Assembly: GCA_046728075.1 (NCBI GenBank)
Contig: JBKPDV010000066.1
Span: 1 to 50,447 of the forward strand
DNA: 50,447 bases
Direction of reading: 5' to 3'
Source of the DNA: Acidobacteriota bacterium
GTDB lineage: Bacteria > Acidobacteriota > Thermoanaerobaculia > UBA5066 > Gp7-AA6
The position numbers were made by a program, and so were the translations under genes. The notes beneath the pieces are model-generated. The model searched no databases, was not told the origin of the DNA, and worked only from the letters and a program-made list of their open reading frames with translations. Every line of letters starts with the position of its first letter. Positions within the stretch are counted from its first letter, which is position 1. Below are positions 1 to 50,447 of the stretch, piece after piece.

Positions 1-756
1 GCCCACGAGACCGACCTGCTCGCCGCGGTGGACATGTTGTCCGTCCTTGACGAGGATGACGTCGAGGTGCCCATAGATCGTCGTGTATCCGGTCGTATGG
101 GCGATCTGGACTGCCTTGCCATAGTCTCCGGCCCATCCGCTCCTGGCCACGACTCCTTCGGCGGTCGCTAAGACCGGCTCGTGCCGCCGGGTGGAGATGT
201 CCACTCCCGGGTGAAATGCCCCTTCTCCGGTGAAGGGGTCCATTCGGGAGCCAAAGCCTGAGTTTAAAAGACCCCGCACCGGGGCGACCGTGGGGGTGGA
301 AGAGGCGATGTCGGAATGGCGTCGAAACTGCGTTTCAATCTGATTGAGACGGGCGTCCAGCTCTCCCGTCCGGCCCGACGGGTCTGTCGGAAGGTTCGGC
401 CCCCCCTGAGCCTTCGAGGCCGCATCTGACAGCCCCGCAACGATCGCGAGCTGGCGCGTTCGAGACTCGAAGACGGAGAACTGGCGGGACAGCCCCTCGA
501 GCTTGTGCGACAGCTCCCTTGTGGAGCTTTTCAAGCGAGCGTTCTCGGCAAGAGCCTGGCGGTAGAGGTAGTCCCGGCGCGCACCGGAGAGAAAGGCCCA
601 GCCAAATGCGATCGCGGCAACCAGCACGGTGACGACAGAGAGGGCGGTCAAGGCCAGGGCTCGACTGGAAATCGTGAGTTTTCGGAACCGCGCCTTCGCG
701 TGGGGCACGAAGATGATCGTGTTGTATTTCCTCACCGGAAGTTTCTCCTCCCACAT
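1..756 (-). CDS. M23 family metallopeptidase (LytM-like), C-terminus cut by window edge; N-terminal TM segment and coiled-coil
   Basis: Not in the ORF track. Hand translation of the minus strand from ATG at 756..754 is open to position 1: MWEEKLPVRKYNTIIFVPHAKARFRKLTISSRALALTALSVVTVLVAAIAFGW...GFGSRMDPFTGEGAFHPGVDISTRRHEPVLATAEGVVARSGWAGDYGKAVQIAHTTGYTTIYGHLDVILVKDGQHVHRGEQVGLVG. It carries the HxGxD and GxxGH-type M23 motifs. Confidence 0.85.
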   Translation of the reverse strand, partial: MWEEKLPVRKYNTIIFVPHAKARFRKLTISSRALALTALSVVTVLVAAIAFGWAFLSGARRDYLYRQALAENARLKSSTRELSHKLEGLSRQFSVFESRTRQLAIVAGLSDAASKAQGGPNLPTDPSGRTGELDARLNQIETQFRRHSDIASSTPTVAPVRGLLNSGFGSRMDPFTGEGAFHPGVDISTRRHEPVLATAEGVVARSGWAGDYGKAVQIAHTTGYTTIYGHLDVILVKDGQHVHRGEQVGLVG

Positions 757-804
757 GAGGTGCCCCTCGGAAAGCGGCCGACGCCGCCCGGGAGGACACG
801 GTTT

Positions 805-2394
805 TCAAACTTTTGGACTCTCGTCCGAGTTTGATGCACATCGTACGGGCGTCGGAGAGATCCTGTCAACCTGACCCATGGGACAGGTGGCGCGCATCCG
901 GTAACCGACCGACTCGGCGACGTGCGCGGACGTGACTCGCTGCGCGTCAGCCAGGTCAGCGATCGTTCTCGCGACGCGGAGGGCCCGGTGCAGCGCGCGA
1001 AGAGAGAGGCGGAGACGTTCGACGACCGCGGGAAGCAGTCGCCGAGCCGAGCCGTCGAGGAGAAGGATTCGATCGAAGTCGGATACCGGAAGCTCGGCGT
1101 TGCGAAAAGCCGGTCGCCCCGGGAAACGATCAGCGGCCAGCCGCCGGGCGGCCTCGACGCGCTCGCGGATCGGAGCGGAAGCTTCCGCCACGCTTCCGCG
1201 GGCCAGATCTGCCCACGGCACGGCGGGCACGGGAACGTGCAGGTCGATGCGGTCGAGCAGAGGACCGGACAATTTGCGCGCGTACCTTTGCCGCTCTCTC
1301 CAGTCGCAGGAGCACGCATGTTCCCGATCTCCGGCGAACCCGCAGGGGCACGGGTTCATGGCCGCCACCAGCAGAAAGTCGGAGGGAAAAACCGAGGCGC
1401 CGCCGACTCTCACGATGCAGACTCGTTTTTCTTCGAGCGGTTGCCGGATCGCCTCCAGCGCGTCGCGCCGGAACTCGGGCAGCTCGTCCAAGAAGAGCAC
1501 GCCGCGGTGAGCGAGCGAGATCTCTCCGGGCCCCGGCCTCACGCCTCCTCCCACCAGGCCCGGCGCCGAGATTCCGTGGTGAGGGGCCCGGAAGGGCGCG
1601 TTCTCGATGAGCGCCGCTGCCGGAGGGAGCGCGCCCGCGATCGAATGAATCTTCGTCACCTCGATCGCCTCGGACCTCGTCAGCGGAGGCAGAATGGTGG
1701 GCAGTCTTCGGGCGAGCATCGTCTTGCCTGCTCCGGGCGGGCCCGACAGCAAAAGATGGTGTCCTCCCGCCGCCGCGATCTCCAACGCGCGACGCGCCAC
1801 TTTCTGTCCCCGGACTTCGGCGAAGTCCAGCTCCGAGGGAGCTGCCGGTGGGGCCGGGCCGGGAGAGAAGGGCGGGATCGGGCGTTGGCCGGTCAAGTGC
1901 GCCACGGCTCCGGCGAGACTTCGGACGGGAATGATCTCGAGTCCCTCGACCGCGGCGGCCTCCGCGGCGTTTTCGGCGGGAAGCACGACCTGCTGGAACC
2001 CCGCCTCGCGGGCCGCGGCCGCCAGGCAGAGCGCGCCGCGAATCGAGCGCACCTCTCCGGTCAGGCCGAGCTCGCCGATGAAGAGACGGCGCCGCGGTGT
2101 CGCCACGGCGAGACCGTCGACGAGCAGCAGCCCGATCGCGACGGGAAGATCGAGCGCGGCGCCGACCTTGCGAAAATCCGCCGGTGCCAGGTTGACCGTG
2201 ATCGCGCGACTGGTAAAGGGAAAACCGCTGTTGCGCAACGCGGACCGGACCCGGTCGCGGGCCTCCTTCACGGTGGTGTCGGGAAGGCCGACGATCGTGA
2301 AGCAGGGGAGACCGTCGGAGACGTCCACCTCGACGTCGAGAACGCGGGCATCGATCCCGGACACGGCTGCGGAATGCACACGGGCGAGCATCAA
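805..2394 (-). CDS. comM: YifB/ComM family Mg-chelatase-like AAA+ ATPase
   Basis: 529-aa ORF. N-terminal Lon-protease-like domain (MLARVHSAAVSGIDARVLDVEVDVS...TIVGLPD), Walker A LLLSGPPGAGKTML, and a zinc-cysteine cluster CPCGFAGDREHACSC typical of the family. Confidence 0.9.
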   Translation of the reverse strand: MMLARVHSAAVSGIDARVLDVEVDVSDGLPCFTIVGLPDTTVKEARDRVRSALRNSGFPFTSRAITVNLAPADFRKVGAALDLPVAIGLLLVDGLAVATPRRRLFIGELGLTGEVRSIRGALCLAAAAREAGFQQVVLPAENAAEAAAVEGLEIIPVRSLAGAVAHLTGQRPIPPFSPGPAPPAAPSELDFAEVRGQKVARRALEIAAAGGHHLLLSGPPGAGKTMLARRLPTILPPLTRSEAIEVTKIHSIAGALPPAAALIENAPFRAPHHGISAPGLVGGGVRPGPGEISLAHRGVLFLDELPEFRRDALEAIRQPLEEKRVCIVRVGGASVFPSDFLLVAAMNPCPCGFAGDREHACSCDWRERQRYARKLSGPLLDRIDLHVPVPAVPWADLARGSVAEASAPIRERVEAARRLAADRFPGRPAFRNAELPVSDFDRILLLDGSARRLLPAVVERLRLSLRALHRALRVARTIADLADAQRVTSAHVAESVGYRMRATCPMGQVDRISPTPVRCASNSDESPKV

Positions 2395-2454
2395 ACCTCC
2401 TCGGGGTGCGAGGAGAGCGCCGGACCGCCCGGTGAGGACGGGGAAAGTCTAGAC

Positions 2455-2532
2455 GTTCAAAGTTCAAAGTTCAAGGTTCAAGGTCATCACGGGCCTCAAC
2501 ATTGAACTTTGAACCTTGAAGCTTGAACTTGG
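2455..2532. repeat. Inverted heptad-array hairpin, unit GTTCAAR
   Basis: Left arm: GTTCAAA GTTCAAA GTTCAAG GTTCAAG (2455..2482). 15-nt loop. Right arm: ATTGAAC TTTGAAC CTTGAAG CTTGAAC (2501..2528). The right arm ends one base before the TAA of the mltD-like gene (2533..2535, minus strand). Confidence 0.9.
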
Positions 2533-4170
2533 TTACGGCTTGGCCGGAATGGTGAGCTTGTCGCCGGGACGAATCTGGGCCGGCGATCCGAGGCTGTTGG
2601 CCGTCATCAGGATCGCCACCGTCGTGCCGTGCTTGAGCGCGATCCGGTACAGCGTATCGCCGCCCCGGACGCGGTAGGTCTTTTTCTCCGGCGAAGGTCT
2701 GTTCGTCCGATCCGCGGCCGCCACGACTTTGCCGGCCTTCTTCTTCGGCTTTTTGCCGGTGGCGATCTGGACCTTCTCCGGCTTCGGAACCAGAATCACC
2801 CGTCCGCGCGGCAGGCGGGCCTTGGGCTCCACGGAGTTGAGCTCGGCTAAGACGGCCACCGGAACGTGGAAGCGGCGGGCGATCACGGCGAGCGTCTCGC
2901 CGCGTCGAGCCGCGTGCCGCCGGTACGAGGGAGCGATGGCGGTCGGAGCGGCCGCATAAGCGGCGAGCACGGCCTCGCGCGTTCCCATAGGCACCTTCAG
3001 CTCATAGCCCTCCGCATCGCGCGGGGTCACGTCCCCGGTCAGCTCCGGATTCAGGCGCTGGAGCTCCTCCAGGGGCGCATTTTGCCCGTCGGCGAGGTTC
3101 TTCAAACGGACGGGGCGCGTCAACTCGACCGTTTCGTACTCGAGGGGCTTTTCATACTCCACGTCGAAGCCGTAATGGGTCGGGTTCTTGGCGATCAACG
3201 TCGCCGCGATCACCGCCGGCACGTAGCTGATCGTCTGCGCCTTCAAGGCTCCCGGGGAGGCCGCCAGCTGCCAGAAGTCGGAAAATCCCGTGCGGGCCAT
3301 CGCCTTGAGGACCTTTCCCTCTCCCGCGTTGTACGCGGCGAGCGCCAGGTACCAATCGTGGAAGAGCAGGTTCAAATACTTCAGGTGTTTGGCGGCCGCG
3401 CGCGTCGCTTTCTCCGGGTCGCTGCGCTGGTCCACCACCGCGTTGGCGGTCAGTCCGTACTGCCGACCGGTTCGGAGCATGAATTGCCAGATTCCGTGGG
3501 CGGCCTTGTTGGAGCGCGCGCGAGGAAGAAACGAGGATTCGATCAGGGCCACTTGGGCGAGATCCGCCGGCACCCCTTCCTCGCGGAAGATCCGGTGGAT
3601 CATCGGAACGTAGCGGCCGGAGCGGGCAAGGCCGCGCCCGATCACGTCGTGCAGGTCGTTCTGGAAGACGGCGAGGATCCGCAGCACCGACTCATTCGCA
3701 ACGATGGGGATGTCGTAGGTCACGCCGGCGGTGTCGGTGGCGACGGCTGTCGCGGCCCGGGAGATCTCCTCGGGACTGGACACGGGCGCCTCGATCTGGC
3801 GCAGCTCCGGCGCGATACGGTCGGCGGCCGCCTCGTCCACCGGGGCCGCCAGGGCTTCGTAGCGCAGGATGGCCTCGAAAAGGTCTTCAGAAAAGTCGCG
3901 CAAGCGAGGATCGGATGGCGGGGCAGCGCCGACAGGACGCAGGGCATCGATGGCGCGCCCGAAGGCGTCGGCAGCGCAGGCTCCGTCTCCCGAGAGGGCG
4001 GCCTCGCGCCCCACATCGAACGCGCGGCTCGCAGCTTCCATCGCCGCGACTTCCGGCGAAGGCGCGGGCGGCGAAGCCTTGCGCGCCGGCGAGGAAGCGC
4101 ATCCGGCCAGTGCGAGCGCCGATGCGAGGAGCGCGTACTCCTTCGCCCGGGCACGGATCTCTTGAAGCAT
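2533..4170 (-). CDS. Membrane-bound lytic murein transglycosylase D-like lipoprotein (SLT domain plus two C-terminal LysM domains)
   Basis: SLT motifs ESSFLPRARSNKAAHGIWQFM and AAYNAGEGKV. LysM-like YRVRGGDTLYRIALKHGTTVAILMTANSL. I prefer the ATG at 4170 (MLQEIRARAKEYALLASALALAGC, lipobox LAGC) over the track start at 4248. Confidence 0.85.
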   Translation of the reverse strand: MLQEIRARAKEYALLASALALAGCASSPARKASPPAPSPEVAAMEAASRAFDVGREAALSGDGACAADAFGRAIDALRPVGAAPPSDPRLRDFSEDLFEAILRYEALAAPVDEAAADRIAPELRQIEAPVSSPEEISRAATAVATDTAGVTYDIPIVANESVLRILAVFQNDLHDVIGRGLARSGRYVPMIHRIFREEGVPADLAQVALIESSFLPRARSNKAAHGIWQFMLRTGRQYGLTANAVVDQRSDPEKATRAAAKHLKYLNLLFHDWYLALAAYNAGEGKVLKAMARTGFSDFWQLAASPGALKAQTISYVPAVIAATLIAKNPTHYGFDVEYEKPLEYETVELTRPVRLKNLADGQNAPLEELQRLNPELTGDVTPRDAEGYELKVPMGTREAVLAAYAAAPTAIAPSYRRHAARRGETLAVIARRFHVPVAVLAELNSVEPKARLPRGRVILVPKPEKVQIATGKKPKKKAGKVVAAADRTNRPSPEKKTYRVRGGDTLYRIALKHGTTVAILMTANSLGSPAQIRPGDKLTIPAKP

Positions 4171-4321
4171 CTGTACGGAAAGGTTAGCCGCCTCGAGAGC
4201 GCAAGGCAAAGGGTTTCTGGGTCCGACGATGTCTACCGGGGAGGACAACGGATGGACCGGACCCGGTCCGGGGGAAGAAACCTTCTATATCAAAATTGAC
4301 ATAACGCTTCCTCAACGTCCG

Positions 4322-4357
4322 GCTGACAGCTGATCGCTAACAGCTGACAGCTCTCAG
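4322..4357. repeat. Single heptad array, unit GCTGACA (minus-strand reading CTGTCAG)
   Basis: GCTGACA GCTGATC GCTAACA GCTGACA GCTCTCA. In gene sense it reads TAG-CTGAGAG-CTGTCAG-CTGTTAG-CGATCAG-CTGTCAG, starting immediately after the mglA-like stop. Confidence 0.88.
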
Positions 4358-5695
4358 CTACTTTCCGAAGATGTGAAACTTCAGAGAGAGCAGGAGCTTC
4401 TCGATTTCCTGCTTGGTGTGCAGGTCGATCGAGAATGTCTTCTCCTCGCCTACGGGATTCTTCTGATCGTCTTCGATTCGCAGTCCGATGGTGACGTGGC
4501 GTCCCTGCGCGAGCTCCCCCTGTGGAACCTGCACTTCGAAAATGCGATTGATCTCCTTGCGGTGATTCAGGCTCGAGGCCAGCAGATCGTCGATGGAAAT
4601 GCCGGTCGTTTGGCGGCGCGCGGCCCGGTCCGTCGACGTCGTTTCCGCCGTCGCGCTCTTTCGCAGTTTTTCGAGCTCCGCGAGGATGTCGATGTTGGAC
4701 CGGACCCGGACGTGCTTGACCGGAGGCTCCGCGATCGGCGTCGGTTCCGGAGCCGCGGGCGCTTCCGCGAACGAGATCTCCCCAATTTCCAGCGGCTCGG
4801 ACGGCACGTCCAGTTCCGGCAGCGGGGCATCGAGGGAGTTCAAGGCGTCTTCGAACTCGTTGACCGTCTCGACGTCGTCGGCGTCGAACGCCTCCACCCC
4901 CAGCAGCGTCGGCGGCGGAGGAGGAGTCGGCACGTCGAAGGGAATGGCCTCCGGCTCGGGCTCCAGATCGATCTCGACGGGCCGCGGAGGCGGCTGGACC
5001 GCCGGAACCGGGACTTCGCGCGGCGGGACCGGTCGGGGCGGCGGCGGCGGGGCGACCTCCGGCGGAATCGTGGCGGCGCTCACGCGCGCTCCGCGATCAT
5101 CTCCGAGCATTCTCTTCTTGAGCGATCTCAGCGTGAGTCGCGAGATCGCCTTCAGAGTCTCGAAGACCCCCTGGCCGAGAACCGCGCACGCTTCATAACT
5201 CTCGTACTTGTGTTCGGGATTCAGGCTCTCTTCGAGCTCCTCGACGGAGAGGATGTTGGAAAGATCCCGCTTGTTGTACTGGAAGACGAGCGGGAGATCA
5301 TCGAGCTTGATCCCGATCTCGGCGAGGTTCGAGCGCAGGTTGTTGACGCTCTCGGTGTTGGCCTCCTTCATCGCGCGCTGGGAATCGGCGACGAACACCA
5401 TGCCGTCGACGCCCTTCAGGACGAGCTTGCGAGTCGTGTTGTAGAAGACCTGGCCCGGCACCGTGTAGAGCTGGACCCGCGTCTTGAACCCCCCGATGAT
5501 GCCCACGTCCAGCGGGAGCAGATCGAAAAAAAGCGTCCGATCCGTCTCCGTCTCGAGCGACACCATCTCTCCGCGGGAGCCCGGGGAGGTGCGCCCGTAG
5601 ATGTGGTGGAGATTCGTCGTCTTGCCGCACAGACCGGGGCCGTAATAGACGATCTTGGCCGCCATCTGCATGGTGGCGTAGTTGAAGAAGACCAT
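4358..5695 (-). CDS. mglA: MglA-family Ras-like GTPase fused to a Pro-rich linker and an uncharacterised ~110-aa C-terminal domain
   Basis: The first ~195 aa align by eye to MglA: KIVYYGPGLCGKTTNL (P-loop), TDRTLFFD, LYTVPGQVFY, YNKRDL. About 250 further residues follow (APPPPPRPVPPREVPVPAVQPPPRP...VKHVRVRSNIDILAELEKLRK...LLLSLKFHIFGK). Confidence 0.85.
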   Translation of the reverse strand: MVFFNYATMQMAAKIVYYGPGLCGKTTNLHHIYGRTSPGSRGEMVSLETETDRTLFFDLLPLDVGIIGGFKTRVQLYTVPGQVFYNTTRKLVLKGVDGMVFVADSQRAMKEANTESVNNLRSNLAEIGIKLDDLPLVFQYNKRDLSNILSVEELEESLNPEHKYESYEACAVLGQGVFETLKAISRLTLRSLKKRMLGDDRGARVSAATIPPEVAPPPPPRPVPPREVPVPAVQPPPRPVEIDLEPEPEAIPFDVPTPPPPPTLLGVEAFDADDVETVNEFEDALNSLDAPLPELDVPSEPLEIGEISFAEAPAAPEPTPIAEPPVKHVRVRSNIDILAELEKLRKSATAETTSTDRAARRQTTGISIDDLLASSLNHRKEINRIFEVQVPQGELAQGRHVTIGLRIEDDQKNPVGEEKTFSIDLHTKQEIEKLLLSLKFHIFGK

Positions 5696-5759
5696 GGACG
5701 ATTATCTGCTCGCGCACACGAGCGCGTGGAAGAATTCTACCATCGCTCCCGCCGTAAGT

Positions 5760-5782
5760 CGTTTCGCCGCAACGGCGAAACG
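5760..5782 (-). terminator. Perfect 10-bp stem, 3-nt loop hairpin between the DUF2520 gene and the mglA-like gene
   Basis: CGTTTCGCCG-CAA-CGGCGAAACG. It is 35 nt downstream of the DUF2520 stop and 65 nt upstream of the mglA-like start. No U-tract, so it may be a terminator or a 5'-UTR structure. Confidence 0.35.
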
Positions 5783-5816
5783 GAGGATGGGACGCGGGGA
5801 AAGCAGAATCAAGCCC

Positions 5817-6686
5817 TCAGGGGATGGAATCGTCACCACCCTCCATAAGGAAAAGGATTTCGTCTTCCTTCCCGCGGCCCGGTGTCCGCTCGAGAGTCTC
5901 CCGCGCGAGCAGATCGTAGAGGCGCAGCAGCTCCGGCCGCCCCGCCAGAGCGGCGCGGTGGGCGCGCACCGTCTGCAGATCCCGCCTGGCCAGAGGGCCC
6001 GTAAACGCGTCTTCGAAGGGGCGGTGCGTCGCCGTCGCCGTGGCCCGCGCCGCCAGGTCGGCCAGCGCGGCCTTTGCCTCGTCCTCGGGGATGCCGATCG
6101 ACGTCCAGAGCCGGGTTGCGCAGGAGACCAATGCGAGCGCGCCTCCCGCCGCGAGAGTCGCCGCGGCGTGGTACAGAGCCTTGGATTCGGCGGCCAGGCG
6201 CCTCCCGATAGCGCCGAAGGCCCGGACGATCTGCTCTCCCGCCGAGCAGGCCGGCTCGTCCCCTTCGATCGCAACAAAAGCGCCGCGCCAGGTCTCCGAG
6301 ATTTCCCCCGAGAAGGCCCTCAGCGGATGGAGAGAGCCTACAGAGGCGCCCGAGCGCCGCAGGATCCCGATCTCTTCGGCAGACGAAGCGCCGGAGAGAT
6401 GGAAGGCCAGGCGACAGGAAACCTCCGGCGCGATTCGAGCGGCGACCGCGCTGATCGAGTCGTCCGGCACGCCGAGAAGAAGCAGGTCGCAGTCGAACGG
6501 GCCCGATCCCGCCGTGCGGGGCTGTTCTGCCTTCAGGAGGGCAACGGCGCGTTCCGCTCCCGCCTGATCGCGGGAAAAGACGTAATCGATGCGGCCTCCC
6601 GCCTCGCGCCAGGATCGAGCGAAAGCCTTCGCGGCTCGCCCGGGCCCGACGATTGCCACCGACCAGTTGAAAATGTTCTCCGGCAT
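5817..6686 (-). CDS. Rossmann-fold oxidoreductase-like protein with DUF2520-type C-terminal domain
   Basis: Only the C-terminal 290 aa of the 739-aa track ORF looks real. It starts at MPENIFNWSVAIVGPGRAAKAF (GxGxxA dinucleotide fold); the remainder of that ORF is antisense to hrcA. Confidence 0.7.
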   Translation of the reverse strand: MPENIFNWSVAIVGPGRAAKAFARSWREAGGRIDYVFSRDQAGAERAVALLKAEQPRTAGSGPFDCDLLLLGVPDDSISAVAARIAPEVSCRLAFHLSGASSAEEIGILRRSGASVGSLHPLRAFSGEISETWRGAFVAIEGDEPACSAGEQIVRAFGAIGRRLAAESKALYHAAATLAAGGALALVSCATRLWTSIGIPEDEAKAALADLAARATATATHRPFEDAFTGPLARRDLQTVRAHRAALAGRPELLRLYDLLARETLERTPGRGKEDEILFLMEGGDDSIP

Positions 6687-6698
6687 ACGCCCCCGATC

Positions 6699-6795
6699 CC
6701 CAAGTCTGAAGTCTGACATGAGGATGGAGGTGGCAGGATCTTCCCCATTGCCCGCGTCCGACGCCCTCAGACCTCCGACGTCCTCAGTCCTTGGT
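6699..6795. repeat. Degenerate inverted heptad element, unit AGTCTGA
   Basis: CCAAGTCTGAAGTCTGAC ... CCTCAGACCTCCGACGTCCTCAGTCCTTGG. The ends CCAAG/CTTGG and the TCTGA/TCAGA units are complementary. It lies in the divergent region between the DUF2520 gene and hrcA. Confidence 0.5.
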
Positions 6796-6893
6796 CCAGG
6801 CCGCCGTTGTTTCCGCGCCGCCGCGCCGCCTGTTACCATTGTCCGGGGAGGGTTCCAGGCGGTCCGGCCGGGCGGTCGGACCGAGGCGGTCAA

Positions 6894-7958
6894 ATGATGC
6901 ATCCGCTCGACATTCGAAGCCGGGCGATCTTGAAGGAGATCATCCGGCTTCACGTGGACACCGGAAAACCGGTATCGTCCCGGGCACTTTTCAAGTCCCG
7001 GCGGTTCGAGCTTTCTCCCGCTTCGATTCGCAACATCATGGCCGACCTGACCGATGCCGGATTCCTCGCCCAGCCCCACACCTCTGCGGGCCGCATTCCG
7101 ACGGATCGCGCGTACCGCGTCTACATCGACGAACTGATGAAGCATCGCCGGATCGCCCCGGATGTCCGCGAGCAGGTCGACTTCGATCTGGCCTCCGCCG
7201 GCAGCGATATCCGCGGTCTGTTCCAGGCTTCCTCGCGCCTGCTCTCGCGACTCTCCGGAGAAGTCGGTTTCGTCGTCGCTCCCGACGCGCTCCACACCGT
7301 GGTGAAGAGCCTGCGCTTCCTGTCGGTCGCGCCCGGCAAGATCCTCGTCATCCAGGTCAACGAACCGGACGTCGTCCAGTCCCGCGTTTTCGAAACCGAT
7401 GTCGACTACACGGCCTCCGAGCTCGACGCCATCTCGGACCGTCTGACGCGCGAGTTCTGCGGCAACACGCTCCACGAGGTGTGCCGGCTCCTTCTCGCGG
7501 CGGTGGCGCAAGAGAAGGCCGCCTGCGACCGGATGCTCGCCCGGGCGCTTCCCCTCGGACGTCAGGCGCTGGAGAAGCAGCAGGGGGAGGATCGTGTTTA
7601 CGTCGACGGGACGGCGCAGCTGTTCGACAAGCCGGAGTTCTCGAATCTGAAGTCCTTGAGGAGCGTTCTGCGCGCCTTCGACGAGAAGGCGCGGCTGCTG
7701 GATCTGGTCACGCGATATCTGAATTCGAAGGGGCCCTGCGTCGTGCTCGGCTCCGAGACGGGCCTTGGCGAGGAGTCTCGCCTGTCGGCAGTCTTGACCT
7801 CCTACGGCACGGGAGAGACACTGACCGGAATGCTGGGAGTACTGGGACCTGCCCGCCGGGAATATCCCCGGGTGATTCCAGTCGTGGAGCTTCTCGGTCG
7901 GGCTCTGTCGGACCGGCTGGAAGGGCGCGAGGCTCCGGCGGAGGATGATCCGGAATGA
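6894..7958 (+). CDS. hrcA: Heat-inducible transcription repressor HrcA
   Basis: MMHPLDIRSRAILKEIIRLHVDTGKPVSSRAL...IRNIMADLTDAGFLAQPHTSAGRIPTDRAYRVYIDELM. First gene of a conserved hrcA-grpE-dnaK-dnaJ order. I chose the internal ATG at 6894 rather than the track start at 6807. Confidence 0.9.
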   Translation: MMHPLDIRSRAILKEIIRLHVDTGKPVSSRALFKSRRFELSPASIRNIMADLTDAGFLAQPHTSAGRIPTDRAYRVYIDELMKHRRIAPDVREQVDFDLASAGSDIRGLFQASSRLLSRLSGEVGFVVAPDALHTVVKSLRFLSVAPGKILVIQVNEPDVVQSRVFETDVDYTASELDAISDRLTREFCGNTLHEVCRLLLAAVAQEKAACDRMLARALPLGRQALEKQQGEDRVYVDGTAQLFDKPEFSNLKSLRSVLRAFDEKARLLDLVTRYLNSKGPCVVLGSETGLGEESRLSAVLTSYGTGETLTGMLGVLGPARREYPRVIPVVELLGRALSDRLEGREAPAEDDPE

Positions 7959-8566
7959 ACGGCGACGATTCCCGCGACCGTCCGCACCCCAAGGATCCTT
8001 CCGACCGGATAGAAGTCGAAGACCCGGGTCAGACACTCGAGGACGCGCTCGCGGAAGAGGAGCAGTCCGCCATCACGGCGGCCGAGGAGAAACTGAAGTC
8101 GGTCATGCAGAACCTGGAAGAGCTTCGCGACCGGCATCAGCGCAAGCTCGCCGAGTTCGACAACATGCGAAAGCGCACGGAGCGCGAGAAGGGGGAATAC
8201 TTCCGCAACGCTCTGGCCAACTTCCTGCTCGATCTGTTGCCGATCGTGGACAGCTTTGAAAGCGCCCTGGCCCACGCCCCGCCGGAAGCTCGTCGGAGCG
8301 ACTTCGGCCAGGGAATTGCGTTGATCCGCCGCCAGTTCGCGGAGCTCTTCAAGAAATACGGGCTGGTCGAGGTGGACACCGACGGGCCCTTCGATCCGAA
8401 CCTGCACGAGGCGGTGGCCACGGAGGAAGCCGAGGACGTCCCGAAGGACACGATCCTCGAAGTGCTCCGCAAGGGATACATGCTCAACGACCGACTCCTT
8501 CGGCCGGCCTGGGTCAAGGTCGCGGTCCGGCCCGTCGAGTCCGCCCAGTCCCGGTCCGGAGAGTAG
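7955..8566 (+). CDS. grpE: Nucleotide exchange factor GrpE
   Basis: AEFDNMRKRTEREK, LLPIVDSFESAL, FDPNLHEAV, GYMLNDRLLRPAWVKV. ATGA overlap with the hrcA stop. Confidence 0.92.
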   Translation: MNGDDSRDRPHPKDPSDRIEVEDPGQTLEDALAEEEQSAITAAEEKLKSVMQNLEELRDRHQRKLAEFDNMRKRTEREKGEYFRNALANFLLDLLPIVDSFESALAHAPPEARRSDFGQGIALIRRQFAELFKKYGLVEVDTDGPFDPNLHEAVATEEAEDVPKDTILEVLRKGYMLNDRLLRPAWVKVAVRPVESAQSRSGE

Positions 8567-8569
8567 ACC

Positions 8570-10393
8570 TTGGGCAGAATCCTCGGCATCGACCTGGGCA
8601 CGACCAACTGCTGCGTGGCGGTGGTGGAAGGAGTCACGCCTCAGGTGCTGACCAACCGGGAGGGGAGCCGGACGACCCCGTCGATCACCGGATTCACCGA
8701 GGACAACGAGAGGCTCGTCGGCCAGATCGCCAAACGCCAGGCCATCACCAACCCGATGAACACCGTCTTCGCGGTGAAGCGTCTGGTCGGCCGCAAGTTC
8801 GAATCGGAGGAGACGCAGCACGCCCGCGAAGTTCTTCCCTATGAAGTCGTGCGCGCAGTCAACGGCGATGTCAAAATCCGCGCGCGGGGGCGCGAGTACA
8901 GCCCCGAGGAGATCTCCGCGTTCATCCTGAAGGAGATCAAGGAATTCTCCGAGGAGGCCCTCGGCGAGGAGATCAACGAAGCGATCATCACCGTGCCCGC
9001 GTACTTCGACGACGCGCAGCGCCAGGCCACCCGAGACGCGGGGCGCATCGCGGGTCTGGAAGTCCTGCGGATCATCAACGAGCCGACGGCGGCGGCGCTC
9101 GCCTATGGTCTCGAGCGGAAGGGAAGCGAGGTCGTCGCGGTCTACGACCTGGGCGGTGGAACCTTCGATATCTCGATTCTCGAGCTGGGCGAAGGGATCT
9201 ACGAGGTCAAGTCGACGGCGGGCGACACCTACCTGGGCGGCGAGGACTTCGACAAGAAGATCATGGATTGGATGCTGGACGACTTCAAGAAGTCCACCGG
9301 TATTGATCTGAAGCAGGACCGGATGGCACTCCAACGACTCAAAGAGGCGGCGGAGAAGGCCAAGTGCGAGTTGTCGACGGCGACGGAGACCACGATTACG
9401 CTGCCCTTCATCTCGGCGGACGCTTCGGGCCCCAAGCACATCAACCGGACTCTCACGCGGGATCGGTTCGAGACGCTCGTCGCGGATCTGATCGACCGGA
9501 CGGCAGCGCCGTGCCTGGACGCCCTGCAGGCGGCCGGACTCAAGCCCGCGGACGTCGATCAAGTCATCCTGGTCGGCGGCCAGACGCGCACACCGAAGGT
9601 CCAGCGCATGGTCGCGGAGCTCTTCGGCCGCGAGCCCAACCGCGAGATCAACCCGGACGAGGTCGTGGCGATCGGCGCGGCCATCCAGGGCGGCGTTCTC
9701 AAGGGGGAGATCAAGGACGTCGTGCTTCTGGACGTCACGCCCCTGTCGCTCGGCCTGGAGACTCATGGCGGTGTGTTCGAAAAGCTCATCGAGCGCAATT
9801 CCACGATTCCGACCAAGAACACGAAGGTGTTCACCACGGTTGCCGACAACCAGTCCGTCGTGGAGATTCACGTTCTCCAGGGCGAGCGCGAGGTCGCGCG
9901 CGAGAACAAGTCGCTCGGCCGGTTCGAGCTGGTGGGAATCCCCGCGGCCCCCCGCGGTGTTCCGCAGATCGAAGTGACGTTCGCCATCGACTCCAACGGA
10001 ATCGTCAACGTCTCGGCCCGCGACCTCGCGACCGGCAAGGCCCAGGGGATCCAGATCAATCCGGCGGGCGGGCTCTCCCAGGCCGAGATCGACAAGATCA
10101 TCAAGGAGGCTTCCGCGTTCGCCGAGGCCGACCATGTGCGGCGCGAGCTCGCGCAGCTGAAGGCGCGGCTGGAGGCGATGCTGGCGTCCAACGAGAAAGT
10201 GCTCGGGGAGTTCGGCTCGGCGCTCGCCGCCGATGAGCGCGAGCGCATCGAGGAAACCCTCAAGAGATCGCACGAGATCGCGTCCGTCGGAGACTCCCGG
10301 GACGCCCTGAACGAGGCCCTCTTCGATATGCAGGGGGTTTCCAAGGTGTTGACGAGAGTGATGCTGCAGAGAGCCGGGGCGGCGAAGGCCTGA
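8570..10393 (+). CDS. dnaK: Molecular chaperone DnaK (Hsp70)
   Basis: [45 protein letters not shown] start with GGAGAG about 7 nt upstream. Confidence 0.97.
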
Positions 10394-10397
10394 AGGA

Positions 10398-10480
10398 GTC
10401 GACAGTCGACAGTCGACAGTCGACAGCCGGGGAGAACTTCTGAAATTCAAACTGTGGACTGATGACTGTGGACTGTTGAC
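10398..10480. repeat. Inverted heptad-array hairpin, unit GTCGACA
   Basis: Left arm: GTCGACA x4 then GCCGG. 21-nt loop. Right arm: TGTGGAC TGATGAC TGTGGAC TGTTGAC. It fills the dnaK-dnaJ spacer and ends at TTG 10481. Confidence 0.9.
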
Positions 10481-10483
10481 TTG

Positions 10484-11584
10484 ATGATGAACGAAAAGCG
10501 TGATTATTACGAGATACTGAGTGTCAGGCGCGATGTTGGCGCTGCCGAGCTGAAATCCGCTTATCGCAAGCTCGCTCTCCAGCACCACCCGGACCGTAAC
10601 CCCAACAACCCGGAAGCGGCCGAACGGTTCAAGGAGGCGTCCGAGGCCTACGCCGTGCTTTCGGATCCGGACAAGCGCGCGCGCTACGATCAATTCGGAC
10701 ACGCCGGAGTCGGGGCCTCGGCCGGGAGCGGGTTTTCTGGATTTGATTTCGGCGACTTCTCCGATCTGTTCGGGGAGATCTTCGGCTTTGGCGGGGGAGG
10801 CCGCGGGCCGCGCGCGCCCGCCGGAAGCGATCTCGTCTATCGAATGGAGATCTCCTTCCGCGACGCCGCCTTCGGGTTGGAGGCTCCCTTGCTCATCTCC
10901 CGGATGGAGCCATGCGCGGAGTGCGGCGGATCCGGCGCCGAGAAGGGAACGCGTCCCAAGACCTGCAGCGCGTGCGGCGGCCGGGGACGCGAGCGCCTCT
11001 CGCAGGGTTTCCTGATGATCACGCGCCCGTGCAGCCGCTGCCGGGGAGAAGGAGTGACGATCGAGAAACTCTGCGGCGCCTGCCGCGGGCAGGGACGCCA
11101 GCGGGCGTCGCAGTCGCTGACGATCCGCATCCCCGCCGGAGTCGAAACGGGCTCGCGCCTCCGACTGTCGGGAGAGGGGGACGCCGGGAGCAACGGTAGC
11201 CCGGCCGGAGACCTCTACGTCGTCCTGACGGTGCGGCCCGATGAAGTCTTCGAACGCGAAGAGGATCACGTGATCCTCAAGCTCACGCTTCCGTATCCCA
11301 CGCTCGTTCTGGGCGGAGAGGTCACGGTGCCGACGCTCGAGGGGACCGAGAAGATCTCCATCGCGGCGGGCACGCCCGCCGGCTCGGAGGTCCGCCTTCG
11401 CGGCAAGGGCTTCGGCCGGATCGGGCAACGAGGGCGCGGGGATCTGATCGTGCGCGTCGGTGTCGACGTGCCGCAGGCCCCGTCGGCAAAAGAGAAAGAG
11501 CTGCTGCGGCAGTACGCCGAGCTCGTGGGCGCGCCGGTCGGGAAGCCGAGCATGGCCGAGAAGGCGAAGAAGATTTTCAAGTGA
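10484..11584 (+). CDS. dnaJ: Molecular chaperone DnaJ
   Basis: J domain (DYYEILSV...[14 protein letters not shown]), G/F region, and four CxxCxGxG zinc motifs. TTG 10481, ATG 10484 and ATG 10487 are all possible starts. Confidence 0.95.
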
Positions 11585-11668
11585 GCTGTCAGCTGTCAGC
11601 TTTCAGCTATCAGCCAGAATGGCACGACGTTTCCGGGAGCTGAGAGCTGAGAGCTGAAAGCTGAGAGC
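11585..11668. repeat. Inverted heptad-array hairpin, unit GCTNTCA
   Basis: TGA-GCTGTCA GCTGTCA GCTTTCA GCTATCA GCC, 21-nt loop, then GAGC TGAGAGC TGAGAGC TGAAAGC TGAGAGC-TTG. It spans exactly from the dnaJ stop to the prmA start. Confidence 0.92.
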
Positions 11669-12496
11669 TTGCCCCGTCTCAAGTACTCCCGCCTCTCGAT
11701 TCCCCGCAAGGCCAAGGACGATGCCGTCGTCGGTCTGCTGTGGCTCCACGAGACGCTCGGGTTCGCCCAGGAAGGGCGGGACCTCGTGGCCTGTTTCCGC
11801 GACGCGGACCGGGCGCGGAACGCCCAGCGGGAGCTCGAGACTCGAGGCGTGCGCTGCGAGCTCGTCACGGACATTCCCGAAGAAGACCCTCTCGAGGCGT
11901 TTCGCCTCGCCTCGCGGCCCTTCGCTGTGGGACAGCGGTTCTGGATCGATCCGGGCGAGCCTTCCGACTCACAACCTCCGTCCGACCGGATCGCTCTGCG
12001 GCTTCCCGCCTCCCGCGCCTTCGGGACCGGCGGCCATGAATCGACGCGGCTGGTCCTGCTCGCTCTGGAGGAGGAGCCGCCCGTCGACCTCGACGTTCTG
12101 GACGTCGGCACGGGCTCGGGCGTCCTGGCGCTGGCGGCCGCCGCGCTCGCGGCTCGCCGGTCGGTCGGGCTCGACACGGACTTAGACGCCGTCTGCGTTG
12201 CGGAAGAGAACCGCCGGCGGCATTCCTTCGGACAGACCGTCCGCTTCCTCGCGGCCGGAATCGAAGCCGTGGCGGGGCAGTTTCACCTCGTGCTCGCCAA
12301 CCTGCTTCCTGAGGAATTCCTCCCGATCCGCCGGCGCGTGCTCGCCCGCGTGGCCCCTCAGGGGCGCGCGATTCTCTCGGGAATCTCGCGCGATCGGGAG
12401 GACGAGGTGCTCGACCGCGTCCGGTCCGAGCGCTGGCGGCTGGCGGGACGGCGCAGCGAGAACGAATGGACGAGCCTGACTCTCGAGCGCGCCTGA
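11669..12496 (+). CDS. prmA: Ribosomal protein L11 methyltransferase PrmA-like
   Basis: FGTGGHESTRLVL, DVLDVGTGSGVLALAAA. Conserved dnaJ-prmA-rsmE order. TTG start; there is an in-frame TGA at 11648. Confidence 0.85.
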   Translation: MPRLKYSRLSIPRKAKDDAVVGLLWLHETLGFAQEGRDLVACFRDADRARNAQRELETRGVRCELVTDIPEEDPLEAFRLASRPFAVGQRFWIDPGEPSDSQPPSDRIALRLPASRAFGTGGHESTRLVLLALEEEPPVDLDVLDVGTGSGVLALAAAALAARRSVGLDTDLDAVCVAEENRRRHSFGQTVRFLAAGIEAVAGQFHLVLANLLPEEFLPIRRRVLARVAPQGRAILSGISRDREDEVLDRVRSERWRLAGRRSENEWTSLTLERA

Positions 12497-13203
12497 TCGT
12501 CGAGCGCTGCCCGAACCGCCAGGGCGAGACCGAGCTCTCGCGGGGCGAAGTCGCCCACGCCCGGGCGCGACGACTCCAGCGCGGTGATCCCGTCGTGCTG
12601 ATCGACGGGACGGGAACGGAGGCGCGCGGCACGTTGCTGCGGCTCTCCCGCGACGCCGCAGCCGTTTTCGTGGAAGAGATTCGCCACGGGCCGGATTCCC
12701 GAGAACGCATCGCGCTCTTCGTCGCGGGATTGAAGCGCGAGCGGCTCTCGTGGATCGCGGAAAAGGCCACCGAGCTCGGGGCCACCGCCCTGACCGTCGT
12801 CTCGACGGACCGCACCCAGCGCTTCCGCGCCACTCCCGAATTGTCGCAGCGGCTCACACGCGTCGCACAGGAGGCCGCCAAACAGTGTGGAAGCGCCCGG
12901 TGGCCCGCCATCTCCGGCTTCCGCGATTTGTCAGACATCCTTTCGGAAGAGCGGGACGCCACACGTCTGATCCTCGACCCGAAGGCGCCTCCCTTTCCCT
13001 CTTCGCTCGAGGCCCCGCTCGCCCTCCTGATCGGCCCGGAAGGGGGCTGGACGGAGAAGGAACGCGCGGCCGCCGGGGAGAAGGGATGGATCGCCGCCTC
13101 CCTGCCCGCCGGCCTGCTCCGCGCCGAGACCGCCGCGATTGCGGCGCTCGTCCTGGCGCGAGCCGCGCTCGAGCGCAGCGCCGGCGAAAGGCGAAAGGCG
13201 TAA
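12466..13203 (+). CDS. rsmE: 16S rRNA (uracil1498-N3)-methyltransferase RsmE
   Basis: RsmE length and motifs (LFVAGLKRERLSWIAEKATELGATAL, LLIGPEGGWTEKE). The last 6 codons and the TAA stop lie inside a heptad array. Confidence 0.85.
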   Translation: MDEPDSRARLIVERCPNRQGETELSRGEVAHARARRLQRGDPVVLIDGTGTEARGTLLRLSRDAAAVFVEEIRHGPDSRERIALFVAGLKRERLSWIAEKATELGATALTVVSTDRTQRFRATPELSQRLTRVAQEAAKQCGSARWPAISGFRDLSDILSEERDATRLILDPKAPPFPSSLEAPLALLIGPEGGWTEKERAAAGEKGWIAASLPAGLLRAETAAIAALVLARAALERSAGERRKA

Positions 13204-13265
13204 GGCGAAAGGCGATAGCTTTCCTTTCTCCACGCCCTTCGCCCTTCGCCGTTCGCCATTCGCCC
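13183..13265. repeat. Inverted heptad-array hairpin, unit GGCGAAN
   Basis: GGCGAAA GGCGAAA GGCGTAA GGCGAAA GGCGATA, loop, then CTTCGCC CTTCGCC GTTCGCC ATTCGCC. The third unit carries the rsmE TAA stop. Confidence 0.9.
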
Positions 13266-13273
13266 GTCGTACG

Positions 13274-13303
13274 TTGACACCCCCTTCCGCGCGGGGAGAT
13301 ACT
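13274..13303 (+). promoter_or_regulatory. Candidate sigma70-type promoter for ilvE
   Basis: TTGACA (13274..13279), 18-nt spacer, GATACT (13298..13303). It lies just after the right arm of the heptad hairpin, about 35 nt upstream of the ATG. Confidence 0.4.
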
Positions 13304-13337
13304 GGCGCGACACCGACAATCGAACCGGAGGCAGGCG

Positions 13338-14276
13338 ATGTCCTACGAAGACGTCAAGAAGGTCTGGATGAACGGCCGGCTCGTGGACTTCGCCGACGCG
13401 AAGATTCACGCCTTCTCACACGTCTTCCATTACGGCTCGGCGATGTTCGAAGGCGCGCGCGTTTACAAGACGAAGAACGGGCCTGCCGCCTTTCGTCTGG
13501 ACGAGCACATCAAGCGCATGTTCGATTCCTGCAAGGTCTACCGGATGGAGATCCCCTACTCGAAGGAGGAATTCAAGGGAGCGATCTTCGACACGATCCG
13601 AGCCAACGGCTTCGAGGAGTGTTACATCCGGCCCGTGGTGTATCGGGGTTTGGGCGCCCTGGGCGTCAACCCGTTCCGCAGCCCCGTGGAAGTTCTGATC
13701 GCGATCTGGAAGTGGGGTCAGTATCTCGGAGAAGAAGCCATCGAGCAGGGAGTGGACGTCTGCGTTTCTTCCTGGAACCGCATGGCCCCAAACACGTTTC
13801 CGGCGATGGCGAAGGCAACCGGGAATTATCTGAACTCCGCGCTGATCAAGATGGAGGCGATCGTCAACGGCTACACGGAGGGAATCGCGCTCGACAACGC
13901 CGGCCGCGTCTCGGAAGGCAGCGGCGAAAACCTCTTCCTGGTCTATGGAGGCAAGATCCTCACTCCGCCCCTCTCCGGGACGATCCTGCCCGGGATCACA
14001 CGCGACTCCGTTCTGACCCTGGCCCGCGACGCGGGATACACGGTGGTCGAGCAGCAAATCGCGCGAGAGCTCCTTTATATCGCCGATGAGGTCTTCTTTA
14101 CGGGAACGGCCGCCGAGATCACGCCGATCCGGTCCGTCGACCGCATCCCGGTAGGCACGGGCAAGCGCGGCCCCGTCACGGAGCGTCTCCAGAAAGAGTT
14201 CTTCGGGCTGCTCCGGGGAGACTCGGAAGACCGCTACGGCTGGCTCACGCCCATTCCCGTGGAAGCAAAGGTCTAA
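13338..14276 (+). CDS. ilvE: Branched-chain amino acid aminotransferase
   Basis: [56 protein letters not shown] lies 6 nt upstream of the ATG. Confidence 0.93.
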
Positions 14277-14344
14277 CGTCTAAGGTCCAAAGTCTAAGCT
14301 GCTGGCTGACCGAACCTTAGACCTTGGACTTTAGACTTCAGACC
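14271..14344. repeat. Inverted heptad-array hairpin, unit GTCTAAN
   Basis: GTCTAAC GTCTAAG GTCCAAA GTCTAAG, 16-nt loop, then CTTAGAC CTTGGAC TTTAGAC TTCAGAC. The first unit contains the ilvE TAA stop (14274..14276). Confidence 0.9.
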
Positions 14345-14394
14345 TCAATTTCCTTCCAATCCCTCGCCGATAGGCGTAACCTTGTCAACTACTT

Positions 14395-15585
14395 ATGCAT
14401 ATAAATGACCTGCTCAAGATCGCTGTCGAGCGAAAGGCGTCGGACCTCCATCTGAAGGTGTCGGCGTTCCCGGTTCTGCGCATCGACGGGGTGCTCACGC
14501 CCTTAGCCGACGTGCGGCGTCTGATGCAGGAAGACACGATCGCGATGGCCTTCTCGATCATGTCGGCCCGCCAGAAGGAGAAGTTCAAGAACGACTTCGA
14601 GATCGACATCGCGTACTCGGTCCCCAATCTGGGCCGTTTCCGGTGCGCCATCTTCCAGCAGCGGGGCACGGTCGGACTCGTTCTGCGCGTCATCCCGTCG
14701 CGGATCTTGAGCATCCGCGAGCTCTTGCTCCCGCCGGTGATGGAGAAGATCTGCACGGAGCAGCGCGGCCTCGTTCTCTGCACGGGCACCACCGGCTCGG
14801 GCAAATCCACGACGCTCGCCGCGATGATCGACCACATCAACGCGACCCGCAACGAGCACGTGATGACAGTCGAGGACCCGATCGAGTTTCTTCACCGGGA
14901 CAAGAAGTCGATCATCAACCAGCGCGAGGTGGAGGTCGACACGAAGGGCTTCGGGGTGGCGCTTCGAAGCGCACTGCGCCAGGACCCGGACGTCATTCTC
15001 GTGGGCGAAATGCGCGACTACGAGACGATCGAGACGGCTCTGACGGCGGCGGAAACAGGACATCTGGTCTTTTCCACGCTTCACACTCTGGACGCGACGG
15101 AAACGATCAACCGCATCATCGCGGTCTTCCCCCCGCACCAGCAGAAGCAGATCCGCCTACAGCTCGGAGCGGTCTTGAAGGCGGTCATCTCGCTGCGTCT
15201 GATGCCGCGGGCCGACGGCCTCGGCCGAGTTCCGGCCGCCGAGATCCTGCTGCGGACCTCCTATGTCCGGGAGTGCATCGAGAACAAGGAAAAGACCAAG
15301 CTCATCAAGGACGCGATCGCGGCGGGCACCTCGCAGTATGGAATGCAGACCTTCGATCAGTCCCTCTACCAGCTCTACAAGTCCGGCCTCATCACCCTGG
15401 AAGAGGCCCTGCGGCGCGCCACGAACCCCAACGAGTTCAAGCTCAAGATTCAGGGGATCCAGTCCACCTCCGACCTGGCGCGCGAGGAAATGGATGCCGA
15501 GCTGGAGGCGCCGAGCGACTTCAACCCGATGGAGTCGGAAGAGTCGCCGTTTGATTTTTCGAGGCAGCCGCCCGGGACCCGATGA
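14395..15585 (+). CDS. pilT: Type IV pilus retraction ATPase PilT
   Basis: ASDLHLKV, GTTGSGKSTTLAAMI, DPDVILVGEMRD, GHLVFSTLHT, and the AIRNLIRE-like block. Confidence 0.93.
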   Translation: MHINDLLKIAVERKASDLHLKVSAFPVLRIDGVLTPLADVRRLMQEDTIAMAFSIMSARQKEKFKNDFEIDIAYSVPNLGRFRCAIFQQRGTVGLVLRVIPSRILSIRELLLPPVMEKICTEQRGLVLCTGTTGSGKSTTLAAMIDHINATRNEHVMTVEDPIEFLHRDKKSIINQREVEVDTKGFGVALRSALRQDPDVILVGEMRDYETIETALTAAETGHLVFSTLHTLDATETINRIIAVFPPHQQKQIRLQLGAVLKAVISLRLMPRADGLGRVPAAEILLRTSYVRECIENKEKTKLIKDAIAAGTSQYGMQTFDQSLYQLYKSGLITLEEALRRATNPNEFKLKIQGIQSTSDLAREEMDAELEAPSDFNPMESEESPFDFSRQPPGTR

Positions 15586-15621
15586 GCGGGCGCTCGGCGC
15601 TCGGCCTTGGGCGCTAGGCGG
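15586..15621. repeat. Single heptad array, unit GCGCTCG
   Basis: GCGCTCG GCGCTCG GCCTTGG GCGCTAG directly after the pilT TGA. I found no complementary arm. It contains the TAG that interrupts the recX frame. Confidence 0.75.
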
Positions 15622-16136
15622 GAACGGCCACGCCTCGCCGGGTCTCCAAAACAGAGCATCCCGATTCCGCGGCGGCGGCTTACGACCGGGCGCTGCGTCT
15701 CCTGACGGTTCGCGCGCGCGGGCGCGCGGAGCTCGGCGCCGACCTCCAACGGCGCGGCTTTTCGAAAGCCTCGGCGCAGGAGGCGCTCGACCGGCTCGCG
15801 GGGCAGAGTCTGCTGGATGATCTCGCGGCGGCGAGGTCCCTCGTCCGGGTCAAAAGCGCGCGCTACGGTCGCGCCCGGATCGAGCGGGAGCTGTCCGGTC
15901 GGGGCTTCTCCGCGGAGACGATCGCGGCGGCGCTGGCGGAGGCCGACCCGTCGGGGGAAGAAAAGTCCCTCGAACGCGCGTTTGCGAAGCTCTGGGCCTC
16001 GAGCGCCGGAACCCCGCGGCAGCGGCGGCGGCAGCGGATCTGGAGCGCGCTGGTGAGGCGGGGCTTCGCCGCCGCTCGAGTTTCTGAGATCATGAAAGGC
16101 TCTCATGACGACGATGAAATCGACCGAGGTCCGTGA
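15618..16136 (+). CDS. recX: Recombination regulator RecX (start codon unresolved; coordinates are the open frame after TAG 15615..15617)
   Basis: Not in the ORF track. Hand translation: ...AYDRALRLLTVRARGRAELGADLQRRGFSKASAQEALDRLAGQSLLDDLAAARSLVRVKSARYGRARIERELSGRGFSAETIAAALAEAD...RIWSALVRRGFAAARVSEIM, a three-repeat RecX pattern. It overlaps the alaS start by 32 nt, and the recX-alaS adjacency is a classical arrangement. Confidence 0.75.
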   Translation, partial: AGTATPRRVSKTEHPDSAAAAYDRALRLLTVRARGRAELGADLQRRGFSKASAQEALDRLAGQSLLDDLAAARSLVRVKSARYGRARIERELSGRGFSAETIAAALAEADPSGEEKSLERAFAKLWASSAGTPRQRRRQRIWSALVRRGFAAARVSEIMKGSHDDDEIDRGP

Positions 16137-18813
16137 GCGGTTCCTGAAGTTCTTCGAGGAGCGGGGGCACCGCCGCGTTCCCTCTTCGTCGCTCATCCCG
16201 GCCCAGGATCCGACACTGCTCTTCACCAACGCCGGGATGAACCAGTTCAAGGACGTCTTCACGGGGCGTGAGAAGCGCGACTACGTGAGGGCCACCTCCT
16301 CGCAGAAGTGCGTCCGGGCGGGGGGGAAGCACAACGATCTGGACAACGTGGGGTACACGGGGCGCCACCACACCTTCTTCGAGATGCTCGGCAACTTCTC
16401 CTTCGGCGACTACTTCAAGGACGAGGCGATCCGGTTCGCGTGGGAGCTCGTGACGGATTCCGAAAAGGGCTACGGGCTCGATCGAGAGCGCCTCTGGGCC
16501 ACGGTCTACACCGACGACGACGAGGCGGCGCGGCTCTGGGAGAGGTTTCTGCCGAAAGAGCGGATCCTGCGCTTCGGAGAAGCGGATAACTTCTGGGCGA
16601 TGGGGGAGACGGGGCCGTGCGGGCCGTGCTCGGAGCTCCACTATTACCAGGGCGCCGATCTCTCGGGAAACCGGCCGGAGCTCGTCAACGGGGAAGGCGA
16701 CGACACGCTGGAAATCTGGAATCTCGTCTTCATGCAGTTCGAGCGCGACGCGTCGGGCAAGATGACGCCGCTCCCCAAGCCCTCGGTGGACACCGGGGCG
16801 GGGTTGGAAAGAATCACGGCGGTTCTCCAGGGAGCGAACAACAACTACGACACCGACCTCTTCCGCCCGATCATCGCGACAATCGAGGAAATCTCCGGCC
16901 GTCCCTACCGCGGAGGCATGGCGGTCGAAGACGCGCCGTTTCGCGTGCTTGCCGACCACGCGCGCGCGGTCAGCATGCTGATGGCGGACGGAGCGCTTCC
17001 CTCCAACGAAGGCCGCGGCTATGTCCTGCGCCGGATCATCCGGCGCGCGCTGCGATACGCGCGCCAGCTGGGCGTCGACGAGCCGATCCTGTACCGGCTC
17101 GCCCCCGAGGTGCTGGACCTCTTCGATGGAGTTCACCTGCGCAAGCTCGGGCCGGGCCGCTACGAGAACGGATCGGGCAACGCGATCGACGCGGCCGCCC
17201 TCTTCGGATCCACGCTGCGGGCCGAAGAGGAGCGTTTCGTCAAGACACTCTCGATCGGTATCGACCGGATCGGGGAGGAGATCGAGAAATTGCGGCGCTC
17301 GGGGGAACGAGTCATTTCGGGTGAGACCCTCTTTCGCCTCTACGACACCCACGGCATTCCGGTGGACGTCATCGAGGAGATCGCCGGGGACGAGGGGCTC
17401 TCGGTCGACCGCGCCGCGTTCGAGACCGCGATGGGGCGGCAGCGGGAGCGGTCCCGTGCCGCCGCGAAGTTCGAGGCGGCGGACGGCTCCGCCTTCGAGC
17501 GGCTCGAGTTGCCGGCCAAGCACTCGGAATTTCGGGGCTATCCGGAGCTCGACTTCGTTCGCCTCGCGGGCGCGAGGGTCGTCGGAGTCTTGAAAGGGGA
17601 CTCACGGGCGAGCGAGCTCGCGGCGGGAGAGACCGGTCAGGTCGTGACCGACCGCACGGTCTTCTATCCCGAAGGAGGAGGCCAGGTCGCCGACACCGGA
17701 ACCTGGAGATGGCCCGGCGGAGAGGCCTCCGTGACGGACACGCAAAAGCCGCTGCCCGGCACGATCGCCCATCGCGTCACCGTGACATCGGGCACGCTGC
17801 GAGACGGCGCCCTGGTCGACATGGAAGTCCCGGAGTGGACGCGCCGGCGAACGCAGGCGAATCACACGGGCACACATCTGCTTCACGCGGCCCTGCGGCA
17901 GGTCCTCGGGGAGTCGGCGCGGCAGATGGGATCGCTCGTCGCCCCCGATCGGCTGCGCTTCGATTACGCGGCGAGCACGCCTTTGACGCCCGCGCAGATC
18001 GCGGAGATCGAGCGGCGCGTCAACGAAGAGATCCTTCGCGATGGGGAGGTGGCGAAGGAATACATGTCCATGGACGAGTCCAAAGAGCGCGGGGCGATCG
18101 CCTTTTTCGGCGAGAAGTACGGGGAACGCGTCCGCGTGGTCTCCGTGCCGGGCTTCTCGACCGAGCTGTGCGGAGGATGTCATGTCCCTCGCACGGGGGA
18201 GATCGGCTCCTTGAAGATCGTCTCCGACAAGGGGCTCGCGGCAGGAGTCCGGCGAATCGAGGCCGTGACAGCTCTTGGGACGGTGGACCTGCTGCGACAG
18301 GACGAAGAGGTCCTTTCCAGCCTGACCGGCGCCGCTCAGTCTCCGCGCGAGGCGCTGCTGACGCGGTGGCAGGAGCGCGAAGAGAAGCTGCGCGCGCTCG
18401 AGCGGGAGGTCGCGCAGTTGAAGCTGAAGCTCGCCTCCGGCGATGCGGGGGGCGGCGGAGAGACCGTCGACGTGGACGGGATTCGTCTGGTCACCCGCAT
18501 CGCTTCGGGCCTCTCTATTCCGGAGTTGCGCAGTCTGTCGGACTCGCTGCGCTCCAGGCTCAAGAGCGGTGTCGTCATCGTGGGGACGGCGGGCGAGGGG
18601 AAGACCTCGGTCGTCGCGGCGGTCACAGCGGACCTGACATCGCGCCTGCCGGCTTCCCGGATCGCCTCGCGCATCGGCAAAGCGCTGGGAGGCAGCGGTG
18701 GAGGCAAGGCGGACCTGGCCCAGGCCGGAGGCAAGAACGAGAGCCTCCTGCCAGCCGCCATGAAGGAAGGGGAGGCCGCCGTCCGGGAAATGCTCGGGGA
18801 TACTGGGGGTTAG
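16105..18813 (+). CDS. alaS: Alanine--tRNA ligase
   Basis: 902 aa. FTNAGMNQFKD, SQKCVRAGGKHNDLDNVG, editing-domain HTGTHLLHAAL, and CGGCHV. Confidence 0.97.
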   Translation: MTTMKSTEVRERFLKFFEERGHRRVPSSSLIPAQDPTLLFTNAGMNQFKDVFTGREKRDYVRATSSQKCVRAGGKHNDLDNVGYTGRHHTFFEMLGNFSFGDYFKDEAIRFAWELVTDSEKGYGLDRERLWATVYTDDDEAARLWERFLPKERILRFGEADNFWAMGETGPCGPCSELHYYQGADLSGNRPELVNGEGDDTLEIWNLVFMQFERDASGKMTPLPKPSVDTGAGLERITAVLQGANNNYDTDLFRPIIATIEEISGRPYRGGMAVEDAPFRVLADHARAVSMLMADGALPSNEGRGYVLRRIIRRALRYARQLGVDEPILYRLAPEVLDLFDGVHLRKLGPGRYENGSGNAIDAAALFGSTLRAEEERFVKTLSIGIDRIGEEIEKLRRSGERVISGETLFRLYDTHGIPVDVIEEIAGDEGLSVDRAAFETAMGRQRERSRAAAKFEAADGSAFERLELPAKHSEFRGYPELDFVRLAGARVVGVLKGDSRASELAAGETGQVVTDRTVFYPEGGGQVADTGTWRWPGGEASVTDTQKPLPGTIAHRVTVTSGTLRDGALVDMEVPEWTRRRTQANHTGTHLLHAALRQVLGESARQMGSLVAPDRLRFDYAASTPLTPAQIAEIERRVNEEILRDGEVAKEYMSMDESKERGAIAFFGEKYGERVRVVSVPGFSTELCGGCHVPRTGEIGSLKIVSDKGLAAGVRRIEAVTALGTVDLLRQDEEVLSSLTGAAQSPREALLTRWQEREEKLRALEREVAQLKLKLASGDAGGGGETVDVDGIRLVTRIASGLSIPELRSLSDSLRSRLKSGVVIVGTAGEGKTSVVAAVTADLTSRLPASRIASRIGKALGGSGGGKADLAQAGGKNESLLPAAMKEGEAAVREMLGDTGG

Positions 18814-18880
18814 GCCATAGGACGCAGGAAGAATCGCGACCAGCTACGTCCTACCAAACACCTCTTCCAGCCGCGCAAGC

Positions 18881-18889
18881 TGCTATAAT
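18881..18889 (+). promoter_or_regulatory. Candidate extended -10 element (TGcTATAAT) upstream of the SLT gene
   Basis: TGCTATAAT at 18881..18889, 23 nt before ATG 18913. No good -35 box. Confidence 0.35.
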
Positions 18890-18912
18890 TCCTACTCTTC
18901 GGCACCCATTTA

Positions 18913-19611
18913 ATGAAGATCAGGATCGGCGTCGCTTTTCTGGTGGCCCTCGCGTGCTCTCTGGCCGCGCGGGCGGTCGTGCGCATCGAGGTGCGCGACG
19001 GCAAGACCATCGTTTACAACGACGGCATCGGAGAAGCCTCCCACGCGGCTCTGGCCGAGAGCGACTCCTGGCTCGCCTCCCGGATCCGCATTCCCTCGCT
19101 CTATGACGGGTTGATCGACAAGGCCGCCGAGGCCAACGCGATCGATCCGAAGCTGGTCAAGTCCGTCATGCTGATCGAGTCGGCTTTCAACCCGGTTGCC
19201 CGCTCGCGCAAGGGCGCGCGTGGGTTGATGCAGCTCATGCCGGAGACGGCCGTCCGCTACGGCGTCAGCAACATCGTCGACCCCGCGCAGAACATCTCCG
19301 GAGGGGCGCGCTACCTTCGCGACCTGCTCGACGTCTTCGGCGGGGATCTGGTCAAGTCTCTCGCGGCGTACAACGCGGGCGAGAATGTCGTGCTTCGCTA
19401 CGGCGGAGTCCCCCCCTATCAGGAAACGCAGCTCTACGTTCGCAAAGGATTGACCGCGTACTACGGCAAGTCCGTGCTCGGAGGGGGTTTCGGCCTGCCG
19501 AGCTCGCGAACCTGGGCCGCGCCGGGGCGACCCGTGCGCGTCACGCGCGACAAGAACAATCGCCCGGTCATTACGACCGAGCTCGCCTCGCGCGGGACGC
19601 GGCGTAGTTAA
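18913..19611 (+). CDS. Secreted lytic transglycosylase (SLT domain)
   Basis: Signal peptide MKIRIGVAFLVALACSLAARA. MLIESAFNPVARSRKGARGLMQLMP, AAYNAGENVV. Confidence 0.85.
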   Translation: MKIRIGVAFLVALACSLAARAVVRIEVRDGKTIVYNDGIGEASHAALAESDSWLASRIRIPSLYDGLIDKAAEANAIDPKLVKSVMLIESAFNPVARSRKGARGLMQLMPETAVRYGVSNIVDPAQNISGGARYLRDLLDVFGGDLVKSLAAYNAGENVVLRYGGVPPYQETQLYVRKGLTAYYGKSVLGGGFGLPSSRTWAAPGRPVRVTRDKNNRPVITTELASRGTRRS

Positions 19612-19635
19612 GCCCGCGAGAGCGGAGCGGCCGTC

Positions 19636-21171
19636 ATGTCGCGAGTTCCGGGAAGCCTTCCTCCTTTGGACCGCGGAATCTTCTTCGTCCACATTTCCCG
19701 CGCGCGCAAGCATCTGGCCGAGGAACGGTTTGATCTCGCGCGAAAGGAGCTCGAGCTCGCGGATCTGGCCAAGCCCAACGACGAAGAAGTCTTGAACCTC
19801 CTGTCGGTCGTCGAGTTCAAGCGGGGCTACTACAACGAGGCGGCGCAAGCCGCCAGGCAGCTCCTCGCCGCCAACACACACTCGGCGGTCCTCCATTGCA
19901 ACCTGGGGTTGATCCTGTTCAAGGCCGGTGTGCTCGGGGAGGCGGAGCAGGAGCTGCGCCGGGCGATCGAGTTGAAGCCCGATCACGCCCGAAGTCATCT
20001 CTACCTAGGTTTGCTCTATCGGATGCGCGGAAAACTGGGGCTCGCGGTCGAGCATCTGAAATTCGCGGGAGCGCAGCGCGTGGTCGGCGAAATCGAAGAG
20101 AGCCTGCGGCGCTCGCCTCGAGAGTACCCGGGTCGAGCTCAAGCGACCGCGCCCACGACTCCGCGCCTCGCCTCTCCGCGTCCTGTTCCCCTACCCGTGG
20201 AGCCTGCGCCCGCTGTCGCGGAACCTCCGGTCGCCGCGGAACCTCCGGTCGCCGTTGCTCCGCCCGCCGAACCGGAAAAACCGGTGGTGATCACCGCCCC
20301 CCAGCCCGTTGTGGATGCCGAGGAGACGAATCCCAGCTTTCGCCCCGCCGACAGGCCGGCGCCATCGGCCCCGGACGAAATCACGGAACGGGTCCATGTC
20401 TCGCCCCTGCCATCTCCGCCCGTTCCCGTGGCGTCTCCGGTGACGGAGCCGGGCTTGCCTCCGGGAGCGCCTCTCGACGCCACTCTCTCGCGCGAAACGG
20501 CGCCCGACCCGCGGCCCGGATCTTCCCCCTGGGATACGGGGGGCCGTCCTCTCTTCCACGTCCGGCCCGACGGAGGTCTCGAGGTGGCGTCGCGCGGGGT
20601 CGTTTTCGTGCGCAAGGGCTCGGTCGTCTGGTACAGCGGAAAAATACGATTCGCCGCCGAGCCCTCCTTCCGCGGAACCCGCCTGGAAAAGATTCTGCGG
20701 GCCGACGGCCGGGGATACCTGTTCGTCAACGACCCCGGTCGCGCGGCCTTTCGCCGCGATCTCGCCGGGCAATCCCTGTATCTGGAGGGGAGCCGTCTGC
20801 TCGCGCTCGATCACGGCCTCTCCTTCCGCCTGGAGCCGATTCATGATTTTCGAATGAATCGTCGGGTGGACATCCTGAAGATCCAGGGGCGCGGCAGCGT
20901 GGTCCTGTCCGTCGGAGGCCCTCTGCTGGCCCACGAGGTGACGGCGGAGTTTCCACTGAACGTGTCCTCGCGCGATCTGGTCGCCTGGACAGGCGACGTC
21001 GTTCCGTCAGTGCTCGAGGATCGTTTCCTGGAAGAGGTCATGATGCCCGACGTGGGCTCGGCCCCGAAAATTCGATTCGAGGGAATCGGAACGGTCTTGA
21101 CCGAGCCCCCGCGTCCGCGCCGGCGGGCGAGCGATCTGGCGAGGCCGTCGGACGCCGACCGGCGTTCGTAG
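19636..21171 (+). CDS. TPR domain - Pro-rich linker - AIM24 (DUF124)-like C-terminal domain protein
   Basis: N-terminal TPR-like helices (EAEQELRRAIELKPDHARSHLYLGLLY), the linker PVPLPVEPAPAVAEPPVAAEPPVAVAPP, and a C-terminal beta-rich region resembling AIM24 (ILRADGRGYLFVNDPG..., ILKIQGRGSVVLSVGGPL). Confidence 0.7.
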   Translation: MSRVPGSLPPLDRGIFFVHISRARKHLAEERFDLARKELELADLAKPNDEEVLNLLSVVEFKRGYYNEAAQAARQLLAANTHSAVLHCNLGLILFKAGVLGEAEQELRRAIELKPDHARSHLYLGLLYRMRGKLGLAVEHLKFAGAQRVVGEIEESLRRSPREYPGRAQATAPTTPRLASPRPVPLPVEPAPAVAEPPVAAEPPVAVAPPAEPEKPVVITAPQPVVDAEETNPSFRPADRPAPSAPDEITERVHVSPLPSPPVPVASPVTEPGLPPGAPLDATLSRETAPDPRPGSSPWDTGGRPLFHVRPDGGLEVASRGVVFVRKGSVVWYSGKIRFAAEPSFRGTRLEKILRADGRGYLFVNDPGRAAFRRDLAGQSLYLEGSRLLALDHGLSFRLEPIHDFRMNRRVDILKIQGRGSVVLSVGGPLLAHEVTAEFPLNVSSRDLVAWTGDVVPSVLEDRFLEEVMMPDVGSAPKIRFEGIGTVLTEPPRPRRRASDLARPSDADRRS

Positions 21172-21208
21172 CTGTCAGCTGTCAGCTGTCAGCTATCAGC
21201 TCTCAGCC
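21171..21208. repeat. Single heptad array, unit GCTNTCA
   Basis: TA-GCTGTCA GCTGTCA GCTGTCA GCTATCA GCTCTCA GCC. The G of the TAG stop of the TPR-AIM24 gene is the first base of the array. Confidence 0.9.
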
Positions 21209-21269
21209 AACCAGGTCTCGTCGAACCCTCGATTTCGTAACATTGTTATGCTCCACGACGGTCTTCTTC

Positions 21270-21297
21270 AGCTGTAAGCTGTAAGCTACAAGCTACA
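21270..21297. repeat. Single heptad array, unit GCTGTAA/GCTACAA
   Basis: GCTGTAA GCTGTAA GCTACAA GCTACA. It overlaps the TAG (21293..21295, minus strand) of the phosphohexomutase gene. It has the same strand polarity as 21171..21208, so the two are not complementary arms. Confidence 0.8.
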
Positions 21298-22762
21298 TCT
21301 CTGCTCGCGGTCGGACGCCGCGCTGGCCCGCAAAGTCGTTGAGTCGCTTCACCGCGGAGTCGAGGATCCGCTCGACCTTTTCGGCGTCCTCGTGCTCGCA
21401 GTAGAGGCGGATCAGCGGCTCGGTGCCGGAGAGGCGGTGGAGGAGCCAGCCGTGCGGGCCGAAGAGATACTTCACGCCGTCCGTGTCGAGCTCGCCGGTG
21501 ACCGTTTCCCCCGCGACGGAGGAGGGGACATCCCTGCGGACTTGTTCGAGAAAGCCGCGGACCAGATCGACGGAAAGATAAGCGTCGCGCCGGGCATAGG
21601 CAAACTCGCCGAACTCCGCGGCGAGCTCGGCGAGAGCCGCTTCGAGATTCCGCCCCTCCATCGCCAGGCTCTCGATCAGGAGCAGCGCGTTGAAGACCCC
21701 GTCGCGCTCCGGCAGATGAAAAGCGAAGGCGTATCCGCCGCTTTCTTCTCCTCCGGCGACGGCCGTCCCTGAATTCATGAGCTCGGCAACGTGCTTGAAA
21801 CCGATCGGCGTTTCGACGAGCGGCGCTCCGAGCTTCTGCGCCACCCGGTCGATCAAGAGCGACGTCGAAAAGGTCTTCGCGATGCCGCCGGAGAGCCCGC
21901 GGCGGCGAAACGCATGGAGGAGCAGGAGCGCCAGGACGCGATGGGGGGAGACGAACTGGCCGCTCCCGTCGAGAACGCCCAGCCGATCGGCGTCACCGTC
22001 CCAGGCCACGCCCAGGTCGCACCGTTCTTCGCGAATTCGCGCCGAAGCAGCGGAGAGATTCGCGGCGATCGGTTCGGGATGGACGCCTCCGAAGAGGACG
22101 TCTCTCTCGGCGCGAAATAGAACGACCCGGGTCCGTCCCGTGTCGAGAATGTCGCCCAGCATCGAGCCGGCGGCGCCGTGCATCGCATCGGCGAGCACGG
22201 TCAGGCTGGCCGCCCGGATCGCCTCGAGGTCGACGAGTGCGGCGAGGCCTTCCCGATACGGGCGCAGGAGGTCGACGGTCTCGACAACGGCGCGTCCGTG
22301 GGCGGTGCCGCGGCCGTCCCGGCTGGCTTTTTCTACTTGGGCGTAGAGCTCTGGCGGAGCGCTTCCGCCGAAATGCGCCTTGATCTTGAAACCGTTGTAC
22401 GGGGCCGGGTTGTGACTGGCGGTGATCGCGATTCCGCCGGCAAACCCGCCGCGGCGCACGTGGAACGACACGGCGGGAGTCGGCACGGGGCGGTCCGTCA
22501 GGAGGACTCCGATGCCGGCGGCCGCGAGCTCGTCGGCGGCGGAGCGGGCGAATTCCGGCGAGAAGAACCGCGTGTCGTGCCCGACGACGGTTCGCGACAC
22601 GTCTCCGGCGTTCCAGCTCGGGTAGAGGTGGCCGACGGCGGCGGCGAGGCGCCGGATCGCCGGAAACGTACAGCCCTCGGCGATAACGCCGCGCCAGCCG
22701 TCGGTGCCCAGGGGGAAGGAAGAATCGGGTGATCGGGTGATCGAGTGATCGGGCGAGCTCAA
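21293..22762 (-). CDS. Alpha-D-phosphohexomutase (phosphoglucomutase/phosphomannomutase family)
   Basis: FPLGTDGWRG, active-site loop ITASHNPAPYNGFK, metal loop WDGDADR, GGEESGG. TTG start shares TTGA with the upstream stop. Codons 3-13 are encoded by an octamer repeat. Confidence 0.9.
   Translation of the reverse strand: MSSPDHSITRSPDSSFPLGTDGWRGVIAEGCTFPAIRRLAAAVGHLYPSWNAGDVSRTVVGHDTRFFSPEFARSAADELAAAGIGVLLTDRPVPTPAVSFHVRRGGFAGGIAITASHNPAPYNGFKIKAHFGGSAPPELYAQVEKASRDGRGTAHGRAVVETVDLLRPYREGLAALVDLEAIRAASLTVLADAMHGAAGSMLGDILDTGRTRVVLFRAERDVLFGGVHPEPIAANLSAASARIREERCDLGVAWDGDADRLGVLDGSGQFVSPHRVLALLLLHAFRRRGLSGGIAKTFSTSLLIDRVAQKLGAPLVETPIGFKHVAELMNSGTAVAGGEESGGYAFAFHLPERDGVFNALLLIESLAMEGRNLEAALAELAAEFGEFAYARRDAYLSVDLVRGFLEQVRRDVPSSVAGETVTGELDTDGVKYLFGPHGWLLHRLSGTEPLIRLYCEHEDAEKVERILDSAVKRLNDFAGQRGVRPRAEM
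22724..22755. repeat. Octamer tandem array, unit ATCGGGTG
   Basis: ATCGGGTG ATCGGGTG ATCGAGTG ATCGGGCG. On the minus strand it encodes SPDHSITRSPD at the N-terminus of the phosphohexomutase ORF. Confidence 0.85.
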
Positions 22763-24171
22763 CGCCCCTCTCCGCGGGCAAACGAGGCCAGACGCGCCGG
22801 AGTCATTCCCTCGCGATCCAGGAACTCAGAGGCCTTCACCAAGCGGAAGCCGTGTCCGAGGAGGCCGTCGAGAAGCTCCGGTACGTGGAGCGCGACGGGG
22901 TCTTCCCGGTCGCTGCCCAGATGAAGCAGCACGATTCCGCCGTTCTCCGCGTTTGCAATCAGGCGGGCGACCAGGTGTTCCGACGAGCGATACATCCGCG
23001 AAGCCGGATCCGAGACCCAGTCCATCCCGTCCAGGCCGGCGCGTCCTCCGGTCCAGCCGACATGCCAGTAACCCGCCTCGGCCGCCCACGTCCGGATCTC
23101 CGCGTTCTGCTCTCCATAGGGCGCTCGCCAGATCGGGGACATGTCCCGTCCCGTCGCCTCGCGGTAGAGGTGCGCCGCGCGCGCGAGCTCCGCCGCCAGA
23201 TAGGAGCGGTCGACGCCCGAGCGGGTCGCTTGCCTGCCGTCCGCGGCATAGGTGGTCAGGTGAGGGTGGGTGTCGGTGTGGTTGCCGACCTCGTGGCCGT
23301 CCGCGGCGATCTGGCGCGCGAGGTCGGGATAACGGCGGATGAACTCGCCCGTCACGAAGACCGTCGTCCGGACTCTTCGAATTCGCAGCGCGTCCAGGAT
23401 GTCCCGGGCGCCGCGGCTGGAAGACCCCGCATCGAAGGACACCAGGATCTCTCGGCGGTCTGCGGGGCCGCGGGTCAGATCAGGGATGTGCAGAAGCGCC
23501 GCTCCTCCCAGATGCGCGGCGCTCGTCGGAACCCCCTTGCCCGCGTCCGACGCGCCGCTGGCAGTCGTGGAATCGGGAGCCGAAGACCCGGCCTCGGAAG
23601 GCGCCGTTCTGTCGGAGAGCAGGGACAGATCGGCTGGCCCCGGGGTTCCCGGCGAGGAGGAGAGGGAAAGGGCGCCGACTCGATAGGGTCCCGGCGCGCG
23701 GACGCCGTCGAAACGGAAGCGCCCGTTCTCGGCGAAGGCGGTCGCCGCGAGGCGCCCCTGCGCAAAGAGGAAAACGGCGTTGCCCGGGGCGGCGGTCCCT
23801 TCGATCCGGACCCCTCCGGCCGGATCGGCGCCGACAGACTCGATGCGAGCGCTGGCCGCGGCTCGGGGCCGGGCGAAGGGAGCGGGCGCGTTCAGGCGAT
23901 CGAGCTGCGAGACAACCCGCAGAGCAAAAAGCGTGGGAGCCCCGAGAGCGACCAGCACCAGGACGACCGCCAGCCGGGAGGAGACCGGCCGCGAGAGCCG
24001 CTTTCGAGCCTCGTTCCTCCAGGCCACCCGGCCGGCCTCCCGCGCGCATCGGGTGGAGCAATAGAGATGGCTCCTCATCCGAACCTCACAGAGCCGGCAG
24101 ATCGGGCGCCGGCAGTGATGGCAGCCGCGGTGCGCGCGCCGGCTGCCATGGACCGGACAGGGGACGTTCAT
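22759..24171 (-). CDS. Polysaccharide deacetylase (NodB homology domain) with N-terminal Cys/His zinc-ribbon-like module and TM segment
   Basis: VSFDAGSSSRGARDILDAL...TVFVTGEFIRRYPDLARQIAADGHEVGNHTDTHPHL. N-terminus MNVPCPVHGSRRAHRGCHHCRRPICRLCEV...YCSTRC. I chose the ATG at 24171; the track start at 24234 runs through a heptad array. Confidence 0.85.
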   Translation of the reverse strand: MNVPCPVHGSRRAHRGCHHCRRPICRLCEVRMRSHLYCSTRCAREAGRVAWRNEARKRLSRPVSSRLAVVLVLVALGAPTLFALRVVSQLDRLNAPAPFARPRAAASARIESVGADPAGGVRIEGTAAPGNAVFLFAQGRLAATAFAENGRFRFDGVRAPGPYRVGALSLSSSPGTPGPADLSLLSDRTAPSEAGSSAPDSTTASGASDAGKGVPTSAAHLGGAALLHIPDLTRGPADRREILVSFDAGSSSRGARDILDALRIRRVRTTVFVTGEFIRRYPDLARQIAADGHEVGNHTDTHPHLTTYAADGRQATRSGVDRSYLAAELARAAHLYREATGRDMSPIWRAPYGEQNAEIRTWAAEAGYWHVGWTGGRAGLDGMDWVSDPASRMYRSSEHLVARLIANAENGGIVLLHLGSDREDPVALHVPELLDGLLGHGFRLVKASEFLDREGMTPARLASFARGEGR

Positions 24172-24187
24172 GCGGGTATTATGAAGA

Positions 24188-24284
24188 GTCGACAGTCGAC
24201 AGTCGACAGCCGACAGTCGGAGAATCGCACTCAACGTGATCGAACTGCAAGAAACTGTAGACTGTTGACTGTAGGCTGTCGACT
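24188..24284. repeat. Inverted heptad-array hairpin, unit GTCGACA
   Basis: GTCGACA x3, GCCGACA, GTCGG, 34-nt loop, then TGTAGAC TGTTGAC TGTAGGC TGTCGAC. It lies between the divergent deacetylase and pgsA genes and ends 3 nt before the pgsA TTG. Confidence 0.9.
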
Positions 24285-24287
24285 TCC

Positions 24288-24878
24288 TTGAACCTCAATC
24301 TTCCCAACGGCCTCACGCTGCTGCGCATCTTTCTCGTCCCATTCCTGGTCGTCGTCCTCCTGACCAAGTTCGACGGGCGAGAGATCGTGGGGCTGATCAT
24401 TTTCCTGACCGCGACCGCCACTGACTTCTTCGACGGGTGGCTTGCCCGGCGGCGCGGGCAGATCACGACGCTCGGGACCCTCCTCGACCCGATCGCCGAC
24501 AAGCTCTTGATCTCGGCGGCGTTCATTTCCTTGGTCGAGCTGGGCCTGGCGCCGGCGTGGATGGTCGTCGTGGTGGTCGGCCGGGAGTTCGCGGTCTCCG
24601 GCCTTCGATCGATCGCGTCGGGGTACGGCCTGGTGATCCCCGCCTCGAGCTGGGGGAAGGCGAAGATGTTCACCCAGATCCTCGCAGTGTCTCTCCTGAT
24701 TCTGGCGATCCGGCATCGGGCGGTTCCCCTGCCGGTGATCGGCATCTCGCTCGAGAATCTCGCGCAAGCCGCGCTCTGGATCGTCGTGGCGGTCGCTCTC
24801 ATTTCGGGAACAGAGTATTTCGCGCGATTTCTCCAGCGGGTGATGTCGTTCACCGGGACTCCGCCGACACCCGAGTAG
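24288..24878 (+). CDS. pgsA: CDP-diacylglycerol--glycerol-3-phosphate 3-phosphatidyltransferase
   Basis: LPNGLTLLRIFLVPF, DFFDGWLARRRGQITTLGTLLDPIADK (CDP-alcohol phosphatidyltransferase motif). TTG start. Confidence 0.92.
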   Translation: MNLNLPNGLTLLRIFLVPFLVVVLLTKFDGREIVGLIIFLTATATDFFDGWLARRRGQITTLGTLLDPIADKLLISAAFISLVELGLAPAWMVVVVVGREFAVSGLRSIASGYGLVIPASSWGKAKMFTQILAVSLLILAIRHRAVPLPVIGISLENLAQAALWIVVAVALISGTEYFARFLQRVMSFTGTPPTPE

Positions 24879-24954
24879 GAGCGAGGGGCAGAGTCGGGGA
24901 GAGGGCGAGTGGGCGAACAAAAGGATCACCCCCTCACCCCCTCTCCCACTCACC
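24879..24954. repeat. Degenerate G-rich/C-rich inverted element between convergent pgsA and trmB
   Basis: GAGCGAGGGGCAGAGTCGGGGAGAGGGCGAGTGGGCG, loop AACAAAAGGAT, then CACCCCCTCACCCCCTCTCCCACTCACC. Roughly 7-nt GAGNGGG periodicity and imperfect complementarity. Confidence 0.55.
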
Positions 24955-24958
24955 GACT

Positions 24959-25582
24959 TCAGCTCCGACCGAGATCCTCTAGTTCAGCCGCGGCTCGCTT
25001 GCGAAAGAGGAACCTCCAGATGCGCCGACCCTCCTCTCGATACTTGATTTCGTAGTTCGTGGGCGGAGGCGCGGGCGCTGTTTCCCACTCGAGAGGTTCG
25101 AGCAATGGAACAGTTGCCGCAAGCGGAGCGAGGGCGGAGCCGTAATCGGCGTGGTCCGTTGCGATGCGCAGCAGGCCCCCGGCCTCGAGGCGCGAAGCCA
25201 GGGTCTCCAGCATCCGGCCGTCCAAGAGCCGGCGCTTTTTCTGCCTCTTCTTCGGCCACGGATCGGGAAAGTAGATATGGAAGGCCCGAACCGATCCGGG
25301 CGAGAGCGCCTCGACGAAGAGACGCCCATCCGCGCGCAGGATCCGCGCGTTGGAGAGCCCGGATCGGGCGAGCCGATCCCGGCAGACCCGGTAGTACGCG
25401 AGCGCTCGCTCCAGGCCCAGAAAATCATGGTCCGGGTTGCCGCGGGCGGCTGCGACCAGAAAGCGCGCCTTGCCGCTCCCGATCTCGATCTCGAGGGGCC
25501 GGCGGCGATGGAAGAGCTCGGCGGCATCAAAAGACGTCGCCGAAAAGATCTGCTCGTCCGCCGGACGGTGTTCAATGTTCAA
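24959..25582 (-). CDS. trmB: tRNA (guanine46-N7)-methyltransferase TrmB
   Basis: LEIEIGSGKARFLVAAARGNPDHDFLGLE, IYFPDPWPKKRQKKRR. The TTG start at 25582 lies inside a heptad arm, so the true start is uncertain. Confidence 0.88.
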   Translation of the reverse strand: MNIEHRPADEQIFSATSFDAAELFHRRRPLEIEIGSGKARFLVAAARGNPDHDFLGLERALAYYRVCRDRLARSGLSNARILRADGRLFVEALSPGSVRAFHIYFPDPWPKKRQKKRRLLDGRMLETLASRLEAGGLLRIATDHADYGSALAPLAATVPLLEPLEWETAPAPPPTNYEIKYREEGRRIWRFLFRKRAAAELEDLGRS

Positions 25583-25652
25583 AGTTCAAAGTTCAAAGTT
25601 AGAGCCATCAGGTCGTCTCACCCTTGAACGTTGAACGTTGAACGTTGAACCC
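25570..25652. repeat. Inverted heptad-array hairpin, unit GTTCAAN
   Basis: GTTCAAT GTTCAAA x3, 22-nt loop, then CTTGAAC GTTGAAC x3. The right arm ends at the icd-like stop (25653), and the left arm overlaps the annotated trmB TTG start. Confidence 0.9.
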
Positions 25653-26693
25653 TCACAGCCTTTCCGCCACCGCCCGCGCAAACGCCTTCGTGCCGGCGGT
25701 GCCGCCGAGGTCGGGGGTCTTGATTCCCGTGGCCAGAGTGGCCGTCAGGGCCTTGTCGATCCGCTCGGCGTCCCGCAGCAGTTCCATGTGACGCAACATC
25801 AGGATCGCCGAAAGGAGAAGCGCGGTCGGATTGGCCTTCTCCTGGCCGGCGATGTCCGGAGCCGTTCCGTGGACCGCTTCGAAGATGGCCATGGTCTTTC
25901 CCAGATTGGCTCCGGGAACCACACCCAGGCCGCCGACCAGACCGGCGGCCAGGTCGGAGAGGATGTCGCCGTACAGGTTCTCCATCAGCAGCACGTCGAA
26001 GATCTCCGGGTTCATCACCAGCCGCATGCACGTCGCGTCCACGATCCGATCGTCGGCTGTGATTTCGGGATAGTCCTGCGCGACCTTCCGAAAGCAGTCG
26101 AGGAAGAGACCGTCGGAGAGCTTCATGATGTTGGCCTTGTGAACGGCCGTCACGCGCCGGCGGCCGTTGGCCGTCGCATAGTCGAACGCGAACCGCGCGA
26201 TCCGAGTCGAGGCGGCCTCGGTGATGATCTTCAGGGACTCGACGACTCCGGGCACGACGATGTGCTCGAGTCCGCTGTAGAGGTCCTCGGTGTTCTCCCG
26301 GACGACAACAATGTCTACATTGTTAAAGCGGCTCTCCACGCCGGGCAGGTTCTTTACGGGCCGGAGGTTGGCATACAGGTCGAGGGTCTTGCGCAGGCGC
26401 ACGTTGATCGAGGCGAAGCCCTTGCCGATCGGCGTGCCCACGGGTCCCTTCAGAGCGACCTTGTTCTTGCGGATCGATTCGAGCACCCGGTCGGGCAGGG
26501 GATCGCCCTCGCTCTGCTCGGCCGCGCGGCCGACGACCTGTTCCTCGAAAACGAGCGGCGTTCCCGCGGCCTCGAGGATCGAGACCACGGCGTCGGAGAC
26601 TTCCGGCCCGATGCCGTCTCCTCGAATAAGTGTGACGGCCCGTTTTTCCAGGTTCACTCCTCCCGCAGCTCGATTCTCGTGCTCGAGAAGCAA
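25653..26693 (-). CDS. NAD-type isocitrate dehydrogenase (isocitrate/isopropylmalate dehydrogenase family)
   Basis: LIRGDGIGPEV, LRKTLDLYANLRPV, VVVRENTEDLYSGLEH, PGANLG. Closely resembles IDH3-type enzymes. Alternative GTG start at 26657. Confidence 0.9.
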   Translation of the reverse strand: MLLEHENRAAGGVNLEKRAVTLIRGDGIGPEVSDAVVSILEAAGTPLVFEEQVVGRAAEQSEGDPLPDRVLESIRKNKVALKGPVGTPIGKGFASINVRLRKTLDLYANLRPVKNLPGVESRFNNVDIVVVRENTEDLYSGLEHIVVPGVVESLKIITEAASTRIARFAFDYATANGRRRVTAVHKANIMKLSDGLFLDCFRKVAQDYPEITADDRIVDATCMRLVMNPEIFDVLLMENLYGDILSDLAAGLVGGLGVVPGANLGKTMAIFEAVHGTAPDIAGQEKANPTALLLSAILMLRHMELLRDAERIDKALTATLATGIKTPDLGGTAGTKAFARAVAERL

Positions 26694-26778
26694 GCTATCA
26701 GCTTTCAGCTAAGAGCTCTCAACCATACGGTCGAACCGCTCGTGCTCGGCTGAAAGCTGCAAGCTGCGAGCTGAAAGC
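26694..26778. repeat. Inverted heptad-array hairpin, unit GCTNTCA
   Basis: GCTATCA GCTTTCA GCTAAGA GCTCTCA, 26-nt loop, then GGC TGAAAGC TGCAAGC TGCGAGC TGAAAGC-TA. It spans from the CNNM-family stop (TAG 26778..26780) to the icd-like TTG at 26693. Confidence 0.9.
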
Positions 26779-28037
26779 TATTTCTTCTCCGGCAGAATCA
26801 TCAGTACCTTCTGGATCGCCGTCGGCGTGGCCTCCTCCACGACAAAGTCCGCCCGGCGGCCGCGCCACCGTTCGCCTTTGCGGGGGATTCGGCCGAACCG
26901 CATCAGGAGATGACCCGCGATCGTCTCCGCCTCCTCGCGGGGCAGCGAGATTCCGAACTGCTCCTCGAGGTCGTCCAATCGCAGGGTGCCGTCGAGGAGG
27001 AAACGGCGCTCCCCGGCCGGCTGGAAACCGGGGCCCTCCTCCTCGTCGTACTCGTCTTCGATCGGACCGAGCAGCTCCTCGATCGCGTCCTCGATCGTGA
27101 CGAGGCCGGCCGTTCCGCCGAACTCGTCCACGACGACGGCCATGTGGGTGCGCCTTCGCCGCATTTCGCTGAAGAGCGCCTCGGCTCTCTGGGATTCCGG
27201 CACGAGGTAGGGAGGATCGACCCACTGAGCCAGCCGGAAGGCCGCTTCCTCCGCGTCGTTCAAGGCGAAGAGGTCCTTGGCATGCAGGATTCCAATGATG
27301 TTATCGAGAGTCTCCCGGTAAACCGGCAGGCGCGACAGCTTGTGCTCCCGCAAAATTCGGCCGACTTCCGCGAACGAAGCGGTATCCGGCAGCGCAATGA
27401 TCTTCGTGCGCGGCAGCATGATGTCCCGAACGGTCCGGTCGCCGAATTCGAGCACCTTATGGAGGAGGCGCCGCTCCTCGCCGTGAATGATCCCTTCGTC
27501 GGCGCCGAGGTTGAAGACGCTCTTCATCTCCTCTTCGGTCAGGGACGGCTCCCGCTGCTTGACTCCGATCAGGCGAAGCGCCCGCGTGGTCACCTGGACG
27601 CAGAGTGTCGCGATCGGAGAGAGAACCTTCATCACGACCGCCATCGGCCGGGCCACCGCGCGCGAGATGGCAACCGGGGAAGCCGCTCCGATCGCCTTGG
27701 GAGTCATCTCGGCGAACACGAAGAGCGCGATCGTCGAGAAGAGGATCGCGGCCGGAACGCCGTAGGTCTCCCCCAGCCAGTCGGTCGCCAGCACCGTAGC
27801 GAGCGCCGAGGCCGCGCTCAAAAAGAGATTCTGGCCGATCAGGATTGTCGCGAGCAGCCGGGGCGTGTGCGCCTTCAGGTTGCGGATGATCGCGGCGCGA
27901 GGATCGCCGCTCTCCCGGAGCCGGGCCAGGTCGATGCGCCCGAGGGAAACCAGGGCGGTCTCCGAGCCCGCGAAGAACGCGGAGAGCAGCAGCGAAAGGA
28001 AGAGGAGGAACAGATAAACGAGAGTCTGAGCTTGCAT
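26778..28037 (-). CDS. Hemolysin/CNNM family membrane protein (DUF21 - CBS pair - CorC_HlyC)
   Basis: N-terminal DUF21 TM block (FFAGSETALVSL), a CBS pair, and C-terminal VVDEFGGTAGLVTIEDAIEELLG. Confidence 0.9.
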   Translation of the reverse strand: MQAQTLVYLFLLFLSLLLSAFFAGSETALVSLGRIDLARLRESGDPRAAIIRNLKAHTPRLLATILIGQNLFLSAASALATVLATDWLGETYGVPAAILFSTIALFVFAEMTPKAIGAASPVAISRAVARPMAVVMKVLSPIATLCVQVTTRALRLIGVKQREPSLTEEEMKSVFNLGADEGIIHGEERRLLHKVLEFGDRTVRDIMLPRTKIIALPDTASFAEVGRILREHKLSRLPVYRETLDNIIGILHAKDLFALNDAEEAAFRLAQWVDPPYLVPESQRAEALFSEMRRRRTHMAVVVDEFGGTAGLVTIEDAIEELLGPIEDEYDEEEGPGFQPAGERRFLLDGTLRLDDLEEQFGISLPREEAETIAGHLLMRFGRIPRKGERWRGRRADFVVEEATPTAIQKVLMILPEKK

Positions 28038-28060
28038 GGAAGAAGTCTATCGCTCGCTCC

Positions 28061-29107
28061 TCAGTCCTCAGTCGGGGTCGCCAGCTGCTCCAGCGCCCAT
28101 TGGGCGGCGTCCGCCAATCCACTGTCGCTCGCGCCTGCGGAAGCGTGCAACAACGCACGACACGAGGAGTCTCCGGCCGCTCCCGCCGACGCAGCGGCGT
28201 TTCTCTGGAGCCCGCGTCTTCCGGCCCGGTTGAGAGCGGTCGCGCCCCAGCCGCGCTTCCATTCCCCACGGCCCATCTCGAGCCATTCGCCGCGGGTCGG
28301 AGCCGAGCGCTGCGGGGACCGCCCCGACGCTTCTCCCAACGGCAGAGGCTTGTTCCAGGGACAGACTTCCTGGCAGATGTCGCAGCCAAACACCCGGTCC
28401 GCCAAGTGCGCCTTCATCGCCGGCGGGATCGCGCCGCGATGCTCGATCGTCCAATACGCCAGGCATCGCGCGGCATCCAGGATCCCCGGCTGGACGAATG
28501 CGGAAGTGGGACACGCGTCGAGACAGCGCGTGCACTCGCCGCAACGCTCGGCCACCGGATCGTCGGGAGGCAGATCCAGGTCCGTCACGATCTCCGCGAG
28601 CAGCAAATAGGAGCCGAGCTCGCGGTCGATCAGGCAACCGTTCTTCCCGATCCAGCCCAGCCCGGCCGCGGCGGCGAACGACCGCTCGGCGATCGGCGTG
28701 GAGTCGACGCACACGCGGAAACCGCAGGGGAAGTCCAGCCGATCACGCGCCGCCTGCGCGAGAGCGAGCGCCTGCTGCCGCAAGGTGCCGTGGTAGTCGG
28801 GGCCGGCGGCATAGCGCGCAATCTTCGAGCCGTCGGACGAGGCGAAGGGACGCGCGTCATGTGTCGCCGCGAGGCAGACGACCGATCGCGCGCCCGGCAG
28901 CAGCTGCGCGGGGTTCGCGCGCACCGAGCCCGTTCGCTCGAGGTAGTCCATTCCGGCGTGGCCCCCGGACTCGATCCAGGAAAGGAATCGATCGAAGCGC
29001 GGCGGCTCCTCGGCCCGGGCGAACCCGATGCGGGCAAAACCGGCTCTCCGGGCTTCCTCCCGAAAGACGCGGGCCGACAGCAGGGGATCGGGAGCGGATC
29101 GAACCAT
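28061..29107 (-). CDS. queG: tRNA epoxyqueuosine(34) reductase QueG
   Basis: Two 4Fe-4S motifs, CGECTRCLDACP and CDICQEVCPWN, with the QueG N-terminal pattern GFARIGFA. Confidence 0.92.
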   Translation of the reverse strand: MVRSAPDPLLSARVFREEARRAGFARIGFARAEEPPRFDRFLSWIESGGHAGMDYLERTGSVRANPAQLLPGARSVVCLAATHDARPFASSDGSKIARYAAGPDYHGTLRQQALALAQAARDRLDFPCGFRVCVDSTPIAERSFAAAAGLGWIGKNGCLIDRELGSYLLLAEIVTDLDLPPDDPVAERCGECTRCLDACPTSAFVQPGILDAARCLAYWTIEHRGAIPPAMKAHLADRVFGCDICQEVCPWNKPLPLGEASGRSPQRSAPTRGEWLEMGRGEWKRGWGATALNRAGRRGLQRNAAASAGAAGDSSCRALLHASAGASDSGLADAAQWALEQLATPTED

Positions 29108-29114
29108 GGAGGAA

Positions 29115-29185
29115 TTGAATCACTGCTTGCCGGGACCGGGAAAGCGGCGCAATGACTTTCTCGCCCGATCTTTCGGTGATTCAAT
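29115..29185. promoter_or_regulatory. 9-bp inverted repeat TTGAATCAC ... GTGATTCAA in the queG / AI-2E transporter divergent region
   Basis: Arms at 29115..29123 and 29177..29185, 53 bp apart. The second arm sits in TGATTCAATGATTC, a direct TGATTC duplication. Confidence 0.25.
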
Positions 29186-29191
29186 GATTCC

Positions 29192-30319
29192 GTGGCACCA
29201 TCGTCCTTCGCCTCTCGTGTCTTCGGCGTCGCCGCCGCCGCGGCTCTGACCTACGCGCTGTATCGGATCTTCAAGCCCTTTCTCGGTCCGATCCTCTGGG
29301 CGGTGCTGCTCGCGTTCCTCCTGCACCCGGTCAACGTGCGGCTGCGCCAGCGAATGCGGGGGCGCACCGGTTCGGCCGCCGGCGTCCTGACACTCGCGGT
29401 CGCGCTCGGCCTCGCGATTCCCGCTGCCATCCTGGCGGTCGCGTTCGCCGGCCAGGCGTCCGATCTGGCTGCGCGCGTTTCGGCAGCCGCGACCCGCTAC
29501 CAGATCGCGCGGCCGAGCGACCTCTTTCGGCTGCCGGTTCTTCAGGACGCGTTTCGCTGGATCGAGCAGCACGTGCCCGTGACGTCCGAGGAGGTTCAGG
29601 CCTGGCTTCTCGCGGGGAGCAAGAAGTTTCTCCAGCGTCTCGCGGCGTCCAGCGGCACAATCTTTCTCGGCGCGCTCGGCGCAGTCGCCAACATCGTTCT
29701 GATGCTTTTCGTGCTCTTCTTTTTTCTGCGAGACGGGGAGGGGATGGCGCGGCGGCTCGTCCGCGTGGTCCCGATGCCCGAGAAGAAGAAAGAGCGGCTC
29801 GCGGATCAGCTCGGTTCAGTGACCCGCGCGGTGGTCTTCGGAACGCTTTTGACCGCGATCATCCAGGGGGCGAGCGTGGGGGTCGGTTTCGCAATCGTGC
29901 GGCTGCCGTCCCCCGTCGTGTTTGGCGCAATCGCCGGCGTCTGCTCCCTCCTGCCCGTGGGCGGAACGGCGTTCGTCTGGCTGCCGGGTGCGATCGTGCT
30001 GGCCGCTCAGGGCCGCTGGGCCGCGGCCATTTTTCTGGCCCTCTGGGGTCTGCTCTTCGTCGGAGTCCTGGACAATGTGCTGCGTCCCCTCTTCATCTCG
30101 GGGCGCGCGGAGATTTCGACGCTCCCGGTTTTCTTCGGAGTGCTCGGGGGAGTCGCGGCGTTCGGCCCGATCGGACTGTTTCTCGGGCCGGTCTTGATCG
30201 CGCTCGCTCAGGCGCTCCTGGGATTCGCCGAAGAGAACGTGGCGGAAGCTCACGGCTCACAGCCGTCAGCTCTCAGCCAAGCAGGCGCCGGGGAAGAGCC
30301 TCCGCGTGCTCATAGCTGA
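29192..30319 (+). CDS. AI-2E family transporter (PerM/UPF0118)
   Basis: Multi-TM protein with the family hallmark LSLLPVGGTAFVWLPGAI..., GVLGGVAAFGPIGLFLGPV. GTG start. The last ~25 codons read through a heptad array. Confidence 0.85.
   Translation: MAPSSFASRVFGVAAAAALTYALYRIFKPFLGPILWAVLLAFLLHPVNVRLRQRMRGRTGSAAGVLTLAVALGLAIPAAILAVAFAGQASDLAARVSAAATRYQIARPSDLFRLPVLQDAFRWIEQHVPVTSEEVQAWLLAGSKKFLQRLAASSGTIFLGALGAVANIVLMLFVLFFFLRDGEGMARRLVRVVPMPEKKKERLADQLGSVTRAVVFGTLLTAIIQGASVGVGFAIVRLPSPVVFGAIAGVCSLLPVGGTAFVWLPGAIVLAAQGRWAAAIFLALWGLLFVGVLDNVLRPLFISGRAEISTLPVFFGVLGGVAAFGPIGLFLGPVLIALAQALLGFAEENVAEAHGSQPSALSQAGAGEEPPRAHS
30248..30278. repeat. Single heptad array, unit GCTNNCA, inside the 3' end of the AI-2E transporter ORF
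   Basis: GCTCACG GCTCACA GCCGTCA GCTCTCA GCC, translated as AHGSQPSALSQ. It is preceded by GAA where other arrays of this unit are preceded by a stop codon. Confidence 0.8.
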
Positions 30320-31359
30320 AAGCCGGGGCGCGCTCCGCCCGACGGAGCGGACACCCGGGCGGGCGGGAGCTCCGGTACGGACATCTCCCCTTCGCGGAGG
30401 AATCGCAGCTGCCGGCGGTCGCGCACGATCCAGATCCGCTCATTGGGCGGCAGCGCCACCGGCAGGTCGAAGCGGCTGAGCCAGACACCGTGCGCCGTGA
30501 GAGGTCCGGTCCAGCCTTCCAGGCGCCTGGCGATCCATCCTCCTCTTCCGTTCCAGTCGACGGCGGCTCCTCCTACCCGAAGCCCTTTGAGCCCTTGCCA
30601 GACAACGCCGAGCGCCGGAACCCGCACTTCGACGAGCATCGCCTCCGCGTCGGAAGCCGCTCGAGCGACGCGACGCGCGCGGCCGCGCCCCGCAGAAAGG
30701 TAGGTCGCGGTCGGAGTCGTCCAAAGACTGCCGAGCGGCTCGCGCGCGGGCGGCTCGATCCATTGCGCCATCAAGGCCAGCGGCAGGACAGGTGTCAGGC
30801 AGAGAGCGGCGAGGATCAGGTGAAGCGCGCGCCCCAGAGCTCCACGGGGCTGTGGAGAAAGCGCCCAGGCCGCGCAGGAGAGAGCGGCGAGGAAGAAAAG
30901 ATATGCGGTGGAAGCCAGCAGCGAGGAGACCGAGAGGCGCAGCGGGCCCGGCCTCAAAGCAGCGTATCCCCAGAGAGCGAGCGCGCCGGTTGCGACCGGA
31001 ACCAGCAACCCGTAAGTTCGCCAGACGATGGTCCAGCGAGCGCCGAATCGCCGGACGTGGGGTTGCGCGCCGGGTGGAAAGCGCACGGGATGACCCTCGG
31101 GGCAGAGAGACGTGTCCCGATCCACGGCCAGCCGGCCGCATCGCCGGCATCGCACAACCGTGCCTCTTTCCCATCCGTACTTCCAGGCCAGCAGGCCGGC
31201 GGCGATTTGGATTGCGAAGACGATGAGAGCGGCGATCAACGCCACGATGGCCAGCGTCCGCAGAACGGACGCGAGCGGCGCGAGCCAGGGGCCGGCGAGG
31301 GTCTCCAGAGCCCGAGCAATGGGAGTAGTTTCCATCGAGATCTCCCGCAATTGTTGCAT
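30310..31359 (-). CDS. Hypothetical multi-TM protein with a CxxC...C..H zinc-ribbon-like loop
   Basis: The ORF is open to 31569, but I prefer ATG 31359 (MQQLREISMETTP...) or 31335, which avoids a 200-nt overlap with the divergent gene. Contains VVRCRRCGRLAVDRDTSLCPEGH and several hydrophobic helices. I recognise no family. Confidence 0.55.
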   Translation of the reverse strand: MQQLREISMETTPIARALETLAGPWLAPLASVLRTLAIVALIAALIVFAIQIAAGLLAWKYGWERGTVVRCRRCGRLAVDRDTSLCPEGHPVRFPPGAQPHVRRFGARWTIVWRTYGLLVPVATGALALWGYAALRPGPLRLSVSSLLASTAYLFFLAALSCAAWALSPQPRGALGRALHLILAALCLTPVLPLALMAQWIEPPAREPLGSLWTTPTATYLSAGRGRARRVARAASDAEAMLVEVRVPALGVVWQGLKGLRVGGAAVDWNGRGGWIARRLEGWTGPLTAHGVWLSRFDLPVALPPNERIWIVRDRRQLRFLREGEMSVPELPPARVSAPSGGARPGFQL

Positions 31360-31364
31360 CGGCG

Positions 31365-32588
31365 GTGCCAGGCCCCTATCCTCGCGCCGTGACCTCATCG
31401 AGCGACCAGGTCGGGGATCTCGCGGCGAAGATTCGGGCGGCCGTAGCCGAGACTGCCTCGGCCGCGCCGCCTCGCCCGACGTCCAGAAGTCCGAGCCCCG
31501 AGGAAGAGGCGGCGCAAGCCGCGCTCGCGCGAGCGGCCGCCCATGTGACCCCTTCGATTCCGGAGTCATCCCGCCTGGTGCTGGGGAAAAAAACAGTTCT
31601 TCGACTGCTCCGTTTTCTCTGGCGGGATCAGGGCGCGTTCAATGCCCTGTCCCTGCAGGCCGGGAGCGCTCTTCTGGCCGCTTTGTCGGCGCAGAGAGAG
31701 AACATCGAACGGCTTTCCTCGGAAGCCGGGCGCGTGCGCCGCGCTCTGGCCTCCCTTGAAACGGAAGTTGCGAAATGGAGCGCTTCGTGGCAACGCCGGG
31801 CCGCCATTCAGGACGCGCGCCTGGCGGAGCTCGAGAAGGCGCCTTCCGGCGGGGTGAGACCCGCCCCCGAGGTCGGTGCGGCGCCCGCCTCCGCGATTCC
31901 GCCAGGCGTCTACAGTCTGTTCGAAGAGAGATTTCGCGGCTCGCCCGAGGAGATCGCCAAACGGCAGCAGGGATACCTTCTCGATTTGAAGGAGATTCCA
32001 GGTCCTGTTCTGGACGTCGGGTGCGGCCGGGGCGAGCTCCTCCGGCTCCTTTCGGACAGCGGGATCGCCGCTTCGGGAGTCGAGGTCAATCCCATCGCCG
32101 TCGCGGAATGCCGGAAGAACGGGCTCGAGGTCGAGAAAGGAGACGCGATCGCGGCACTGGCCCGCCGTCCCGCGGGCAGCCTGGGCGCCGTCGTCGCCTT
32201 GCAGGTGGTGGAGCACTGGCCGCCGGAGACGATCTTCGTGTTCCTGCGCGAGGCGCGCCGGGCGCTGGCGCCCGGCGGAGTCCTGATCGCCGAGACGATC
32301 AACGTCGGCTCGATCTCGGCGTGGAAGGCCTTTTATCTGGATCCTTCCCACGTGAGGCCCGTGCCCGCGGAGACACTTGCCTTCCTGGCCGAAACGGCCG
32401 GGTTCGCGCAACCCAGAATCGAGTACCACGCCCCTCTGCCCGCTGCGGAGCGCCTCGAGGAGCGCTCGGAAAACGACGCGAAGCTAAACCGGCTGCTCTT
32501 CGCCGAGCAGGACTATGCGCTCGTCGCGCGCGTGCCGCAGGAAGAGTCCGAAAGGCGAGAGGCGGGAGGCGAAAGGCGGGAAGAGTGA
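31365..32588 (+). CDS. Class I SAM-dependent methyltransferase with N-terminal coiled-coil region
   Basis: VLDVGCGRGELLRLL (motif I), VVALQVVEHWP, LAPGGVLIAE. The C-terminal ERREAGGERREE is encoded by a heptad array. An alternative GTG start lies at 31389. Confidence 0.8.
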   Translation: MPGPYPRAVTSSSDQVGDLAAKIRAAVAETASAAPPRPTSRSPSPEEEAAQAALARAAAHVTPSIPESSRLVLGKKTVLRLLRFLWRDQGAFNALSLQAGSALLAALSAQRENIERLSSEAGRVRRALASLETEVAKWSASWQRRAAIQDARLAELEKAPSGGVRPAPEVGAAPASAIPPGVYSLFEERFRGSPEEIAKRQQGYLLDLKEIPGPVLDVGCGRGELLRLLSDSGIAASGVEVNPIAVAECRKNGLEVEKGDAIAALARRPAGSLGAVVALQVVEHWPPETIFVFLREARRALAPGGVLIAETINVGSISAWKAFYLDPSHVRPVPAETLAFLAETAGFAQPRIEYHAPLPAAERLEERSENDAKLNRLLFAEQDYALVARVPQEESERREAGGERREE

Positions 32589-32654
32589 TGCGAGTCACCG
32601 CGATACAAGCGACCGGGCAACCCGCCTACCGCCTGCCGCCTTCCGCCTACCGGC
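32550..32654. repeat. Inverted heptad-array hairpin, unit NNAGGCG
   Basis: AGGCG recurs at 32553, 32560, 32567 and 32574 (left arm, coding ERREAGGERREE plus TGA). CGCCT recurs at 32623, 32630, 32637 and 32644 (right arm). The right arm ends 1 nt before TTG 32656 of the GT4 gene. Confidence 0.88.
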
Positions 32655-32655
32655 T

Positions 32656-33708
32656 TTGAGTTCTCCCCGGGTCCTCGTCCTCGCCGTCCAGACTCCCTTC
32701 TCCGAAGGAGGAGCGGAACGGCATGTCCGTCGCCTCACGCTGGAGCTGCGCGCAAGAGGGGTCGAGTCCGACCTCATCACGATGCCTTTGATCGAACGGG
32801 AGCGTTTCGATCTGATTCGCAGCGCTGCCGCCTGGCGCACTCTGGACCTGACGGAGGTGGGCGGCCGGCCGGTCGACGCCGTCATCGCGACTCGCTTTCC
32901 CAGCTACGCGGCGCGGCATGACAACAAGGTCGTCTGGCTCATCCACCAGTACCGTCAGGTTTACGACCAGCTCGGGACGTCGTACAGCGACTTCACTTCC
33001 AGCGCCGAGGACCGTCGCACTCGGGAGACGATCGAGCAGATTGATCGCGTCGGCTTGACGGAAGCGCGAAAGGTGTTTGCGAACTCACGCAACGTCGCCT
33101 CCCGGCTCTCCCGATTCAACGGGATCGAGAGCCAGGCTCTGTACCATCCGCCCCCTCTGGTCGGCCGCTACCGCGAGGGGCCTCCGGGCGACTATGCCTT
33201 GACGGTCGGACGACTGGATTCCTGGAAGCGGCCGGACCTTCCCATCGGCGCTCTCGCCCACGCGCCCAGCGCCCGGCTGGTCGTCGTCGGCCGCGGCCCG
33301 GAGGAGGCTCGGCTCTACCGCCTGGCGCGAGAGATCGGTGTCGAAGACCGCGTCCGGTGGATCGCCGCGGCCACCGACGAAGAGCTGATCGATCTGTATG
33401 CGTCCGCGCGTCTCGTGGTCGTCGCTCCGGCGGACGAGGATCTGGGATACGTGCCGCTCGAGGCGCATCTTTCGGGCAAGGCCGTCCTGACCACCGACGA
33501 CGCCGGAGGGCCGCTCGAATTCGTCCGCCATGGCGAGACCGGTTTTGTCGTGCCGCCCGACGCGGCAGCGCTCGGGAGAGCCATGGAGATGGCATGGACC
33601 CGCAAGGAGGAGCTGTCCTCCCTCGGTCAGCGAGGACGAGAGCAGGCGTCGCGCCTGACCTGGGAGGCCACGGTCTCGGCGCTGCTGGAGGCAGCGGGAA
33701 TCCGATGA
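32656..33708 (+). CDS. Glycosyltransferase family 4 (GT-B, group 1)
   Basis: VLVLAVQTPFSEGGAERHV at the N-terminus; E-x7-E region EDLGYVPLEAHLSGKAVLTTDDAGGPLEFV. I prefer TTG 32656; the track start at 32515 runs through both arms of a heptad hairpin. Confidence 0.85.
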   Translation: MSSPRVLVLAVQTPFSEGGAERHVRRLTLELRARGVESDLITMPLIERERFDLIRSAAAWRTLDLTEVGGRPVDAVIATRFPSYAARHDNKVVWLIHQYRQVYDQLGTSYSDFTSSAEDRRTRETIEQIDRVGLTEARKVFANSRNVASRLSRFNGIESQALYHPPPLVGRYREGPPGDYALTVGRLDSWKRPDLPIGALAHAPSARLVVVGRGPEEARLYRLAREIGVEDRVRWIAAATDEELIDLYASARLVVVAPADEDLGYVPLEAHLSGKAVLTTDDAGGPLEFVRHGETGFVVPPDAAALGRAMEMAWTRKEELSSLGQRGREQASRLTWEATVSALLEAAGIR

Positions 33709-33908
33709 CGGAAGAAGATCCCATCGCGCGCGTGGCCGGGGAACGGGGCCGGATTCTGGGTCAGCTGGGCGTGCGGCCGGAAGATACCCGGTGGATCGAG
33801 CAGGAAGCTCGGACGGTTGCGAGCCTCCTCGAGCTGACGCGGCGTCGAGGCGCCCTCTTGCGGTTCCTTCACCGCCTCGCCCGCAAAGCGGCTCGCACGG
33901 CCAGGTAA
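33705..33908 (+). CDS. Small hypothetical protein (67 aa), possibly translationally coupled to the glycosyltransferase
   Basis: ATG shares ATGA with the GT stop at 33708. GC-rich third codon positions. No recognisable family. Confidence 0.3.
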   Translation: MTEEDPIARVAGERGRILGQLGVRPEDTRWIEQEARTVASLLELTRRRGALLRFLHRLARKAARTAR

Positions 33909-34087
33909 CCGGCGAGGACGCCGTCCTCGAAGTGGAACTCCGGGCTCGTCGCGAGTCGGGGATGGTCGTGGGGCTGAAGCAAGTCATCGGAGGTCGCCGA
34001 TGGGTCGATTCGGCGAGCGATTTCGAGCAGGCGGTCGCGCTGCGCCGCGATCATCTCTTCCAGCAGTCCCTCGGTGGCGTCAGTCAT
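33869..34087 (-). CDS. Small hypothetical protein (72 aa) downstream of the GGDEF gene
   Basis: ATG at 34087 overlaps the cyclase stop (34080) by 8 nt. Coding-like codon bias. No recognisable family. Confidence 0.4.
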   Translation of the reverse strand: MTDATEGLLEEMIAAQRDRLLEIARRIDPSATSDDLLQPHDHPRLATSPEFHFEDGVLAGYLAVRAALRARR

Positions 34088-35177
34088 GAGTGACTTTTTC
34101 TCTCGTCGATCGCCCCGTCCAGACGAGGACTCGGTCGCGTCCCTTTTCTTTGGCCACGTAGAGCGCTTTGTCGGCCAGATGCATCAGCCGCTCCCGGTCG
34201 GTGGCCCGGGAGGCTTCCGCGATGCCCGCGGAGACGGTCATCCGAAAGGGTTTGCCGTCGAAGTGAAAATCTTCCTCCGCGAGAGATCGCCGGATTCGTT
34301 CGGCCACGGCGCGCGCGGCGTCCGAGTCCGTTTCGGGAAAAAGGATGGCGAACTCTTCGCCGCCATGCCGGCAGGCGACGTCGGAAGAGCGGACGGACGC
34401 CCGCACGATCTCTCCCAGGCGCCTCAAGACGAGGTCGCCCGCGGCGTGGCCGAGTGAGTCGTTCAAGCTCTTGAAGCGGTCCAGATCGAAACAGGCGACG
34501 GCGAGCGCGCCGCCGTAGCGTTCCCGTCGGGCCCACTCCTCGGCCAGTCGCGTTTCGAAGTAGCGGCGCGAGGAGAGCCCCGTCAGCTCGTCGGTCACGG
34601 CGATCGTCCAGTTGCGCACCGCGTGGAGCGAGGAGGTCAAGGGGGCAAGCAGCGCCCGGATCTCTCCCTTTCGCGCGTCGTCGATCGGTTCCCGGCTCTC
34701 GAGCACGAGATGGGCGATCAGGCGGTCGCCCGAATAGAGAGGCAGCCTCAGGCGCCGGGTGTGCGGCCCGCCTGCCAGAAGGTCGCGCGGCGCGAAGGAG
34801 CGCTCCGTTTCGGTGGCGGTCAGCTCCAGGAGTCGAGCGGAGTCGATCCACTGATTCAGGTGGGGATTGGCATCGTCGCGCCGGGGTTCCGGATCGCCTT
34901 CGCCCGGCCGCGGTTCCAGTGTCCAGACGTCTTCGACGCGGCCGTCCTCTCCGACGCGATAGAGCGTGAAGCGGGAGACCGGAAGAACATCGACGGCCGC
35001 GTCGAAAGCGTGCCGCAGGATCTCGCGGACATCGGGGGCCTCCGCGAGGAAATGTCCTCGGCGTTCGCGCGCGGCCAGCCGCGCGATCAGCCGGCGCTCG
35101 CCCCTTCGCAGAGCGAGCGCCCACGCGATCGAGACAGCCGCCGTGCCCGCGAGGAGAATGCCGAGCCAGAGGGGCAT
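34080..35177 (-). CDS. Diguanylate cyclase: TM - GAF-like sensor - GGDEF
   Basis: DELTGLSSRRYF, FDLDRFKSLNDSLGHAAGD, active site GGEEF with an RxxD I-site (RSSD) five residues upstream. Confidence 0.9.
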   Translation of the reverse strand: MPLWLGILLAGTAAVSIAWALALRRGERRLIARLAARERRGHFLAEAPDVREILRHAFDAAVDVLPVSRFTLYRVGEDGRVEDVWTLEPRPGEGDPEPRRDDANPHLNQWIDSARLLELTATETERSFAPRDLLAGGPHTRRLRLPLYSGDRLIAHLVLESREPIDDARKGEIRALLAPLTSSLHAVRNWTIAVTDELTGLSSRRYFETRLAEEWARRERYGGALAVACFDLDRFKSLNDSLGHAAGDLVLRRLGEIVRASVRSSDVACRHGGEEFAILFPETDSDAARAVAERIRRSLAEEDFHFDGKPFRMTVSAGIAEASRATDRERLMHLADKALYVAKEKGRDRVLVWTGRSTREKVTHD

Positions 35178-35200
35178 CAGGCAGAGTGTAGCGGGAGAGC

Positions 35201-35305
35201 GGACGGGGGGACGGGGGGACTGGGGGACGGGGAGGAAACGCTAATCGTTACGACGACGGTGGATTCGGGTTCGCCCCGTCCCCCCGTCCCCGTTTCTCCC
35301 CGTCC
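35201..35305. repeat. Inverted octamer-array hairpin, unit GGACGGGG
   Basis: GGACGGGG GGACGGGG GGACTGGG GGACGGGG, 41-nt loop, then CCCCGTCC CCCCGTCC CCGTTTCT CCCCGTCC. It lies between the lipoprotein gene stop and the GGDEF gene start. Confidence 0.88.
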
Positions 35306-35379
35306 GACACAACCGCCAAACTGGTCCAAAAGGAAAGGCCCCCTTTCGGGGGCCGCCGCCAGGACCGACGAAAGAAGAC

Positions 35380-35652
35380 TTACTTCTTCTTCGTCTCGGT
35401 CGAAGTGGTGGTCTTGGTTTCGGTACTGGTAGTGGTCGCGGTGCCGGGCGCCGTGCTGGTCGTCGTGGTCATCTCCGTACCCGTTCCCATCGTGGTCGTT
35501 GTCGCCGTGGTGCCGGTCTCCTGCACGACCGCGGGCGCCGTCGACTCTGTCGTAGTCGTCGTCTCGGTGGTCGTCTCTTCCTTTTTCTTGCAGCCGGTGG
35601 CGAGCGCCACGCCGAGAACGGCCACGAGGCCCAAGGTCACAAACTTCTTCAT
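35380..35652 (-). CDS. Thr-rich small lipoprotein
   Basis: MKKFVTLGLVAVLGVALATGC (lipobox LATGC) followed by about 70 residues dominated by T/E/S/G. GGAG lies 9 nt upstream of the ATG at 35652. Confidence 0.7.
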   Translation of the reverse strand: MKKFVTLGLVAVLGVALATGCKKKEETTTETTTTTESTAPAVVQETGTTATTTTMGTGTEMTTTTSTAPGTATTTSTETKTTTSTETKKK

Positions 35653-35674
35653 ATCCCTCATCTCCTTTTTCTAA

Positions 35675-35689
35675 GCGTTTTCAAAACGC
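35675..35689. promoter_or_regulatory. 7-1-7 palindrome GCGTTTT-C-AAAACGC, candidate operator
   Basis: Perfect 7-bp arms around one central base, in the divergent region between the Thr-rich lipoprotein gene and ffh. The central gap is too small for an RNA hairpin loop, so a dimeric DNA-binding site is more plausible. Confidence 0.3.
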
Positions 35690-35833
35690 AAAAAGAACCC
35701 CCAGCCGGGGAAAACGCGGCGGATCATATCCCAATGGACCCCCCTGTCAACTGCCGGGGACGCCCGGATTTGCGTCCCCGCCGCGGTATTCTTCTGCAGC
35801 TGCCGAGGGCGGCGCAAGGGAGGGATGAAGTCG

Positions 35834-37180
35834 ATGTTCGAGAGCCTGGGAGATCGGCTGCAAGGCGTGTTCAAGGAGCTCCGCGGGGAGGGGCACTTGA
35901 CCGATTACCACCTCGACACGGCTCTCCGGCAGATTCGTTTGTCGCTGCTGGAGGCTGACGTCGCTCTGCCCGTGGTGCGCCAGTTCACCGCCCGCGTGAA
36001 AGAGGAGGCAGTCGGGAAGCGCGTTCTCACCCAGCTATCGCCCGCTCAGGAGGTTACTCGCATCGTCCGGGATCAGCTCGTGGCGCTTCTGGGAGGGGAA
36101 AAAGCGGATATCGATCTCTCCGGGAGTCCGGCGGTCATCGCGATGGTGGGCCTGCAGGGATCGGGCAAAACGACTTCCGCCGCCAAGCTCGCGCTGAAAT
36201 TGAAATCGAAAGGCCGCTACCCTCTCCTGGTGGCCGCTGATCTTTCCCGGCCCGCCGCGGTCTCGCAGCTGGCCACACTCGGGCGCCAGGTCGGGGTACC
36301 CGTCTTTTTGCCGGGCGATCTGCGCGACCCGGTGGAGGTCGCGCGCGAGGGGCTGCGCGAGGCCCGGTTGACGGGACGCGACACGGTGATCGTCGACACG
36401 GCCGGCCGTCTGCACATCGACGAAGACCTGATGAAAGAAGTTCGGGCGGTCGTCGACGCGGTCTCTCCGCGCGAGATCCTCTTCGTCGCGGACGCCATGA
36501 CGGGCCAGGACGCCGTCCGCTCGGCCGCCGGCTTCGCGGCGTCTCTCGCTCTGACCGGGATCGTCCTGACCAAGACCGACGGCGACGCGCGAGGAGGCGC
36601 GGCGCTTTCGGTCGTCTCGACCCTGGGCCGCCCGATCAAGTTCGTGGGGGTCGGGGAAAAGCCCGAGGACTTCGAGCTCTTCCATCCCGATCGGATGGCC
36701 TCCCGGATTCTCGGAATGGGCGACGTGCTCACGTTGATCGAGAAGGTGGAAGAGCAGGTCGACGAAGGCGCCGCGCGGCGGATGGCGGACCGCGCCACGG
36801 CGGGCGACTTCACTCTGGAAGACTTGCGCGAGCAGCTTGCCTCGATGAAAAAAATGGGACCGGTCTCCGGCCTCCTCGATCTGCTTCCCAAGGGGGGCGC
36901 CTTCAAGGCTCTGTCGGCGCCGGAAGCCGTGGACGAAAAGCAGCTGACCCGCGTCTCGGCGATCATCGACTCGATGACTCCCGAGGAGCGCCGGTATCCG
37001 CAGGTCTTGAATGGCTCGCGCAAGAAGCGAATCGCGGGCGGGTCGGGAACCAGCGTGTCGGAGATCAACCGCCTGGTCAAGCAGTACCAGCAGATGCGAA
37101 AAATGATGAAGACGGCCCGGAAGGGGATGCGCGGCCTCGACCTGTCGAGGCTGCCTCTGCCGGCCCCGAAGGGGAACTGA
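35834..37180 (+). CDS. ffh: Signal recognition particle protein Ffh
   Basis: MFESLGDRLQGVFKEL, GLQGSGKTTSAAKLA, DTAGRL, TKTDGDARGGAALS, and the M-domain. GGGAGGG lies 9 nt upstream of ATG 35834. Confidence 0.95.
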   Translation: MFESLGDRLQGVFKELRGEGHLTDYHLDTALRQIRLSLLEADVALPVVRQFTARVKEEAVGKRVLTQLSPAQEVTRIVRDQLVALLGGEKADIDLSGSPAVIAMVGLQGSGKTTSAAKLALKLKSKGRYPLLVAADLSRPAAVSQLATLGRQVGVPVFLPGDLRDPVEVAREGLREARLTGRDTVIVDTAGRLHIDEDLMKEVRAVVDAVSPREILFVADAMTGQDAVRSAAGFAASLALTGIVLTKTDGDARGGAALSVVSTLGRPIKFVGVGEKPEDFELFHPDRMASRILGMGDVLTLIEKVEEQVDEGAARRMADRATAGDFTLEDLREQLASMKKMGPVSGLLDLLPKGGAFKALSAPEAVDEKQLTRVSAIIDSMTPEERRYPQVLNGSRKKRIAGGSGTSVSEINRLVKQYQQMRKMMKTARKGMRGLDLSRLPLPAPKGN

Positions 37181-37310
37181 GGCGAACGCCGGGAACGCCG
37201 GGAACGCAGCGAGAACGCCGGGAAGTGAAGTGTGAACTTCGAACTTCGTCCTTTACTTCACCCGATCCCGCTGCGTTCCCGTTGCGTTCCCGTTGCGTTC
37301 CCGCTGCGTT
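37181..37310. repeat. Long nested inverted repeat built from 9- and 11-nt units (AACGCCGGG / CCCGYTGCGTT) with an inner GAAGT/ACTTC hairpin
   Basis: The left arm starts right after the ffh TGA: GAACGCCGG x2, GAACGCAGC, GA, GAACGCCGG. Centre: GAAGTGAAGTGTGAACTTCGAACTTCGTCCTTTACTTCAC. Right arm: CCCGCTGCGTT CCCGTTGCGTT CCCGTTGCGTT CCCGCTGCGTT. Confidence 0.85.
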
Positions 37311-37367
37311 GACTTGAATTGCTGCTAAGATAACCGGCTTTTGATCATGAAAGGACCCGTCTAGATC

Positions 37368-37619
37368 ATGTTGAAGATCCGTCTCCGGCGCATGGGCGCC
37401 CGCAACCGCCCCTACTACCGCATCGTCGTGTCCGACTCGAGGCAGACCTCCCGCGCGGAGGTGCTCGAGGAGCTCGGCCACTATGACCCCGTCCTGGATC
37501 CTCCTCGGATCGTGTTGAACCGCGAGCGCGCTCGTCATTGGATCGGAAAAGGGGCCAGCGTGTCTCCCACTGTCGCGTCGTTCCTGGCCCGGCCCGAGCC
37601 AGCCCCGGCTGCCTCATGA
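37368..37619 (+). CDS. rpsP: 30S ribosomal protein S16
   Basis: MLKIRLRRMGARNRPYYRIVV...LGHYDP. Confidence 0.95.
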   Translation: MLKIRLRRMGARNRPYYRIVVSDSRQTSRAEVLEELGHYDPVLDPPRIVLNRERARHWIGKGASVSPTVASFLARPEPAPAAS

Positions 37620-37879
37620 GGGACGAGGTCAGGCCGGAGGCGCCGACAATGCGGCGGCTGGTGGAAACAATCGTCCGGCGCCTTTCGGATCGCCCGGAAG
37701 AGGCCCGCGTGGCGGAAACGCACGAGGGCCGCACCATCGTCTATGAGATTGCGGTTCCCGAAGGAGACCGCGGCCGCCTGATCGGGCGCGAGGGGCGGAC
37801 CGTGAGGGCCCTTCGGGCATTTGTGGGCGCGGCGGCTTCCGCCCGCGGAAAGAAAGTCATCGTCCGGGTGCGGGACTGA
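37616..37879 (+). CDS. KH domain RNA-binding protein (UPF0109/YlqC-like)
   Basis: LVETIVRRLSDRPEEARV...GRLIGREGRTVRALR. ATGA overlap with the rpsP stop; ATG 37649 is an alternative start. Conserved rpsP-KH-rimM-trmD-rplS order. Confidence 0.85.
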   Translation: MRDEVRPEAPTMRRLVETIVRRLSDRPEEARVAETHEGRTIVYEIAVPEGDRGRLIGREGRTVRALRAFVGAAASARGKKVIVRVRD

Positions 37880-37885
37880 GCATCC

Positions 37886-37919
37886 ATTTCGAAATTCGAA
37901 TTTCGGATTTCGAATTTTT
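37886..37919. repeat. AT-rich heptad array, unit ATTTCGA (self-complementary TTCGAA cores)
   Basis: ATTTCGA AATTCGA ATTTCGG ATTTCGA ATTTTT, followed directly by the rimM ATG at 37920. It lies between the KH-protein gene and rimM. Confidence 0.85.
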
Positions 37920-38423
37920 ATGCTTCTCGTCGGCACCGTCCGCAAGCCGCACGGCCTGACGGGCGAGGTCTCCGTCGAGATCGCAACCGACTTCCCGCAA
38001 CGCTTTGCTCCGGGAATCCAGCTCGTCTGGACCCGCGGAACCGAACAGAAGTCCTTGAACCTCGCCGCCGCGCGGCCGCACGGGAAACGGCTGCTGCTCA
38101 CCTTCGAGGGCATCGCCAGCGTCGAAGAGGCGCGGAGCCTGGCGGGAGGGGACCTCTCGATCAGAGAAGGAAAAGCGTTTCCCGCCCCTGCGGGCTTTTT
38201 CTACAGTCACGAGATAGAAGGTTTTGCGTGCGTGGATGAACGGGAGACGCCGCTGGGGGTAGTGCGCGGCCTGGGGCAGACGCCGGCCGGCCCGCTGCTG
38301 ACGCTCGAGACCGCCTCGGGAAGAGAAGCGCTGGTCCCGTTCGTCGAGGAGATGGTGCGGAAAATCGATCGCGATGCCAGGCGAATTGTGCTGGAGCTTC
38401 CGGAAGGGCTGCTGGACCTCTAG
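37920..38423 (+). CDS. rimM: Ribosome maturation factor RimM
   Basis: MLLVGTVRKPHGLTGEVSVEIATDFPQRF. I chose the internal ATG at 37920; the track start at 37821 runs through the (ATTTCGA)n array. Confidence 0.9.
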   Translation: MLLVGTVRKPHGLTGEVSVEIATDFPQRFAPGIQLVWTRGTEQKSLNLAAARPHGKRLLLTFEGIASVEEARSLAGGDLSIREGKAFPAPAGFFYSHEIEGFACVDERETPLGVVRGLGQTPAGPLLTLETASGREALVPFVEEMVRKIDRDARRIVLELPEGLLDL

Positions 38424-38449
38424 AACCAGAGAAGCGTGTCACGGCAGCC

Positions 38450-38538
38450 CTGTCATCCCGAGGAGCGCAGCGACGAGGGATCTGCCCTGGCGAAGTCCAA
38501 ACGAGGGAAGATCCCTCGCCTCCGGCTCGGGATGACAG
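38450..38538. repeat. REP/MITE-like imperfect palindrome (not heptad-based)
   Basis: CTGTCATCCCGAG-GAGCGCAGCGAC-GAGGGATCT, 25-nt centre, then AGATCCCTC-GCCTCCGG-CTCGGGATGACAG. Located in the rimM-trmD spacer. From memory, not verifiable here, it resembles a GTCATCC(C/T)GAG...GAGGGATC palindrome seen in many environmental bacterial genomes. Confidence 0.75.
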
Positions 38539-38622
38539 CAGTTTGTCTCGACGCGTCACCGCTCCGCTTTCTGGAGGATCGATCACGGGGACGGTAGACT
38601 CACGGCCTCAACTTTCGACTGT

Positions 38623-39330
38623 ATGAAGATCGAGATCCTCACCATCTTCCCGGACTACTTTACGTCGCCTCTGGCGACCAGCCTGCTGGGCCGTGCGATC
38701 GAATCGGGACTGATCGAAGTGACGGTCACCGATCTGCGGGCTTTCTCGGAAGACAAGCACCACAAGGTCGATGACGAGCCCTTCGGTGGAGGCGCGGGAA
38801 TGGTGATGACCGTGCCGGTGATCGCGGCCGCGGTGGAGAAGCGGCGGGGGGACCCTCAGGCCTGGAGCATTCTGCTGACACCCGACGGAGAGCGCCTGGA
38901 TCAGGCGCTCCTTAACCGTCTCACGGACAGAGAACGCCTGATTCTTTTCTGCGGGCGCTACGAAGGAATCGACGAGCGGGCGCGGCTGCTCGGCCTCTTC
39001 GATCAGGAGATCTCTCTCGGGGACTTCGTTCTTCCCGGCGGCGAGGTCGCCGCTCTCGCGCTGGTCGAAGCGCTGTCCCGCCTGGTGCCGGGCGTAGTCG
39101 GCCGCTCCGAGTCGGTCGAGCGCGAGTCTTTCGCGGGCGAGCGTCTCGACTACCCGCAGTACACGCGGCCTCGGGACTTCCGCGGGCTCGCGGTGCCCGA
39201 GCTGCTCCTCTCGGGGGATCATGCCCGCATCGAGCGATGGCGCCGCGCGCGCGCCCTCGAGCGGACCCGGCAGCGGCGCCCCGACCTGCTGAAGGTTCGT
39301 CCCGAGGAACCGGGGGAAACCGACGAGTAA
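38623..39330 (+). CDS. trmD: tRNA (guanine37-N1)-methyltransferase TrmD
   Basis: MKIEILTIFPDYF, DDEPFGGGAGMVM, CGRYEGIDER, SLGDFVLPGGE. Confidence 0.95.
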   Translation: MKIEILTIFPDYFTSPLATSLLGRAIESGLIEVTVTDLRAFSEDKHHKVDDEPFGGGAGMVMTVPVIAAAVEKRRGDPQAWSILLTPDGERLDQALLNRLTDRERLILFCGRYEGIDERARLLGLFDQEISLGDFVLPGGEVAALALVEALSRLVPGVVGRSESVERESFAGERLDYPQYTRPRDFRGLAVPELLLSGDHARIERWRRARALERTRQRRPDLLKVRPEEPGETDE

Positions 39331-39430
39331 TCGGACCGGCGGGTGACCGGACCGGCAGCTCGACCACGGCGGCCGGAAGAGAGGAACGTGGGGGCCGCCA
39401 CGTCCAGAATCTTGGCTCTCTCACCCGGGT

Positions 39431-39459
39431 TTGCGTCAGCGACGCTCCTCGGCTAGAAT
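39431..39459 (+). promoter_or_regulatory. Candidate sigma70-type promoter for rplS
   Basis: TTGCGT (39431..39436), 17-nt spacer, TAGAAT (39454..39459). This leaves a leader of about 60 nt before ATG 39524. Confidence 0.45.
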
Positions 39460-39523
39460 TCCCGATTCCGCTCGGCCGTTTCGGTTTCGCAGCGGAGGTT
39501 TGCTTACGTTAAAAGAGGCCGCC

Positions 39524-39916
39524 ATGACCGACACCCTGCTCGAAGTCGAAAAGCCAATGCTCAAGTCGGACGTCCCGCGCTTCGCGCCTGGAGACAGCGT
39601 CCGCGTTCACGTCAAGGTTCGCGAGGGCGAAAAGGAACGAATTCAGGTCTTTGCCGGCGTCGTCATCGCCCGCCGGGGCGGCGGCTCCCGCGAGACCTTC
39701 ACCGTGCGGAAGATCTCCAGCGGAATCGGTGTCGAGCGGATCTTCCCGCTTCATTCGCCGGTAATCGACCGGATCGAGGTCGAGCGCCAGGGCTCCGTCC
39801 GCCGCGCCAAGCTCTACTATCTGCGCGGGCGCAAGGGCAAGGCTGCGCGGATCGGAGAGAAGCGCACGGACGAGAAGCGGGAGCCGGAGAAGCTTCCCGC
39901 CGAAGACGGCGCGTAA
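39524..39916 (+). CDS. rplS: 50S ribosomal protein L19
   Basis: [61 protein letters not shown] chose the ATG at 39524 over the track start at 39431. Confidence 0.93.
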
Positions 39917-39933
39917 GAGCGGCCTTTCGGTTC

Positions 39934-40701
39934 GTGCGCCCGGACCCGCTCTCCGCGCTCTTTGCGGAGCTCGGCCGCCTTTCCGCGCTCGACCTGCTCG
40001 AGCGGGAGCTGCACCGCCGAGGCTATCGCCATATCGCGGGAGTCGATGAGGCGGGTCGCGGCTCGCTGGCCGGCCCCGTTGTCGCAGCCGCCGTAATTCT
40101 CCCCGAGGGCGTCGTCTTGCCCGGGCTCGACGACTCCAAGCGCCTCGACGCGCCCTCCCGAGAACGGCTGGATGCGCAGGTCCGACGACTCGCATTGGCC
40201 GTGTCGGTGGGGATCGTCGGCTCGCGGGAGATCGATCTGCGCGACATCCTCCGCGCGAGCCTGGAGGCCATGAGGCTGGCGGTCGAGGCGCTGTCTCTCG
40301 AGCCCGAGGCGCTCTTGATCGACGCGGTCGCGATTCCCGGGGTGCGCCGGCCGCAGCTGCCCGTCGTGCACGGCGACGCCCTCTGCTCTTCGATCGCCGC
40401 GGCGTCGATCGTCGCGAAGGTCTACCGCGACCGAGTGATGGACGAAATGGCCCGCCGTCACCCCGTCTATGGCTTCGAGCATCATCGCGGGTACGGGACT
40501 CCGGAGCACTGGCACGCCCTGCGGTTGTATGGCCCGTGCCCCGAGCACCGATTGAGCTACCACGGCGTGGTCGGGGGCATCGAGCCCGAAGAGCTGGAGG
40601 CGGGAAACAGGAGACCGAAGGCGCGGATCTCGGCAAAACTCCTTCCCAGGAAGTCGCCGCCGGACTCCCGCCCGCCGGTTTCCGGCCCGAAACGCGGTTA
40701 G
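39934..40701 (+). CDS. rnhB: Ribonuclease HII
   Basis: IAGVDEAGRGSLAGPVVAAAV, DSKRL, ASIVAKVYRD, GYGT. GTG start. Unusually long basic C-terminal tail. Confidence 0.9.
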   Translation: MRPDPLSALFAELGRLSALDLLERELHRRGYRHIAGVDEAGRGSLAGPVVAAAVILPEGVVLPGLDDSKRLDAPSRERLDAQVRRLALAVSVGIVGSREIDLRDILRASLEAMRLAVEALSLEPEALLIDAVAIPGVRRPQLPVVHGDALCSSIAAASIVAKVYRDRVMDEMARRHPVYGFEHHRGYGTPEHWHALRLYGPCPEHRLSYHGVVGGIEPEELEAGNRRPKARISAKLLPRKSPPDSRPPVSGPKRG

Positions 40702-40712
40702 AATTTCAGGAG

Positions 40713-43181
40713 ATGGCCGCCACAAGGGAGCAGCTTCTTCAGTCGGCCGAGAAAGCTGTCGCTAAAGGGAAGCTCGACCAGGCTCTGAAGGACTATCTCC
40801 GGGTCCTGGATGACAACCCCAAGGACATTTCGACGCTGAACAAGGTGGGGGATCTCTACGTCCGGATGAACCGGCCGGGGGAGTCGGTCCCGTACTTCAC
40901 CCGGATCGCCGACCACTACAGCCGCGACGGCTTCTTTCTCAAGGCGATCGCGATTTACAAGAAGATCAACAAGATCGATCCCGCGCGGCTGGAAGTCTAC
41001 GACCGTCTGGCCGACCTCTACCACAAGCAGGGTCTCACACAGGACGCTCGCAGTCAGTACCAGGTCCTCGCCGACCACTACCAGAAGAGCAACAAGCCGG
41101 ACGACGCGATCACGGCGTACAAGAAGATGGCCACGGTCGATCCCAACGATCTGAAGATTCAGGTCAAGCTCGCGGACCTGTATCGGAACAACAAACAGAT
41201 CGACCAGGCGGTCATGCAGTACGGCCTGATCGGCTCGATGCTGTTGCGCCGGGGAGCGCACGACGAGGCGGCCGCCGTTTTTCAAAAGGCACTGGAACTT
41301 TCTCCCAACGACGCGGGGATTCAGCGCAACCTGGTCCGCTCGCTCATCGCTCAGAAGAATCCCGTCGCTGCCATCGCCGTTCTTCGCGCGGCGCCGCGCA
41401 CGGCCGACAGCCTCTCGCTGCTCGCCGAAGCTCAGCTGGAGATGGGTCAGAAGGGGGACGCCACCAAGAGCGTCGAGCAGGCGATCGCTCTGGATGCCCG
41501 CCACGAGGGAGCGCGGGTCCTTCTGTCGCGCCTGCGTCTCGCGGACGGAAGCTTCGACTCGGCGCTCGCTGCCGTGGTTCCGATCGTCGAAGCGGCTCTC
41601 GCCGGCAATGACTTCTCGCGTGCGGCCGGCTTTCTGGAGCCGATTCTCGAGGCCGAGCCCGTCCACCGCGGCGCGCTGCAAAAAATGGCCGACGTGCGGG
41701 AAGCGGAAGGCAACGTCGGCGAGGCGGCTCGGATGAGAATGAACCTCGGGCTGGAGGAAGAGCGTCGCGGCGATTCAGCGACAGCCGTCGGCAGCTATCG
41801 GCGGGTCCTGGCGCTGGTCCCGGGTCACGCGGAGGCACTGGCGCGCCTGGCCGAGCTCGCTCCGGGTTCGGAGGATTCCTCTGCAGCGGCTCTCCCCCAG
41901 GGCTTCCAGGCCGGCGAGCTCACCGTAGAGCTCGACGAACCGGTGCTTCACCCTCCGGCTTCCTCGCCGGAACCCGCTGCGAAGCCCGAAGCCGTGCGCA
42001 GCGCCGAGGACCAGGAGATCGAGACGCTTGTCGTCGAGGCGGAGGTCTTCGCGAAATACGGCCTGACCGACAAGGCGATCGAGAGGCTGCGCGCTCTGAC
42101 CCGGCGGCGTCCGGATCTGTTGAAGGCTCGCGAGCGGCTGGTCGAGCTCATGACGGAATCCCAGAATCCCGGATTGCGGCAGGAGGCGGAATCCCTCGCG
42201 GACGCGTACCGGGGACAGGGCAACGACGCGCGGGCCGCGGAGATCGTCACCCGTCATACTCCCGGGGCCGCGGTGACGCTCCCCCGGATCGCCCCCGCGC
42301 CGGAAGCCTCTCCCGCCACGCCGGACCTTCCGGCCGAGATGCAATTCGACGAGTTCGAGATCGAGCCCGCGGACATCTCCGAGAGATCGGGCTTCGAGGA
42401 AAAGAAGAAAGCGGACACTCTGCGTCTGTCCCGGCCGGATTTTCCCGAGGCAATGGCCTCGCCTCCGCCGGCGGCTCGCGGCGGATCCGCGGAGCGGTCC
42501 GCGCCGGTGGAATCCGACTTCGTCTCGTACGAGGAGCTGGGGTCCCTGATCGAAGAGGAAATGCAGAAGGCGGGTCAGACGCCCGCTCCCGAGGATCAAG
42601 CTCCCTCACCCTCTCACGTCGCCGACGATCAGAGTCTCTTCGCCGATGAGCAGCAGTTCTTCAACCTCGCCGAGGAGCTCGAGCGCGAGCTCTCCGACGA
42701 GGCGCCGCCCGCCGCGGCGCCGGACATGGGCGGTCCGGAGGGGGAGGCATCGCTCGAGGAGATCTTTCGGGAGTTCAAACGCGGCGTCGAGCAGCAGCTC
42801 TCGGCGGAAGATTACGAGACGCACTTCAATCTCGGAATCGCCTACAAGGAGATGGGCTTGATCGACGAAGCGATCGGCGAGTTCCAGCTCGCGAGCAAGG
42901 ATCGGGCTCGCACGGTCGAGTGTTGCAGCATGCTGGGTCTCTGTTTTCTGGAGAAGGGGATGCCGCAGCTTGCGATCAAGTGGTATCGCAAGGGGCTGGA
43001 ATCTCCGGAGATCAAGGAGCAGGAGGCGCTCGGGACCCTCTACGACCTCGCCTGCGTCTATCAGTCGACGGGCGAAACCGATCTGGCGTACAAGACGTTC
43101 CTCGAGGTCTATGGCCTGAATACGAATTACCGCGACGTGGTCCACCGCGTGAAGGATCTGGAGGCGGTGAAGAAGAATTGA
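40713..43181 (+). CDS. Large TPR-repeat protein (N-terminal TPR array, acidic/Pro-rich middle, C-terminal TPR module)
   Basis: Repeated TPR-like 34-aa helices (LDQALKDYLRVLDDNPKD, YFTRIADHYSRDGFFLKAIAIYKKINKIDP, and C-terminal HFNLGIAYKEMGLIDEAIGEFQLA). ATG 40713 lies just after the rnhB stop; the track start at 40536 overlaps rnhB. Confidence 0.8.
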   Translation: MAATREQLLQSAEKAVAKGKLDQALKDYLRVLDDNPKDISTLNKVGDLYVRMNRPGESVPYFTRIADHYSRDGFFLKAIAIYKKINKIDPARLEVYDRLADLYHKQGLTQDARSQYQVLADHYQKSNKPDDAITAYKKMATVDPNDLKIQVKLADLYRNNKQIDQAVMQYGLIGSMLLRRGAHDEAAAVFQKALELSPNDAGIQRNLVRSLIAQKNPVAAIAVLRAAPRTADSLSLLAEAQLEMGQKGDATKSVEQAIALDARHEGARVLLSRLRLADGSFDSALAAVVPIVEAALAGNDFSRAAGFLEPILEAEPVHRGALQKMADVREAEGNVGEAARMRMNLGLEEERRGDSATAVGSYRRVLALVPGHAEALARLAELAPGSEDSSAAALPQGFQAGELTVELDEPVLHPPASSPEPAAKPEAVRSAEDQEIETLVVEAEVFAKYGLTDKAIERLRALTRRRPDLLKARERLVELMTESQNPGLRQEAESLADAYRGQGNDARAAEIVTRHTPGAAVTLPRIAPAPEASPATPDLPAEMQFDEFEIEPADISERSGFEEKKKADTLRLSRPDFPEAMASPPPAARGGSAERSAPVESDFVSYEELGSLIEEEMQKAGQTPAPEDQAPSPSHVADDQSLFADEQQFFNLAEELERELSDEAPPAAAPDMGGPEGEASLEEIFREFKRGVEQQLSAEDYETHFNLGIAYKEMGLIDEAIGEFQLASKDRARTVECCSMLGLCFLEKGMPQLAIKWYRKGLESPEIKEQEALGTLYDLACVYQSTGETDLAYKTFLEVYGLNTNYRDVVHRVKDLEAVKKN

Positions 43182-43252
43182 TGATTTGCGATTTGTGATT
43201 GGCGATTGACGGAGGCTCTCGAAATCACAAATCACAAATCACAAATCCGATC
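43182..43252. repeat. Inverted heptad-array hairpin, unit NGATTTG
   Basis: The left arm starts 1 nt after the TGA of the TPR gene: TGATTTG CGATTTG TGATTGG CGATTGA. Loop: CGGAGGCTCTC. Right arm: GAAATCA CAAATCA CAAATCA CAAATCC. Confidence 0.9.
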
Positions 43253-43261
43253 TTGTCGTCC

Positions 43262-44278
43262 ATGCCTCCTCTGTTGTCCGTCCGCAACTTGAAAGTCGAG
43301 ATCCCCATCGGCGGAGGCTTCTTTCCCGCCGTCGACGGCGTCGACTTCGATCTTCACACGGGCGAGGCCCTGGCGATCGTCGGCGAGAGTGGCTGCGGAA
43401 AGACGCTCACGGCGCGGGCCCTGGTGAACCTCCTGCCCGAAGGGAGCCGGCTGACGGGATCGATGATGTACCGTGGGCGAGATCTCCTTGCGCTCGCGGA
43501 GAAGGAGTGGCGACACATTCGGGGGCGCGAGATCGCAATGGTGTTCCAGGAGCCGGCCGCGGCGCTCGATCCGGTCCAGACGGTCGGCGGCCAGATTCTC
43601 GAGGCGCTGACGGCGCACGCGTCCCTTTCGCGGTCGGAAGCCAGGAGGCGTGCGCGGCGGCTTCTCGAAGAGGTCTCGCTGCCGGATCCGGATCGCGCTC
43701 TCTCGGAATATCCTCATCGCCTTTCCGGAGGCCAACGACAGCGCGTGTGTCTGGCCATCGCTCTGGCTGGAAATCCCTCCGTCCTCATCGCGGACGAGCC
43801 GACCACCGCTCTGGACGCCACCATCGCCGCCGAGGTGCTCGAGTTGCTCGCCCGCCTGCGTCGGGAGCGGGGCCTCGCTCTTCTGTTGATTACCCATGAC
43901 CTGGGGGTGGTCGCCGGCCAGACTCAGCGCGCGATGGTTTTCTACGCGGGAAGAGTCGTCGAGGAAGCGCCGACGGACGATTTCCTGCGGGCTCCCCTCC
44001 ATCCCTACTCGCGCGGGCTCCTGGCCTGTGTGGCCCGCCGGGGAGCGGGCCCGCACGAGCGATTCCGAACGATTCCCGGAACGCTTCCGGATCTGGCGTT
44101 CCGGCCTCGCGGCGCCTGCGCCTTCGCTCCGCGGTGTCCGGACCGTTTCGAGCCGTGCGATCAGAGGGAGCCGGAGCTCCTCCTGGTGGGAGAGGCGAAG
44201 GTCCGTTGCTTCCTGTACGAGGCGAAGGTCGGTCCCGTCGACAGTCGGCAGTTGACCATCGACAGCCGGAGTCCGTGA
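43262..44278 (+). CDS. ABC transporter ATP-binding protein, oligopeptide/dipeptide (OppD/DppD) type
   Basis: GESGCGKT Walker A, LSGGQRQR signature, LIADEPTTALD, C-terminal oligopeptide-type CxFxxRC motif (CAFAPRCP). I chose the ATG at 43262. The last ~13 codons lie in a heptad array. Confidence 0.88.
   Translation: MPPLLSVRNLKVEIPIGGGFFPAVDGVDFDLHTGEALAIVGESGCGKTLTARALVNLLPEGSRLTGSMMYRGRDLLALAEKEWRHIRGREIAMVFQEPAAALDPVQTVGGQILEALTAHASLSRSEARRRARRLLEEVSLPDPDRALSEYPHRLSGGQRQRVCLAIALAGNPSVLIADEPTTALDATIAAEVLELLARLRRERGLALLLITHDLGVVAGQTQRAMVFYAGRVVEEAPTDDFLRAPLHPYSRGLLACVARRGAGPHERFRTIPGTLPDLAFRPRGACAFAPRCPDRFEPCDQREPELLLVGEAKVRCFLYEAKVGPVDSRQLTIDSRSP
44237..44271. repeat. Single heptad array, unit GTCGACA, inside the 3' end of the OppD-like ORF
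   Basis: GTCGACA GTCGGCA GTTGACC ATCGACA GCCGGAG, translated as VDSRQLTIDSRS. It ends 4 nt before the GTGA stop/start junction. Confidence 0.8.
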
Positions 44279-45285
44279 GCGAGCTGCTGCGGGTCGAAGA
44301 GCTGCGCAAGACTTATCCGGCCGGGGGAGGGATCTCACCCGGACGGAACGGAAGGATCCCTGCCCTGGACGGCGTTTCGTTTTCCATCGCGCCTGGAGAA
44401 ACGGTGGCCCTCGTCGGGGAATCCGGCAGCGGGAAGACGACGACCGGCCGTCTGCTGCTCCGCTTCGAACAGCCGGATTCCGGCCGAGTCTTCTTCGAAG
44501 GGGAGGACTGGCTCGCTCTGGAAGGTCCGTCGTTGCGCCGGCGGCGTCGGGACATCCAGATAGTCTTCCAGGACCCGCAGACATCGCTGAATCCGAGGAT
44601 GAGGGTGGGGGACCAGATCGCAGAGCCCTTGCGTGTCCAAAAGCTCCTTGCCCGCCGGGAGCTCTCCGCGAAAGTCTCTCTCCTGCTCGCATCCGTGGGA
44701 TTGCCGGCAGAAGCTGGAGAGCGCTTCCCGTCGGAGTTCTCCGGAGGACAGAGGCAGCGGGTGGCCATCGCCCGGGCGCTGGCGACCGGCCCGAAGCTGC
44801 TGGTCTGCGACGAGCCGGTGTCGGCTCTGGACGTCTCCGTCGCGGCGCAGATCATCAACCTCTTGCTGGAGTTGCAGGAGAAGACCGGCCTTTCGCTCCT
44901 CTTTATTTCGCACGACCTTGCTGTCGTCGAGCGTCTGGCCGACCGCGTCCTGGTCTTGTACCGGGGCCGGATCGTCGAGGAGGGACCGACGGCGGCGATC
45001 GTCCGGCGCCCGCTGCATCCCTATACGGCCGCGTTGCTGTCCGCCGCACCGGATCCCAACCTCTCCTTCCGGCGATCTCGGATCGTGTTGGCGAGCGACA
45101 CGGCGCCCGCCCGATTGAGCGCGGGATGCGCCTTTCAGCCCCGCTGCCCCGTCGCGCGCCCCCGGTGCCTGCAGGAGGCGCCGCCGCTCGAGGAACTGGA
45201 GCCGGAGCGCCTCGCCTCCTGTTTCTTTCCGGGCGAACTGCCGGCCAGAACCGAAGGGCCCCCGGTCCCCCCGCTCGGGGGCTGA
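44275..45285 (+). CDS. ABC transporter ATP-binding protein, oligopeptide/dipeptide (OppF/DppF) type
   Basis: [46 protein letters not shown] 44275 shares GTGA with the upstream stop. Confidence 0.88.
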   Translation: MSELLRVEELRKTYPAGGGISPGRNGRIPALDGVSFSIAPGETVALVGESGSGKTTTGRLLLRFEQPDSGRVFFEGEDWLALEGPSLRRRRRDIQIVFQDPQTSLNPRMRVGDQIAEPLRVQKLLARRELSAKVSLLLASVGLPAEAGERFPSEFSGGQRQRVAIARALATGPKLLVCDEPVSALDVSVAAQIINLLLELQEKTGLSLLFISHDLAVVERLADRVLVLYRGRIVEEGPTAAIVRRPLHPYTAALLSAAPDPNLSFRRSRIVLASDTAPARLSAGCAFQPRCPVARPRCLQEAPPLEELEPERLASCFFPGELPARTEGPPVPPLGG

Positions 45286-45314
45286 AGAGCCGGAGCTCGC
45301 CTCCGGACTCCGGC

Positions 45315-45347
45315 TGTGGACTGTCGACTGTCGACTGTCGACTGACC
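45315..45347. repeat. Single heptad array, unit TGTCGAC (complement of GTCGACA), downstream of the OppF-like gene
   Basis: TGTGGAC TGTCGAC TGTCGAC TGTCGAC TGACC, preceded by CTCCGGACTCCGGC. This is complementary to the GCCGGAG that follows the array at 44237..44271. Confidence 0.85.
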
Positions 45348-45475
45348 TTCACCCTGCTATCATGCAGGCCGGTTTTCGCCTCCACAGCGCCCAGCCGAAG
45401 GGGCGGTTTCGAGCGCGGCCGAGAAACATTTCGACCCCTCCCTGCGTAAAAGGGGTGACAGTAAGGAGTAACGGA

Positions 45476-47134
45476 ATGAAGAGTTTCGCCAGGGAGACGG
45501 CCTGCGCGCTCGCCCTAACCGTTGGGCTGTGGACGCCGGTCATGCGGGGCCAATCGACAGATCAGAAATCCGTTCCCATCCAGCCGGGTGAGAGGCGCAC
45601 GGCGCCGCTTCCTCCCCTTTCGCAAGGGAGCATCCCGTTGACGCTCGATCGGGCGATCGGCCTGGCGCTGGCGAACAACGAGGATTTGAACGTCTCGATC
45701 TATGCGGCGGAAGCCTTCCGCTACTCGATCGTGGCCAACAAGGGGATTTTCGACCCGCTCCTCCAGGCAGCCCTGTCGCGCTCCCACTCGGAGCAGCCGG
45801 CATCCTCGACCCTTATCGGCGCTGCAGTCCGCACGGCGGATACGACCGATTTCTCAGCCAGCGTCTCGCAGCTTATCCCCACGGGAGGCACCGTCTCCCT
45901 GGGGTTCGTGGGCGAGAACTTGAGAACGAACTCGACGTTTCAGACAACCAACCCGCCCAAGACCGCAACGGGGACGCTCTTTTTCACGCAACCGCTGCTG
46001 CGCAGCTTCGGCTCCGACGCCACGACGTGGCTGATCCGGATCGCGAAGGACACGAGCGAGGGCAGCTACCAGGACCTGATTCGCGCCGTGCAGAACACCG
46101 TCAACTCCGTCGAGCAGGCCTATTGGGACCTCGTCTACGCGCTTCAGAACCTCGAGGTCAAGAAGGAATCGCTCCGTATCGCGCAAGACTTGAACCGCAT
46201 CACGAAGATCAAGATCGACGTCGGGTCGCTCGCGCCCATCGACATCACCCAGACCGAAGTCGGGATCGCGATCGCGGAGCAGGACATTATCCTCGCCGAA
46301 GGCTTGATCGGAGACGCGCAGGACCGCCTCAAACGGCAGCTCAACTTCGACCGGACGCAGTGGTCGATTCCGATCCTCCCGACCGACCAGGTTCGCAGCG
46401 AGACCGTCCAGGTCAAGATCGACGACGGGATGGCCCTCGCGATCTCCACCCGCCCCGAGATTCTCAAGGAGGCCTACCTGGTCGACTCGGACCGCATCCG
46501 CTACGATTACTGGAGCAACCAGGTTCTGCCGCAGTTGAACTTCGTCGGAAGCTACGGAGCCGCCGGGCTGGGCGGCTCTTTCTTCGTGGCGGATTCGACG
46601 GGCCAGCACCTTATCCTGGTGGATCAGACCGGATTCGGCGACGCCTACAGCGACATCTTGCACGTGCGCCACAAGAGCTGGTCTCTCGGATTGAACTTCA
46701 GCTATCCAATCCTCAACCGCGCGGCCCGCGGGCAGCGCGGGATTGCCCGGTACACGTGGGAGAGCGACAAGTCGGCCCTGACGATCGTCCGCCAGAACGT
46801 CGTCGTCGAGGTGCGCGCCGCGGCGCGCGCGATCGACACGGCGGCGCGGTCGATCGTGTCGGCCTCGAAGGGACGGGAGCTCGCCGAGAAGAACCTCGAT
46901 GCGGAGAAGAAGAAGTTCGACAACGGCATGTCGACGACGTTCCAGGTGAATCAGATTCAGCGCGACCTCTCTGCGGCGCGCACGTTCGAGCAGCAGGCCC
47001 TGGCCGCTTACCGCAAGGCGCTGGCGGCTTACCACCTGGCCATTGCCGACAATCTGGACTGGAAGGGAATCAAGATCGAAGGTCTCCCCAAGAGCGCGCC
47101 TCCTCCCATGCCTGAGATGGCGGGAACGCGTTGA
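45476..47134 (+). CDS. TolC family outer-membrane efflux protein
   Basis: Signal peptide MKSFARETACALALTVGLW. LTLDRAIGLALANNEDL plus two coiled-coil/beta repeats. AAGGAG lies 7 nt upstream of ATG 45476. Confidence 0.88.
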   Translation: MKSFARETACALALTVGLWTPVMRGQSTDQKSVPIQPGERRTAPLPPLSQGSIPLTLDRAIGLALANNEDLNVSIYAAEAFRYSIVANKGIFDPLLQAALSRSHSEQPASSTLIGAAVRTADTTDFSASVSQLIPTGGTVSLGFVGENLRTNSTFQTTNPPKTATGTLFFTQPLLRSFGSDATTWLIRIAKDTSEGSYQDLIRAVQNTVNSVEQAYWDLVYALQNLEVKKESLRIAQDLNRITKIKIDVGSLAPIDITQTEVGIAIAEQDIILAEGLIGDAQDRLKRQLNFDRTQWSIPILPTDQVRSETVQVKIDDGMALAISTRPEILKEAYLVDSDRIRYDYWSNQVLPQLNFVGSYGAAGLGGSFFVADSTGQHLILVDQTGFGDAYSDILHVRHKSWSLGLNFSYPILNRAARGQRGIARYTWESDKSALTIVRQNVVVEVRAAARAIDTAARSIVSASKGRELAEKNLDAEKKKFDNGMSTTFQVNQIQRDLSAARTFEQQALAAYRKALAAYHLAIADNLDWKGIKIEGLPKSAPPPMPEMAGTR

Positions 47135-47862
47135 TGTCGGAGGCGGTCGCAGGATCCTCTCCATCGGAGCAGGAGGTCGCCCCCCTCGCCCGCATTCCGG
47201 GGGCGCTGTTCTCTCCCACGAGGACCTTCGAGTCGATCGCGCGGCGGCCGACCTGGCTTCCTCCTCTTCTCCTCTGGACCGCCCTTTCGCTCGCGGTGAC
47301 CTTCGTATTGCTGCCCCGTGTCGACTACGACCGAATGATTCGGGCCTCGATCGAGAAACGGGGCCAGACGGTTTCCGAGGAGCGCATCCAGTCCATCGTG
47401 GAGTCTCAGAAGAAAATGGCCCCCATTCTTTACGGGGTCTTCGGGGCCGTGACACCCACGCTCATTTCTCTGATCGTGACCCTGGTGTTCTGGGGAGCCT
47501 TCAAGGCATTTGGATGGGACGCGACGTTCCGGCAAGCCTTCGGCGCGACGACGCACGCATTTCTCCCGGGCGTTCTCGGGGCGCTCGTGCTCCTGCCGGT
47601 CCTGGCGAGCCGCGAGACGGTAGACCCTCGGAACCTCGGGGACCTGCTCCGCTCGAACCTCGGGTTTCTCGTCGCTCCCGAGTCGAAGATGCTCCACTCC
47701 CTCGCGCAGTCGATCGACGTCTTCTCCATCTGGTCTCTCGTGCTGTTCGTGATCGGGTATTCGGCGGCCGCGAAGATTTCCCGCAAGGCGGCGGCCGGCG
47801 TCATCGTGACGCTCTGGATCGTCTACGTTCTGGCCAAGTCGGCGCTGGCGGGCGTTTTCTAG
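47134..47862 (+). CDS. Yip1-domain integral membrane protein
   Basis: Five predicted TM helices after a soluble N-terminus (FSPTRTFESIARRP), as in the Yip1/DUF1282 family. The start overlaps the TolC stop (TGATG); TTG 47131 is an alternative. Confidence 0.7.
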   Translation: MSEAVAGSSPSEQEVAPLARIPGALFSPTRTFESIARRPTWLPPLLLWTALSLAVTFVLLPRVDYDRMIRASIEKRGQTVSEERIQSIVESQKKMAPILYGVFGAVTPTLISLIVTLVFWGAFKAFGWDATFRQAFGATTHAFLPGVLGALVLLPVLASRETVDPRNLGDLLRSNLGFLVAPESKMLHSLAQSIDVFSIWSLVLFVIGYSAAAKISRKAAAGVIVTLWIVYVLAKSALAGVF

Positions 47863-47922
47863 CCCGGGCCGGGCTCAACCCGGACCGATTTTCGTCGTAT
47901 AAAGAGGAGAGGAATCACCCCC

Positions 47923-48645
47923 GTGCTGATCGACATTCGCGACATCACCAAGGTCTACCAGATGGGAGACCAGCAGGTGCACGCCCTCTCCGGAGTCACG
48001 GTCGGCGTGGATCGCGGGGAGTACGTCGCGATCATGGGGCCGTCAGGATCGGGCAAATCGACGTTGATGAATCTCATCGGGTGCCTCGACACCCCGAGCG
48101 ACGGCTCATACGTCTTGAACGGCCGGGAAGTCGCCAAGATGACCGACGACGAGCTCGCCTCGATCCGCAACCAGGAGATCGGGTTCGTCTTCCAGACATT
48201 CAATCTGCTGCCTCGAACCTCGGCGCTGCAGCAGGTCGAGCTGCCGCTGGTCTATTCGGGCGTCCCGCGAAAAGAGCGGCGCGAGCGCGCGAAGGCGGCG
48301 CTCGACGCCGTCGGCCTCACGGAGCGCGCGCACCACCACCCGAGCGAGCTCTCCGGCGGTCAACGGCAGCGCGTGGCGGTCGCGCGGGCGCTGGTCAACG
48401 ATCCCTCGATTCTGCTTGCCGACGAGCCGACCGGGAACCTCGATTCCCAGACCGGCGGCGAGATCATGGCGCTCTTCGACGAGCTCAATCGGAAAGGCAA
48501 TACGATCGTTCTCGTCACCCACGAAGAGGACATCGCCAGCCACGCCCGGCGGATCGTGCGTCTGCTCGACGGGAAAATCCGCGACGACAAGCCCAATGAC
48601 CGGCGGGTCGTAACGAGCGCGACCACAGCCGCCGCTCCCGCCTAG
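47923..48645 (+). CDS. ABC transporter ATP-binding protein, MacB/LolD (FtsX-partner) type
   Basis: [69 protein letters not shown] start with GAGGAGAGG upstream. Confidence 0.9.
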
Positions 48646-48791
48646 CGGCCGCTCGCGCTTCGGCGAGGGATCTGCGCCCTGCAGGCGCATCAGGCATGCG
48701 GCTCGCCTGATCGCTCCGTGCGAACCAAAGCAAACACTAGAATCGAATTGCCCGGATCACAAAACACCGCTCTCCAATCGCGGGCGGCCAA

Positions 48792-48823
48792 GAAAAAAGG
48801 CTGCCACGCGGCGCGCGGCAGCC
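48792..48823 (-). terminator. Rho-independent terminator of the BNR/sialidase-like gene
   Basis: Minus strand reads GGCTGCC-GCGCGCCGCGT-GGCAGCC followed by TTTTTT, about 25 nt after the TAG at 48846. Confidence 0.7.
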
Positions 48824-48845
48824 TTTCACCGAGCCGAGGCGAGGC

Positions 48846-50447
48846 CTACTGGGCCTTCACCTTCTGGAAGAACACGTCCTCCTCCGGATGGGTCTGGCCC
48901 GAGATCGGGTCCAGCACGTTCACCGGTTCCGTCAGCGTGTTGCGGTTGTCGCCCCATGCGACAGAGACCGAACCATTGTCGCTAGTGACGCTCTGGTACT
49001 CGCCAAGGGCATAGCACACGGCGATCTGCCGGTCGTAGTTTGTCGCCGTAAAGTTGGGTGCGTTGCTCAGCGGAATGTTGGTCGGCGGCAAGAACGAGGA
49101 TGTTCCGGTGACGCGCACGGTCCGGTTCGCCGGGAAGGTATCGCCCCGGTCATGCGAGTTGGCCATGTCCAGATCGATGGACGTGTCGGCGTGCTGGGTG
49201 TAGTAGGAAATGTGGACATCGTTGGGATCCTGATCGATGGCCAGGGACGGCATCACATGGTGCTTGTCGGTGGCGGGATTGACGGTCACCGGCGCATTCC
49301 ACGTATTGCCGCCGTCGTCGGAACGAATGAACCACACGTTGGATCCCGCGGAGCTGCCGAAAACGAGACTGGCAGAATTGCTCCATGCCAGATAAACGAC
49401 TTCGTTGCGGGCCGCCGCGGCTGGCTGCGTGAGTATCCGCGACGCGTTGATGTATCTCGGCAAGCCGAATCTGCCCGGACCCGCATTCGCGGTCCCGTGG
49501 ACGGTCAGACGGAAGTTATTTCCACCGCACTCCGTGAACTCCCCCGGCTGCGTGACCGGCAGCACGATGGGACTCGGCGCGCCCGGAACGTTGAACGTGG
49601 CGAAGTGGAACGTCTCGCCGGCGTCCGAGGAAACCATCATCTGGATGAAGTCCTGGTCGGAGTTGCTGAAGCGGAGAAATGGCACGTACAGAGTCCCTGT
49701 AATCTGATCCACGACGGGATTGGAGGACTGCAGGCAATTCTGGGGATGCGTGGGGTCGGGGTCGGCCGTCGGGACCAAGATGGTCTTTGCCGTCCAGGTG
49801 GCCCCGCCGTCTATGGAGCGGCCGAAGCGAAGCTCGCACGCGGTCTGCTGAAAACTGGTCCATGTCACATAGACGTTGTCGCGGTTCTTGTTCACGGGAT
49901 CCGGACCCACGGCCAGCCATTCCTTGTCGGAGCCGTCATCCTCCTGGACGATCGCTCCCTCGGTCCAGGTCAGGCCCCCATCGGTGGATGAGTTGACCTG
50001 GATGGTGCCGTGGACGTTATCGTCGGCAAGGTTCGCGTAGTAGAAGGTGCCGTGCCGGTCGACGCCGACCGAAGGATCGCCGAAGGTGTCCGTCGTGCCG
50101 GACGACCCTGGCAGAAAACCATTCGTCCAGGTTTTCCCGCCGTCGCTCGACGCAGCGAATCCCGAGATCTGAACGCGATCGGTGATGAGACCGGGCCCCG
50201 AAGGGTTGGGGATGACGTGAAGGCCCGCCGAGTTGTTGTAGCCGACCACGATGTTCTTGCCGAAGGCGGCCGTCGAGACCTCGCTTTGGGTGGCGTGGAC
50301 GAACGGACGGAAACCCGGGAAGATCTGCACGTAATCGCCCGTAGGGGAGCCCGGAGGGGAGTTCGCCTGGACGTTGTCACCGCGGAGGCGAATCTGCGGA
50401 ACCGTGTCGAGCTGGGTCGCGGACGGCAGGAGGTCGGGGAGCAACAC
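48846..50447 (-). CDS. BNR/Asp-box repeat protein, sialidase-like beta-propeller (N-terminus outside window)
   Basis: Six SxDxGxTW-type Asp boxes: SSDGGKTW, STDGGLTW, SIDGGATW, SSDAGETF, SDDGGNTW, SHDRGDTF. Confidence 0.8.
   Translation of the reverse strand: MLLPDLLPSATQLDTVPQIRLRGDNVQANSPPGSPTGDYVQIFPGFRPFVHATQSEVSTAAFGKNIVVGYNNSAGLHVIPNPSGPGLITDRVQISGFAASSDGGKTWTNGFLPGSSGTTDTFGDPSVGVDRHGTFYYANLADDNVHGTIQVNSSTDGGLTWTEGAIVQEDDGSDKEWLAVGPDPVNKNRDNVYVTWTSFQQTACELRFGRSIDGGATWTAKTILVPTADPDPTHPQNCLQSSNPVVDQITGTLYVPFLRFSNSDQDFIQMMVSSDAGETFHFATFNVPGAPSPIVLPVTQPGEFTECGGNNFRLTVHGTANAGPGRFGLPRYINASRILTQPAAAARNEVVYLAWSNSASLVFGSSAGSNVWFIRSDDGGNTWNAPVTVNPATDKHHVMPSLAIDQDPNDVHISYYTQHADTSIDLDMANSHDRGDTFPANRTVRVTGTSSFLPPTNIPLSNAPNFTATNYDRQIAVCYALGEYQSVTSDNGSVSVAWGDNRNTLTEPVNVLDPISGQTHPEEDVFFQKVKAQ

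Follow-up and report, generated by a model that had tools for sequence, protein, structure and literature searches.

The REP and BIME sequences of enterobacteria and pseudomonads are very numerous extragenic imperfect palindromes located at the 3' ends of genes and between cistrons, and they have been proposed to stabilise the upstream mRNA and to attenuate transcription. In Xanthomonas, 70–75 inverted pairs of tandem heptamers per genome occur in intergenic regions near stop codons, where stem-loops are possible and the function was left unexplained (Rehm 2015, PMC4692102); the GGGNATC heptamers of Xanthomonas and Nostoc were read as G-quadruplex forming (PMC4692102). Similarly, the part of the Geobacter metallireducens study considered here describes paired “global regulator binding sites” lying on opposite strands at variable distance. 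One class has the octamer GTTGCTYN four times in tandem (24 pairs), another has the heptamer MTYCTGA five times in tandem (8 pairs), and a further one is built on TCTCCGTS[Y] (21 locations, with three tandem repeats at least in one described site). Interpreted as being of the IHF/HU type, these sites occur in intergenic DNA, the proB–proA spacer being one case, and the sister species has none of them (Aklujkar 2009, PMC2700814). In addition, a slippage bias to heptamers in long simple-sequence repeats (SSRs) of prokaryotes was reported (Mrazek 2007, as summarised in PMC4679880), and the TAACTGA repeats of Beggiatoaceae comprise 169 direct sets against one inverted set (MacGregor 2015).

The window analysed here, a stretch of 50,447 nucleotides from a soil Acidobacteriota bacterium, contains elements with most of the features of the Xanthomonas and Geobacter type, namely 7-nt (to 9-nt) units repeated head to tail in about four to five copies per array, a nearby complementary array, a stop-adjacent intergenic site that is rarer in divergent spacers, and a junction that is kept in relatives. 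As in Xanthomonas, the arrays occur between genes, no more than 50 bp from a stop codon or overlapping it, have the G-rich strand as the coding strand and are rarer between divergent genes, and related species carry them at the same junctions with extensively varying sequence and length. With the Geobacter sites, as described in the part considered, they share the opposite-strand pairs of tandem 7–8-nt units in intergenic DNA. The preliminary description of this DNA had taken the architecture as lineage-specific, which does not hold because pairs of this kind are described in both genera, albeit without a function. The difference lies in the number of unit families. Xanthomonas has a single G-rich family (GGGAATC), and the Geobacter report, in the same part, gives three or four fixed classes per genome (GTTGCTYN and MTYCTGA among them) and no evolutionary analysis, whereas in the lineage of the window at least 15 units were counted within 50 kb and 75 when all loci are taken together, mostly not G-rich. 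Furthermore, pairs rather than singles are the rule here as compared with Xanthomonas, and array-wide compensatory evolution of the arms is documented here. The heptanucleotide SSRs, the cyanobacterial STRR and the Beggiatoaceae TAACTGA repeats resemble the window arrays in favouring 7 nt, in being intergenic and often next to a start or stop codon, and in the slippage proposed for them, but they are essentially direct arrays of one or few units per genome and not complementary pairs. REP/BIME are likewise hairpins at gene 3' ends and between cistrons with effects that are alike on paper, but they have a genome-wide consensus, are RAYT-mobilised and are not tandem repeats. What sets the present case apart is the unusual pervasiveness, the many units and the concerted evolution of both arms, the architecture itself being already described.

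Tandem arrays and their pairing

Arrays were detected with Tandem Repeats Finder (TRF) and a separate period detector, and 20 second-order Markov shuffles of the window served as the null. TRF called 32 short-unit arrays in the window, 25 of them with period 7, and not one period-7 array of at least 3.5 copies was found in the shuffles, which excludes chance. The arrays were mostly non-coding (28 of 32, with coding sequence making up 92% of the window and non-coding DNA 8%; binomial 3e-27) and so are not equally frequent inside genes; the remaining four were three arrays on the 3' ends of ORFs and one unrelated in-frame hexamer. An array was present in 19 of the 30 window spacers of at least 40 nt. 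Period 7 was dominant across 995 kb, with 139 arrays, whereas the number for period 6 or 8 was about 30. The copies per array showed a tight size distribution (median 4.4, IQR 3.9–4.6).

There were 13 complementary array pairs in the window and 64 when all loci (L001, L008–L014 and L042 among them) are counted, and the paired consensus units were 0–2 mismatches from the reverse complement; together with the 75 distinct canonical units, these pairs leave no sequence motif common to all. The same unit did occur at several loci (AGCTGTC in three TRF-called arrays, ACAGTCG in four and GTTCAAA in two), but the loops and flanks of elements sharing a unit were unrelated, in agreement with the earlier claim that the units differ by locus and that a single mobile element copied to many sites is not involved. 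All the paired elements of the preliminary description were recovered by TRF and the period detector, plus an 8-mer pair at 24881/24926. Its single arrays were found again at 4322, 15589, 21170, 21270, 22724 (8-mer), 37886 and 45314, whereas those at 44237 and 30248, both in ORF ends, proved weak (63% matches) and degenerate, respectively. The features are as follows.

2455..2531, minus strand: paired; in gene sense GTTCAAR x4, 16-nt loop, YTTGAAC x4; from SLT/LysM stop (2533) to ComM-like start (2394)
4322..4357, minus strand: single GCTGACA x4.4; CAGCTG palindromic core, can self-fold; abuts the stop of gene 4358–5695
6702..6791: degenerate array remains in the DUF2520/hrcA divergent spacer; two full GGACGTA/TACGTCC hairpin modules in the L013 ortholog
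10397..10487, plus strand: paired AGTCGAC x4.3 / GTGGACT-type x4.3; fills dnaK stop (10393) to dnaJ start (10484)
11584..11669, plus strand: paired AGCTGTC x4.4 / GAGCTGA x4.7; dnaJ stop codon to prmA start
13183..13269, plus strand: paired GGCGAAA x4.7 / CGCCCTT x5.3; first arm encodes the last residues of rsmE and its stop (GGCGTAA)
13274–13303: sigma-70-like promoter, directly after hairpin 13183
14268..14345, plus strand: paired GGTCTAA x4 / TTAGACC x4.6; class-IV aminotransferase stop codon in the first unit
15586..15620, plus strand: single GGCGCTC x4.6; directly 3' of the pilT stop; GGCGTAA x4 at the same place in L009
18814..18860, plus strand: mini-hairpin of one to two units TAGGACG / CGTCCTA after alaS; four units in L013
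21170..21297: two direct-orientation arrays, AGCTGTC x5.4 and AGCTGTA x2.6, between convergent genes whose stops are each abutted by one array; compact CAGTTCT/AACTGAx hairpin at this site in L013
22724..22753, minus strand: single 8-mer ATCGGGTG x3.8; the L013 ortholog is a full CGGTTCA hairpin, the stretch being therefore intergenic
24187..24284, plus strand: paired AGTCGAC x4.7 / ACTGTAG x4.4; spacer of divergent type; 3 nt between its end and the predicted CDP-alcohol phosphatidyltransferase start; arms identical in L013
24881..24954: paired 8-mer GCGAGTGG / TCACCCCC; fills the gap between convergent stops; missed in the preliminary description
25569..25650, minus strand: paired; in gene sense GTTCAAC x4, loop, TTTGAAC x4.4; isocitrate/isopropylmalate dehydrogenase stop (25653) to trmB-like start
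26693..26779, minus strand: paired; in gene sense AGCTTTC-type x4.4, loop, GAxAGCT x3; CNNM/CorC stop to dehydrogenase start
30248: degenerate array below the TRF threshold, inside the 3' end of ORF 29192–30319
32549..32652, plus strand: paired GGCGRRA-type / CCGCCTA x4.4; first arm in the 3' end of methyltransferase gene 31365–32588
35201..35305, minus strand: paired 8-mer GGACGGGG x4 / CCCCGTCC; between a canonical terminator (~35325–35352) and the GGDEF start (35177)
37184..37310, plus strand: paired with longer units (9/11-mer), GAACGCCGG x4.3 / TCCCGCTGCGT x4.1; follows the ffh stop (37180) and precedes rpsP; z = -8
37886..37917, plus strand: single ATTTCGA x4.6; self-complementary, TTCGAA core; fills the KH-protein to rimM spacer
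43183..43247, plus strand: paired GATTTGC x3.6 / AAATCAC x3.7; 1 nt after the TPR stop, ends 15 nt before the ABC ATPase ATG (43263)
44237–44265: weak GTCGACA array within the last 40 nt of an ORF
45314..45344, plus strand: single CTGTCGA x4.4; follows gene 44275–45285, 28 nt from its stop

Position at gene junctions

In most of the 47 co-directional cases the first arm either overlapped the upstream stop codon or began no more than about 15 nt from it, which bears out the constant architecture noted earlier, and in convergent cases it was that close to the stop in all, with the gap between the two stops filled by the element. The end of the second arm was separated from the next start by either 0–15 nt or 45–75 nt, and the short distance was observed only where no promoter intervenes. 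The earlier view that arrays end at the next start is therefore correct for such junctions, whereas elsewhere they end 45–75 nt upstream, the promoter at 13274 lying in one such interval. When the window was sorted by spacer type, arrays occupied 16 of 22 co-directional and 1 of 4 divergent spacers; divergent spacers that hold elements (24187, and 6690–6893 with its L013 ortholog) have no upstream cistron.

Folding of the elements

A typical element measures about 86 nt in total, with about 31 nt and 4–5 units per arm and a loop of about 23 nt, the unit being mostly a heptanucleotide and sometimes 8–11 nt long. The gap between the arms was 9–43 nt in the window, and loops ranged from 10 to 60 nt over all loci (median 23 nt). 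As the preliminary description had expected, the 13 window pairs fold, giving stems of about 25–35 bp, with 25–34 pairs in the computed folds, dG of -30 to -77 kcal/mol and z of -5 to -8, and none of the 200 dinucleotide shuffles made per element matched the real fold. The predicted stem is a series of 6-bp helices, often with one mismatch per unit, and such a one-base mismatch (consensus distance 1) was found in 31 of the 64 pairs; its persistence in about half of the pairs suggests that arm-to-arm correction is not efficient.

The stability of the sense and antisense folds was equal (18 vs 24, p = 0.82), and the numbers of G-U pairs (111 in sense vs 101 in antisense) were taken as equal. Thus, there was no sign of selection on the sense transcript in particular, and this strand symmetry fits maintenance at the DNA level. 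Of 40 stop-proximal arms, 32 contained more G than C, and counting each distinct unit once gave 17 vs 5, a polarity that is not expected from a symmetric DNA process alone. No T-run was found after the second arm at the elements, and a terminator consensus scan of positions 1–20000 returned 8 sites against 13.6 expected, none of them at elements. Canonical terminators do occur in the window, at ~35330 and ~48800.

Comparison with related loci

The junctions of the window were compared with those of L013, L008–L014 and L001, which belong to Thermoanaerobaculia-like Acidobacteriota from independent metagenomes. Hairpins were present at the same junctions in these assemblies, often with other units, and the alignments of a backbone that is 80–94% identical break exactly at the elements. 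Between dnaK and dnaJ, GTCTAAA in L013 and L001 corresponds to GTCGACA in the window, an in-register and array-wide change, and between dnaJ and prmA compensation is seen as four changes from C-G to U-A pairs, which recur at intervals of exactly 7 columns. In L001, whose DnaJ is 75% identical, units at three junctions are common with the window, indicating that the elements are old. The copy number was equal in the window, L012 and L010 although the bases differ, and the locus L042 uses the octamer GTTGCTNN, the same as in Geobacter. The rsmE-ilvE junction carries a hairpin in the window and none in L013, and no duplications were found at this junction. Close relatives lacking a hairpin simply have a shorter spacer, with no replacement hairpin at the same junction, which suggests that the element is dispensable there.

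At deep divergence the conservation of arms was 0.73–0.79 against 0.46–0.57 for loops, in a comparison biased by the choice of pairs that kept the same unit, and unit-by-unit mirrored compensation was weak (p = 0.04, mainly from 8-mer elements). The occupation of the same junctions and the joint change of both arms indicated that the elements are vertically inherited and evolve in concert, and are not mobile copies. Judged from the aligned junctions, vertical inheritance is at fixed gene junctions and each arm is kept homogeneous, unit substitutions spreading through all units of the arm. The opposite arm follows these substitutions, and complementarity thus persists while the unit sequence drifts.

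Identity and origin of the elements

These findings together suggested, with a probability of about 0.9, that the elements are inverted pairs of heptanucleotide (sometimes 8–11-nt) SSRs located in dispensable DNA that starts at the stop codon. For their origin and maintenance we lean slightly towards slippage plus arm-to-arm correction or compensation. Replication slippage favouring 7-nt units would expand and homogenise each arm, and complementarity could be restored by intrastrand template switching between the arms or by weak selection for pairing. Growth of the arrays would be halted by constraint, with coding sequence on one side and the next promoter or start codon on the other, and an array may even contribute the stop codon together with a few residues at the C terminus. 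Mutational drive by itself gives no obvious account of the sharp peak at 4–5 units, of the fact that most junctions have retained about 85 nt of additional DNA since the L001 split, or of the higher conservation of arms than of loops at deep divergence in the biased comparison.

The elements did not fit several other known classes. Rfam gave no match in the window at the gathering threshold. The 20–40-nt palindrome consensus with a GTAG or CGTC head of REP/REPIN/BIME was not seen, units and loops differing by locus; the unrelated loops of same-unit elements and the lack of duplications at rsmE-ilvE do not agree with MITEs, which have terminal inverted repeats, target-site duplications and an internal sequence conserved over many copies; and CRISPR has 24–48-nt repeats with unique spacers against contiguous 7-mers with one loop per element. 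The preliminary description had set the elements apart from REP, MITE, Correia and CRISPR organisation, and the features of REP, MITE and CRISPR support this. An intrinsic (Rho-independent) terminator would have a short G+C-rich stem, a T-run and a 3–8-nt loop against the median of 23 nt found here, and in phase-variable contingency SSRs, which sit in promoters or 5' coding regions and vary in copy number between close strains, the position 3' of genes and the constant copy number in the window, L012 and L010 would be unexpected. Most units do not supply the four or more G-tracts of at least three G that define a G-quadruplex.

Alternative explanations

The strongest alternative, though a doubtful one, is that selection on the transcript maintains the hairpins as RNA elements, that is as U-tract-less terminators, 3'-end protectors or cistron insulators. 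The anchoring at stop codons, the filling of gaps between convergent stops, the excess in co-directional over divergent spacers, the G-rich arm coming first in the sense direction and the promoter directly 3' of hairpin 13183 all point that way, as do junction occupancy kept back to L001 and the lack of enrichment of canonical terminator-like sites in 1–20000, and the compensatory changes are compatible with it. Against this, stability and G-U pairs show no sense-strand preference, the U-tract is absent and loops of 10–60 nt are unlike those of optimised RNA hairpins, many elements lie within conserved operons, relatives devoid of an element have no substitute hairpin, and canonical terminators are present too. 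The possibility that the stem joins a stop codon to the next start, for shunt-like reinitiation or for masking the start until the upstream gene is translated, was considered very unlikely. Stems do span from the stop to 0–15 nt before the next start at dnaK-dnaJ, dnaJ-prmA, KH-rimM, 26693 and 32549, none of the eight starts abutting hairpins has a Shine-Dalgarno motif, and dnaJ has none in the window, L013 and L001; but about half of all window genes are without this motif, several abutting starts are unverified TTG calls, and about half of the elements end 45–75 nt before a start or face a convergent gene.

The arrays might instead be bound by a protein, either a nucleoid-associated or regulatory one of the IHF/HU type or a ssDNA/RNA-binding protein reading the 7-nt step, or might form supercoil-absorbing DNA cruciforms at gene ends, and this was judged unlikely. 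Unit number and step stay the same from one sequence to another, the two strands are symmetric, and hypotheses of this kind were put forward earlier for the Geobacter sites and the Beggiatoaceae TAACTGA repeats. However, 75 different units make the sequence-specific protein or RNA recognition raised in the preliminary description improbable, and no gene of a candidate binding protein linked to the elements was found in the window. In view of the established kinetics of cruciforms, a median loop length of 23 nt speaks against their extrusion from duplex DNA. Mobile elements of the MITE or REP/REPIN type, with a transposase encoded elsewhere in the genome, would account for the presence and absence of the hairpin at rsmE-ilvE and for the recurring units, but the loops and flanks are unrelated, target-site duplications and a genome-wide consensus are lacking, orthologous elements change their unit in register and not by replacement, and the 50-kb window has no transposase, reverse transcriptase or RAYT gene; we regard this as highly improbable. 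Hardly any weight was given to G-quadruplex formation with four units supplying four G-tracts. It would share the preference for about four units and suits the few G-rich ones (GGACGGGG at 35201, GGCGAAA), but most units have no G-tract (GTTCAAA, AGCTGTC, GTCTAAA, ATTTCGA, GATTTGC) and show the same preference for 4–5 units.

Possible effect and implications

For the inverted SSR pairs, a REP-like 3' stem-loop effect once transcribed is suggested only tentatively. The transcript of the upstream cistron would carry at its 3' end a 25–35 bp stem without a U-tract, and the likeliest effect, as for REP/BIME, would be slower 3'-to-5' decay, partial attenuation of read-through and occlusion of an abutting downstream start. 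A role as strong terminator is unlikely because many elements are found inside conserved operons, dnaK-dnaJ, ffh-rpsP and KH-rimM among them.

It is improbable that the tandem-repeat hairpin in this lineage is a selected general gene-boundary device, with a stem of about 30 bp read by the expression machinery irrespective of its sequence. If this were true, the device might be, for example, the main U-tract-less terminator, a 3'-end protector or a stem for stop-to-start hand-over of ribosomes, and slippage would be the means by which a genome builds and resizes such stems quickly. In that case, the heptamer arrays of Xanthomonas, Geobacter and cyanobacteria would share this function.

Tandem 7-nt arrays occupy the gene ends of the window

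The window has a G+C content of 66% and a coding share of 92%, and carries the housekeeping genes hrcA-grpE-dnaK-dnaJ-prmA-rsmE, those for a class-IV aminotransferase (ilvE), pilT, recX and alaS, the series ffh-rpsP-KH-rimM-trmD-rplS-rnhB (KH, KH-protein gene) and ABC transporters. Neither a transposase nor a reverse transcriptase was found in it; Rfam and tRNA scans of the window and an exact-protein look-up for the dehydrogenase gave no match. Tandem Repeats Finder (TRF) returned 82 rows for the window, which were merged into 32 arrays (unit of 6–11 nt, at least 3.5 copies), 25 of them with period 7; 20 second-order Markov shuffles of the window produced no period-7 array of that size. The arrays were intergenic and not equally frequent in genes, 28 of 32 being mostly non-coding (binomial 3e-27), and the other four comprised three hairpin arms or arrays on final ORF codons and one unrelated in-frame hexamer. 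All 12 inverted pairs listed in the preliminary description were recovered by TRF and period detection, together with an additional pair at 24881/24926. Seven of its nine single arrays were solid, that at 44237 was weak and that at 30248 was degenerate and lay within an ORF 3′ end. The hairpin arrays in the window are real, pervasive and non-random.

The paired arrays fold into long hairpins

In total, 64 complementary pairs were found in 995 kb, made up of the window and 92 fetched loci, and period 7 was dominant over all loci (139 arrays versus about 30 with a period of 6 or 8). The arrays had a median of 4.4 units (IQR 3.9–4.6) and a length of 31 nt, very few exceeding five units; with a loop of 23 nt, the element came to 86 nt. 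The predicted hairpin folding was borne out, with stems of 25–34 bp typically made of 6-bp helices that a single mismatch in each unit sets apart; this mismatch was retained in about half of the pairs. As RNA, the folds had z-scores of −5 to −8; as DNA, they had z-scores of about −5, and the real pairs were not equalled by any shuffle. Unit-by-unit mirrored compensation between the arms was a weak effect, and no purine asymmetry of the arms was seen (22 vs 18). A self-folding 6-nt palindromic core was present in four of five single arrays of the window; as a general account of single arrays it was weak overall (10 of 44 singles vs 7 of 94 paired arms, 11% at random). Breakage of assemblies at arrays gave an unconvincing signal, only 6 of 112 contig ends lying inside arrays.

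The first arm is anchored at the stop codon

In gene sense, the first arm begins no more than about 15 nt from the stop codon of the preceding gene, as had been proposed, and often includes that codon.

Stop codons lying within the repeat unit
14268, ilvE-pilT junction: GTC-TAA, part of GGTCTAA
13201, rsmE-ilvE junction: GGCGTAA, the rsmE stop
Relative L009: TGA, part of GACTGAG

The accompanying claim that the arrays end at the next start codon held in part: the far end lies 0–15 nt from the start at some junctions and 45–75 nt from it elsewhere, where a promoter intervenes (for example TTGACA-18-GATACT at 13274). At convergent gene pairs, the element spans the whole space that separates the two stop codons. 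Among window spacers of at least 40 nt, an array was present in 16 of 22 co-directional, 2 of 4 convergent and 1 of 4 divergent ones. A three-frame stop barrier was not supported, since stop triplets were not enriched (first arm 8 vs 8.3 expected; second arm 10 vs 7.7 expected). The Shine-Dalgarno motif is missing at all hairpin-abutting starts, which is uninformative as evidence of special reinitiation because about half of all genes are without it.

The first hairpin arm doubles as coding sequence: it supplies the last 7–14 residues and the stop of RsmE (13183–13203), and likewise the C-terminal residues and stop of a methyltransferase (gene 31365–32588, arm 32549–32588). Protein tails thus vary between strains with the unit, as at the rsmE 3′ ends of the relatives L008, L009, L010 and L014. 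The rsmE of another relative, L013, is without the hairpin and ends at a TGA within the −35 box. Upstream of pilT, a promoter-like motif, CTTCCAAT-N15-GGCGTAAnCT (14349–14385), is found at the same position in the comparison loci L015, L017, L018, L024 and L030 and is kept with and without the hairpin. Canonical intrinsic terminators, in which a T-run follows a G+C-rich stem, were also seen in the window at 35325–35352 (minus strand) and about 48795–48830; their presence beside the heptamer hairpins indicates that the classical type has not been lost from the lineage.

Junctions are conserved in relatives while their units change

The nearest labelled genome was a Thermoanaerobaculia MAG (L001; DnaJ 75% identical), which shares the architecture, the dnaK-dnaJ junction included, so the elements are present in related genomes. 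Several JGI soil contigs encode a PilT that is identical or almost identical. L013 matched the window at about 94% identity over 21 kb, and the blastn alignment broke exactly at the elements.

Repeat units or arrays at corresponding junctions of the window and its relatives
ilvE-pilT: GGTCTAA in the window, L010, L012 and L001; AGTGACG in L008 and L013; GACTGAG in L009
rsmE-ilvE: GGCGAAA in the window; GGCGGAA in L010; CGGGAAA in L009, L014 and L001; GGGACTC in L008
dnaK-dnaJ: GTCGACA in the window; GTCTAAA in L013 and L001
dnaJ-prmA: CTGTCAG/GAGCTGA in the window and L008; TTxTCAG/xAACTGA in L013
3′ of alaS: 1–2 units in the window; 4 units in L013
22724: single 8-mer array in the window; full hairpin in L013
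24187 (divergent spacer): identical in the window and L013

The ilvE-pilT arms were complementary in every genome compared, and the rsmE-ilvE junction of L013 had no hairpin. At junctions that retained the unit, the arms were as conserved as the flanking genes; at the distance of L001 the arms scored 0.73–0.79 against 0.46–0.57 for the loops, a comparison biased by the pairs having been picked for a shared unit. The dnaK-dnaJ alignment was in register, GTC.A.. being invariant every seven columns and two positions having changed in four of four units. At dnaJ-prmA, RNAalifold revealed four pairs changed on both sides from C-G to U-A (columns 12/79, 19/72, 26/65 and 33/58), which correspond to one position of the unit in four successive copies. 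These patterns, together with the junction comparisons, show vertical inheritance, homogenisation within arms and co-evolution between them. Transposition of ready-made copies is opposed by the in-register change, as it is by the 75 distinct units, by loops that are unrelated and by missing target duplications, in agreement with the earlier view that the elements are not mobile copies. Thus, the elements are shown to be inverted pairs of short-unit simple-sequence repeats that reside at fixed junctions and undergo concerted evolution.

The divergent spacer at 24079–24287, which includes hairpin 24187, is about 99% identical to L013 19738–19978 over a backbone of about 93%, and this sequence identity suggests strong constraint or recent exchange. 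In L013 (2213–2433), the divergent spacer 5′ of hrcA contains two tandem GGACGTA/TACGTCC hairpin modules; the orthologous window position (6690–6893) has only degenerate remains. In the comparison locus L011, an insertion of about 600 nt (2100–2700) splits the pilT-recX GGCGCTC array.

Distribution and relation to known repeat systems

Element density was high in the window clade and L001 and patchy in more distant PilT relatives, where pairs occurred in L040, L045/46, L035, L051, L058, L066 and L022; 8-mers were preferred in some lineages (L036, L038, L042), and many loci of equal G+C had none. Element-free ilvE-pilT spacers consist of the stop codon, about 10 nt and the conserved promoter-like motif, and no replacement hairpin was found at them; related organisms therefore manage without the roughly 85 nt that the element adds. 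Several single period-7 arrays (AATTTTC, AAATCCC, CCACCAC) were noted at 1138–18354 of L007 (candidate division WWE3, 49.5% G+C), an unrelated candidate phylum, and heptamer arrays therefore recur well beyond this lineage. The rimM/trmD gap of the window (38440–38560) contains a REP-like imperfect palindrome, CTGTCATCCCGAGGAGCGCAGCGACGAGGGATC ... GATCCCTCGCCTCCGGCTCGGGATGACAG, without tandem units, which had no exact copy among the 92 fetched loci and presumably resembles a repeat widespread in soil bacteria.

The preliminary description had regarded the architecture as specific to this lineage, a claim overturned by precedents in Xanthomonas and Geobacter metallireducens. In Xanthomonas, GGGAATC heptamers with four units preferred form 70–75 inverted pairs per genome, are under-represented between divergent ORFs and occupy junctions conserved across species with variable sequence; G-quadruplexes were proposed and no function was found (Rehm 2015, PMC4692102). 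The rule of a G-rich stop-proximal arm is the same there as in this lineage. Aklujkar 2009 (PMC2700814) describes opposite-strand paired sites in G. metallireducens, built from tandem units, either four octamers or five heptamers, and interpreted there as IHF/HU-type. Paired arrays of the octamer AGTTGCTG / CAGCAACT in L042 (12424–12554 and 20016–20094) have the unit of the GTTGCTYN class-1 paired sites given in that article. Direct heptamer arrays are known from cyanobacteria and Beggiatoaceae, and literature searches found no description of repeat hairpins in Acidobacteria or Thermoanaerobaculia. The present elements share all defining features of the Xanthomonas/Geobacter kind except a single unit family; they are an extreme new form of a kind of element noticed before yet unexplained. 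Most units here are not G-rich, so quadruplex formation cannot explain the shared four-unit preference in this lineage.

Discussion

Selection acting on the sense transcript should allow G-U but not A-C pairs. For co-directional genes, 42 non-redundant elements were compared: the more stable fold was that of the sense strand 18 times and that of the antisense strand 24 times (Wilcoxon p = 0.82), and G-U pairs numbered 111 and 101, respectively; a sense-RNA signature was seen in neither folding energy nor G-U counts, indicating that complementarity is maintained symmetrically. As RNA, the elements would behave as REP-like 3′ stem-loops, and an effect of this sort is a tentative possibility on the doubtful side. 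A role as strong terminators is unlikely because U-tracts are missing and the elements lie inside operons (dnaK-dnaJ, rpsP-KH-rimM). The stop-proximal arm had G>C in 32 of 40 cases, a polarity in which transcription and replication direction are confounded; by distinct unit it was 17 vs 5 (about p = 0.02).

Template switching is an established route of quasipalindrome correction. Slippage may build and homogenise each arm, and the second arm could follow either through weak selection for pairing or through template switching within the strand. Growth of the arrays would be halted by the coding sequence at one end and by a promoter or start codon at the other, which would produce the stop-to-start appearance. 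Heptamer bias is known and is ascribed to the polymerase (Mrazek 2007, as summarised in PMC4679880). Pure neutrality does not account for the sharp 4–5-unit optimum, the long persistence and the G-rich-arm-first rule.

Inverted short-unit pairs at gene ends have been observed in four phyla distant from one another: Pseudomonadota (Xanthomonas), Desulfuromonadota (Geobacter), Cyanobacteriota and now Acidobacteriota. This lineage is the clearest natural experiment on them to date: the 7-nt step, 4–5 units, complementarity and stop-codon anchor are constant across loci, and sequence-dependent explanations such as G-quadruplexes or a sequence-specific regulator do not fit here since the units vary by locus. 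The array-wide in-register compensatory changes offer a direct view of concerted evolution in both hairpin arms. Most of the intergenic DNA consists of these elements, which also form the breakpoints of alignments between genomes of about 94% identity and give proteins C-terminal tails and stop codons that differ between strains. If they have a function, it would concern operon punctuation in a large uncultured soil clade.

Follow-up and report, generated by a model that had tools for sequence, protein, structure and literature searches.

A class-wide long form of the polarity GTPase MglA in Thermoanaerobaculia carries a disordered linker and a conserved C-terminal module

The window analysed here, the 50,447-nucleotide contig JBKPDV010000066.1 of an Acidobacteriota bacterium, contains a gene whose product is an MglA GTPase switch followed by a disordered linker and a conserved C-terminal module. 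This long MglA is a form of MglA found throughout the class Thermoanaerobaculia. Its layout is not described in the searchable literature, in which no paper on MglA together with Thermoanaerobaculia or Acidobacteriota was found. We tentatively take the tail to be a tethered docking or localisation module, a reading to which we give somewhat less than an even chance. The gene and its parts are as follows.

4358..5695, minus strand: long-form mglA, whole gene (stop codon at 4358-4360)
5108..5695, minus strand: MglA GTPase domain, residues 1-196 (matches to MglA in the PDB, identity to M. xanthus MglA)
5618..5641, minus strand: P-loop GPGLCGKT, residues 19-26, including G21 (invariant alignment columns)
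5537..5539, minus strand: R53, intrinsic arginine finger (invariant alignment column)
5450..5464, minus strand: TVPGQ, residues 78-82, with Thr78 and the catalytic Gln82 (invariant)
5264..5275, minus strand: G4 motif NKRD, residues 141-144 (N141, K142, R143 and D144 invariant)
4910..5101, minus strand: variable Pro-rich linker, residues 199-262, predicted to be disordered (mean pairwise identity 0.34)
4808..4900, minus strand: acidic motif FDAxDVETVNEFExALNSLDAPLPE, residues 266-296 (window's subgroup, mean identity 0.74)
4763..4789, minus strand: motif EIG(D/E)(V/I)SFAE, residues 303-311 (F309 invariant)
4652..4720, minus strand: module start, strand and helix VKHVRVRSNIDILAELEKLRKSA, residues 326-348 (family hallmark, subgroup mean identity 0.90)
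4604..4651, minus strand: variable basic loop, residues 349-364 (mean identity 0.47)
4361..4603, minus strand: mixed helix/strand part, residues 365-445, ending in LLLSLKFHIFGK

The open reading frame has an ATG start and encodes 445 amino acids in the ORF list. Over 120 clusters, of proteins 440-520 aa long, align with the query over its full length (100%), and a single intact ORF is present in 70 of 82 related genome loci. Near-identical 445-aa proteins occur in independent assemblies and differ by substitutions only, and independent soil contigs span GTPase, linker and module with no frame-breaking indel; over the whole family, members range from 393 to 650 aa. The first-pass annotation's proposal that an MglA-family GTPase runs on, in frame, into about 250 aa of additional C-terminal sequence thus holds, and the frameshift or assembly error that it named as the outcome fatal to this proposal is excluded by these clusters, loci, assemblies and contigs. 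The chance that such an error fused mglA to a separate downstream ORF is practically nil: the proteins returned by one search with the C-terminal region alone are all short (93-290 aa), as a once separate ORF might be, but they stem from genes cut short in calling on contigs that are short or rich in frameshifts, several of them begin where the G domain ends, at an internal Met, MglA lies directly upstream of the short ORF on the error-prone contigs with only frame changes between, and the neighbouring dnaK, grpE and hrcA genes are likewise broken there. A stand-alone C-terminal protein of this size is rejected on the same grounds.

Three genome scans gave about 376 matches (167 + 84 + 125, a sum that includes overlap between the scans), nearly all labelled Acidobacteriota or class Thermoanaerobaculia, and the module was matched 171 times among 1.84 billion protein representatives. 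Every full-length match opens with MglA and no other domain was seen; the matches that lack MglA are all of 318 aa or less and start inside the linker, bar one spurious repeat protein. In the sequences searched, the module is found behind MglA only. It had been foreseen that the C-terminal region might prove to be a domain already known as a regular fusion partner of MglA paralogues. The fusion is indeed routine, being class-wide, but the domain is not a known one, and therefore the original case is stronger, not weaker. Among the genomes with the fusion are the chromosome-level Thermoanaerobaculia metagenome-assembled genomes OY970380.1 and OY970284.1. The annotation that such genes currently carry is "signal recognition particle receptor subunit beta".

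In a PDB sequence search, solved structures of MglA match residues 1-194 (E about 6e-72), and the 60.8% identity of these residues to M. xanthus MglA suggests that the G domain is MglA proper. Within the window's subgroup the mean pairwise identity of this domain is 0.90. Pfam assigns Arf alone to the 445-aa protein (residues 73-185) and has no match beyond residue 195. The P-loop, the TVPGQ with its catalytic Gln and the NKRD that had been read from the sequence were all recovered, at the residues listed above. The sequence features that define MglA group 1 are present, namely a GxxxxGK[ST] P-loop, NKxD, TxxGQ with Gln, and R53, which is the intrinsic arginine finger of MglA-type GTPases (PMC4316618); an MglA-specific feature is that Thr, and not the usual Asp, opens the G3 motif TxxGQ (PMC3000849). 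The length of 445 aa falls outside the 150-240 aa single-domain size range of that group (PMC4316618). In biochemical terms, group 1 is marked by GTP hydrolysis that MglB stimulates and by a conformational switch that depends on the nucleotide. G21, R53 and Q82 are kept in 125 of 125 full-length members and, judged by these residues and T78, the switch domain looks catalytically complete and competent for GTP hydrolysis. No transmembrane segment was found in long MglA (maximum 19-aa Kyte-Doolittle mean 1.14).

Canonical group 1 MglA has 195 aa in M. xanthus and 196 aa in T. thermophilus. It shares with the long form the P-loop, R53, T78, Q82, NKRD and the G-domain identity given above, whereas the linker, the novel module and the lack of mglB within 10 kb set the long form apart. 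MglB was sought by phmmer with a verified M. xanthus MglB probe (E<=10) in 33,762 ORFs from the window and 242 loci, or 3.96 Mb around 242 copies of the gene. No MglB-like ORF lies within ~10 kb of long mglA at any of the 242 loci, and the 50-kb window as a whole contains no Roadblock/MglB ORF, in agreement with the earlier observation that no mglB stands beside the gene. The coupling to mglB (within four genes) that is typical of MglA group 1 is therefore not seen at the long mglA loci; such coupling is the rule without being required (found for 390 of the 449 MglA genes of a 2014 survey, PMC4316618). Elsewhere, the genomes with long mglA may contain mglB, romR or a further mglA of the short kind.

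Residues 197-325 are 27% Pro and 21% Asp plus Glu and have a net charge of -22. Over the family the linker varies about threefold in length (116-334 aa), and neither AF2 model shows secondary structure in its Pro-rich part. Along the protein, identity falls from 0.90 in the GTPase domain to 0.34 in the linker, rises to 0.90 in the strand and helix that open the module and is 0.75 in the remainder of the module; such low identity and variable length in the linker are a tether-like pattern. Two conserved motifs lie toward the C-terminal end of this segment. The acidic motif has invariant residues F270, V278, E280, E282, A284, L285, L288, P291 and P293 and a predicted short helix at 276-289 (low-confidence full-length AF2 model, pLDDT 47). 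It is confined to the window's subgroup; the linkers of the other subgroups carry different short conserved motifs. In the second motif E303, I304, S308 and A310 are nearly invariant.

The conserved C-terminal module of ~120 aa (residues 326-445, net charge +2) had been described as a ~110-aa predicted folded domain. That it is conserved stands, but it is better described as three parts, the strand and helix (326-348), the basic loop (349-364) and the mixed helix/strand part (365-445). The columns that are invariant or nearly so across all subgroups (V9, D16, E20 and L21, and V11, L24, R25 and T29, in model positions) are confined to the module start. In the AF2 model of the module a helix spans residues 334-350, pLDDT is below 50 in the basic loop (model residues 32-43), and confidence is high for residues 381-445 only. 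The modelled monomer has a pTM of 0.45 with few of its strands paired, and the module may therefore not be an autonomous domain.

The earlier statement that this region cannot be assigned to a known family is upheld: the module matched nothing in Pfam, NCBIfam, the PDB sequences, the solved folds or a profile of MglB. A Pfam scan of 72 module sequences at E<=1, considered for the 25 most often matched of 31 families, gave no family matched by more than two members. Specific candidates fared no better. No Roadblock/LC7 (MglB-like) signal was detected in the module sequence, for which hhalign gave a probability of 0.35% against MglB and none of the 72 sequences matched Robl_LC7; for the Roadblock fold, an alpha-beta-alpha sandwich, the comparison of folds gave no structural match. 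Roadblock/LC7 is the family of the expected MglA partner, and its GAPs (including Response_reg-Robl_LC7 fusions) are of similar size to the module (~120-160 aa). The hallmark motifs of PilZ are RxxxR and (D/N)xSxxG. A PilZ reading of "RAARR" was rejected because this motif is not conserved among homologues, which have, for example, "KPRRPA", and PilZ is not among the Pfam matches listed for the 72 members. A membrane anchor formed by a C-terminal amphipathic helix is unlikely, as the last 15 residues alternate in a strand-like manner in all subgroups, and the hydropathy maximum given above leaves no hydrophobic membrane segment.

Two genes flank long mglA on the same strand.

2533..4248, minus strand: downstream gene for an MltD-like lytic transglycosylase with SLT and two LysM domains (Pfam SLT 6.8e-24, LysM 4.8e-22)
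5817..6716, minus strand: upstream gene for a Rossmann-like/DUF2520 protein (Pfam DUF2520 2.6e-26; start codon uncertain)

These Pfam assignments bear out the first-pass naming of the neighbours as a DUF2520 gene and a murein transglycosylase. The transglycosylase had been passed over as irrelevant, and in fact it is the neighbour conserved across the whole class: an SLT/LysM gene lies directly downstream on the same strand at 77/80, 71/77 and 67/76 loci of three subgroups (~90%), with median gaps of 138, 29 and 171 nt (29 in subgroup B). The DUF2520 gene is upstream on the same strand at 72/80, 74/77 and 29/76 loci. The pairing with the SLT/LysM gene persists from subgroup to subgroup, whereas other neighbours vary. 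A scan of 4050-6000 for promoters and terminators found nothing, and no terminator-like site lies between long mglA and the SLT/LysM gene in the window. PilT, a GGDEF protein and two TPR proteins, to which attention had also been drawn, are present in the window but at distances of 9-37 kb (14-37 kb for the TPR and GGDEF genes), and PilT synteny is limited to the window's subgroup (60/80 loci versus 1/77 and 0/76).

Only this synteny suggests that the process controlled by long MglA involves the cell envelope or peptidoglycan. It is seen within one class, and shared descent could partly account for it. The transglycosylase, whose N-terminus is lipoprotein-like (...LALAGC), is periplasmic and MglA is cytoplasmic without a transmembrane segment; therefore any link between the two must be indirect. 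In M. xanthus, AgmT, an MltG-like protein of another transglycosylase family, connects MglA-controlled gliding complexes to peptidoglycan (PMC11444678).

If the tail is a tethered docking module, as we tentatively prefer, the module would be the docking element and the linker a flexible tether between it and the switch domain. Together they would keep the switch in one place in the cell or on one partner, for instance at a pole or on a complex associated with the envelope, and positioning would be built into long MglA, whereas in Myxococcus separate MglB and RomR/RomX position a free MglA. In FtsZ and eukaryotic Ras and Rab proteins a GTPase is followed by a variable disordered linker and a short conserved C-terminal anchor for a membrane or partner. 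This is an analogy without homology, and the tail here is a 120-aa unit and not a short peptide or lipidation signal. By description, RomR follows a similar logic: its folded signalling domain leads through an unstructured, lineage-specific Pro-rich linker to a conserved C-terminal region that, like the module, has no homology to characterised domains. Either the linker or the C-terminal region of RomR is enough by itself for polar targeting (PMC3441718). RomR differs in that its N-terminus is a receiver (REC) domain and not a GTPase, and its C-terminal region is described as alpha-helical and Glu-rich, whereas the module is mixed helix/strand and nearly neutral.

A different use of the same parts, which we consider unlikely, is regulation in cis, in which the module or one of the conserved acidic motifs of the linker would fold back on the G domain as a GAP, GEF or GDI-like element and replace MglB and/or RomR-RomX, so that the switch is self-contained. 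The conservation of G21, R53 and Q82 in all members makes the long MglAs look GAP-dependent, in contrast to the MglA of Bdellovibrio bacteriovorus, a single-domain protein of 197 aa from a genome without MglB, in which S21 is predicted to lock the GTP form (PMC3983030). That protein likewise has no adjacent MglB, and its polar placement relies on a TPR protein and RomR (PMC3983030); the long form has its own C-terminal module. The absence of mglB within 10 kb at all 242 loci, against 390/449 coupled MglA genes (PMC4316618), also fits an internal regulator, as does the nature of the element that is best conserved beyond the G domain, a short strand and amphipathic helix with an almost invariant Arg. 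To the eye, the acidic motif of the window's subgroup has a loose likeness to the C-terminal helix of MglB, which is also acidic, but, being specific to that subgroup, it cannot be a universal in-cis mechanism. In addition, the module is not detectably Roadblock-like by any of the three comparisons above, and, with a GAP tethered permanently, some further control would be required for the GTP-bound state to arise. SofG of M. xanthus (239 aa), an orphan MglA paralogue, is also longer than a bare G domain; it is not stimulated by MglB, has no cognate GAP identified and acts in PilB and PilT positioning (PMC4316618), and by description it is set apart from long MglA, being much shorter. Interaction with bactofilin is a mark of the SofG subfamily. 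The further-reaching idea that linker and module are a built-in substitute for both MglB (GAP) and RomR/RomX (GEF and positioning), which would make long MglA a self-regulating and self-localising switch with a new fold, strikes us as distinctly unlikely.

The conserved gene order could also mean that long MglA, with the MltD-like transglycosylase and the DUF2520 protein, places peptidoglycan turnover in cell-wall remodelling, growth or division and does not serve motility. This we think rather improbable. The order of long mglA and SLT/LysM gene is the best-conserved feature of the neighbourhood across the three subgroups, the short median gap in subgroup B and the lack, in the window, of any terminator-like site separating the two genes point the same way, and PilT synteny is restricted to one subgroup. 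On the other hand, the characterised group 1 MglAs named in the studies cited here all act in motility, pili or predation (PMC4316618, PMC3983030), and a gene order shared within one class says little about function. This proposal is about the biological process and would fit docking, in-cis regulation or self-association alike as the mechanism.

Self-association has a slender chance of being the correct reading. Here the strand-rich C-terminal part would oligomerise, or would act with the acidic Pro-rich linker to drive formation of a condensate or patch, and the outcome would be multivalent MglA clusters and not docking to a distinct partner. High pLDDT with few paired strands is what one typically sees in elements whose fold is completed by oligomerisation, and residues 381-445 have this character in the AF2 monomer, with its low pTM. 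The linker is long, of low complexity and highly charged, and in this it is reminiscent of sequences from bacterial polar hub proteins, but no coiled-coil or repeat signature was seen.

MglA is a model bacterial Ras-like polarity GTPase, and to our knowledge nearly all that is understood of its regulation comes from single-domain proteins with separate partners (MglB and RomR/RomX). The main survey of prokaryotic small GTPases considered only proteins of 150-240 aa in a genome set of April 2012 (PMC4316618), so that its design would have excluded a protein of 445 aa from a class represented mainly by recent metagenome-assembled genomes. The module merits its own family entry, and the annotation as a signal recognition particle receptor subunit should be dropped. 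A widespread lineage of soils and sediments uses another layout, in which the same switch is permanently tethered to a conserved module and no mglB lies close by. Were the tail to localise the switch or regulate it, this would be a new answer to the problem of spatial control of bacterial small GTPases and would offer a compact system in which to test the effect of tethering on the GTPase cycle; should the switch prove to be self-contained, it would represent a previously unrecognised mode of control of a bacterial Ras-like GTPase and a new protein fold.

The first 194 residues of the window's 445 aa MglA-family GTPase (long MglA, encoded by mglA-long) align end to end with the MglA structures of M. 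xanthus and T. thermophilus (E ∼6e-72 and ∼4e-68, respectively) and are 60.8% identical to M. xanthus MglA. The P-loop, TVPGQ and NKRD motifs on which the first-pass annotation based its assignment to the MglA family are indeed those of an MglA:

4358–5695, reverse strand: mglA-long ORF, ATG start, 445 aa
residues 19–26: P-loop GPGLCGKT, including G21
R53: intrinsic arginine finger
TVPGQ: MglA-specific T78 and catalytic Q82
residues 141–144: NKRD

G21, R53 and Q82 are kept in 125 of 125 full-length long-MglA members, and judged by its sequence the switch domain is intact and of a hydrolysis-competent type. The G domain agrees with group-1 MglA in every sequence-level test; two contextual features of that group, single-domain size and coupling to mglB, are absent. 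Pfam and NCBIfam give only a generic small-GTPase signal on the 445 aa protein and no match past residue 195, and it has no hydrophobic segment. Many related proteins (P0077, P0079, P0080 and many others among the search matches) carry the JGI label "signal recognition particle receptor subunit beta" and are misannotated MglA-type GTPases. The depth of soil metagenome contigs climbs 10- to 50-fold precisely at window positions 5427–5475 and 5623–5671, which encode TVPGQ and the P-loop, so near-identical DNA for these MglA motifs is evidently common to many other soil organisms.

Beyond the G domain the protein has the layout described for it before, a proline-rich and then acidic stretch followed by a conserved region that reaches the C-terminus. 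Residues 197–325 are 27% Pro and 21% Asp+Glu, with a net charge of −22, and the identity profile within the window's own subgroup of long-MglA loci (subgroup A; B and C are two diverged types) is sharply modular (mean pairwise identities within subgroup A):

residues 1–196: G domain, 0.90
residues 199–262: Pro-rich linker, 0.34
residues 266–296: acidic motif FDAxDVETVNEFExALNSLDAPLPE, 0.74
residues 297–325: spacer with a short EIGDVSFAE motif, 0.49
residues 326–348: strand and helix VKHVRVRSNIDILAELEKLRK, 0.90
residues 349–364: basic loop, 0.47
residues 365–445: rest of the conserved C-terminal module, 0.75

Linker length ranges from 116 to 334 aa over the family as a whole, and the short conserved motifs in it depend on the subgroup (ISAAALARAAEEGV in one, STLAKxAxVDAxIIxDAPVA in another); invariance or near-invariance in every subgroup is confined to columns of the strand-helix element. 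The acidic motif (FDADDVETVNEFEDALNSLD; window 4808–4900, reverse strand, residues 266–296), which is absent from subgroups other than the window's, has by eye a loose likeness to the acidic helix at the C-terminus of M. xanthus MglB (SPFAEISDDDIDNLFSE).

The GTPase and its C-terminal extension are a genuine in-frame fusion, as first proposed, and its origin by frameshift or assembly error is ruled out. A full-length query recovers >120 clusters of 440–520 aa at 100% query coverage and 63–99% identity, and a single intact ORF from MVFFNY to LKFHI is present in 70 of 82 related loci, mglA-long being frameshifted or cut by contig ends in the others. Independent ENA and JGI assemblies yield four nearly identical proteins, all of 445 aa, that differ by substitutions only, and contigs from independent soil and rhizosphere runs span 4358–5455 and 4357–5260 with ∼50 substitutions and no gaps; the sole indel seen in such contigs is an in-frame 3-nt deletion.

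The C-terminal 163 aa as query found 75 proteins, every one 93–290 aa and some on contigs of hundreds of kb, but a stand-alone module protein of this size can be rejected, since they stem from fragmented gene calls. In two cases the contig has the MglA portion directly upstream of the short protein with only frame changes between, and the adjoining dnaK, grpE and hrcA are also called in pieces, which is typical of indel-rich long-read assemblies; several of the "stand-alone" proteins begin with a Met internal to mglA-long, right where the G domain ends. Frameshifts within mglA-long occur on long-read Acidobacteriota MAG contigs (related loci L001/L057, L002, L053, L059, L066, L072 and L194) at locus position ∼9100–10550, or 5100–6900 in L001/L002, where dnaK, grpE and hrcA beside the gene are broken too, and through them public protein sets come to include short, spurious "stand-alone" proteins. 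The 235 aa protein P0004, on a 1.4-kb JGI contig, has a Ser/Thr kinase N-terminal fragment (PF00069/PF07714) directly before the acidic motif and module; a chimeric contig is the most likely explanation, rather than a second architecture.

Genome scans with one genome per species confirmed the module (∼120 aa, residues 326–445) of the window's type in 167 genomes and the two diverged types in 84 and 125 more, with possible overlap between the counts. Almost all of the listed records bear the label Acidobacteriota, Thermoanaerobaculia (a class within Acidobacteriota), Thermoanaerobaculales, Thermoanaerobaculaceae or Ca. Sulfomarinibacteraceae; the few other labels among them (Holophagae, one Terriglobia, one Chondromyces and one Deltaproteobacteria) may be binning or labelling noise. 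Long-form MglA appears to be present throughout the class Thermoanaerobaculia. Against 1.84 billion representative proteins the module profile has only 171 matches (E ≤ 0.001). Every full-length match starts with an MglA domain, and those lacking one are all ≤318 aa and start in the linker, with the exception of one spurious repeat protein; thus, in this search the module was found only at the C-terminus of MglA.

In a 2014 survey of prokaryotic small GTPases, 390 of 449 MglA genes were coupled to mglB "within four genes" (PMC4316618). Each of 242 loci around long MglA has one MglA-like gene only, and a phmmer search with the M. xanthus MglB sequence (confirmed identical to PDB 6h5b chain B) gave no match (E ≤ 10) in the 33,762 ORFs that the window and these loci contain (3.96 Mb). 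The lack of an adjacent mglB that had been noticed in the window extends to these loci, and by the four-gene criterion long MglA is, across the class, an orphan.

The module, which the first-pass annotation could not assign to a family, resists assignment here as well. An AF2 model from a diverse 72-sequence alignment has a mean pLDDT of 76 (85–96 at residues 381–445, <50 in the loop), with a global pTM of only 0.45 and few strands paired, which suggests that for complete folding the module may depend on a partner or on another copy of itself. Foldseek found no match in the PDB (best E 0.28, TM <0.25), no consistent Pfam family emerged among the 72 sequences and the module profile found no PDB sequence. 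With these negatives and a profile-comparison probability of 0.35% against MglB, a Roadblock domain is not detectable; a PilZ domain is rejected, as its candidate RxxxR lacks conservation. Within the reach of these tools, the module is an uncharacterised family.

The genes around mglA-long include the following:

2533–4248, reverse strand: MltD-like lipoprotein, SLT and two LysM domains, directly downstream of mglA-long
6807–12496, forward strand: hrcA-grpE-dnaK-dnaJ-prmA heat-shock cluster, divergent from the DUF2520, mglA-long, SLT and comM string
14395–15585, forward strand: PilT-type ATPase, ∼9 kb from mglA-long
18913–19611, forward strand: second, small SLT protein (232 aa) with an apparent signal peptide, just after alaS
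19636–21171, forward strand: 511 aa ORF, N-terminal TPR repeats and C-terminal AIM24 (PF01987)

The SLT/LysM gene, directly downstream and in the same orientation as mglA-long, is the neighbor conserved in all three subgroups (∼90% of 233 loci):

Subgroup A: SLT/LysM downstream in 77/80, median gap 138 nt; DUF2520 upstream in 72/80
Subgroup B: SLT/LysM downstream in 71/77, median gap 29 nt; DUF2520 upstream in 74/77
Subgroup C: SLT/LysM downstream in 67/76, median gap 171 nt; DUF2520 upstream in 29/76

The 29-nt median gap is consistent with an mglA-long–SLT/LysM operon in subgroup B, and in the window no terminator-like site lies between the two genes. Subgroups A and C share the grpE-dnaK-dnaJ-prmA genes, which B lacks, and hrcA beside long MglA was detected only in A. 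The PilT, GGDEF and two TPR genes to which attention had been drawn are real but lie 9–37 kb away, and PilT is syntenic in 60/80 loci of the window's subgroup versus 1/77 and 0/76 in the others, so this link is at the level of the subgroup and not family-wide. The window has two SLT-family lytic transglycosylases within 16 kb, and TPR with AIM24 in one ORF is an unusual domain combination.

Long MglA consists of an intact switch, a disordered tether that evolves fast and differs in length, and a conserved module at the end. From this architecture and its conservation we tentatively infer, as the likeliest of three readings, that the module is a docking element; it would hold the switch domain at a particular site or partner, and the linker would serve as a flexible leash. 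FtsZ and the Ras and Rab tails are parallels in design to such a tethered tail. RomR is a close one: its Pro-rich linker, which is specific to each lineage, and its conserved C-terminal region, which belongs to no known family, each suffice to target it to the pole (PMC3441718). The main rival, regulation of the nucleotide cycle in cis, seems rather unlikely. In its favor, long MglAs keep G21, whereas in Bdellovibrio, where MglB has been lost, MglA carries S21 and a GTP-locked state is predicted for it (PMC3983030); long MglA would thus presumably still depend on a GAP, and no gene for one lies nearby. Self-association fits the incomplete AF2 monomer model and is the least probable of the three, a distinctly improbable one.

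The closest functional precedents are Bdellovibrio MglA and SofG, orphans like long MglA; the former differs by S21 and its single domain, and SofG is 239 aa with no identified GAP (PMC4316618). The 2014 survey covered only proteins of 150–240 aa in genomes available in April 2012 (PMC4316618), so long MglA would fall outside it. Full-text searches found no paper on MglA with Thermoanaerobaculia or Acidobacteriota, and nothing relevant on MglA with a C-terminal domain and disordered linker. As to the process controlled, the conserved SLT/LysM neighbor hints at the envelope or peptidoglycan. M. xanthus has a lytic transglycosylase, from a different family, that joins MglA-controlled gliding complexes to the wall (PMC11444678), which is an analogy rather than evidence. 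The MglA switch itself is already known; what is new is a conserved, lineage-wide appendage of no known fold.
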